The notes: generated from the letters alone by a model not told the origin. DNA of 32,000 nucleotides from Cupriavidus necator (GCF_016127575.1 NZ_CP066020.1:60001-92000); one strand, 5' to 3'. Counted from the stretch's first letter, positions 1 through 32,000 are shown. Made by a program: numbers and translations.

Positions 1-398
1 AGATTGTGGGCCACCGGCAAATCGTGGTTCGAGTTGGTCGTCGCAATGTACTTGCGCTTGTGGCGGGCGCGAATGCCGTGCAGTGCCATCAGCTTGCGAA
101 CACGCTCCTTGCCCACCCGCACACCACGCGCCAGCAGTTCCTTCCACATGCGCGGCCAGCCGTACTCCCCCTTGACCCCGACGTGAATCGCCTTGATGTG
201 GGCCAGCAAGGCATCGTCACTGAGTCGGCCTCTATCGGGCCTGTCGGTGCTTACTGTGCGTTGCTTGCGCTGGTGATAGCCGCTGGGGCTGACCCCCATC
301 AGCTCACACAGGACCGAGACCGGCCAGTAACGTCGGTTTTGCTCGATGAACGCATACTTCACACCGACTCCTTCGCAAAGTATGCCGCGGCTTTTTTT
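1..398 (-). CDS. IS3-family transposase OrfB (DDE integrase part), 5' portion only; expected to be made as an OrfAB fusion by -1 frameshifting
   Basis: My translation of the minus strand in the -1 frame relative to orfA gives ...KYAFIEQNRRYWPVSVLCELMGVSPSGYHQRKQRTVSTDRPDRGRLSDDALLAHIKAIHVGVKGEYGWPRMWKELLARGVRVGKERVRKLMALHGIRARHKRKY..., open to the window edge. Confidence 0.75.
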
Positions 399-658
399 AA
401 AATATCGCGCTCCATCTTCAAGCGCGCCACTTCCGCCCGAAGCCGGGCCAGCTCCATCTGCTCGGGACTAACCGGCTTCATCCCCGCCCCAGTCAGCTTG
501 CCTTCCCGCTCCGCCTTGACCCAGTTATGCAGCGTCTGCGCTCTTATACCCAGGGTCGCGCTAACCACCGCCATGCTTTGCCCGCTCTTCACCAGCCGTA
601 CCGCTTCCAGCTTGAATTCCAGCGTGTACTGCGCCCGCTTTGTCTTGCTTGTCATCAC
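359..658 (-). CDS. IS3-family transposase OrfA (helix-turn-helix protein)
   Basis: 99-aa ORF MMTSKTKRAQYTLEFKLEAVRLV...LKKAAAYFAKESV, a typical IS3 OrfA with a leucine-zipper-like C-terminus ending just after the slippery site. The ATG at 655 is probably the true start. Confidence 0.85.
   Translation of the reverse strand: MMTSKTKRAQYTLEFKLEAVRLVKSGQSMAVVSATLGIRAQTLHNWVKAEREGKLTGAGMKPVSPEQMELARLRAEVARLKMERDILKKAAAYFAKESV
391..398 (-). promoter_or_regulatory. Candidate programmed -1 ribosomal frameshift site (A AAA AAG type)
   Basis: The minus strand reads TTTTAAAAAAAGCC at the orfA/orfB overlap, the position and sequence type used by IS3-family elements. Confidence 0.6.
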
Positions 659-716
659 ATCTCTCCTTGCTTCAGTTTAACCTCAGCAAGGGATTCGTTT
701 TACGGGGGCAAGCTCA

Positions 717-1440
717 ATGCGAGTTGCAACGCCTCGACCCGACAGCCGTTCTTAAGCACGTGAAAGAATAGTTCGACCTCCCAACGCGCGCGGTACCAGT
801 CAATAAGCTGCGCCGCTGCGTCAAGGTCGTCCACCTCGCGATTACTCAGCAGTCGCCATTCAATCGGCTTGACGCCTGCCGGCGGGTCGACCTCCCGGGC
901 GACGATGCAAGTGGCGCTCACCACGCCGCCCGCAGCATCAGGCAACGTGACACGTTGCGCCCACACCTGCTGCCGTACCGCGCGCGCCGGCTGAGCCTGA
1001 CGGGCTGCCAGCGTAAAGTGAATCCTGCCCACTGGCTTACCCGCAGTCACTTGGTCCCACAGCTTGCCGCCGCCAGGCAAGGTGCGATTGTGCTGCGAGC
1101 GCAGTAGCCAATCCGCCGGGTGGCCCAACTCCTTTGCCTTGACCATCAGCGCCATGATGTCCGACTCCCGGTCAGCCACATAGACGAGTCGCGTGGCAGG
1201 CAGTGCGGCCGCCTGTTCGGCGACCCGCTCATATCCTTCGGTCCAGCGGGTACTTTCCTTGATGCCGGGGCGCACGCCATCCGCACCCTTGGGCTCGCGC
1301 GCCCACATGTAGGCGTCAAGCACGCCCAGCGGTTCGCGCGCTGGCGTTACCGCGTAAGTCGGGTGCAGATATAGCCCGCGTTGCGCCTCATACGACAGCG
1401 GTCCCAAGCCTGCGATGGCCTGGCCGTTAAAGTCCAACTC
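717..1440 (-). pseudogene. IS4-family (Tn5/IS50-like) DDE transposase, central fragment (DFNGQ... to ...EALQL)
   Basis: The ORF at 700-1437 contains YVADRESD, IEWRLLSN and YRARWEVELFFHVLKNGCRVEALQL. Its 3' end is cut by the IS3 element and its 5' end by RIT4. It continues in frame from the N-terminal fragment at 15525-15812 (DTTEL|DFNGQ). Confidence 0.8.
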
Positions 1441-1467
1441 TAACGCAGAGTGTATTTTTATGCGGAG
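1441..1467. repeat. RIT4 terminal inverted repeat (ritC-side)
   Basis: TAACGCAGAGTGTATTTTTATGCGGAG; its reverse complement is present at 15472-15498 with one mismatch. Confidence 0.9.
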
Positions 1468-1504
1468 CCCCGTTCATGGAGGCCCCGTTGGCGAATGAAT
1501 TTGA

Positions 1505-1741
1505 CTACTTTTTTCTCTGCATAAGGGAACCCGGTCTTAGAGAGGCGATGAGTTCATCCGTAGCCTTGAAGCGTCCGGAACGCAGATTTGGCGGGACGAT
1601 TGCTTCGAGCGCTTCCAATTTTACCGATGGGTCCGCACGTGTGTAGATCTCGGTCGTCTGCATGTGTGCGTGGCCGAGCCAAAGCGAAACCTTTCTGAGA
1701 TCCTTGGTGGCTTGCAGGACGGACAACGCACAAGTGTGCCT
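1505..1741 (-). pseudogene. ritC: ritC-type tyrosine recombinase, C-terminal fragment (ritC4 remnant)
   Basis: (R)HTCALSVLQATKDLRKVSLWLGHAHMQTTEIYTRADPSVKLEALEAIVPPNLRSGRFKATDELIASL... is colinear with the RitC1 C-terminus (RHTMAMDLLQAGVDRSVIALWLGHESVETTQIYLEA...GRYRPADQLLGFL). It starts exactly at the R-H of the H-x-L-R-H box. Confidence 0.75.
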
Positions 1742-1769
1742 CCTATATCGTTCACGATATAGGAGGCAC
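1736..1769. repeat. 34-bp perfect hairpin palindrome at the RIT1 ritA-side junction
   Basis: GTGCCTCCTATATCG TTCA CGATATAGGAGGCAC: 15-bp perfect arms and a 4-nt loop, with each arm ending in the AGGCAC core. Confidence 0.9.
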
Positions 1770-1897
1770 TATGTGCCCTTCCCGACTATGTCTGGTAATC
1801 GAACGATAGCCCTATTTCGCGGGCAAACAGATGGCCGCAGATAGAGATAGTCTTGACTCCTTCCTTCAGCCCCAGAGCATTCGGGAAGGAGTCCATC

Positions 1898-3136
1898 ATG
1901 AGATACACCATCCATGACCGTGTCGTTCTCGCACGCGCACCAGACGGCCCGCTCGCGTCCCATATCGCCGCCTTTGCAAGCTCGATCGCTGCGCAGGGAT
2001 ACAGCACCCAGTCACTGAAGTATCACGTTCGGCTCGTTGCAGGTTTTAGCCGCTGGCTCGGTCGAAACGGAATTGACTTGCGTAATGTCTGTCCTGATCA
2101 AGCGGCGCGTTACTTACGTTAACGCGCGCGGCACGTGCGACCGGGTCCGGGAGATCGTGCTGCGCTCAAGCATCTCATTGCTTTTCTCGATCGTGAGAGG
2201 CTGATTCCGGCGCAGAGGACGCCCGCGCGTCGGCTGACCCCGGTTGAGTCCTGTACCCTGGCTTACGTTGAGTATCTTCGCGAGGTGCGCGCCCTGTCCA
2301 AGGCGACGATCATCAACTACACGCCGTTCATCAGGGAGTTTCTCGAAGATTGTTTTGGTGACCGGCGCGTCAGGCTTTCGCGTTTGCGTGCCGGCGATGT
2401 CGTGAACTTTGTGCAATTTCAGGCACAGCATCTGCATCTGAAGCGCGCGAAGCTCATGACGGCAGCGCTGCGATCCTTCCTACGTTACGCGTGCTATCGG
2501 GGCGACATGACGCTCGATCTGGCCGCCGCTGTTCCCGTGGTGGCCAACTGGTCGATGCAGTCCATCCCTCGCGGGATTCCCCCAGAGCAGATACAGGAAC
2601 TGCTGGTCAGTATCGATCGACGGACTGCCGTTGGTCGTCGTGATTACGCCATCATCCTGCTACTCGCGCGCCTGGGACTGCGTTCTGGGGAAGTGGCATT
2701 TCTCGACCTCGACGATATTGACTGGAACACAGGAGTTTTAAGCGTGCGCGGCAAGAGTGGCCTGCGTAACGGGCTGCCTTTGCCCGCCGATGTTGGCAAG
2801 GCGATTGCAGCGTACCTTCGCTACGGGCGACCGCAGAGCACGAGTCGCCGTGTATTTTTGCGTGCGAAGGCGCCTTTCACCGGCTTTCGTAGTGCGTGTG
2901 GCGTGGGCTCCATCGTTCGGCATTCGCTCCAGCGCGCCGGTATCAACGCCCCAACCACTGGGGCACACCAGTTTCGTCATGCACTGGCCAGCCAGATGCT
3001 CCGTCACGGCGCGTCACTCCGTGAGATTGGTGAGTTGTTGGGACACCATCATCCACAGACCACGTCGATCTACACGAAGGTCGACATCAAGGCATTGCGT
3101 ACGCTGGCCGTACCGTGGCCGGGAGGTGTGCGATGA
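1898..3136 (+). pseudogene. ritA: ritA1, RitA-type tyrosine recombinase interrupted by an in-frame TAA at 2120-2122
   Basis: The track ORFs 1853-2122 and 2135-3136 are one frame. RIT2 reads ...QYLRYRARHVRPG where RIT1 reads ...RYLR*RARHVRPG (TAT to TAA). A GGAAGGAG RBS precedes the ATG at 1898. Motifs LARLGLRSGE, HQFRH and LGHHHPQTTSIYTKV are present. Confidence 0.85.
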
Positions 3137-4077
3137 ACACGCTGCGGCAGGCCGTTCAGGAGTATCTGGACCTCAGGCGGAGCCTGGGCTTCAAGCTGAG
3201 GGAGGCCGGCAAGGCCTTGCCTGATTTCGTCGCGTTCATGGAGAGGCACCGTGCTTCCTTTATCACCCAGGCGTTGGCGCTCTTGTGGGCCCAGCAACCT
3301 TCCAACGTCCAACCCGCCCGCTGGGCGAGCCGACTCAGTATCGTGCGCGAGTTTGCGCGTCATCGTAGTGCGACCGACCCACGCACACAGATTCCTGCAC
3401 CGGGTCTGCTACCGTTTTCGCCGAAGCGGGCCCGACCATACCTATACTCGAGCGACGAGATTCGCAGACTACTCCATGCTGCGCTTCAGATGCCCTGCCG
3501 CTTCGCGCGTGACGAACTGCAACCATGGACCTATTACTGCCTGTTTGGCTTGCTGAGTGTATCGGGAATGCGCCTGGGCGAAGCGCGCAATCTTGAGCTT
3601 CAGGACATCGATCTGACAGCGGCAATATTGACGATCCGCGGCGCCAAACTTGGCAAGTCCCGGTTCGTTCCACTGCATGCGTCGACCTGCAACGTGCTCG
3701 CGGACTATATTGCACGACGCAAACGTCATTGGGCGGGGCGACCCGTGTCCTCCTACTTGTTCGTGTCTAACCAGGGCAACCGTCTGGATAGTGGCGAGAT
3801 TCATCGACACTTCTATGCATTGTCCCGGCAGATCGGTCTGCGTGGCGCAGCCGACAGTCACGGCCCACGTCTGCATGACATGAGGCACGTATTTGCGACG
3901 AATACGCTTTTACGCTGGTACCGTTCCGGACAGGACCCCGAGCGCCGCCTGCCCATCCTGTCAGCTTACCTCGGTCATGTCCACATCGAGGATACGCAGT
4001 GGTATCTGAACGCCTCGCCGGAGCTGATGCGCGAGGCGATGCGCCGGCTCGAACAGCGCTGGGAGATTCAACCATGA
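3133..4077 (+). CDS. ritB: RitB-type tyrosine recombinase (RIT1)
   Basis: MNTLRQAVQEYLDLRRSLGFKL...; catalytic motifs SGMRLGE, GAKLGKSRFVPLH, HDMRH and LGHVHIEDTQWY. The start overlaps the ritA1 stop (ATGA at 3133-3136). Confidence 0.85.
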   Translation: MNTLRQAVQEYLDLRRSLGFKLREAGKALPDFVAFMERHRASFITQALALLWAQQPSNVQPARWASRLSIVREFARHRSATDPRTQIPAPGLLPFSPKRARPYLYSSDEIRRLLHAALQMPCRFARDELQPWTYYCLFGLLSVSGMRLGEARNLELQDIDLTAAILTIRGAKLGKSRFVPLHASTCNVLADYIARRKRHWAGRPVSSYLFVSNQGNRLDSGEIHRHFYALSRQIGLRGAADSHGPRLHDMRHVFATNTLLRWYRSGQDPERRLPILSAYLGHVHIEDTQWYLNASPELMREAMRRLEQRWEIQP

Positions 4078-5072
4078 CTACTACCGCCAGTCTCGCTCCG
4101 TTGCTGGAGCGTTTCTTTACGCAACGCCTGATGCAGCAGCGCCAGGCGAGTCCCCACACGATTAGTTCCTATCGCGACACCTTTCGTCAATTCCTGAAGT
4201 TCGCGCTGCAACGCCTGCACCGGCAGCCTTCACGCATGAATTTCGAGGAAATCGATGCCCCTTTGATCGTTGCATTTCTCGATGACCTGGAGAAGCGTCA
4301 GGGCGTGAGCGTTCGGAGTCGAAATCTTCGCCTTACGGCAATTCATTCATTCTTTCGTTACGCGGCGCTCGAGACGCCGGCTCATTCCGCGCAGATCCAG
4401 CGAGTGCTCGCTATCCCCAGCAAGCGCTTTACCCGCACCCTGGTGCAATTCCTGACGCGCCAGGAAGTCGATGCGCTGCTCGCCGCACCGGACCAGCGTA
4501 CCTGGTCCGGCCGACGCGATCACGCCTTTTTGCTCTTCGCCGTACAAACTGGCCTGCGCCTGTCCGAGATGACTGGACTTAAGCGCGATGACCTCGTCCT
4601 CGGAATCGGTGCTCACGTGCGGGTGATCGGCAAGGGTCGGAAAGAGCGTTGTACGCCCATCGTCAGATCCACGCTCGCCGTGCTGAAAGCCTGGCTTCGG
4701 GAACCCAAGCGCGGTGAGGGGGACGTGCTTTTTCCGAACGCGAGGGGCGAACGTCTCACCGTTCATGGCGTGCAGTATCTCCTAAACAAGCATCGAGAGA
4801 CCGCGTCAAAAGTTTGTCCGTCGTTGAAGCACAAACAGGTCACCGTTCACCGTTTGAGGCATACGATGGCCATGGACCTTCTGCAGGCGGGCGTTGATCG
4901 TTCCGTGATTGCGCTGTGGCTCGGGCATGAATCGGTGGAAACCACGCAGATTTATCTCGAAGCGACACTTGCGATGAAGGAGCAGGCTCTCGCGAAGACA
5001 TCTCTGGCTCAAGGCAAGCCAGGACGCTACCGGCCTGCAGACCAACTTCTCGGCTTCCTGAATGGACTGTAA
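4074..5072 (+). CDS. ritC: RitC-type tyrosine recombinase (RIT1)
   Basis: MTTTASLAPLLERFFTQRLMQQRQASPHTISSYRDTF...; motifs TGLRLSE, GKGRKERCTPI, HRLRH and LGHESVETTQIYLEA. There is an ATGA overlap with the ritB1 stop at 4074-4077. Confidence 0.85.
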   Translation: MTTTASLAPLLERFFTQRLMQQRQASPHTISSYRDTFRQFLKFALQRLHRQPSRMNFEEIDAPLIVAFLDDLEKRQGVSVRSRNLRLTAIHSFFRYAALETPAHSAQIQRVLAIPSKRFTRTLVQFLTRQEVDALLAAPDQRTWSGRRDHAFLLFAVQTGLRLSEMTGLKRDDLVLGIGAHVRVIGKGRKERCTPIVRSTLAVLKAWLREPKRGEGDVLFPNARGERLTVHGVQYLLNKHRETASKVCPSLKHKQVTVHRLRHTMAMDLLQAGVDRSVIALWLGHESVETTQIYLEATLAMKEQALAKTSLAQGKPGRYRPADQLLGFLNGL

Positions 5073-5184
5073 GGCCACGGAACTATGTCGGGTAATGACT
5101 GGCGGGATGGCTCCGCGAGAAGTGCGCATCGGACGATCACGGACGCTCATCCTCATTACCCGATATAGTCAGGAAGGGCATATA

Positions 5185-5413
5185 GTGCCGCAGTGAATGT
5201 GGTGTCGGCCTCGGCATCCCAGGGCCACACGGTAGGCCTATCTTCTTCGCGGCAGCGCGAAATGCGATTTCGACATCATTGATAATTAATGGCTTTCTTG
5301 CCGTCGAAATGAACACGTGATCGTCGAATGGAGCGTAGGGCCGCCGCCGTTCCAAATACCGCTCCAGCCCGGCCCCAGCGCTGTCGTGCAAGGGAACGAG
5401 GCGGCTCTTGTTG
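5185..5413 (-). pseudogene. ritB: ritB-type recombinase, internal fragment (ritB4 middle part, NKSRLVPLH... to ...HSLRH)
   Basis: The minus-strand frame reads (S)NKSRLVPLHDSAGAGLERYLERRRPYAPFDDHVFISTARKPLIINDVEIAFRAAAKKIGLPCGPGMPRPTPHSLRH. It is colinear with RitB1/RitB3 (GKSRFVPLH...HDMRH). It is bounded by the RIT3 junction palindrome (5414) and the RIT1 end (5184). Confidence 0.7.
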
Positions 5414-5433
5414 CTACGCCGCTAGCGGCGTAG
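5414..5433. repeat. Perfect 20-bp palindrome at the RIT3 ritC-side junction
   Basis: CTACGCCGCTAGCGGCGTAG lies exactly between the ritB4 fragment and the RIT3 terminal IR. Confidence 0.9.
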
Positions 5434-5553
5434 TCGCAACTATGCCGCGTTCACGGCAATGCCGATCAAGCTGGGATCGGATCACGATGATGCTTATAGA
5501 GAGCCCAGCAGGAGGTCATTCCCAAAGTCGCCGGATCGGCATAGTTTTAATGG

Positions 5554-5769
5554 CTAAAGACCCTTGAGAAACGTCGCGAGCTTACTGTCAGGCCGGTATC
5601 GTACGGGCTTGCCATCATGTGGTCCGACATTAGCGAGAATCTTTTCCTTCAGCTCCAGACTGGCATCCAGGTAAATCTGGGTTGTCTGGAGCGATTCGTG
5701 GCCCATCCACAGGGCAATGTTGAATGGATCCACGCCAGCTTGCAATAATTCCATGGCTGCCGTGTGGCG
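5554..5769 (-). pseudogene. ritC: ritC3 C-terminal fragment
   Basis: (R)HTAAMELLQAGVDPFNIALWMGHESLQTTQIYLDASLELKEKILANVGPHDGKPVRYRPDSKLATFLKGL continues in frame from the ritC3 N-terminal fragment, which ends ...VTPHVLRH at 10535. Confidence 0.8.
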
Positions 5770-5797
5770 GCTATATCGTCCACGATATAGGAGGCAC
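5764..5797. repeat. Imperfect 34-bp hairpin palindrome at the RIT2 ritC-side junction (homologue of 1736-1769)
   Basis: GTGGCGGCTATATCG TCCA CGATATAGGAGGCAC: 12 of 15 arm positions pair, with a 4-nt loop. The outer arm ends in CGCCAC, where the perfect copy has AGGCAC. Confidence 0.85.
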
Positions 5798-5908
5798 TAT
5801 ATGCCCTTCCTGACTATATCGGGTAATGAGGGATTTGCCTCCGTGCTCGTCCGATGCGCACTTGTTGTGGAGCCATCCCCCGTCACTACCCGACATAGTT
5901 TCGTGGCC

Positions 5909-6907
5909 CTACAGTCCATTCAGGAAGCCGAGAAGTTCGTCTGCCGGCCGGTAGCGTCCTGGCTTGCCGTGAGCCAGAGATGTCTTCGCAAGAGCCTGCT
6001 CCTTCATCGCAAGTGTCGCTTCGAGATAGATCTGCGTGGTTTCCACCGATTCATGCCCGAGCCACAGTGCAATCACGGAACGATCAACGCCCGCCTGCAG
6101 AAGGTCCATGGCCATCGTATGCCTCAAACGGTGAACGGTGACCTGTTTCTGCTTCAACGATGGACAAATTTTTGACGCGGTCTCTCGATGCTTGTTTAGC
6201 AGATACTGCACGCCATGAACAGTGAGGCGTTCGCCCCTCGCGCTTGGAAACAGCACGTCGTCCTCACCGCGCTGGGGTTCCCGCAGCCAAGCTTTCAGTA
6301 CGGCGAGCGTGGATCTGACGATGGGCGTACAACGCTCTTTCCTACCCTTGCCAATCACCCGCACGTGAGCACCGGTTCCGAGAACAAGGTCATCGCGTTT
6401 GAGTCCGGTCATCTCGGACAGGCGAAGGCCAGTTTGCACGGCGACCAGCAAAAAGGCGTGATCGCGTCGGCCGGCCCAGGTACGCTGGTCCGGTGCGGCA
6501 AGCAGGGCATCGACTTCCTGGCGAGTCAGGAATTGCACCAGGGTGCGGGTAAAGCGCTTGCTGGGGATAGCAAGCACCCGCTGGATCTGAGCGGAATGAG
6601 CCGGCGTCTCGAGCGCCGCGTAACGAAAGAAGGAATGAATTGCCGTGAGGCGAAGATTTCGACTGCGAACGCTCACGCCCTGACGCTGCTCCAGGTCATC
6701 GAGAAATGCAACGATCAAAGGGGCATCGATTTCCTCGAAATTCATGCGTGAAGGCTGCCGGTGCAGGCGTTGCTGCGCGAACTTCAGGAACTGACGAAAG
6801 GTGTCGCGATAGGAACTGATCGTGTGGGGACTCGCCTGGCGCTGCTGCATCAGGCGTTGCGTAAAAAAACGCTCCAGCAACGGAGCGAGACTGGCGGTAG
6901 TAGTCAT
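5909..6907 (-). CDS. ritC: RitC-type tyrosine recombinase (RIT2)
   Basis: It has 12 differences in 332 aa from RitC1 by my count. The start ATG at 6907 overlaps the ritB2 stop (ATGA). The track ORF extends to 6982, but the upstream part overlaps ritB2. Confidence 0.85.
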   Translation of the reverse strand: MTTTASLAPLLERFFTQRLMQQRQASPHTISSYRDTFRQFLKFAQQRLHRQPSRMNFEEIDAPLIVAFLDDLEQRQGVSVRSRNLRLTAIHSFFRYAALETPAHSAQIQRVLAIPSKRFTRTLVQFLTRQEVDALLAAPDQRTWAGRRDHAFLLVAVQTGLRLSEMTGLKRDDLVLGTGAHVRVIGKGRKERCTPIVRSTLAVLKAWLREPQRGEDDVLFPSARGERLTVHGVQYLLNKHRETASKICPSLKQKQVTVHRLRHTMAMDLLQAGVDRSVIALWLGHESVETTQIYLEATLAMKEQALAKTSLAHGKPGRYRPADELLGFLNGL

Positions 6908-7848
6908 GGTTGAATCTCCCAGCGCTGTTCCAGCCGGCGCATCGCCTCGCGCATCAGCTCCGGCGAGGCGTTCAGATACCACTGCGTATCCGCGATGTGG
7001 ACGTGACCGAGGTAAGCTGACAGGATGGGCAGGCGGCGCTCGGGGTCCTGTCCGGAACGGTACCAGCGTAAAAGCGTATTCGTCGCAAATACGTGCCTCA
7101 TGTCATGCAGACGCGGGCCGTGACTGTCGGCTGCGCCACGCAGACCGATCTGCCGGGACAATGCATAGAAGTGTCGATGAATCTCTCCACTATCCAGACG
7201 ATTGCCCTGGTTAGACACGAACAAGTAGGAGGACACGGGTCGCCCCGCCCAATGACGTTTGCGTCGTGCAATATAGTCCGCGAGCACTTTGCAGGTCGAC
7301 GCATGCATTGGAACGAACCGGGACTTGCCAAGTTTGGCGCCGCGAATCGTCAATATTGCCGCCGTCAGATCGATGTCCTGAAGCTCAAGATTGCGCGCTT
7401 CGCCCAGACGCATGCCCGAAACGCTCAGCAAGCCAAACAGGCAGTAATAGGTCCATGGTTGCAGTTCGTCGCGCGCGTAGCGGCAGGGTATCTGAAGCGC
7501 AGCATGGAGTAGTCTGCGAATCTCATCGCTCGAGTATAGGTATGGTCGGGCCCGCTTCGGCGAAAACGGCAGCAGACCCGGTGCAGGAATCTGTGTGCGT
7601 GGGTCGGTCGCACTACGATGACGTGCAAACTCGCGCACGATACTGAGTCGTCGCGCCCAGTGCGCGGGTTGGACGTTGGAAGGTTGCTGGGCCCACATAA
7701 GAGCCAATGCCTGGGTGATGAAGGAAGCGCGGTGCCTCTCCATAAACGCGACGAAATCAGGCAATGCCTTGCCGGCATCTTTAAGCTTGAAGCCCAAGCT
7801 CCGCCTGAGGTCCAGATACTCCTGAACGGCCTGCCGCAGCGTGTTCAT
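6904..7848 (-). CDS. ritB: RitB-type tyrosine recombinase (RIT2)
   Basis: MNTLRQAVQEYLDLRRSLGFKLKDAGK...; same motifs as RitB1. There is an ATGA overlap with the ritA2 stop at 7845-7848. Confidence 0.85.
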   Translation of the reverse strand: MNTLRQAVQEYLDLRRSLGFKLKDAGKALPDFVAFMERHRASFITQALALMWAQQPSNVQPAHWARRLSIVREFARHRSATDPRTQIPAPGLLPFSPKRARPYLYSSDEIRRLLHAALQIPCRYARDELQPWTYYCLFGLLSVSGMRLGEARNLELQDIDLTAAILTIRGAKLGKSRFVPMHASTCKVLADYIARRKRHWAGRPVSSYLFVSNQGNRLDSGEIHRHFYALSRQIGLRGAADSHGPRLHDMRHVFATNTLLRWYRSGQDPERRLPILSAYLGHVHIADTQWYLNASPELMREAMRRLEQRWEIQP

Positions 7849-9083
7849 CGCACACCTCCCGGCCACGGTACGGCCAGGGTACGCAATGCCTTGATGTCGA
7901 CCTTCGTGTAGATCTTCGTGGTCTGCGGATGATGATGTCCCAACAACTCACCAATCTCACTGAGTGACGCGCCGTGACTGAGCATCTGGCAGGCCAGTCC
8001 ATGGCGAAACTGGTGCGCCCCCGTGGTTGGGGCGTCGATGCCGGCGCGCTGGAGCGAGTGCCGAACGATGGAGCCCACGCCACTCGCACCACGAAAGCCG
8101 ATAACAGGCGCCTTTGCACGCAAAAACACACGGCGACTGGTGCTCTGCGGTCGCCCGTCTCGAAGGTATGCTGCAATCGCCTTTCCAACATCGGCGGGCA
8201 AAGGCAGCCCGTTACGCTGGCCACTCTTGCCGCGCACGCTTAAAACTCCTGTGTTCCAGTCAATATCGTCGAGCTCGAGAAATGCCACTTCCCCAGAACG
8301 CAGTCCCAGGCGCGCGAGCAGCAGGATGATGGCGTAATCACGACGACCAACGGCAGTCCGTCGATTGATACTGACCAGCAGTTGCTGTATCTGCTCTGGT
8401 GGAATCCCGCGAGGGATTGACTGCATCGACCAGTTGGCCACGACGGGAACAGCGGCGGCCAGATCGAGCGTCATGTCGCCCCGATAGCACGCGTAACGTA
8501 GGAAGGATCGCAGCGCTGTAGTCATGAGCTTCGCGCGCTTCAGATGCAGACGCAGTGCCTGACATTGCACAAAGTTCACGACATCGCCGGCACGCAAACG
8601 CGAAAGCCTGATGCGCCCGTCACCAAAGCAATCTTCGAGAAACTCCCTTATGAACGGCACGTAATTGACGATCGTTGCTTTGGACAGGGCGCGCGCCTCA
8701 TGCAGATACTCAACGTAAGCCTGTGTACAGGACTCAATAGGGGTCAGCCGACGCTCAGGCATTCTCTGCGCCGAAATCAGCCTCTCACGATCGAGAAAAT
8801 CAATGAGATGCCTGAGCGCAGCACGGTCTCCCGGACCCGGTCGCACGTGCCGCGCACGATAACGTAAGTATTGCGCACTGTGATCAGGACAGACGTTATG
8901 CAAGTCAATTCCGTTTCGGCCAAGCCAGCGGCTAAAACCTGCAACGAGCCTAACGTGGTACTTCAGTGACTGCGTACTGTATCCCTGCACAGCGATCGAG
9001 TTCGCAAAGGCGACGATATGGGACGCGAGCGGGCCTTCTGGTGCGTGTGCGAGAACGACACGGTCATGGATGGTGTATCTCAT
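7845..9083 (-). CDS. ritA: RitA-type tyrosine recombinase (RIT2), intact
   Basis: MRYTIHDRVVLAHAPEGPLASHIVAFANSIAVQGYS... begins at the ATG at 9083 preceded by GGAAGGAG, and is the same length (1239 nt) as ritA1. The 875-aa track ORF (to 10472) is read-through antisense to the ISL3 transposase, not a real extension. Confidence 0.85.
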   Translation of the reverse strand: MRYTIHDRVVLAHAPEGPLASHIVAFANSIAVQGYSTQSLKYHVRLVAGFSRWLGRNGIDLHNVCPDHSAQYLRYRARHVRPGPGDRAALRHLIDFLDRERLISAQRMPERRLTPIESCTQAYVEYLHEARALSKATIVNYVPFIREFLEDCFGDGRIRLSRLRAGDVVNFVQCQALRLHLKRAKLMTTALRSFLRYACYRGDMTLDLAAAVPVVANWSMQSIPRGIPPEQIQQLLVSINRRTAVGRRDYAIILLLARLGLRSGEVAFLELDDIDWNTGVLSVRGKSGQRNGLPLPADVGKAIAAYLRDGRPQSTSRRVFLRAKAPVIGFRGASGVGSIVRHSLQRAGIDAPTTGAHQFRHGLACQMLSHGASLSEIGELLGHHHPQTTKIYTKVDIKALRTLAVPWPGGVR

Positions 9084-9173
9084 GATGGACTCCTTCCCGG
9101 ATGCTCTGGGGCTGAAGGAAGGAGTCAAGACTATCTCTATCTCCGTGCATCCGTTTGCCCATGAAATAGAGAG

Positions 9174-10486
9174 GCCTCTTTTGAATTTCAAGTGGGTGGT
9201 ATCGTGGCGGGTTTCAGGTAAAGAGCAACAAGAGCGATGCATAGCAAACTGTTTGAAGCAGCCCTTGGCATAAGCGATCCGTGGTTCGTCCGGGAAGTCG
9301 ACTTCAACGCGCAAACCAAGACGTTGACGATCCAGATTGACTTTGTCGCCGGCAGCCGCTTTTCCCACCCGGAGGTCGCCGGTGGGCACCCGGTTCACGA
9401 CACGGTGACCAAACGCTATCGGCACCTGAACTTCTTCGAGCACGACTGCTATCTGGAAGTCCGCACGCCACGCGTGAAGCTTCCCGACGGCCGCGTGGTG
9501 TTGGTCGAGCCGGACTGGGCTGGCAAGCTCTCTGGCTTCACGTTGCTGTTTGAAGCCATGGTGGTGGCGCTTGCGCAGCAGATGCCGTTTTCTGCTGTAG
9601 CCAGAACGGTGGGTGAGTCGTGGCATCGCGTGTACGCTATCTGCGAGCGCTATGTCGACCTCGCGGTGGCCGAACTCGATCTGGCCGGCGTGACCGCTGC
9701 CGCCGTTGACGAAACGTCCTACAGGCGCGGTCACAACTACCTGACGCTTGTCGCTGATGCCGACGCGCGTAAGGTCGTGTTTGTGACCGAAGGCAAGGAT
9801 GCTGCCACGGTTGGCAAGTTCGCTGCACATCTGCGCGAGAACAACGCTGCGCCTGAGCAGATCGGGGTGGTCAGTATCGACATGTCGCCGGCGTTCATCA
9901 AGGGCGTCAGCGAGCATTTGCCCAACGCGCGCATCACCTTCGACAAGTTCCATGTCGTGGCTCACGCTTCTGCAGCCGTGGACAAGACCCGGCGTATCGA
10001 ACAGAAGACCGATCCAAGCCTCAAAGGCCTGCGCTGGACGCTGCTCAAGGATCGCGACGGGTTGCCAGCCGCGCAGCGTGCCGATCTCGACGCGTTGATC
10101 GCCAACGTCACGACCAAACGCACTGCCCGTGCCTGGCTGTATCGCGAGCAGTTGCGCGAAATCCTTGAGCGCAAGCAGATCAACGTTGTTTCCGCAATGC
10201 TCGAGCAGTGGTGCACGAACGTCATGCGATCCAAGGTCGAGCCAATGAAGGAGGTCGCGCGCATGATCCGCAAGCATTTCGACGGTATCGTTGCATGGAC
10301 CCAGACGCGCCAGACCAATGGCTTCCTGGAGGCGCTCAACGGCCTGTTCCAAGCCGCCAAGCGCAAGGCCCGCGGTTATGTGAGCTTCAAAACCATGCGC
10401 ACCGTGATCTTCCTGATCGCCGGAAAGCTCGACTTCTCCGCGATCAACCCGCATGCCGCATAACCCACTCATTTTTCAAAAGAGCC
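9174..10486 (+). mobile_element. ISL3-family insertion sequence (1313 bp)
   Basis: The 24-bp imperfect IRs are GCCTCTTTTGAATTTCAAGTGGGT (9174-9197) and the reverse complement of 10463-10486, GGCTCTTTTGAAAAATGAGTGGGT (18/24). An 8-bp direct duplication ATAGAGAG lies at 9166-9173 and 10487-10494. There is a single 408-aa transposase gene. Confidence 0.85.
9237..10463 (+). CDS. ISL3-family transposase
   Basis: MHSKLFEAALGISDPWFVREVDFNAQTKTLTIQIDF...VDETSYRRGHNYLTLVADA...VSIDMSPAFIKGV...FDKFHVV...TNGFLEALNGLFQAAKRKARGY is the characteristic ISL3 layout and motif set. Confidence 0.9.
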   Translation: MHSKLFEAALGISDPWFVREVDFNAQTKTLTIQIDFVAGSRFSHPEVAGGHPVHDTVTKRYRHLNFFEHDCYLEVRTPRVKLPDGRVVLVEPDWAGKLSGFTLLFEAMVVALAQQMPFSAVARTVGESWHRVYAICERYVDLAVAELDLAGVTAAAVDETSYRRGHNYLTLVADADARKVVFVTEGKDAATVGKFAAHLRENNAAPEQIGVVSIDMSPAFIKGVSEHLPNARITFDKFHVVAHASAAVDKTRRIEQKTDPSLKGLRWTLLKDRDGLPAAQRADLDALIANVTTKRTARAWLYREQLREILERKQINVVSAMLEQWCTNVMRSKVEPMKEVARMIRKHFDGIVAWTQTRQTNGFLEALNGLFQAAKRKARGYVSFKTMRTVIFLIAGKLDFSAINPHAA

Positions 10487-10534
10487 ATAGAGAGCTATCT
10501 TTCGATTACAAGACATAGTCGGGAAGGGCATATA

Positions 10535-11323
10535 GTGCCTCAGCACGTGCGGCGTCACTCGTTTCTTTCGCAGCGAAGGACATCCCATGGCAGCCTGGGT
10601 AGCGTACTTTTTCAGGAGACGTTGTACCGCGTCCGGACTGAGATGTCCACCTCGAACACTCGGAAATAGCGCGTCGCTGTTGGGTGTGCGAGGCTCTTTC
10701 ATCCAAGCTTTTAGAATAGCGGCGGTCTCCTTGCTAAAAGGGGTAACGCGCTGTTTTCGACCTTTACCCATAACATCAATGTGCGCGCCTGCGCCGAGGG
10801 TCACGTCCTCGCGTGTGAGGCCGGTCATTTCCGACACACGAAGTCCCGTCTCCACACCCAGTCGGAGTAACGCATGATCGCGACGACCACACCAGGTGCG
10901 CTTATCGGGTGCAGCGAGCAGCGCCTTGACTTCCGGCCGTGTCAGAAAGTGAATGAGCCTGCGATCGTAGCGTTTGTTGGGCATCGACAGCACGCGCTGG
11001 ATCTGCGCGGAATACGCGGGCGTCTCGAAGGCCGCGTAACGGAAGAACGAGCGAATCGCTGTCAGTCGCAGATTTCGGGTGCGGACACTGATAGCCCGGG
11101 TCTTCTCCAGATCATTCAGAAATGCTGTCACGAGCGGCGCATTGATGTCCTCAAATGCCAGATGATCCGGCGGTTTGTGCAGACGCTTGTAGGCAAAACG
11201 AAGCAGCAGCCTGAACGTGTCCCGATAGGAACTGATGGTGTGCGGACTGGCCTGCCGTTGTTGCATGAGACGTTCCGTAAAGAACCGCTGCACTAATGAT
11301 GGGAAACCGACGGTAGATTTCAT
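10535..11323 (-). pseudogene. ritC: ritC3 N-terminal fragment, ending at H-V-L-R-H
   Basis: MKSTVGFPSLVQRFFTERLMQQRQASPHTISSYRDTF...GKGRKQRVTPF...RVTPHVLRH then runs into the RIT2 terminal IR (translated YMPFPTMS...). The start overlaps the ritB3 stop (ATGA at 11320-11323). Confidence 0.8.
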
Positions 11324-12252
11324 GACATATCCTTCCAGCGACGCTCCAGGCGCTTCATCGCCTGCTTCATGAGCTCTGGGTGCTGCTCGACATACCAGTA
11401 TGTATCTCTCGCCCACTGGTGCCCGAGGAACGTCGACAGCACCGGTAACCAACGCACCGGGTCTTTACCCGACCGGTCTAATCTCGCCAGCGTCGTGACC
11501 GCAAATAAATGGCGATAGTCGATCAGGCGGGGAGCGCGCTTTGCTGACGAATCGCGAAGACCGATTTCCCGTGTGAGCGCCGTAAATGTATGAGAAACCA
11601 TGTCTCCACTGAGTGGCTTGCCTTGCGAAGTGATGAACACATGGGTTTCCGGGCGCCCCGCAAGACATCGCGCGCGACGTCGAAGATAGTCTGCAAGTGC
11701 ATCTCGAGTGGAGGAATGAATAGGAACCCACCTCGACTTTCCAAATTTGCTTCCCCGCACCGTCAGTACGCATTCTTTCAAGTCAACGTCTTCGAGTTCC
11801 AGATTGACCGCTTCGCCGGGGCGCAACCCCGTGACGCTTAGCAGTCCTATCAGCGTAAAATATGTCCACCGCCGCAGTCCCGATTCCGGAGGAAGAGCCA
11901 GCGCGGCAGCCAATATCTTCTGGGTTTCCTCATCGGTGTAAAGGTAGGGAGCACGCCGATGATACCGGTGCGGCAACAATTCGGCCCGTGGAATCTCTGT
12001 ATGCGGATCGAAGGCACTCAGATAGCGTGCAAAGCCACGCACCACACCTAATCGCTGAGCCCAGATCACCGGTTGAACCGACGGGGACTTTTGTGCCCAG
12101 GTCAACGCCAGTGACGCGCTGATGTGAGAGGCCCGATGTCGTTCCATAAAGCAGACGAAGTCTTCCAGACGTTGGCCTGCTTCATGGAGTTTGAATCCCA
12201 GACGACGACGCATCGTCAGGTATTCTTCCATTGATTTGCGTAACGTACTCAT
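11320..12252 (-). CDS. ritB: RitB-type tyrosine recombinase (RIT3)
   Basis: MSTLRKSMEEYLTMRRRLGFKLHEAGQ...; motifs TGLRPGE, GSKFGKSRWVPIH, IDYRH and LGHQWARDTYWY. There is an ATGA overlap with the ritA3 stop. Confidence 0.85.
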   Translation of the reverse strand: MSTLRKSMEEYLTMRRRLGFKLHEAGQRLEDFVCFMERHRASHISASLALTWAQKSPSVQPVIWAQRLGVVRGFARYLSAFDPHTEIPRAELLPHRYHRRAPYLYTDEETQKILAAALALPPESGLRRWTYFTLIGLLSVTGLRPGEAVNLELEDVDLKECVLTVRGSKFGKSRWVPIHSSTRDALADYLRRRARCLAGRPETHVFITSQGKPLSGDMVSHTFTALTREIGLRDSSAKRAPRLIDYRHLFAVTTLARLDRSGKDPVRWLPVLSTFLGHQWARDTYWYVEQHPELMKQAMKRLERRWKDMS

Positions 12253-13481
12253 GATCGGGGGCTCGGCCATGGCGGCGCCAAGGTCCGCAGTGAATCCAGA
12301 TCGACCTTCGCGTATATTCTCGTCGAGTCGGGACTTTTGTGGCGCAAGACTTCGCTAATCTCGGCCAGCGAGGATCCTTGACGCAGCATCTGTGTCGCTA
12401 ACGCATGCCGGAATTGATGGGTTCCTTTCCTCAACGAATCGATACCAGCCCGCTCTAGAGCGTATCTGACAACATTGCATACCGCTTTTTCCGTCTTGAA
12501 CCCACGAATCGGCGCGTTTATACGCAGGAAGACACTTCGACTCTCAGAATCCGCGCGACCGTTTTTCAGGTAGTCGGCGATCGCTTCACCCACCGGCGCG
12601 AGTAATGGCAACGGCGACTCCTGACCGCCTTTTCCGTGAATGTTCAACGTGCCCGTTTCCCAATCGATGTCATCCAACGTCAAGGAAACCACCTCGCCGC
12701 TCCGCAACCCCAGCCGGGCAAGGAGGAGCAGAATCGCATAATCTCGGCGGCCGACGGGGCGACGGCGGTCGCAACTGGCCAACGCTCGCCTAGCATACTC
12801 AGGGGATATCGCTTTGGGGATTGATGCCATTGACCAGTGGGCGACCCTGGGGATCGCTGCAGCGAGGTCAAGCTTGATCAAGCCACGATAACGCGCATAC
12901 TGCAAAAACGAGCGCAAGACCTTTGCGATCGATTGCGCTCGCCCTGGACTTTGAGTGGCCTCATGCTGAACAAAGTCGATGATCTCGCGGGCACTGAGAT
13001 CCGAGAGCCGCGTCGCCCCATCACCGAATTGCTTTGTTAAAAACAAATGCGCACACCACCGATATTTCCTGATCGTCGTGGCTGCCAAGCCTCGTTCCTG
13101 GTGCAGATACAAAGAGTATCCGTTTACCAATTTTTCAACTGGTGTCTGCGCACCGGACGCTTCCTTTGCTACGATTCCATTTTCTTGAAGCAATTGTACA
13201 AAGCGTCTTACCGCATATCTCGCGCCGTTCCGATGACAGCGGTGGTGTTCTCGGTAGCGCAGATAACGTTGCGCAGTTTCATGAGTCACTTCCTCGATCG
13301 ACATTTTCTTGCACTTGAGCCACACGCTGAAATCGGCAACGAGAAGCAAGTGTCTGCGAATAGACTCCTGCGCGTAACCTTGATCATTCAGCAGACCTTC
13401 AAATGCACCGAGGTGTTCAGCAAGGGGGCCCTCGGGTGTATCGAGTGAGTGCGACCGCGTTTTTTGGTACAACTTCTCCAT
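12249..13481 (-). CDS. ritA: RitA-type tyrosine recombinase (RIT3)
   Basis: MEKLYQKTRSHSLDTPEGPLAEHLGAFEGLLNDQGYA...; motifs LARLGLRSGE, HQFRH and LRHKSPDSTRIYAKV. The start is chosen by colinearity with RitA1/RitA4; the track ORF begins at 13517. Confidence 0.8.
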   Translation of the reverse strand: MEKLYQKTRSHSLDTPEGPLAEHLGAFEGLLNDQGYAQESIRRHLLLVADFSVWLKCKKMSIEEVTHETAQRYLRYREHHRCHRNGARYAVRRFVQLLQENGIVAKEASGAQTPVEKLVNGYSLYLHQERGLAATTIRKYRWCAHLFLTKQFGDGATRLSDLSAREIIDFVQHEATQSPGRAQSIAKVLRSFLQYARYRGLIKLDLAAAIPRVAHWSMASIPKAISPEYARRALASCDRRRPVGRRDYAILLLLARLGLRSGEVVSLTLDDIDWETGTLNIHGKGGQESPLPLLAPVGEAIADYLKNGRADSESRSVFLRINAPIRGFKTEKAVCNVVRYALERAGIDSLRKGTHQFRHALATQMLRQGSSLAEISEVLRHKSPDSTRIYAKVDLDSLRTLAPPWPSPRS

Positions 13482-13609
13482 GACCTTCGCCTCTTGTAAA
13501 AGCGGGTCTAACATCAATCAGACTATGCCGATCATCCTTCGTTCATTGCCTTGAATTTGCGGCTCGCCACGTCCAAATCGAACATAGTTAACTACGCGGC
13601 ATAGTTGCG

Positions 13610-14098
13610 AAACTTAGAGGATCGAATCACCAGTCCCTCTGGGGTGATGTCTTCGTAGCGTAGGCCGATGGCTTCCGATACCCTTAGCCCGGTGCAAGCA
13701 AGTAATGCGAACAGTGTGCTGTAGGTATATCGCCGCAACGTTTCACGCCCCGACTGGGAGGCTGCCTGAACGAGGTGGCGGACCTCGTCCGTGGAAAAGA
13801 TATAAGGGATAGGTCGAATCCGTTGGCTGCTGCCGAAGACGGGCGGAGGCACTTCATGGCGAGAATCTTCGGCCCGTGCGTACCGAGCAAATCGAATCAC
13901 CTCACCGAGTCGGCGAGCTCGTCGAGGTGCCAAGCGTGCCAATCCAGCCCATTCGATGGCGGTATCGGCGCACACGTGGGATTTACCCCTTGCGTCTGAG
14001 TAGGCGGCGAAGCTGCGCAACAGATTGCCCTGCGACTTAAGTTCAAATCCACAGGCACGGCGCACTTCCAGATATGACTGCACGGTTTGCTTTAACAT
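13610..14098 (-). pseudogene. ritB: ritB4 N-terminal fragment, ending at ...IRSSKF
   Basis: MLKQTVQSYLEVRRACGFELKSQGN...TGLRVSEAIGLRYEDITPEGLVIRSSKF then runs into the RIT3 terminal IR (translated RNYAA*). The start overlaps the ritA4 stop. Confidence 0.8.
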
Positions 14099-15339
14099 GG
14101 CAGTTCCTCCGGCCATGGTTGGGCAATCTGCCGCAACGCGGCGATGTCCACTTTTGCATAAATTTGCGTAGTCGCGACAGATTGATGCCGTAGAACGGCC
14201 GCAATATCCTGCAGGGACGCACCTTGCCCCAACATCGACGTTGCAACCGAATGGCGCAGCACATGGGCGGCGCCTCGGCTCGAGCAGACAACACCAGCTC
14301 GGCGCATTGCCTTCTTAACGATGATGGAGATGGCAGCATGATTTGCAAAGGCTTGAAACGGGGCACACGCGCGGACGAATACCGTATCGGTATCGGTTCG
14401 AGGCCGTCCCTGTCGAAGATAATCCACAATGGCCTGCCCGACTTCCTGTGTCAGAGGCAGGAGTGTCTGCCGCCCGTTTTTGCCTGAGACCGAGATCGAG
14501 GCATCTTTCCAATCGATATCCCCGATGCGCAGATGCCAAATATCGCCGGCGCGAAGCCCCAAACGCGCCAGCAGCAGCAAAATTGCACGGTCCCTCTGAC
14601 CGACTGGCGACGCTGTGTCACATGAAGCGATGACGCGTTCGACTTCGTCGAGTTGCAAATATCGCGGCAGCGTTGACAGGCTCCAATGTGCCAAGACGGG
14701 TATCGCTGCCTCCAGACCGGCAGCGCACTTGCCTTCGGCTATCAGAAACCGAACGAGCATGCGTAATGCCGTCGTGCAGTGCTTTGCCGCCGCCCATCCC
14801 TTCTTCATGCTTTGCTCAAGGATGAACTGGCGCAAGTCCATTGCATTCAGTTTGCCGAGGTCATCCCCTCGTCTGAATAGATCTCGAAGCGCAATACCGT
14901 GGTTGTACAAAGTGGCATCACTGGTTCCACGCTGTTGGCGCATCCATTGGCAGAATGCGAAGAACTGAACTGATTCCAGGTCCGCTGCAAGCGCAGTAAA
15001 ACCGATTGCCCGGGTGCTGATTCCCCCTTGGTACGTCAGGAACATCCGCGCACCCCGTAACGATACGATGCGCCGCTGATGCCCAAAGCCCTGGCATTGG
15101 CATCGACTCAAATGTTCAGCGAAACGTTCAAGAGTCAATTCGTTAAAACTGGGAAGCGGTATGCCTTCCCGATTCGCCCAACACAGGAAGTGCGATGCCG
15201 CAGCAATACGGGTGCAAATAGAACTCTTCGCGTAACCGAGCTGCTCCAGGTATTGAGAGAAGCCTTCAAGCAGCGGGCCGCCTGGGCGAGAGAGAAGCAG
15301 TTGAACGTGCGAAGGGGATTTGAAGTACTGACTAAGCAT
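14092..15339 (-). CDS. ritA: RitA-type tyrosine recombinase (RIT4)
   Basis: MLSQYFKSPSHVQLLLSRPGGPLLEGFSQYLEQLGYA...; motifs LARLGLRAGD, HVLRH and LRHQSVATTQIYAKV. The ATG at 15339 is preceded by AGGAGGA. Confidence 0.8.
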   Translation of the reverse strand: MLSQYFKSPSHVQLLLSRPGGPLLEGFSQYLEQLGYAKSSICTRIAAASHFLCWANREGIPLPSFNELTLERFAEHLSRCQCQGFGHQRRIVSLRGARMFLTYQGGISTRAIGFTALAADLESVQFFAFCQWMRQQRGTSDATLYNHGIALRDLFRRGDDLGKLNAMDLRQFILEQSMKKGWAAAKHCTTALRMLVRFLIAEGKCAAGLEAAIPVLAHWSLSTLPRYLQLDEVERVIASCDTASPVGQRDRAILLLLARLGLRAGDIWHLRIGDIDWKDASISVSGKNGRQTLLPLTQEVGQAIVDYLRQGRPRTDTDTVFVRACAPFQAFANHAAISIIVKKAMRRAGVVCSSRGAAHVLRHSVATSMLGQGASLQDIAAVLRHQSVATTQIYAKVDIAALRQIAQPWPEELPC

Positions 15340-15471
15340 GACGTCCTCCTTGAGCAGAAGTCTCCAGTCGAGTGGCCAGAAAGACGTCAATATTATGCGG
15401 AGCAATGCCGAGCAAACGCGATACTCGATCTGCTTTGAGAGAAGTCCAGTTACATCCGCTTCGGTGAACTA

Positions 15472-15498
15472 CTCCGCATTAAAATACACTCTGCGTTA
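15472..15498. repeat. RIT4 terminal inverted repeat (ritA-side)
   Basis: CTCCGCATTAAAATACACTCTGCGTTA. A further inverted partial copy, TATGCGGAG, lies at 15394-15402 inside the same end. Confidence 0.9.
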
Positions 15499-15530
15499 GA
15501 GCTGTAACGCGGTGCACGGCGTTACAGCTC
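15499..15530. repeat. 32-bp near-perfect palindrome at the RIT4 / IS4-transposase junction
   Basis: GAGCTG TAACGC GGTGCACG GCGTTA CAGCTC (30/32 self-complementary). The arms combine the 6-bp core and the first 6 nt of the terminal IR. Confidence 0.9.
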
Positions 15531-15812
15531 CGTGGTGTCTTGGATGCATAGCACCACTTCGCAAGCTCGCATTCGCTCGGCTGAGCTCTGCCAGTGGGGA
15601 GCCAGAATATCGCGCCAGTCCAGTTCATCCTGAGCCAGGAAGCGGTATGCCGCAGCCGTTTCCGCCCAGCCGCCGCATGCGCTGGGGATGCTTGCCGTCG
15701 GCTTCTCTGCGAGCCGCTCCGCTAGCAGCACCGCCCGCTTGTTCAGGCGCTGGTCGCCCAAGTCAATGTCCTTGAATTCTGCCGCTGCCCAACTCGTTGC
15801 CTCTCGCTTCAT
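15525..15812 (-). pseudogene. IS4-family (Tn5/IS50-like) transposase, N-terminal fragment ending at ...CIQDTTEL
   Basis: MKREATSWAAAEFKDIDLGDQRLNKRAVLLAERLAEKPTASIPSACGGWAETAAAYRFL... is a typical Tn5-type transposase N-terminus. The frame is broken at 15525 by the RIT4 junction. An ATG at 15812 is the likely start (the track ORF begins at a TTG at 15830). The outer end of this IS (somewhere in 15830-15900) could not be defined. Confidence 0.8.
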
Positions 15813-16178
15813 GTGCCGCCCAAAATGCAAGAGTGAACGACAATCCGAAAGAGTTTACAACCCCACCCGCTATGTCATTGACCGTAAACGACTTTTCGCG
15901 GCACACCATGGGTCACGACTTGTGTGTAATGGGGTGCCTCGAAGGATCGTCTGCCTGCGCAAGGGCAGAGAAAGTTAAATTCTATCAACTCAATCTGGAG
16001 GATGCGGATCTAATCAGTCGAAAACAACGGGTGCTGTTCGTCGATGCCTCAAAGGACGCGACATTAGACAGCTTTCGCTTGTATAGGGCGGAGCCGAAGA
16101 TGGATTTCAGTTTTACCTCGCATGGGCGTTGTTGCACAAATCGAATTTGAAGGCGGAGTTACCCCTGAGTGGCGAAAT

Positions 16179-16732
16179 TCAAGCAATACGGACGGACTGC
16201 GGGCGGGCAAGCTCATTCATGTGGTTGAGCACGCCCGCGCGGATTGCCACCTCGGTCGCCTGGGAGCCTACCTTGCGCGCCCACAGAGAATGACCGGTGA
16301 GTGTCTTGAGTCGATACATCAGGTTCTCGACCAGCGAGCGACGGTGGTACCCGCTGTCCTTTTTCCATTCGCGTCTGCTGCTCGTTGCAATGGCGTCGAT
16401 GGCCGCATTGCGCCATGCCGCACCGGGCGTGGTTTCAGGCCACGGCATCGCGCCCTCGCGCGGCGGAATCGACGGTTGCGCGCCTGTGGCGGCAATCACT
16501 GCATGGCACGACTTGGTGTCGTACGCGCCATCACCGCGAACGATGTCCACGAGCGTGTCGGGCGGCAACTGGTCGAGCAAATCAGGCAACACGTCGGCAT
16601 CGCCGACGTCCTGATGGGTCATCAACGCCGCGCATATCTGGCCGCTCTTGGCGTCCATCGCCAGATGGACTTTGCGCCACGTGCGACGCTTGGAATACCC
16701 GTGCTTGCGCACCTTCCACTCGCCCTCGCCAA
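16179..16732 (-). pseudogene. IS903-like DDE transposase, C-terminal fragment (GEGEWKVRKHG... onward)
   Basis: ...GEGEWKVRKHGYSKRRTWRKVHLAMDAKSGQICAALMTHQDVGDADVLPDLLDQL...RGDGAYDTKSCH...REWKKDSGYHRRSLVENLMYRLKTL... is the typical IS903/IS5-family catalytic core. Confidence 0.85.
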
Positions 16733-16905
16733 TACGCGCAAGAGAGAAAAAATGGACATCAGCCAGAGCCCTGCAAATACTAGAATCAGCAGACTACCGG
16801 GTGTCCATAGAGTCAGCAGAAAAAAATGGACACAACGACCGTCAGAATGTCCATTTCCAGTCGCAAGTTTCGCAGCTGATTTCGAGTGAAGATGCACGCC
16901 GCAAT

Positions 16906-17268
16906 CTAGCGTAGCTGCAAGGGCAGGACGCTACCGCCACGCAGCGCGGCCAGTTCCTTGCGCAGGCGGAACACCTGATGGAGCAGGGCAAGTTCACGAG
17001 CCAGCGATTCGTCAAGCTGTGCCTGCAGATCCTTCGCGTCGCCCTTTGCGCGGTTCAGACGCTCGGTGAGTTCGAGCTTCGGGCGCCCGGCCACTGCATT
17101 GGCCGCGTCGATCGCTGCGATCAGTTCGGTGAACTGTGGGCGCGACTTCTTGATGCTGCCCTTCTTGCGGCCCGCCTCGATCGCCACGGTGTCGTTGTTG
17201 ATACGCGCACCCTTGCGGTTCTTCAGCCGCTCAAGAGCGGCATAGTAGTCGGTCATGGCGCCGCTCAT
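16906..17268 (-). CDS. Small (120 aa) coiled-coil protein, fourth gene of the recombination module (position of GinD / Tn554 TnpC)
   Basis: MSGAMTDYYAALERLKNRKGARINNDTVAIEAGRKKGSIKK...LQAQLDESLARELALLHQVFRLRKELAALRG; the ATG overlaps the upstream gene's stop (ATGA at 17265-17268). The function is inferred from position only. Confidence 0.55.
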   Translation of the reverse strand: MSGAMTDYYAALERLKNRKGARINNDTVAIEAGRKKGSIKKSRPQFTELIAAIDAANAVAGRPKLELTERLNRAKGDAKDLQAQLDESLARELALLHQVFRLRKELAALRGGSVLPLQLR

Positions 17269-19145
17269 GCTGCCTCCGATTTGATCAGTTTCTCCTGCGC
17301 GTCAAGCAGTCGTTGCAGCGCCTGCGCCTCGATACGGTATTCGACGCTCGTCTCATCGACCGCGCGCAGCTTCGCGACCGTAACCTGCTGCGCGTTGATC
17401 ACGCGACGAAGCTTCGATGGCACGACCACGAGGTTACGGCAGTCCGATTCAAGACAATCCAGACGCATCCAGTCGAGTGGCGTCGACTTGCACTGCTCGA
17501 CACTGGCGCAGCCGCCCAGCACCGTCTCGCGGTACGCGAGCTCGCCCTTCACGAACATCCTCATCGTCTGCTCGCGTGAGTAGACCGACACAGGCGAGGC
17601 CTGCACGGCACGGCTCTGCGTCCACGCTGCGTGGCCGCCGAACAGCCGCACGTCAGAGAACAGCACCTGCTCGGCGTACGCAAGGTACTCGGACAGGCCC
17701 TGTGCCCCGGCCCATTCGTTCGCGAAGTGGGTCCTATCAGTGTCGATGAAGCCCTTCGCGAATGCCGAGCCACGAGCGTAGTACATGCTCATCTCCTGCG
17801 TGATGTGCTGCAGCTGACGTTTGAGCGTCGGCAGCGTCACCAGTCCGCTGCGGTGCGCGTATAACGCGAGCGTCCTCCGAAGCTGGTGCCGCGTGAACGG
17901 CCACTGCCGCCCGACCGCGTACTTCGGCTCGTCTTCCCACGCGCGGTGCATGTCGACACGCTTTAGTTCAGCGATGTCCTCGACCGTGATCGTCGGGAAA
18001 ACGCGCTCACGAAAGGCTTCGATATCGTTATGAACGGTACTCGCCGCCCGGTTTGCTACGTATCCCATATGCAGTCCCATCCGGCAGAACAGCAGGTGCG
18101 AACCGTCCGTCGATTCGGCGTAGCCCTGCGCGCCGTGTGCACGGTGTGCCTCTCCCGATAGCCGTTGTGCGAGCCCGACAGCACGGGCGGCGAGCGGGCT
18201 GGTCACCCAGCGTGCGCGCCTGGGACGCCCGCCCGACAGCTTGGTCGTGATGCCCTCGATGGTGTAGTGGGTTACGCCATCCAGACGGGTCTCGCTCAGG
18301 CAGTCGTATGGGAGGCTCTCTGCTTCTGTCGCACGCATGCCGGTGAACGACAGGATGACAAGCTGGCATAGCGCCCTGATCGACGCCACAAGCGACGACG
18401 CGACGTAAGGGACTGCCTTGTACCCGAAGTGTGCAGCTACCCTTACCAGTTCTGAAGGGACGGACGGACTCTCGCCGGCATACAGTCGTGCGAGGTAGTC
18501 TGACAGCACGTCGACGATCCCTTCAGCGACGCCGAGGTCATGTTCACAGGCCAACAGGAAGTGCTGGTAGATCCGCGTCGGGACGACAGGGTGTTGTGAG
18601 TTTCCAGCACGTTGCGCGAAGCGTTCGAGCAGAGGCTTGTGCAGTTGTGCCAGTGGTACGCGCAGCCCTGTGGTCCCGACGCCCAGACGGTGAAGCTTCA
18701 CCAGAACTGAATGAAGGCGCTGGGCCTTCCTCTCCATCCCGGGTTGCGCCACATAGTCGAGGACAATAGCGACGCTGGACAGCCCCTCGTAGAGAGTAAG
18801 CTCACGTTCGGCGGCAAAGAACGCGAATCCCTTCAGGCAGGCTGAGCCAGAGTTAAGCGTACTGGACGCCGGTACCGTGTCGGTCGCTTCGTGCATCAGA
18901 AAGTAGATCACCTGCTTCCACTGTCGCGTAGTCGCTTCTGAAAGGGCTCGACTTGCGCCGTCAGGCAGGTGGCCCCTGAAGTAGATATGGGTGCGCGGCC
19001 CAATCGTATATGCCCGGATGTCCCAGGCAGCGTCACTAAACAGCGAAACAGCGTTCGCAGCCTTGTCGCGCGTAGCCACTGTATCGTCCTCGACACGATA
19101 CCAGTCGGGGCGCTCAGCGATCGGCGCGATCAGCGTGTTGTTCAT
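17265..19145 (-). CDS. Large (626 aa) tyrosine recombinase, third gene of the module
   Basis: Tyrosine-recombinase signature read by eye: SFTGMRATEAESL (Arg I), FTRHQLRRTLA (H-x-x-R), LQHITQEMSMYYARG (His/Tyr). There is an ATGA overlap with the upstream gene at 19142-19145. Confidence 0.75.
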   Translation of the reverse strand: MNNTLIAPIAERPDWYRVEDDTVATRDKAANAVSLFSDAAWDIRAYTIGPRTHIYFRGHLPDGASRALSEATTRQWKQVIYFLMHEATDTVPASSTLNSGSACLKGFAFFAAERELTLYEGLSSVAIVLDYVAQPGMERKAQRLHSVLVKLHRLGVGTTGLRVPLAQLHKPLLERFAQRAGNSQHPVVPTRIYQHFLLACEHDLGVAEGIVDVLSDYLARLYAGESPSVPSELVRVAAHFGYKAVPYVASSLVASIRALCQLVILSFTGMRATEAESLPYDCLSETRLDGVTHYTIEGITTKLSGGRPRRARWVTSPLAARAVGLAQRLSGEAHRAHGAQGYAESTDGSHLLFCRMGLHMGYVANRAASTVHNDIEAFRERVFPTITVEDIAELKRVDMHRAWEDEPKYAVGRQWPFTRHQLRRTLALYAHRSGLVTLPTLKRQLQHITQEMSMYYARGSAFAKGFIDTDRTHFANEWAGAQGLSEYLAYAEQVLFSDVRLFGGHAAWTQSRAVQASPVSVYSREQTMRMFVKGELAYRETVLGGCASVEQCKSTPLDWMRLDCLESDCRNLVVVPSKLRRVINAQQVTVAKLRAVDETSVEYRIEAQALQRLLDAQEKLIKSEAA

Positions 19146-21022
19146 GCCACCCCCAATTCGTAAAGCTGGTCGAGCTTGGCCGACCAGAAAGCGTCCAGAT
19201 TCCCATCGACATCAACGTCCTGCTCGATCTGATCGACCAGCGCGGCGTCGCGCTTACGCAGTTCATCCAGCAGGAAGTCAATGCGGCGCAGCACCGCGCC
19301 GAACGAACTGTCGTATTGCTCGATCGAGTCGGCACGTCCGCTCACGAGCCTGACGCAATGACGGCAGCCCAGCAGCTTGTGGATGTCGGCGGCGTCAGCG
19401 TGCACGCGATACTGGTCGCAGAAGAGACATCCTTCGGTCGAGCGGCAGTCCGGCTTCACGGTGGCTGAAGCGGCGATCGGCACTGGCTTGCGGAATTCGA
19501 TGCAGACGCCCACCGCGCTCCTGATGCTGCCAGCCGGGTCGTCGCCGGTCTTCAGCACAGCCTTCTCGACCGAAGCGAGGAACACGCCCATCTCAGCCTT
19601 GTGCGCGGCGTCCGTGCCGTTCGAGTACGAACGCAACGCTGTTTCCACCGAGTGCCCCATCAGCCTGGCTGCGATGACAGGGCCGTGGTTACTTACCGCC
19701 CAATCCTGCTTTGCCGCACGCCACTGACGTGCGCTAATGCGCGGCAGCACGATCCCGAGCGTGTCGAGTCGATCATAAAGAAGGGTCAGAAATTGGGTTG
19801 GGAGAGGCATGGGCCGTCGTCGCTGCGGGCTATGTCCGACTACGATGAACAACGCGTCGCAGCCTGCGTCCTGCACCAGATACTCGCGCAATGCGAGATA
19901 CGCCTTGAGCTTCGGCATGAAGCCCAGCGAGACGGTGAACGTAATCTCTTTAGCCCCTGCACGATACTTGACCTCGCGAAACTTCTGACGCACAACCGAC
20001 GCATCCTGCAGGCTCGCGGCAAGCTCCAGACTCCACTTCATGGCCAGCAGCTGTGCGAGGTTGACGCCCGTTTCGGCCAGAAACAGCGCGGCAAAGCAAA
20101 AGACGGCCATCGAAGCGTGTGAGCGCCGGATCTCTGACTGCGCGTCCTCGTTCGCCGCCGCAAGATGTTTAGCCGCACTTCTGGCGATGTCCCCCGAACG
20201 CTTAGAAGGGTTCTTGGCTTCAGCCTCAGCCATGCGCATCGTGAGTTCTTCCCGGGTGCGCGGCTCTCCCGTTTCCAGATTCCAGCCAGCCAGGCCGTGA
20301 GAGCCGTCGCCTCCGCGACGATGGTGTCTGCGCGGAACAAGGCAAAGACTCTCACCGCGCGCTGTGGTCACGTGTACCGGGTACGGCTTGAAGTCGAGCA
20401 CCAGCGTGCTGATACCGCTGAAGAGCGCGTCAGCCCACGCGAGCAGGGTGGCCTGGGCTTCGGCGTCAGGCACCGCCGTCGGCACCGAAGCATCCCGTTG
20501 GCGGCCCAGCACCCTCGCGTCGGCGCAGAAGTCGTCGTTTCGGAATAACTCACGTAGCATCGACAACAGACGGCGCTGACTGATGTCGACGGAATTGCGC
20601 TTCAGGTTGCCCAGCGAGACCTGTTCGCGCCTCTCACGGAAGTAGCGATGAACCGCTTCCGCCGTAGTCTTCTCGTCACAGAGCACCTGATGCAAGCCCT
20701 GCCTGTCGGCCCAGTTAACGAACTCAAGCACGACGCGCAAAGCACCGTCGACCGTCCTTGGACGCATCGCGCCAAGGGTCATGCGCCCGGAAAGCTGCGT
20801 CACCAGCAGGCGTACGACCCTGGCGCGTTCACTGCTGAAGCTTGTGGGGTCGAAAGTGCGTCGCGTACACCGCAGGCTCGACGCGTCACGCTTCAAGTAG
20901 CAAATCTGCCCGATATCGGAACGTCCGCTCATGCCTTCCCACCTGAGCAGCGCGCGCTCGGGATGTAGCAGTGTTGTACCCTCCGCGAGCGGCATGCGCA
21001 CTTCTTCGTACTGGCGGCTCAT
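19142..21022 (-). CDS. Large (626 aa) tyrosine-recombinase-like protein, second gene of the module
   Basis: The C-terminal region has SARQWRAAKQDW and LMGHSVETALRSYSNG (His/Tyr box). The box-I-like segment reads LAETGVNLAQLLAMKW, with Asn where Arg I is expected. There is an ATGA overlap with the upstream gene remnant at 21019-21022. Confidence 0.65.
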   Translation of the reverse strand: MSRQYEEVRMPLAEGTTLLHPERALLRWEGMSGRSDIGQICYLKRDASSLRCTRRTFDPTSFSSERARVVRLLVTQLSGRMTLGAMRPRTVDGALRVVLEFVNWADRQGLHQVLCDEKTTAEAVHRYFRERREQVSLGNLKRNSVDISQRRLLSMLRELFRNDDFCADARVLGRQRDASVPTAVPDAEAQATLLAWADALFSGISTLVLDFKPYPVHVTTARGESLCLVPRRHHRRGGDGSHGLAGWNLETGEPRTREELTMRMAEAEAKNPSKRSGDIARSAAKHLAAANEDAQSEIRRSHASMAVFCFAALFLAETGVNLAQLLAMKWSLELAASLQDASVVRQKFREVKYRAGAKEITFTVSLGFMPKLKAYLALREYLVQDAGCDALFIVVGHSPQRRRPMPLPTQFLTLLYDRLDTLGIVLPRISARQWRAAKQDWAVSNHGPVIAARLMGHSVETALRSYSNGTDAAHKAEMGVFLASVEKAVLKTGDDPAGSIRSAVGVCIEFRKPVPIAASATVKPDCRSTEGCLFCDQYRVHADAADIHKLLGCRHCVRLVSGRADSIEQYDSSFGAVLRRIDFLLDELRKRDAALVDQIEQDVDVDGNLDAFWSAKLDQLYELGVA

Positions 21023-21133
21023 GCAGCCACCGCCGTGTCAAGGGTGCGCGCGACCAGCGTCGACAGGTGCACGCCCCAGCCATCCTGGACAGCGTCGAAC
21101 AGCTTGCAATTCTCGCGGTAACCGAGGTAGCGC
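21019..21133 (-). pseudogene. C-terminal remnant of the first module recombinase (…RY LGYRENCKLFDAVQDGWGVHLSTLVARTLDTAVAA*)
   Basis: My translation of the minus strand is in frame with the stop at 21019-21021, which overlaps the next gene's ATG. It resumes at GCGCTA|C, the same core at which the N-terminal part breaks at 24686-24691. Confidence 0.65.
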
Positions 21134-21157
21134 AAATGTGCTGCAGCACATTTGCGC
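21130..21157. repeat. Perfect 28-bp palindrome at the RIT5 ritA-side junction
   Basis: GCGCAAATGTGCTGCAGCACATTTGCGC; both arms end in the GCGC(TA) core. Confidence 0.9.
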
Positions 21158-21298
21158 TATTACCGGCCGTAGATCTTTATGTAGAGTAGCAACGTCAAAC
21201 GCTTCGTGAAGCAAGGCGTCTTGTTTGAACTACTGCACATAAAGTTTCATGATGGGCTCCTGGCGGCCATCGGGATCGCCTTTGTGAGGAGTTCGATC

Positions 21299-22561
21299 AT
21301 GGAGAAGTCAACCCGTCAAGTTTCAAGCCACCTGCCGTTGCAGCAGTTCGTCGCTGGCGCCGTGAGCGAGCTGGAGAGGCTAGGCTACAGCAGGAAATCG
21401 CTTTGGCGCTATCGCGTCGCCTGGCGTCATCTCATTGAGTTTTGTCATGAGATGAGCCTGGGCGATAAGTACTCCCTGGAGCTGGCGAAACGGTTTTGCT
21501 CTACGTATCAAGTTCGTGCTGACGAATGCCTGAACTCTGGCCAGGGGTGGCGGCGGAATATCGTGTTTGCCCTCAAGGTTCTCGATGGCTTTGCGCATGA
21601 GGGGCATATTGTGCGCACCGTCACCGATATCAAGACGATACAAGTTCCCGAACCCATGAGCACGGCATTGCGCGACTATGAACTGTACTGCCGGGATCGC
21701 CGTCATCTTCGTACAACGACCCTTCGCGCGCGGATGCGGGTGATAGCGTTATTCGCGGATTTCCTTGGTTCAAGGAACATCACGTTTTTTGATCAGGTGC
21801 AGCCGGCCGATCTCTGCGCATTTGTGACCGCGCAACATCGTCTGTCGGCGAAGTCAGTCTCGCGCATCGTTTCCGATGTGCGTTGCTTTCTGCGCTTTCT
21901 TCTCATGCGAGGAATTCTGCAGCAGGATCTCAGCCATGTATTGCCGGTGGTCCACGTTCCACGCGATGCGACTATTCCATCGGTCTGGGACCCGGAAGTC
22001 CTGACCAAGCTGCTCGAAGCCGTTGATAGAACCTCACCCAAAGGCAAGCGCGATTACGCCATCTTTCTGCTTGCCTGTCGCCTCGGATTGAGAGTGGGCG
22101 ATATTCGCGCACTCTCCCTCGACGATCTGAAGTGGGAAACGGCCACAATAGAGGTTAGGCAGTCGAAGACCCTCACACCTCTTTGTTTGCCATTGACGGA
22201 GGAAGTTGGCGAAGCGCTGATTGACTATCTGAGATCGGGCCGTCCTCAATCGGATCATCGAGAAGTGTTCCTCACGTTGAACGCTCCCTTCCTACCCTTC
22301 CGCGAGGCCGACAGCCTATATTGGATCGTCCGTCATTGGAAGGCCATCGCGGGGATTCACTTCAGGACTCCACAACGCCATGGTTTGCACTCTCTACGCC
22401 ACACACTCGCGACACGATTGCTCCATGAACAGACGCCGTTTCAAGTCATCAGCGACATCCTGGGGCATGCGACGACAGCCTCGACGTTGATCTACGCGAA
22501 GACCGACGTGGAAACCCTGCGCACTGCCGCGTTGAACACCGAGAAGATGCGCCATGTCTAG
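21299..22561 (+). CDS. ritA: RitA-type tyrosine recombinase (RIT5)
   Basis: MEKSTRQVSSHLPLQQFVAGAVSELERLGYS...; motifs ACRLGLRVGD, HSLRH and LGHATTASTLIYAKT. A GAGGA RBS lies upstream of the ATG at 21299; the track ORF starts at a GTG at 21206. Confidence 0.85.
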   Translation: MEKSTRQVSSHLPLQQFVAGAVSELERLGYSRKSLWRYRVAWRHLIEFCHEMSLGDKYSLELAKRFCSTYQVRADECLNSGQGWRRNIVFALKVLDGFAHEGHIVRTVTDIKTIQVPEPMSTALRDYELYCRDRRHLRTTTLRARMRVIALFADFLGSRNITFFDQVQPADLCAFVTAQHRLSAKSVSRIVSDVRCFLRFLLMRGILQQDLSHVLPVVHVPRDATIPSVWDPEVLTKLLEAVDRTSPKGKRDYAIFLLACRLGLRVGDIRALSLDDLKWETATIEVRQSKTLTPLCLPLTEEVGEALIDYLRSGRPQSDHREVFLTLNAPFLPFREADSLYWIVRHWKAIAGIHFRTPQRHGLHSLRHTLATRLLHEQTPFQVISDILGHATTASTLIYAKTDVETLRTAALNTEKMRHV

Positions 22562-23537
22562 TAGCAAATTCAAGGGGCATTTCCAGAGCGCTGTCGGCCC
22601 ACTCATGGAACAGTTCGTCCAGGAGAAACAGGCCTGTGGGTACCGATATAATGCGCAAGCCCGCTTGCTGGCATGCTTTGACCGCTTCCTGAGCGATGAA
22701 GCGCTATCGGCATGCGAGCTACCGCGCTCAATCAGCCGAAAGTGGACCGCCAAGCGGCCCCACGAGAGCAAGAGCACCCACGATCAGCGTATCGGCGCAG
22801 TTCGCCAATTTGCCCTGTTCATGTGCCGGCTGGGGTATGCCGCTGATGTGCCGGATCGGTCCCTGACGGCAAGGCGTACGAGCAGCTTCTCTCCGCGCAT
22901 CCTGACCCACGCTGAGATTCAGCGGCTGTTCCGCGCGGCTGACCAGCTCACGCCGACCGCACTTTCGCCAATGCGGCATCTCGTTATGCCGGAAGTATTG
23001 CGACTACTGTATGGCTGCGGCCTGAGGGTGGGCGAGGTGCTTCACCTGCGCGTGGCCGATGTGGACCTCGAACGGGGAATCCTGACGGTGCGTGATGGCA
23101 AATTTCGAAAGGACAGGCTCGTGCCACCAGCCTTGCCCCTGGTACAGCGCCTTCGAGTCTACGCACAAGTCATGGGCGATCGCCCGTCCGATGCCTACTT
23201 CTTCCCTTCGCCATCAGACGGCCCGTTGAGCCACTCGTCCATCTACTGGCTGTACCGGGAGCTGCTGTTGCGCTCTGGGATCCCGCACGCCGGTAGAGGC
23301 AAGGGTCCGCGCGTACATGATCTACGCCACGCGTATGCCGTGCATGCGTTGCTTCGGTGGTGCCAGGATGGAGCTGACCTCGATGCGAAGCTCCCGGTAC
23401 TGGCGACCTACATGGGACATCAGTCCCTAGCCGGAACGCAGCGCTACCTGCATCTGATTGCCGAACTGTTTCCGGAGATCACGGCACGTACCGGCGCCGC
23501 CTTTGGTGATGTCATCCCGCGGAGGAACGGATCATGA
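22554..23537 (+). CDS. ritB: RitB-type tyrosine recombinase (RIT5)
   Basis: MSSSKFKGHFQSAVGPLMEQFVQEKQACGYRYN...; motifs CGLRVGE, DGKFRKDRLVPP, HDLRH and MGHQSLAGTQRYLH. It has an 8-nt overlap with ritA5. Confidence 0.85.
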   Translation: MSSSKFKGHFQSAVGPLMEQFVQEKQACGYRYNAQARLLACFDRFLSDEALSACELPRSISRKWTAKRPHESKSTHDQRIGAVRQFALFMCRLGYAADVPDRSLTARRTSSFSPRILTHAEIQRLFRAADQLTPTALSPMRHLVMPEVLRLLYGCGLRVGEVLHLRVADVDLERGILTVRDGKFRKDRLVPPALPLVQRLRVYAQVMGDRPSDAYFFPSPSDGPLSHSSIYWLYRELLLRSGIPHAGRGKGPRVHDLRHAYAVHALLRWCQDGADLDAKLPVLATYMGHQSLAGTQRYLHLIAELFPEITARTGAAFGDVIPRRNGS

Positions 23538-24544
23538 AACCGACGGATTTCTCCATGCTCGTGACCAGCTTCCTGACGCACCATCTGGCCGCACAGCGCA
23601 ACCTGAGCCCCAACACGATCAAGGCCTATCGCGACGTGTTCACCCTGCTGCTGCGATACTGTCGTGACGTGCGGGGAATCGCACTGGAGCGTCTGTCTCT
23701 GGCACAGATCGACGTAGGCCTGGTCGAGGCATTCCTTGATCACCTGGCCAACGACCGGCATGTTTCGGTCAGCACGCAGAATCATCGCCTCGCGGCATTG
23801 CACGCGTTCTTCCGCTACGTACAGTCGGAAGTACCCGAGCGCCTGCTGCAGTGTCAGCAGGTCCTCGCGATTCCGCTGCGGCGACAGCCGCGCGCCAGCG
23901 TCGGTTATCTCCCCAAGGAATACCTTGCACAGCTTCTCGCACAACCGGACCTGCGTACGTCTGAGGGCTGCCGCGATGCAGTGATGTTGAGCGTACTCTA
24001 TGACACCGGCGCCCGGGTACAGGAGTTGATTGACCTGAACGCCGGGGACGTGCGGCTGGATCCTCCAGCGCAGGTGCGGCTCATGGGAAAGGGTCGAAAG
24101 CCGCGCGCCGTGCCCTTGATGGACTCGACAGTCGAACTGCTGCTCCAGTATCGACGCGATAATCACCTCGATCGTCCTGAATACGCCGACAAGCCACTCT
24201 TCCAGAACCGGCAAGGTACACGGTTATCGCGCTCGGGTGTTCGCTATCTCCTGCAAAAGTATGTGATTCCCGTACGGCGAAGTCACCCCGACTTCACGCA
24301 GCGGGTAAGTCCTCACAGTTTGAGGCACACCAAGGGAATGCACCTGCTGCAGAGTGGCGTACCGCTCGAGATCATCCGCGACTTCCTCGGTCACGTCGAT
24401 GTGAAGACAACCGAGATTTATGCTCGCGCAAATCTTGAGATGAAGCGCAAGGCCCTCGAAAAAGCCACCGACGGTGCGTCGCTTCCAAAGATCCCGTCCT
24501 GGCAGCAGAACAAAGCGCTTCTCGAGTGGCTGCATTCACTGTAG
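23534..24544 (+). CDS. ritC: RitC-type tyrosine recombinase (RIT5)
   Basis: MKPTDFSMLVTSFLTHHLAAQRNLSPNTIKAYRDVF...; motifs TGARVQE, GKGRKPRAVPL, HSLRH and LGHVDVKTTEIYARA. There is an ATGA overlap with ritB5. Confidence 0.85.
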   Translation: MKPTDFSMLVTSFLTHHLAAQRNLSPNTIKAYRDVFTLLLRYCRDVRGIALERLSLAQIDVGLVEAFLDHLANDRHVSVSTQNHRLAALHAFFRYVQSEVPERLLQCQQVLAIPLRRQPRASVGYLPKEYLAQLLAQPDLRTSEGCRDAVMLSVLYDTGARVQELIDLNAGDVRLDPPAQVRLMGKGRKPRAVPLMDSTVELLLQYRRDNHLDRPEYADKPLFQNRQGTRLSRSGVRYLLQKYVIPVRRSHPDFTQRVSPHSLRHTKGMHLLQSGVPLEIIRDFLGHVDVKTTEIYARANLEMKRKALEKATDGASLPKIPSWQQNKALLEWLHSL

Positions 24545-24685
24545 GACTGCGGAGGTTGCGCACGCTGTTTGTTGGCTGCGGGCCTCCCCATCTTGCCCAA
24601 CTTTTATGTAGAGTTTCTACGAGCGGAGACCTTTGCTATCGCGGGGCTGGATCCGATACTGCACATAAAAACTTTCGGCCGGTAA

Positions 24686-26040
24686 TAGCGCTCGGTCGTA
24701 GACGGTTGTACGTGCCACATCAACTGCCGCAACTGATCGAGCGCCCGCGTGTACTTCGTCTCATTCGCTGTCATCGTGTCGACCATGTTCAGCCCGTAGG
24801 TCGCGCGCAGATCGTGGAAACTGAACTCGTACCTGGGGTTGCCAAGCTGCACGCGCATCATGGGTAACAGTTCGTCCCTGATGAACTGGCGCACGGCCTG
24901 CCCTGTCTTGACGTGGCGGCGTACCTGCGGGCCAGTGCTGACCGGGCGGCGCGACGCGCGATCCTCGTAGAGCGGCGCACCGCGATAGCTGAGAAAGAGC
25001 GGCTGGACGGGATGATCGCCGCCGTCTGCCAGCTGGCGACGCTTGCGCGCGCGATCGCTGTGCACATAGGTGTAGAGCCGTTCATAGAAACTGCGCGGCA
25101 GGTGCAGCACGCCCTTGACCCCGCCCTTCGTGTCGATGCCCGTACCCGGCCCGCAGGCGAGACGGATGTCGTCGCCGTGAAACTCGCCCGGTTTGCGCAT
25201 CACGTGTCTCGCGCGCACGGTCAGTACCGTCTGAATGCGAGCGCCCGTCAACAGCGCGAACAGATGAACGAGCGTCATCTCGGTATTGCCGAGAGTGGCC
25301 AACGATTCAAGCAGCACCGACTGCTCGGCAGAGGGCAGCGGGCGCAAGCGACCACCGTCCTGGATGTGATCGTCCCACGGGTCATCTGCGCGCCGGCCAC
25401 TGATCGACAGGTCGGTGGTCTTGACCTCGATCGCGCGGCTGAAGCCCTTATGGTCTCTGAACTCGATGAAGCGGCCAGATTCGGCCCACGGCGCGTTCGC
25501 GGGCCTGAAGCCTGCCTCGGTCATGAGCCAGCGATAAAAGCGCACTACGGCGCCCATACGACGCCTGGCGACGCCCGGAGACAGTTCGCCTGCCTGCACG
25601 GCCAGCCTGATCGAGGCACTGTAGCGGTAGGTTGGACGTTGCCGCTTGTTCGCGGGAAATGCCAGCCAGTCAACGCCCTCGTTATCCAGATAACGACGGA
25701 ACGCCACCAGGTCGTCAGCAATGCTGGCGAACGTCAGCATGTTGGGCGACGGCTTCGACTCAATCATGTCGATGAGCCACAGGTTCGCCTCAGCCCACGG
25801 TGCGCCGTCAGCGAGCCGGACAACAGGAAAGAGAGGAAAGGTGCCTGTGATCCACTGCGGGCGGTCGTCGCGCCGCTTGCCGGTGTCAGGGTCTGCGAGT
25901 GGGACCGTGTGATAGATCGTGCCGCCCTCGGGCGTGGTAATGCTGACCGGCGTCGCGCCGGATGTGTTGCGGTCAACGACCTCGGTCAACGGCAGATGCC
26001 GGATGGTCGTTCGTCTTGCTGTCATCGCCCAGATCCTCAT
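24686..26040 (-). pseudogene. First module tyrosine recombinase, truncated inside the catalytic Tyr codon by RIT5
   Basis: Motifs LLTGARIQTVLTV (Arg I), FHDLRATYG (H-x-x-R) and MWHVQPSTTERY (His/Tyr). After ...TTERY the frame runs into the RIT5 terminal IR (YRPKVFMCSIG...*). ATG at 26040 or 26025. Confidence 0.75.

Positions 26041-32000: not shown

Follow-up and report, generated by a model that had tools for sequence, protein, structure and literature searches.

The window, that is, the whole stretch of 32,000 nucleotides analysed here, belongs to the megaplasmid pHG1 of Cupriavidus necator H16, and its positions 1-17000 correspond to NC_005241.1 30178-47177 with 100% identity. An independent assembly of 2019, NZ_CP039289.1, matched positions 1-17000 without difference, and since the two independent assemblies are identical, the nest of elements found there is not an assembly artefact. 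The region contains many IS elements and pseudogenes and is part of the "junkyard region" of pHG1 (PMC13434340). Four RIT copies from three sequence families (RIT1 to RIT4) lie within 14 kb, in agreement with an earlier sequence-only reading of this DNA, and a fifth, intact copy (RIT5) was found outside the range of that reading. The features are listed in Table 1.

Table 1. Features of the RIT nest and of RIT5 (window positions; a dot marks a feature given without strand).
Feature	Position	Strand	Details
ISRme13 (IS3 family) 3' part, within IS4-family element	1-713	.	96% matches to ISRme13 copies
IS4-family (Tn5-like) transposase, middle part DFNGQ...RVEALQL	717-1434	-	Contiguous with 15525-15812 in C. 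taiwanensis copy
RIT4 end without palindrome	1435-1467	.	Core CAACTC 1435-1440; 27-bp terminal inverted repeat 1441-1467
ritC4 C-terminal fragment (TCALSVLQATKDL...), sole ritC4 remnant	1505-1735	-	Same fragment and junction in L033
RIT1 palindrome end	1737-1768	.	c3 1737-1742 (GAGGCA, minus strand); 20-bp palindrome 1743-1762; c2 1763-1768
RIT1 body	1769-5185	+	31-bp inverted repeats 1769-1799, 5155-5185
RIT1 genes	ritA1 1898-3136; ritB1 3133-4077; ritC1 4074-5072	+	ritA1 is a pseudogene (TAA stop at 2120-2122)
RIT1 junction core c1	5186-5191	.	GCGGCA on minus strand, Arg-His codons of ritB4 HSLRH
ritB4 middle fragment NKSRLVPLH...HSLRH	5185-5412	-	
RIT3 palindrome end	5408-5456	.	c3 5408-5413; 20-bp palindrome CTACGCCGCTAGCGGCGTAG 5414-5433; inner part: c2 TCGCAA 5434-5439, terminal repeat from 5440
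ritC3 C-terminal fragment TAAMELLQ...	5554-5763	-	
RIT2 palindrome end	5765-5796	.	c3 5765-5770 (CCGCCA, minus strand); 20-bp palindrome 5771-5790; c2 5791-5796
RIT2 body, carrying ISAe1	5797-10535	-	Inverted repeats 5797-5827, 10505-10535
RIT2 genes	ritC2 5909-6907; ritB2 6904-7848; ritA2 7845-9083	-	
ISAe1 (ISL3 family) and duplications	9166-10494	+	Element 9174-10486; transposase 9237-10463
RIT2 junction core c1	10536-10541	.	GAGGCA on minus strand, Arg-His codons of ritC3 HVLRH
RIT3 genes	10535-13481	-	ritC3 N-terminal part 10535-11323; ritB3 11320-12231; ritA3 12249-13481
RIT3 end without palindrome	13588-13610	.	Terminal repeat to 13604; c1 13605-13610 (TCGCAA, minus strand)
RIT4 genes	13610-15339	-	ritB4 N-terminal fragment 13610-14098 (...IRSSKF); ritA4 14092-15339
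RIT4 palindrome end	15472-15530	.	Inverted repeat 15472-15498; internal core GAGCTG 15499-15504; palindrome TAACGCGGTGCACGGCGTTA 15505-15524 (20 bp)
RIT4 core c3 CAGCTC	15525-15530		Belongs to IS4 target
IS4-family transposase N-terminal part and upstream IS4 element end	15525-15939	-	N-terminal part 15525-15812 (...IQDTTEL)
RIT5, intact	21128-24690	+	Core; palindrome 21134-21153 (20 bp); core; repeat from 21161
RIT5 genes and far end	ritA5 to 22561; ritB5 22554-23537; ritC5 23534-24544		Repeat to 24684; core 24685-24690

Each RIT consists of three adjacent, co-oriented tyrosine recombinase genes, ritA-ritB-ritC, of which RIT4 retains a reduced set. The proteins measure ~410 aa with an extra N-terminal domain (RitA), ~315 aa (RitB), and ~330 aa (RitC), and consecutive ORFs overlap in RIT1 (3133/3136, 4074/4077), RIT2 (6904/6907, 7845/7848), and RIT5 (22554/22561, 23534/23537). 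Phage_integrase and SAM-like domains were found in RitA2, RitA3, RitA4, and the restored RitC3, while RitA5, RitB5, and RitC5 matched Xer-type models with scores under the model cutoffs. The unit spans ~3.4-3.5 kb between its inverted repeats, with an overlapping palindrome, and the parsed relatives measured 3382-3431 bp between the repeat ends. All five RITs of the window shared one end layout, namely the terminal repeat, a 6-bp core, a 20-bp palindrome, a 6-bp core, and the target. Read along the target gene, the order was target, core (c1), terminal repeat, rit genes, terminal repeat, core (c2), palindrome, core (c3), and target, and the insertions carried no target duplication.

The chain of ISAe1 in RIT2, RIT2 in the ritC3 gene of RIT3, RIT3 in the ritB4 gene of RIT4, and RIT4 in an IS4-family transposase gene was confirmed as real by sequence comparison. 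The two halves of the IS4-type gene joined in frame as ...IQDTTEL/DFNGQ... (the slash marks the insertion point), and the restored protein contained the features of the IS4 family (Tn5-like), an N-terminal Tnp_DNA_bind domain (E 5.1e-26) and a DDE_Tnp_1 catalytic domain (E 4.8e-06). A copy of this element in C. taiwanensis, 94.6% identical, was unbroken at the exact RIT4 site (gttaaagtc-CAGCTC-cgtcgtg). The pHG1 element was also cut by ISRme13 at window 713/717, and its remaining sequence lies upstream of the window. Removal of RIT2 joined the two parts of ritC3 in frame to give a 332-aa RitC, and the RIT3 copy of plasmid pENH92, 90% identical, had no interruption at the site of RIT2. The split of ritB4 by RIT3 was as the sequence-only reading had it, except for the end of one fragment, since the join using 5413 was out of frame whereas that using 5412 gave ...IRSSKF/NKSRLVPLH...HSLRH. 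Aligned to this restored reading, the intact RitB encoded by plasmid pBN3 (62% identity, ...IRCSKFRRSRIVPLH...) was colinear and free of indels. The ISL3-family element that had been noticed in RIT2 is named ISAe1 in RefSeq; it has 23-bp inverted repeats, a target duplication of 8 bp (ATAGAGAG, 9166-9173 and 10487-10494), and a transposase with a DDE_Tnp_ISL3 domain (Pfam E 1.3e-65), so that all features of the ISL3 family were present. ISAe1 was absent from RIT1 and from a 99.8%-identical RIT2 copy at 131-135 kb of pHG1.

Empty-site homologues were thus found at three levels (the IS4 element in C. taiwanensis, RIT3 in pENH92, and RIT2 without ISAe1 in pHG1), with a colinear intact homologue at the fourth, and the main chain is supported as a serial nested insertion in the order IS4, RIT4, RIT3, RIT2, and ISAe1. 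The IS4-family element took in RIT4 at ...DTTEL/D..., RIT4 took in RIT3 within ritB4 at KF/xKSR, RIT3 took in RIT2 within ritC3 immediately past the Arg-His codons of HVLRH, and RIT2 took in ISAe1. The empty and colinear homologues are good evidence for RIT mobility, of a comparative kind; laboratory transposition of RITs has not been reported (PMC10214605).

RIT1 (1737-5191), which shared 94% identity over 3291 nt with RIT2 in inverted orientation, did not follow the same pattern. One of its neighbours was ritB4 (...HSLRH), the other the C-terminal end of ritC4 ((H)TCALSVLQ..., 1505-1735), and because these flanks are different RIT4 genes, RIT1 is not a simple insertion. Its excision gave an in-frame ritB4::ritC4 fusion and no gene colinear with an intact homologue. 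All splits rejoined in frame after excision, with ritB4 ending at 5412, but the RIT1 step lacked the colinearity with intact homologues that the sequence-only reading itself had asked for, and the "unusually clean historical record" is not clean. Likewise, RIT4 ends were present at both IS4 halves as proposed, but the RIT4 filling the gap was incomplete: its remnant contained only ritA4 and the ritB4::ritC4 fusion, and ~1 kb comprising the C-terminal end of ritB4 and the N-terminal end of ritC4 was gone. The same ritC4/RIT1 junction was found in L033 (94.7% identity), where the other RIT1 end lies on an ACGTCA pseudo-core at the start of ritA4, and a similar junction of ritB (...HDLRH) and ritC (TTAMHLLQ...) surrounds a RIT1-type element on EbN1 plasmid 2. 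A RIT1-type element follows the Arg-His codons of ritC4, and its opposite end now abuts those of ritB4. The deletion could have arisen when the palindrome-free end recombined with a second core in cis, or by crossover of two RIT1 copies.

Comparison with relatives from other genomes showed which sites each family uses. The sample was seeded by RitB similarity and included many metagenome-assembled contigs and some insertions that are inherited copies; its 38 parsed RIT1-type elements covered ~30 distinct target sequences. Elements of the RIT1/2 type were located in tyrosine recombinase genes, at the Arg-His codons of HxxRH (36/38), with H-x-x-R-H at the palindrome-free flank in 36 and [R/S/H]-H-[S/T/C/Y]... 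at the palindrome flank in 37 of the 38; a third RIT1/2-type copy of pHG1 also sits at ...PHTLRH of a ritC gene. After restoration, 23 of these 38 target ORFs were uninterrupted and at least 289 aa long, and these 23 matched RitC, RitB, recombinases of Xer/integron-like type, and, in one case, a true integron integrase that scored 444 bits with TIGR02249 (cutoff 265). The RIT3 type used KF/xKSR of ritB in 7/7 elements, where the palindrome-side flanks read x-[K/R]-S-R in all seven and the full xKSRxVPxH in five. For the RIT5 type the target was the catalytic tyrosine codon with the core NNNNTA (20/23), and the flanks read x-Y followed by what were judged by eye to be recombinase C-terminal tails, such as RYLKVATSTICATSSPFD. 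RIT5 itself splits a 487-aa ORF at ...TTERY/LGY...; this ORF had no Pfam or NCBIfam match, and its alignment to the RitB profile by hhalign, in which its K-box, HDLRA, and TTERY align with RitB motifs, was not significant (E 0.08).

Judged from these insertion sites, each RIT family is site-specific for the codons of one conserved recombinase motif. The rule holds per family and is not universal across RITs, since the target of RIT4 is a DDE transposase gene rather than a recombinase gene, the RIT1-type element L024 is located in an ISL3 transposase gene, and published RITs are located in radC and IS66/Tn6049 transposase genes (PMC2864759, PMC3414803). Site-specific homing to recombinase-motif codons explains both the nesting and the in-frame rejoining, and RITs are one another's best targets because each carries three recombinase genes.

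The ends were equally regular. In the 38 RIT1-type elements with a single palindrome that were parsed from other genomes, its length was exactly 20 nt without exception, and 23 RIT5-type ends from metagenomes had the same 6+20+6 geometry. The palindrome was located 3' of the target gene throughout and adjoined either ritA (23 of the 38) or ritC (15). In L056 and L057, two 100%-identical RITs occupy two copies of one target gene in opposite orientation, and the palindrome is 3' in both. The RIT1-type cores c1, c2, and c3 had the common consensus NCGNCA and varied at positions 1 and 4 only, which are codon wobble positions. All three were equal in 8 elements, c1 equalled c2 in 7, c2 equalled c3 in 5, c1 equalled c3 in 8, and all differed in 10 (n=38), and the two 90%-identical RIT3 copies differed in core (TCGCAA vs CAAAAA). 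Six of 49 parsed RIT1-type elements had no palindrome and one had two, which requires extra rearrangements.

We consider it highly probable that a stack of site-specific insertions, motif targets particular to each family, and movement by core exchange through a circle together account for these observations. The RIT would leave as a circle, where its terminal repeats, two of its cores, and the 20-bp palindrome would together make up a single long palindrome with a pair of equivalent crossover sites, each composed of a binding arm, a 6-bp core, and a binding arm. The Rit recombinases would exchange strands in the core of either site against a similar core in the target, so that the palindrome side would be set by the asymmetric core and the rit gene orientation by the crossover site used. 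Differing cores would leave mismatched junctions, and an element would carry in its three cores a mosaic of its present and former targets. In the intact homologue of ritC3 the sequence is GAGACA, which is nearer to c1 (GAGGCA) than to c3 (CCGCCA) of RIT2 and would count against the simplest twin-site reading, in which c3 is the target core. Neither a circular nor another RIT intermediate was observed in this analysis.

The same nest and target rule would also be obtained if the intermediate were linear DNA closed covalently by hairpins at its ends, or a single strand folded on the long terminal palindrome, with the 20-bp palindrome as the remnant of the hairpin turn. Telomere resolvases are relatives of the tyrosine recombinases, and the terminal repeat, core, and palindrome do form a long perfect palindrome. 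In a mobilome study, moreover, RIT DNA was exonuclease-protected, yet no circle junctions were detected, and hairpins were proposed (PMC5737581). However, a return-strand stem predicts that c2 equals c3, which was true in 13/38 only, and we regard this intermediate as unlikely, although a serious candidate. A purely regulatory palindrome, acting as a transcription terminator or hairpin of the rit operon outside the recombination site, would be in keeping with a GC-containing hairpin beside the rit genes, but is extremely improbable given its position upstream of ritA in 23/38 and downstream of ritC in 15/38, its constant distance of exactly 6 bp from both the terminal repeat and the target, and a side that tracks the target gene and not the rit genes.

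The nest itself might be explained without targeting or without serial insertion. If RIT insertion were approximately random, the piling up would reflect a tolerant region, for which the density of IS elements and pseudogenes in the junkyard region (PMC13434340) could be cited, and the in-frame joins would be coincidental; this has almost no probability, as the same codons were used in unrelated genomes (36/38, 7/7, and 20/23) and the junctions were base-exact with an invariant palindrome side. Homologous recombination and inversion among RIT paralogues could instead have produced an apparent nest, a reading to which the 3.3-kb inverted repeats formed by RIT1 and RIT2, the RIT1 flanks from two genes, the second pHG1 cluster (an inverted duplication around a RIT2 copy), and the elements with zero or two palindromes all lend weight. 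Such scrambling can account for the second cluster and for the deletion at RIT1; it cannot account for the main chain, where the IS4, RIT3, and ISAe1 junctions each have an unbroken counterpart elsewhere and each excision yielded a colinear gene. As the origin of the nest it is very improbable.

The RITs of pHG1 were published earlier as "complex combinations", and pHG1 was named as especially RIT-rich (PMC3414803), so the existence of the tangle is already known. The dissection of the nest, the crossover core, and the target rule were not found in PMC3414803 or PMC2864759, and the target specificity and mode of movement of RITs were listed as untested as late as 2023 (PMC10214605). Motif targeting by family provides precise, testable target sites for elements with a movement so far unexplained. 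More tentatively, and with a chance that we put a little short of even, RITs may be hyperparasites of other mobile elements, each family with a 6-bp core that has evolved to require nothing beyond the invariant nucleotides in a single codon pair of a catalytic motif. If so, the codons needed by the cores would be the Arg-His of HxxRH, the ritB Lys-box, and the catalytic Tyr, and every tyrosine recombinase gene in the cell, including those of other RITs, integrons, and Xer-like elements, could serve as a landing site. With each hop the element would inactivate a competing recombinase and rewrite its three cores as a record of earlier targets, moving through a palindromic junction with twin sites that works in both orientations.

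Several known systems share parts of this behaviour. The sites of XerCD/dif and Cre/loxP consist of two inverted binding arms around a 6-8-bp crossover region, the same format as the RIT repeat, 6-bp core, and palindrome half-site; these are single resolution or excision sites, whereas RITs have two sites back to back and a partner site that is coding sequence with little arm similarity. Tn916-type conjugative transposons exchange across non-identical 6-7-bp overlaps, and their differing junctions carry sequence of the previous site, as in RITs, but they have one integrase plus Xis, are large and conjugative, and use loose AT-rich targets without insertion at conserved codons. The "res-site hunters" Tn5053/Tn402 likewise seek out a functional site within other mobile elements and so become nested; as DDE transposons they target resolution sites, while RITs target catalytic-motif codons in recombinase genes and inactivate them. 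A Tn554-like transposon was rejected as the identity of the RITs, which have inverted repeats, three Xer-like recombinase genes, and no gap for a TnpC-like ORF between or beside these genes; Tn554 encodes TnpA, TnpB, and TnpC and is not known to carry terminal inverted repeats. The only Tn554 feature that RITs share in this comparison is the travelling 6-bp core. Tn554, SEs, and GInts are, like RITs, multi-recombinase, site-specific, and without target duplication, and the 6-bp sequence of the previous site that travels with them into one junction resembles the variable RIT cores (PMC10214605). Unlike RITs, each depends on an additional protein outside the tyrosine recombinases (TnpC, Tfp/Srap, or GinD), and they differ in protein families and targets; PMC10214605 describes no palindrome with twin sites in any of them. 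The closest agreement is with the published RITs (Van Houdt 2009/2012, PMC3414803; Janssen 2010, PMC2864759), which have the same overlapping tyrosine recombinase genes ritA-ritB-ritC, the same length of ~3.4 kb, and the same terminal inverted repeats with an overlapping palindrome.

The features of the locus were ordered using the ORF listing, a repeat search and the RefSeq annotation, and their coordinates are collected in the table. Positions 1-17000 of the window were 100% identical to positions 30178-47177 of NC_005241.1 (C. necator H16 pHG1), and an independent 2019 assembly of pHG1 was identical over the same stretch. In Pfam, the Rit proteins matched tyrosine recombinase domains, ISAe1 matched DDE_Tnp_ISL3, and the restored IS4 transposase matched Tnp_DNA_bind and DDE_Tnp_1. 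The IS4 element, the remainder of which lies upstream of the window, is additionally interrupted by ISRme13. The region forms part of the "junkyard region" (PMC13434340), more of which was seen just past the IS4 element as an IS5-family transposase fragment at 16179-16778. The 875-aa ORF at 7845-10472 on the minus strand was rejected as a gene, being ritA2 read through into the antisense strand of ISAe1. Further along, the ORF at 28424-29458 (minus strand) looked by eye only like a nickel/cobalt permease with the HoxN-like motif HAVDTDHLAAIDN, and that at 29785-30840 (plus strand), also by eye only, like a [NiFe]-hydrogenase small subunit; a hydrogenase region of pHG1 may begin here (28424-30840).

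Features of the nested locus, in window coordinates
Feature	Position	Strand
ISRme13 (IS3 family)	1-713	
IS4-family transposase fragment	717-1434	-
RIT4, including all inserts inside	1435-15524	
RIT1, within RIT4	about 1737-5191	+
RIT3, within RIT4	5413-13609	-
RIT2, within RIT3	5764-10534	-
ISAe1, within RIT2	9174-10486	
Second IS4 transposase fragment	15525-15812	-

The sequence-only reading had placed an ISL3 element in RIT2, RIT2 in RIT3, RIT3 in RIT4, and RIT4 in an IS4-family transposase gene, with every split rejoining in frame. In-silico joining of 15525 to 1434 restored the IS4 transposase in frame (...IQDTTEL/DFNGQ...), and joining of 10535 to 5763 restored a full 332-aa RitC from ritC3. 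The ritB4 halves also rejoined in frame when read to 5412 (...IRSSKF/NKSRLVPLH...HSLRH), while the proposed position 5413, which was off by one base, put the join out of frame. The proposed 8-bp duplication was confirmed, as ATAGAGAG was present on both sides of ISAe1 (9166-9173 and 10487-10494), outside its 23-bp terminal inverted repeats. The IS4 element on a C. taiwanensis plasmid (94.6% identical) was uninterrupted at the site (gttaaagtc-CAGCTC-cgtcgtg), RIT3 on the C. necator NH9 plasmid pENH92 (90% identical) carried a ritC intact across the RIT2 site, a second RIT2 copy on pHG1 (131-135 kb, 99.8% identical) was without ISAe1, and RitB of the closest RIT4 relative, on the Paraburkholderia plasmid pBN3 (RitA 61% identical), aligned across the RIT3 site without indels. 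Owing to these in-frame joins and the empty sites or colinear homologues found for its levels, the five-level main chain is real. The nest thus stood as an observation with three corrections, and its interpretation held for the main chain but missed the cause.

The RIT4-like ritC of pBN3 (locus L004, about 6925-6950) was cut by an IS66-family element 3 nt past the Arg-His codons (...HLLRHT/GTAAGCG...), which may be a coincidence or a second element type using the same spot. The second RIT2 copy lies in the cluster PHG129-141, the "maze of pHG1 recombinase genes" (PMC2864759), at 128.3-137.7 kb of the pHG1 record (locus L090, 10345-19678). On each side of it lay a 3.1-kb copy of another RIT; the two copies were inverted, 99.9% identical and cut at ritC ...KKKSITPHTLRH. 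The palindrome described below was present on neither side, and an IS66 element adjoined.

Each junction was read, and the ends of RIT1 to RIT5 had one common layout. Read in the coding direction of the target gene, its left part was followed by a 6-bp core (c1), a terminal repeat, the rit genes, a terminal repeat, a 6-bp core (c2), a 20-bp palindrome, a 6-bp core (c3) and the right part of the target. The palindrome was absent from the empty sites and therefore travels with the element. A 7-bp core for RIT5 was dropped after re-reading as 6 bp, with which the geometry matched the other families. In a classical tyrosine recombinase core site, a 6-bp crossover region lies between two inverted arms. 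As read from the junctions, terminal repeat, core and palindrome half-site correspond to this format, and the joined ends would form one long palindrome with two core sites back to back. Van Houdt et al. saw an inverted repeat overlapped by a palindrome but reached no interpretation (PMC3414803), and Nielsen et al. described terminal palindromes of 47-51 bp (PMC5737581).

A RitB-profile scan of species-representative genomes gave 80 loci, from which 49 RIT1/2-type elements were parsed; the simple inverted-repeat detector failed at about a third of the loci (short contigs or other end types), and these were excluded rather than scored as negatives. One palindrome, always of 20 nt, was found in 38 of the 49. 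It was always 3' of the target gene and adjoined ritA in 23 elements and ritC in 15, so a role as terminator was rejected, its side going with the target gene rather than with the rit genes. The loci L056 and L057 are 100%-identical copies within one genome, each in its own copy of one target gene; their rit orientations were opposite, and the side of the target on which the palindrome lay was the same. Both rit orientations with a constant palindrome side would fit two equivalent sites around the palindrome, either of them usable, with the asymmetric core setting the polarity. Six RIT1-type elements (L022, L027, L036, L045, L072 and L074) had no palindrome, and in most of them both flanks read H-x-x-R-H inward, like two N-terminal gene halves face to face, with stop codons in one flank each of L036 and L074; L062 had palindromes at both sides. 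All of these look like the reciprocal products that an inversion between two inserted copies would leave. In L047 (1401-8258), two 100%-identical RIT copies lay in direct tandem with the unusual junction ...GGAAGGGT/CTATCTACCC..., which may be either a genuine head-to-tail dimer or an artefact of assembly.

The palindrome-free flank of the 38 RIT1/2-type elements read H-x-x-R-H into the element in 36, and the palindrome flank read [R/S/H]-H-[S/T/C/Y]... outward in 37, across about 30 distinct target sequences. Rejoining of the flanks gave an unbroken ORF of 289 aa or longer in 23 cases, encoding RitC, RitB, Xer/integron-like recombinases and one bona fide integron integrase; the exceptions to the rule were an ISL3 transposase gene (L024) and a deletion junction (L033). 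The integron integrase gene, from an Alteromonadaceae MAG (L046; TIGR02249, 444 bits), was split by a RIT1-type element at ...CHTLRH/SFATHLL.... For RIT3-type elements, the palindrome-side flank was x-[K/R]-S-R of ritB genes in 7/7, five of which extended to the full xKSRxVPxH, and the opposite flanks read ...KF. RIT5 splits a 487-aa ORF at ...TTERY/LGY..., and in a metagenome scan with RitB5, 23 parsed ends had the same geometry, 20 of them followed by x-Y and then recombinase C-terminal tails, which were recognised by eye. The RIT4 site was the DTTEL/D motif of a DDE transposase. These flanks indicate that each of three RIT families homes to its own conserved motif in tyrosine recombinase genes. 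Such motif-specific homing explains the nesting of RITs in RITs and the in-frame rejoining of all splits at this locus.

RIT5 (21128-24690) interrupts a three-gene operon with overlapping stop and start codons at 17265-26040 on the minus strand, consisting of the 487-aa ORF, restored across RIT5, and two 626-aa ORFs. The three ORFs had no Pfam or NCBIfam match; by eye, HDLRA and TTERY of the 487-aa ORF lined up with recombinase motifs, a non-significant match (E 0.08). The operon may represent a multi-gene mobile element that has not been described before.

The removal of RIT1 was not the clean excision that had been proposed, since an in-frame ritB4::ritC4 fusion remained and about 1 kb of RIT4 was missing at the site. 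The flanks of RIT1 belong to two different genes, ritB4 ending in ...HSLRH versus 77 codons from the C-terminus of a RitC-type protein, (H)TCALSVLQATKDL..., a segment that aligned to the ends of RitC and not RitB proteins. L033, a contig of Burkholderiaceae bacterium 16, had the same ritC4/RIT1 junction (94.7% identity), with the other RIT1 end joined to ACGTCA at the start of ritA4, and EbN1 plasmid 2 had a comparable ritB, RIT, ritC arrangement. These three sets of junctions suggest that RIT1-type elements can recombine in cis, through their palindrome-free end, with second core-like sites, and that the intervening DNA is deleted in the process; a crossover between two RIT copies is a possible source of the RIT1 deletion as well. 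As for the transposition intermediate, we infer as the simplest reading a circle with a twin-site junction, and a hairpin-ended or snap-back form, which mobilome data suggest (PMC5737581), is a live rival. The nest would have been built by entry of RIT4 into IS4, of a RIT1-type element into ritC4, of RIT3 into ritB4, of RIT2 into ritC3 and finally of ISAe1 into RIT2. The RIT1-type entry would be old because it is common to another strain, and the ISAe1 insertion last because the sibling RIT2 copy is without it. RIT1 (stop codon in ritA), RIT3 and RIT4 are dead and RIT5 looks intact; the genes of RIT2 are intact, but ISAe1 lies between the RIT2 end and ritA.

RITs, named in 2009, occur across many bacterial phyla, and their mode of movement and target choice have been given as unknown or untested (PMC3414803, PMC5737581, PMC10214605). 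Insertions in radC and transposase genes were earlier hints of mobility, and the pHG1 RITs had been catalogued, their tangle being called "complex combinations" (PMC3414803). In full-text searches of the readable papers, which did not include Ricker et al. 2013 (Plasmid 70:226), where target preferences may be given, neither the crossover core nor the 6+20+6 geometry nor motif-specific targets were described. The locus and about 70 related elements now provide exact boundaries, a 6-bp crossover core and a predicted junction sequence for experiments, with defined targets in the HxxRH codons, the ritB KF/xKSR codons and the catalytic-Tyr codon. Homing into recombinase genes would explain why RIT genes are often annotated as truncated integrases, why RITs accumulate in "mazes" on plasmids (pHG1 and EbN1 plasmid 2, for example), and why integron and Xer-like integrase genes can be split by inserts of 3.4 kb. 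Should the homing rule be true, RITs are mobile elements whose speciality is to disable other mobile elements' recombinases, and the value of the nest lies in this rule more than in the nest as a curiosity.

In RIT1-type elements c1, c2 and c3 all fitted N-C-G-N-C-A, and the only variable positions were 1 and 4, where the xxN-CGN-CAY codons of the target have their wobble bases. The two RIT3 copies were 90% identical, yet their cores were very different (TCGCAA versus CAAAAA). A rule that c2 always equals c1, as seen in RIT2, RIT3, the pENH92 copy and RIT5, was dropped, every pattern of equality among c1, c2 and c3 being present in the 38 elements, and exchangeable cores were preferred for this reason. 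Intact homologues on pENH92 (ritC3) and pBN3 (ritB4) lean, though not decisively, towards c1 as the target-derived junction core in RIT2 and RIT3. From the core variation, strands would be exchanged across non-identical cores, and the cores would be carried from site to site, much like the 6-bp footprint that Tn554 and SEs carry between sites (PMC10214605).

Follow-up and report, generated by a model that had tools for sequence, protein, structure and literature searches.

How does a perfect palindrome come to lie just outside one end of a transposable element, and a homologous palindrome outside the opposite end of a second copy? This question is raised by RIT1 and RIT2, two elements in a 32,000-nucleotide stretch (the window) of the Cupriavidus necator H16 megaplasmid pHG1. 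RIT elements occur in many bacterial phyla and are often found on plasmids. The RIT literature gives their target specificity and movement as not tested, and asks why they have three recombinases. pHG1 has been named as RIT-rich, with RITs "in complex combinations," and its recombinase trios have been named as RITs (PMC3414803). A sequence-only reading had proposed that an excised circle joins both inverted repeats (IRs) and that either arm of the resulting palindrome can be used for insertion, with in-situ inversion of the element as an alternative.

Results

RIT1 and RIT2 each consist of three adjacent tyrosine recombinase genes on one strand, with ATGA overlaps, RIT2 being the mirror image on the minus strand; gene overlaps of 4-8 bp are expected of a RIT trio. 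The overlapping ritA-ritB-ritC genes and imperfect inverted repeats match RIT elements as described (Van Houdt 2009/2012; Ricker 2013). All six encoded proteins matched Xer-type tyrosine recombinase models, the matches being generic and below cut-offs; the profile libraries used contained generic Xer models only, without RitA/B/C-specific profiles. The catalytic motifs (HQFRH..LGHHHPQTTSIY in RitA, HDMRH..LGHVHIEDTQWY in RitB, and HRLRH..LGHESVETTQIY in RitC) follow the R...H-x-x-R...H/W...Y pattern. Criteria for the RIT subfamilies are two CB domains in RitA and an extra C-terminal helix in RitC. Inverted repeats of ~35 bp (CACTATRTGCCCTTCCYGACTATRTC..) flank the elements at both ends, and no fourth gene was found between them, only the three recombinases of 314-412 aa. 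The two copies, previously called near-identical, share 94.3% identity over 3380 nt. Their features are given below, O_L denoting the hexamer at the bare end, and O_i and O_o the inner and outer hexamers of the junction unit.

RIT1
1507-1735, minus strand: target C-half adjoining the RIT1 unit, the C-terminus of a RIT4 ritC-like gene (TCALSVLQ..WLGHAHMQTTEIY..)
1736-1769, no strand: 34-bp junction unit, of which G1736 pairs with the C of the target His codon
1737-1742: O_o, TGCCTC (reverse complement GAGGCA)
1743-1762: unit center, CTATATCG-TTCA-CGATATAG
1763-1768: O_i, GAGGCA
1769: C, base 1 of the RIT1 inverted repeat
1769-1803, plus strand: ritA-side inverted repeat CTATGTGCCCTTCCCGACTATGTCTGGTAATCG, with motifs M1 (CTATGTGCC) and M2 (GACTATGTC)
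1898-3136, plus strand: ritA, a tyrosine recombinase gene, here a pseudogene with TAA at codon 75 (~2120-2122)
3133-4077, plus strand: ritB, ATGA overlap with ritA
4074-5072, plus strand: ritC, ATGA overlap with ritB
5151-5185, minus strand: ritC-side inverted repeat (bare end)
5186-5191, minus strand: O_L, GCGGCA, within the Leu-Arg-His codons CTG CGG CAC of a ritB-like target fragment (..PTPHSLRH)
5192-5407, minus strand: target N-side fragment at the bare end, the middle part of a RIT4 ritB-like gene (KSRLVPLH..PTPHSL)

RIT2
5554-5763, minus strand: C-terminal half of RIT3 ritC (TAAMELLQAGVD..WMGHESLQTTQIY..), adjoining the RIT2 unit
5764-5797, no strand: 34-bp junction unit
5765-5770: O_o, TGGCGG (reverse complement CCGCCA)
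5771-5790: unit center
5791-5796: O_i, GAGGCA
5797: C, base 1 of the RIT2 inverted repeat
5797-5831, plus strand: ritC-side inverted repeat (the RIT2 genes are on the minus strand)
5909-9083, minus strand: ritC (5909-6907), ritB (6904-7848), and ritA (7845-9083), every reading frame intact
9172-10486, plus strand: ISL3-family insertion sequence (transposase 9237-10463) that splits the inner part of the RIT2 ritA-side end
10501-10541, minus strand: ritA-side inverted repeat (bare end, to 10535) and O_L, GAGGCA (10536-10541), inside the codons CTG AGG CAC of RIT3 ritC (..VTPHVLRH)

The RIT1 unit is a perfect inverted repeat, GTGCCTCCTATATCGT/ACGATATAGGAGGCAC, of 16+2+16 nt (equivalently 15+4+15); since RIT1 is on the plus strand, it lies outside the ritA-side repeat, as had been stated. 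The homologous RIT2 unit has 13/16 complementarity, all three mismatches falling within the exchangeable hexamer (TGGCGG vs TGCCTC), and lies outside the ritC-side repeat of this minus-strand element, again as claimed. Hairpins with arms of at least 12 nt numbered three in the real window and zero in 60 Markov-1 simulated windows. Both palindromes do stand beside the C-terminal half of the target, the outer flank in each case reading RHT... and then tyrosine recombinase box II. The notion of an interrupted gene fails for RIT1, whose flanks derive from the ritB and ritC genes of an older, degenerate RIT (the ritC part shares 81% identity with RitC of the relative L108); RIT1 thus sits on a deletion junction and not in one intact gene.

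Three other RIT families in the window have a matching design and different targets.

5408-5439, no strand: RIT3 junction unit, ritC side; O_o TTGTTG (reverse complement CAACAA), center CTACGCCGC-TA-GCGGCGTAG, O_i TCGCAA; the inverted repeat begins CTATGCCGC at 5440
13604: RIT3 bare end
13605-13610: RIT3 O_L, TCGCAA, inside the K-F-R-K codons of RIT4 ritB
15499-15530, no strand: RIT4 junction palindrome, ritA side; RIT4 is a degenerate RIT (~1438-15498)
700-1437 and 15522-15830: halves of the RIT4 target, an IS4-family transposase gene
21128-21159, no strand: RIT5 junction palindrome, ritA side, perfect 16+16
21154-21188 and 24657-24691: RIT5 inverted repeats

Either-end placement and matching architecture recur in the RIT3 and RIT4 families, and RIT5 has a matching layout; in all four families, the gap between the center halves is only 0-4 nt. 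The RIT3 family core is GCGGCGTAG-N6-CTATGCCGC, and in RIT5 all three hexamers are the same (O_L = O_i = O_o = GCGCTA). The RIT5 target protein had no Pfam or NCBIfam match even at E = 10, and its designation as recombinase-like rests only on motifs read by eye. 'E4', a further candidate, is an internally deleted RIT, and its reading as a BIM-like element of two genes was ruled out.

All 33 complete relatives in the RIT1/RIT2 family have one bare end and one end with the 34-bp unit; 20 carry it on the ritA side and 13 on the ritC side, always adjoining the target C-terminal half. Many of the surveyed loci are related by descent, and the counts do not represent independent events. Orientation-independent insertion by either arm is supported by this distribution; a palindrome always on the same element end, the outcome set beforehand as refuting it, did not emerge across the copies. 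Fifty bare ends stop in the H-x-x-R-H codons of tyrosine recombinase genes, and the flank past the unit is RH plus box II in ~39 of 44 cases. The unit is missing from an empty site, the intact RIT3-like ritC in pENH92, which reads CACGTGCTGAGACATACGGCG, and intact IS91-linked integrase genes align as a single piece over the insertion point. Near-identical empty target alleles were sought in the plasmid collection without success, only homologues of 71-88% identity being found. Judged from these alignments, the unit belongs to the RIT element and is able to sit at either end, and the targets are H-x-L-R-H codons of tyrosine recombinase genes for the RIT1/2 family and K-F-x-K-S-R codons for the RIT3 family.

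The unit has the order O-M-4nt-M'-O, and in an inserted copy the order is target-N half, O_L, IR, rit genes, IR', O_i, M-4nt-M', O_o, target-C half. The O hexamers are 6-bp overlaps of the form N-MGN-CA, each lying between inverted YTATNT arms, one being the IR tip (M1) and the other a center half (M), so that the unit and the two IR tips make up two mirror-image cores of the lox/FRT/dif type. The RIT core has the form ANATAR-N6-YTATNT. TAT.T and A.ATA are invariant beside each hexamer, and there is little or no variation in unit columns 9-11, 13, 22, and 24-26 or in the IR tip CTATNT; the center and hexamer positions 1, 2, and 4 vary. Judged by sequence, without protein-binding data, inverted arms surround an asymmetric overlap within the 6-8 bp that such a core requires. 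The layout of core, arm, four nucleotides, arm, and core inferred earlier is borne out, but a fixed AGGCAC core is not, the hexamer being variable and target-derived; of the hexamers abutting the other end, RIT2 has AGGCAC and RIT1 has CGGCAC.

The hexamers always resemble a Leu wobble base, an Arg codon, and CA. Even the internal, non-coding O_i consists of an Arg codon plus CA in 41/41 units, AGY occurring in 0/18 (p ~1e-4), and hexamers vary between copies with 100% identical bodies. We read them as apparent relics of previous target sites, comparable to those of SE/Tn554. The choice of the target-derived hexamer depends on parsimony and on homologues no closer than 71-88% identity: in RIT2, O_L (GAGGCA) is closer to the homologous empty site (GAGACA) than O_o (CCGCCA), and in RIT3, O_L (TCGCAA) is closer to CCGCAG than O_o (CAACAA). 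With no truly empty allele compared, the paralogous targets L051 and L052 have a common O_L, and the hexamer history from L018 to L019 fits the 6-bp carry-over rule. Among the 33 copies, the hexamers are all different in 13 and all equal in five; partial equalities are O_i = O_o in eight, O_L = O_i in five, and O_L = O_o in two. O_i thus equals O_o in 13/33 copies (8 + 5 all equal), for which no chance expectation was computed.

Most informative are copies with the same body and the unit at opposite ends, at different loci: L018/L019 (100% identity), L051/L052/L067 (100%), and L028/L055 (99.8%). Copies that are 100% identical share one genome, and strains carrying identical copies are R. pickettii RAL3 and S. 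terangae ICMP 13649. Within each set, the 18-nt centers are identical in the element frame and have 4-8 differences from the reverse orientation; the asymmetric center TATGTCTTGATCGATATA is found in the element frame in three ritA-side and four ritC-side copies. These copies imply an intermediate in which the ritC-end IR, the unit, and the ritA-end IR are contiguous and which is reopened on one side of the unit or the other.

In-situ inversion would dispense with such an intermediate: insertion in a fixed direction would be followed by inversion of the body between the bare-end and inner cores, leaving the palindrome by the target C-terminal half. The two cores are mutually inverted, which makes this chemically plausible, and the 4-nt centers of RIT1 (TTCA) and RIT2 (TGGA, element frame) are closer as reverse complements (one mismatch vs two). 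L014 (ritC side) and L016 (ritA side), 97.9% identical, likewise have centers that are flipped relative to the body and share one orientation in the target frame. However, these two lie in different target genes and are therefore not one insertion before and after inversion, and flips occur about equally often in same-side (29) and opposite-side (23) pairs of copies. The sets with identical bodies keep the element-frame orientation, the opposite of what inversion predicts, and inversion cannot act across loci; alone it is insufficient, and we consider this earlier alternative very improbable. What L014 and L016 do indicate is that the two mirrored cores also recombine with each other over longer times. 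Still harder to credit is a palindrome outside the transposition machinery altogether, be it a feature already present in the target, a small separate mobile insert, a P-nucleotide-like repair by-product, or a terminator or regulatory hairpin. It does lie outside the long inverted repeats, and short palindromes are common as terminators, but intact target genes are without it, each copy has exactly one, and its halves resemble the element's M1 and M2 and co-vary with the family. Nor is there a T-run after 1769 or before 5764, so the intrinsic terminator criterion is not met, and the unit is upstream of ritA in 20/33 copies and downstream of ritC in the others. Because the asymmetric center is inherited unchanged with the element at new loci, it is not made anew at each insertion, and a P-nucleotide-like or other de novo origin is rejected.

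Discussion

The palindrome probably forms the center of a recombination site that belongs to the RIT element itself and arises when its ends are joined. Recombination of the bare-end core with the outer core would join the two IRs via O-center-O into one large palindrome. On reinsertion, strands would be exchanged with the target hexamer at only one of the two cores, and the 28 bp across the crossover would remain with the unused IR, which would place the unit on the ritA or the ritC side but on a constant side of the polar target hexamer. The partner hexamers would be non-homologous, the target's own being kept at the bare end and the element's, from its earlier site, becoming O_o, according to the SE/Tn554 fingerprint/footprint rule. 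Occasional recombination of the two mirrored cores would flip the center relative to the body. Against this proposal, no joined-end molecule has been seen, neither as head-to-tail junctions in the 108 fetched loci nor in a search of IMG/VR with GGTAGATAGTG-N26-30-CACTATCTACC. The 13 copies with O_i = O_o leave pairing or homogenization as in a hairpin not excluded, and the target half-sites are unlike the element arms, which leaves target recognition unexplained. In a mobilome study of another host, RIT DNA was enriched after exonuclease treatment and read mapping gave no circle junction (PMC5737581). A palindromic joined-end junction would be hard to map by reads, and RIT circle junctions may have escaped notice, as such a junction resembles existing ends.

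The joined ends could also take the form of a folded single strand, as with CTX attP(+) or attC. One strand would fold at IR-unit-IR into a long hairpin presenting a single double-stranded core, M1-O-M, closed by a 4-nt loop; one strand exchange and replication would leave the hairpin region at one end, and use of either strand would give either orientation. In a proposal by Nielsen et al., RIT elements pass through hairpin intermediates, and the small gap between center halves in all four families would suit one. The reconstructed RIT1 junction forms a hairpin of ~50 bp (-40.6 kcal/mol, z = -13.5), an outcome guaranteed by its palindromic sequence. Partial equalities are most often O_i = O_o and O_L = O_i and least often O_L = O_o, as expected if hexamers pair in a stem, and the target hexamer is apparently intact at one junction, as after single-strand exchange. 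Stem pairing is not conserved, however, given the poor complementarity of the center halves in many subfamilies (4-12/18 asymmetric) and the 13/33 copies with three different hexamers. Center flips need double-stranded inversion in any case, and SE elements, with the same 6-bp rule, have been reported with double-stranded circles. We regard a folded strand as unlikely without dismissing it, since its predicted products are those of the circle and the present data do not separate the two. Of the circle originally envisaged, then, the joining of both IRs is required by the copies with identical bodies, and its circular, double-stranded form remains undecided.

The joined-ends site has partial counterparts in several known systems. 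In SE elements, the joined ends carry 6 bp without homology to the target, and insertion yields the target 6 bp at one junction and the donor-flank 6 bp at the other (PMC10214605). The RIT hexamers are consistent with this SE 6-bp rule. SE and Tn554 have a single core at the joined ends, whereas that of RITs is duplicated and mirrored; their protein sets also differ, combining a large recombinase, an ordinary one, and accessory proteins (Tfp/Srap or TnpC), in contrast to the three recombinases of ordinary size in RITs, and RIT1 and RIT2 do not meet this protein-set criterion. In Tn916 and CTnDOT, bases from the flank leave with the element on excision, and overlap heterology is tolerated. Mobile flanking bases and a heterologous overlap would be shared with RITs, but Tn916 and CTnDOT are large conjugative elements that encode one integrase and Xis and lack a palindromic double core. 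CTX phage attP(+) and integron attC are inverted sites that fold into a hairpin substrate, the folded region lying at one end after integration; they use host XerCD or IntI in a proven single-strand exchange, which for RITs is only the rival model. The loxP, FRT, and dif sites are similar in that a 6-8-bp asymmetric overlap, which determines polarity, lies between short inverted arms, but they are single sites whose partner overlaps must match, while the RIT overlap is freely variable and its two cores stand back to back ~28 bp apart. Joined terminal inverted repeats are the reactive site of the circular intermediate in IS3, IS30, and IS911, which insert in either orientation. Unlike RITs, these have DDE transposases and target duplications and no junction spacer at one end. 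No either-end unit, two-core layout, hexamer carry-over, or catalytic-motif-codon targeting was found in the RIT descriptions of Van Houdt 2009/2012; an earlier account in Ricker 2013 is not excluded.

Our analysis defines the real ends, recombination cores, 6-bp overlap, and targets of RITs and links them mechanistically to the SE and Tn554 elements. The joined ends would be a two-fold symmetric double-core site, possibly a folded hairpin, which, if true, would allow a site-specific system to insert in either orientation and leave a 6-bp record of previous targets at each core. The three recombinases might share out three kinds of half-site, namely IR tip, center half, and target. RIT families appear specialized on codons for catalytic residues: Arg-His (RIT1/2), the Lys hairpin KFxKSR (RIT3), and the Tyr codon (RIT5). 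If so, RITs would disable the recombinases of rival mobile elements, and such disruption at catalytic codons would be an unusual mobile-element conflict that accounts for the nested recombinase 'junkyard' on pHG1. Taking the double-core site, divided half-sites, and catalytic-codon homing together, it is possible, though only as a tentative inference, that RITs form a distinct mechanistic class of tyrosine-recombinase transposon.

The reported 'variation at the ends' of RITs may correspond to the exchangeable hexamers and the either-end unit, and for annotation, many 'truncated integrase' fragments beside RITs are two halves of one target gene. Separately, a recurrent flank (..CCCGCGTCAGCGGGTTAGTAC..) stands in place of the unit in L004, L020, L057, L080, and L097. 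A group IIC intron 3' end was considered for this flank and rejected, the Rfam search being empty. The ORFs beside it in L057 and L080 encode an integrase and an IS91-family Y2 transposase, and the flank is therefore most likely an IS91-family end.

Nested RIT elements and their junction palindromes

Window position 1700 corresponds to position 31877 of NC_005241.1 with 100% identity, which places the window in the megaplasmid pHG1 of C. necator H16. Recombinase-in-trio (RIT; ritA-ritB-ritC) transposons are already known, and pHG1 has been cited as RIT-rich (PMC3414803). The features of the window, including the five elements RIT1 to RIT5, are as follows.

1-680: IS3-family transposase fragment at the left edge
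700-1437 and 15522-15830: IS4-family transposase gene, split by RIT4
about 1438-15498: RIT4, an old degenerate RIT
1769-5185, plus strand: RIT1, flanked by the mid-part of RIT4 ritB and the C-terminal end of RIT4 ritC
5440-13604, minus strand: RIT3, splitting a ritB-like gene of RIT4
5797-10535, minus strand: RIT2, splitting ritC of RIT3
about 9172-10486: ISL3-family insertion sequence (transposase 9237-10463), splitting the ritA-side end region of RIT2
17265-19145 and 19142-21022, minus strand: a pair of 626-aa ORFs that overlap, downstream of the gene targeted by RIT5
21154-24691: RIT5, a fifth trio (ritA 21206-22561, ritB 22554-23537, ritC 23534-24544)
29785-30840: [NiFe] hydrogenase small-subunit gene near the right edge, at the start of the pHG1 hydrogenase region

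RIT1 and RIT2 are 94.3% identical, and in each the three tyrosine recombinase genes overlap and encode complete catalytic motifs. RIT1 has intact ends and a premature TAA in ritA (2120-2122); RIT2 has intact genes and an interrupted end, where ATAGAG is present on both flanks of the ISL3-family insertion sequence. A sequence-only reading had noted homologous palindromes outside the ritA-side terminal inverted repeat (IR) of RIT1 and the ritC-side IR of RIT2. We recovered both, the first perfect (1736-1769; 16+2+16) and the second with 13/16 complementarity (5764-5797), its three mismatches falling only in the hexamer. No hairpin with arms of at least 12 nt occurred in 60 simulated windows. As that reading had also proposed, each palindrome adjoins the C-terminal half of the interrupted gene, the flank beyond it encoding RHT.. 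and then recombinase box II. The opposite, bare ends abut ..PTPHSLRH (RIT1) and ..VTPHVLRH (RIT2), and each element therefore sits in a recombinase gene, precisely at its Arg-His codons, with the palindrome downstream.

The junction unit and the two IR tips hold two predicted, mirrored cores

The inserted anatomy was established by column statistics on 41 units, that is, the palindromic segments outside one IR, composed of an outer hexamer (O_o), a centre (M-4nt-M') and an inner hexamer (O_i). Their layout is G/A-TG-NNN-N, then Y-TAT-N-T.. centre ..A-N-ATA-R, then N-MGN-CA-C. Since the IR starts with CTATNTNCC, inverted YTATNT arms bracket every variable hexamer O (N-MGN-CA), in the classical arrangement of tyrosine recombinase cores. 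Two such cores, mirror images spaced about 28 bp apart, are made up by the unit and the two IR tips together. CA is always followed by C in the bare end and the inner core, this C belonging to the IR; at the outer junction the following base comes from the target His codon and is C or T (33/8). One edge of the exchanged segment is thus fixed.

Either end of the element can carry the unit

A RitB scan of one genome per species yielded 80 loci (L-numbered here), to which two plasmid relatives were added. The IR-tip pattern marked 114 termini, of which 50 were bare and ended in H-x-[LMIFV]-R-H codons, 44 carried a 33-35-nt unit homologous to the window palindromes (34 nt with one exception), 12 were truncated by contig ends and eight were of other kinds. 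In the 33 complete copies with one bare and one unit end, the unit was observed on the ritA side 20 times and on the ritC side 13 times. A palindrome always on the same element end would have refuted the model of the sequence-only reading, in which either arm of a joined attP can be used; both ends are used, and the model withstands this check.

The target motif was equally evident, the flank past the unit reading RH[TSA]xA..LL..G.D..I..LGH....TT in about 39 of the 44 cases. The commonest RIT1-family targets were IS91-type elements carrying an integrase. No unit was present in an intact target homologue, the RIT3-like ritC of pENH92 (CACGTGCTGAGACATACGGCG), or in intact IS91-linked integrase genes, which aligned in one piece across the insertion point.

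Complete copies with a displaced unit or rearranged end were found at L004, L005, L020, L023, L041 and L060. L009 (about 3603-7099) has a unit at each end and L022 (378-3799) a bare H-x-x-R-H at each end, and the pair has the appearance of reciprocal recombination products from two RIT copies. A common flank, ..CCCGCGTCAGCGGGTTAGTMC.., replaces the unit in four RIT1-family copies (L004 6551, L020 6793, L057 6935, L080 3646) and one of the RIT3 family (L097 126). Judged by sequence alone, it looks like an IS91-family end, because ORFs for an integrase and an IS91-family Y2 transposase adjoin it in L057 and L080, the only loci checked. A second recurrent flank, GTCGCGACGCCAAGCTAAAAACGCTCTG, is unidentified and stands in place of the unit in plasmid copies from Mesorhizobium and Microvirga (L041 3646, L060 4104).

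Centre orientation supports joined ends over inversion

The 18-nt centre is asymmetric in many relatives, which makes its orientation readable. Three sets of copies have identical or nearly identical bodies at different loci and units on opposite ends: L018/L019 (100% over 3423 nt), L051/L052/L067 (100%) and L028/L055 (99.8%). Within each set, the centres are identical in the element frame (the orientation relative to the rit genes), with 4-8 mismatches to the reverse orientation. Likewise, ritA-side L034, L043 and L056 and ritC-side L039, L040, L044 and L045 all have the asymmetric centre TATGTCTTGATCGATATA, without change in the element frame; three of these bodies were compared (L039, L043, L045) and were 86-90% identical. 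The same centre orientation at opposite ends indicates circular permutation: the centre must once have been joined to both IRs, and the join reopened on either side. In-situ inversion between the element's own IRs, which the sequence-only reading had entertained as an alternative, would flip the centre relative to the element and leave the copy at its locus, and the identical copies contradict both predictions. Flipped centres do occur in L014 versus L016 (97.9% identical), L012 versus L019 and L064 versus L034; with 29 same-side and 23 opposite-side pairs, flipping is independent of which end has the unit. Occasional core-by-core inversion, that is, recombination between the mirrored cores, could account for these flips and would be expected to be end-independent.

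We infer a joined-end intermediate with two mirrored cores, in which strand exchange would take place at one core only. The joined ends would read IR_C'-O-centre-O-IR_A, which for the H16 family predicts GGGCATATAG-NNNNNN-CTATATCG-NNNN-CGATATAG-NNNNNN-CTATRTGCCC, one hexamer being the donor's bare-end hexamer (O_L). This intermediate could be either a double-stranded circle or a single strand folded in the manner of CTX or attC, and the data do not resolve the two. On a folded strand, the junction would by construction form a hairpin of about 50 bp, and the hexamer equalities lean slightly to pairing, but complementarity between the two halves of the centre is often poor. In a mobilome study, RIT DNA was exonuclease-protected and the circle junction was not seen (PMC5737581), which may be because a palindromic junction is hard to map by reads.

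Hexamer turnover and probable exchange with the targets

O_i is non-coding, yet its positions 2-4 form an Arg codon in all 41 units (CGG 13, CGC 8, CGA 8, AGG 7, CGT 5). AGC and AGT are absent from O_i and O_o (0/18 A-first codons, versus 39% C/T third bases in C-first codons; p about 1e-4, uncorrected for relatedness). Position 1 varies in the manner of a wobble base, that of the Leu codon before it, and hexamer turnover is seen directly in copies with 100% identical bodies and unlike hexamers. We infer from this that each move swaps hexamers with the target.

When homologous empty sites were compared, O_L was closer than O_o in both RIT2 (GAGGCA and CCGCCA; empty site GAGACA) and RIT3 (TCGCAA and CAACAA; empty site CCGCAG). 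The paralogous targets of L051 and L052 have O_L in common and not O_o. The L018/L019 pair fits an origin of L019 from an L018-type donor, whose target-derived O_L would have become the inner hexamer of the new copy. In SE elements and Tn554, 6 bp of attB remain at attL, and 6 bp of the donor's left flank pass to attR (PMC10214605). RIT hexamers appear to obey the same 6-bp carry-over rule, an inference that is likely but not proven. The RIT literature, Ricker 2013 not covered, mentions end variation and a palindromic sequence without explanation and gives target specificity and movement as untested. We rate the inferred mechanism as one of SE/Tn554 type, but with a double core, free in orientation and homing into recombinase catalytic codons.

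The flanks of RIT1 derive from two RIT4 genes, ritB up to its RH codons (5192-5407) and ritC from its RH codons on (1507-1735); the roughly 1 kb that separated these RH sites is therefore deleted. L005 (3700) has the same unit-side flank as RIT1, and its bare end is joined to a pseudo-site, AAGGAGG-ACGTCA-TG, upstream of RIT4 ritA; the window position listed for this comparison is about 15340. These junctions suggest that one-ended deletions may arise from the RIT bare end. Insertion of one RIT1-family copy into another is possible in principle, just as RIT2 entered RIT3, because the elements' ritC genes contain the target motif (VTVHRLRHT, ..TTG AGG CAT ACG; RIT1 4842-4860 and the RIT2 equivalent).

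Other RIT families

The RIT3 family, sampled from the window, two plasmid loci and metagenome loci, has the core GCGGCGTAG-N6-CTATGCCGC and the centre CTACGCCGC-TA-GCGGCGTAG. Three copies (L086, L088, L090) carry the unit on the ritA side and two (window RIT3, L083) on the ritC side. RitB-like genes are the targets, with bare ends in their ..(S/T)-K-F-x-K codons; the hexamers follow Y-NNN-AA, and exactly 6 bp separate the flanks in an empty homologous site. The RIT4 family targets IS4 and IS21 genes; ritA-side palindromes occur in the window copy and L107, a ritC-side one in L108.

RIT5 has a perfect 32-bp palindrome on its ritA side (21128-21159), with O_L, O_i and O_o all GCGCTA. Its bare end lies at ..STTERY of a divergent 449-aa ORF (24692-26040), which had no Pfam or NCBIfam match; the motifs ARIQT, HDLRAT and WHVQPSTTERY, read by eye, are recombinase-like. 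On these motifs alone, RIT5 looks as if it were inserted at the catalytic Tyr codon. The two 626-aa ORFs (17265-19145, 19142-21022) likewise had no Pfam or NCBIfam match, and an undescribed module may be made up of these two and the divergent recombinase-like gene. An intergenic GC-rich hairpin at 26982-27015 with a 14-bp stem (CAACAGCAAGGGGCC..GGCCCCTTGCTGTT) lacks a clear T-run but is otherwise terminator-like.
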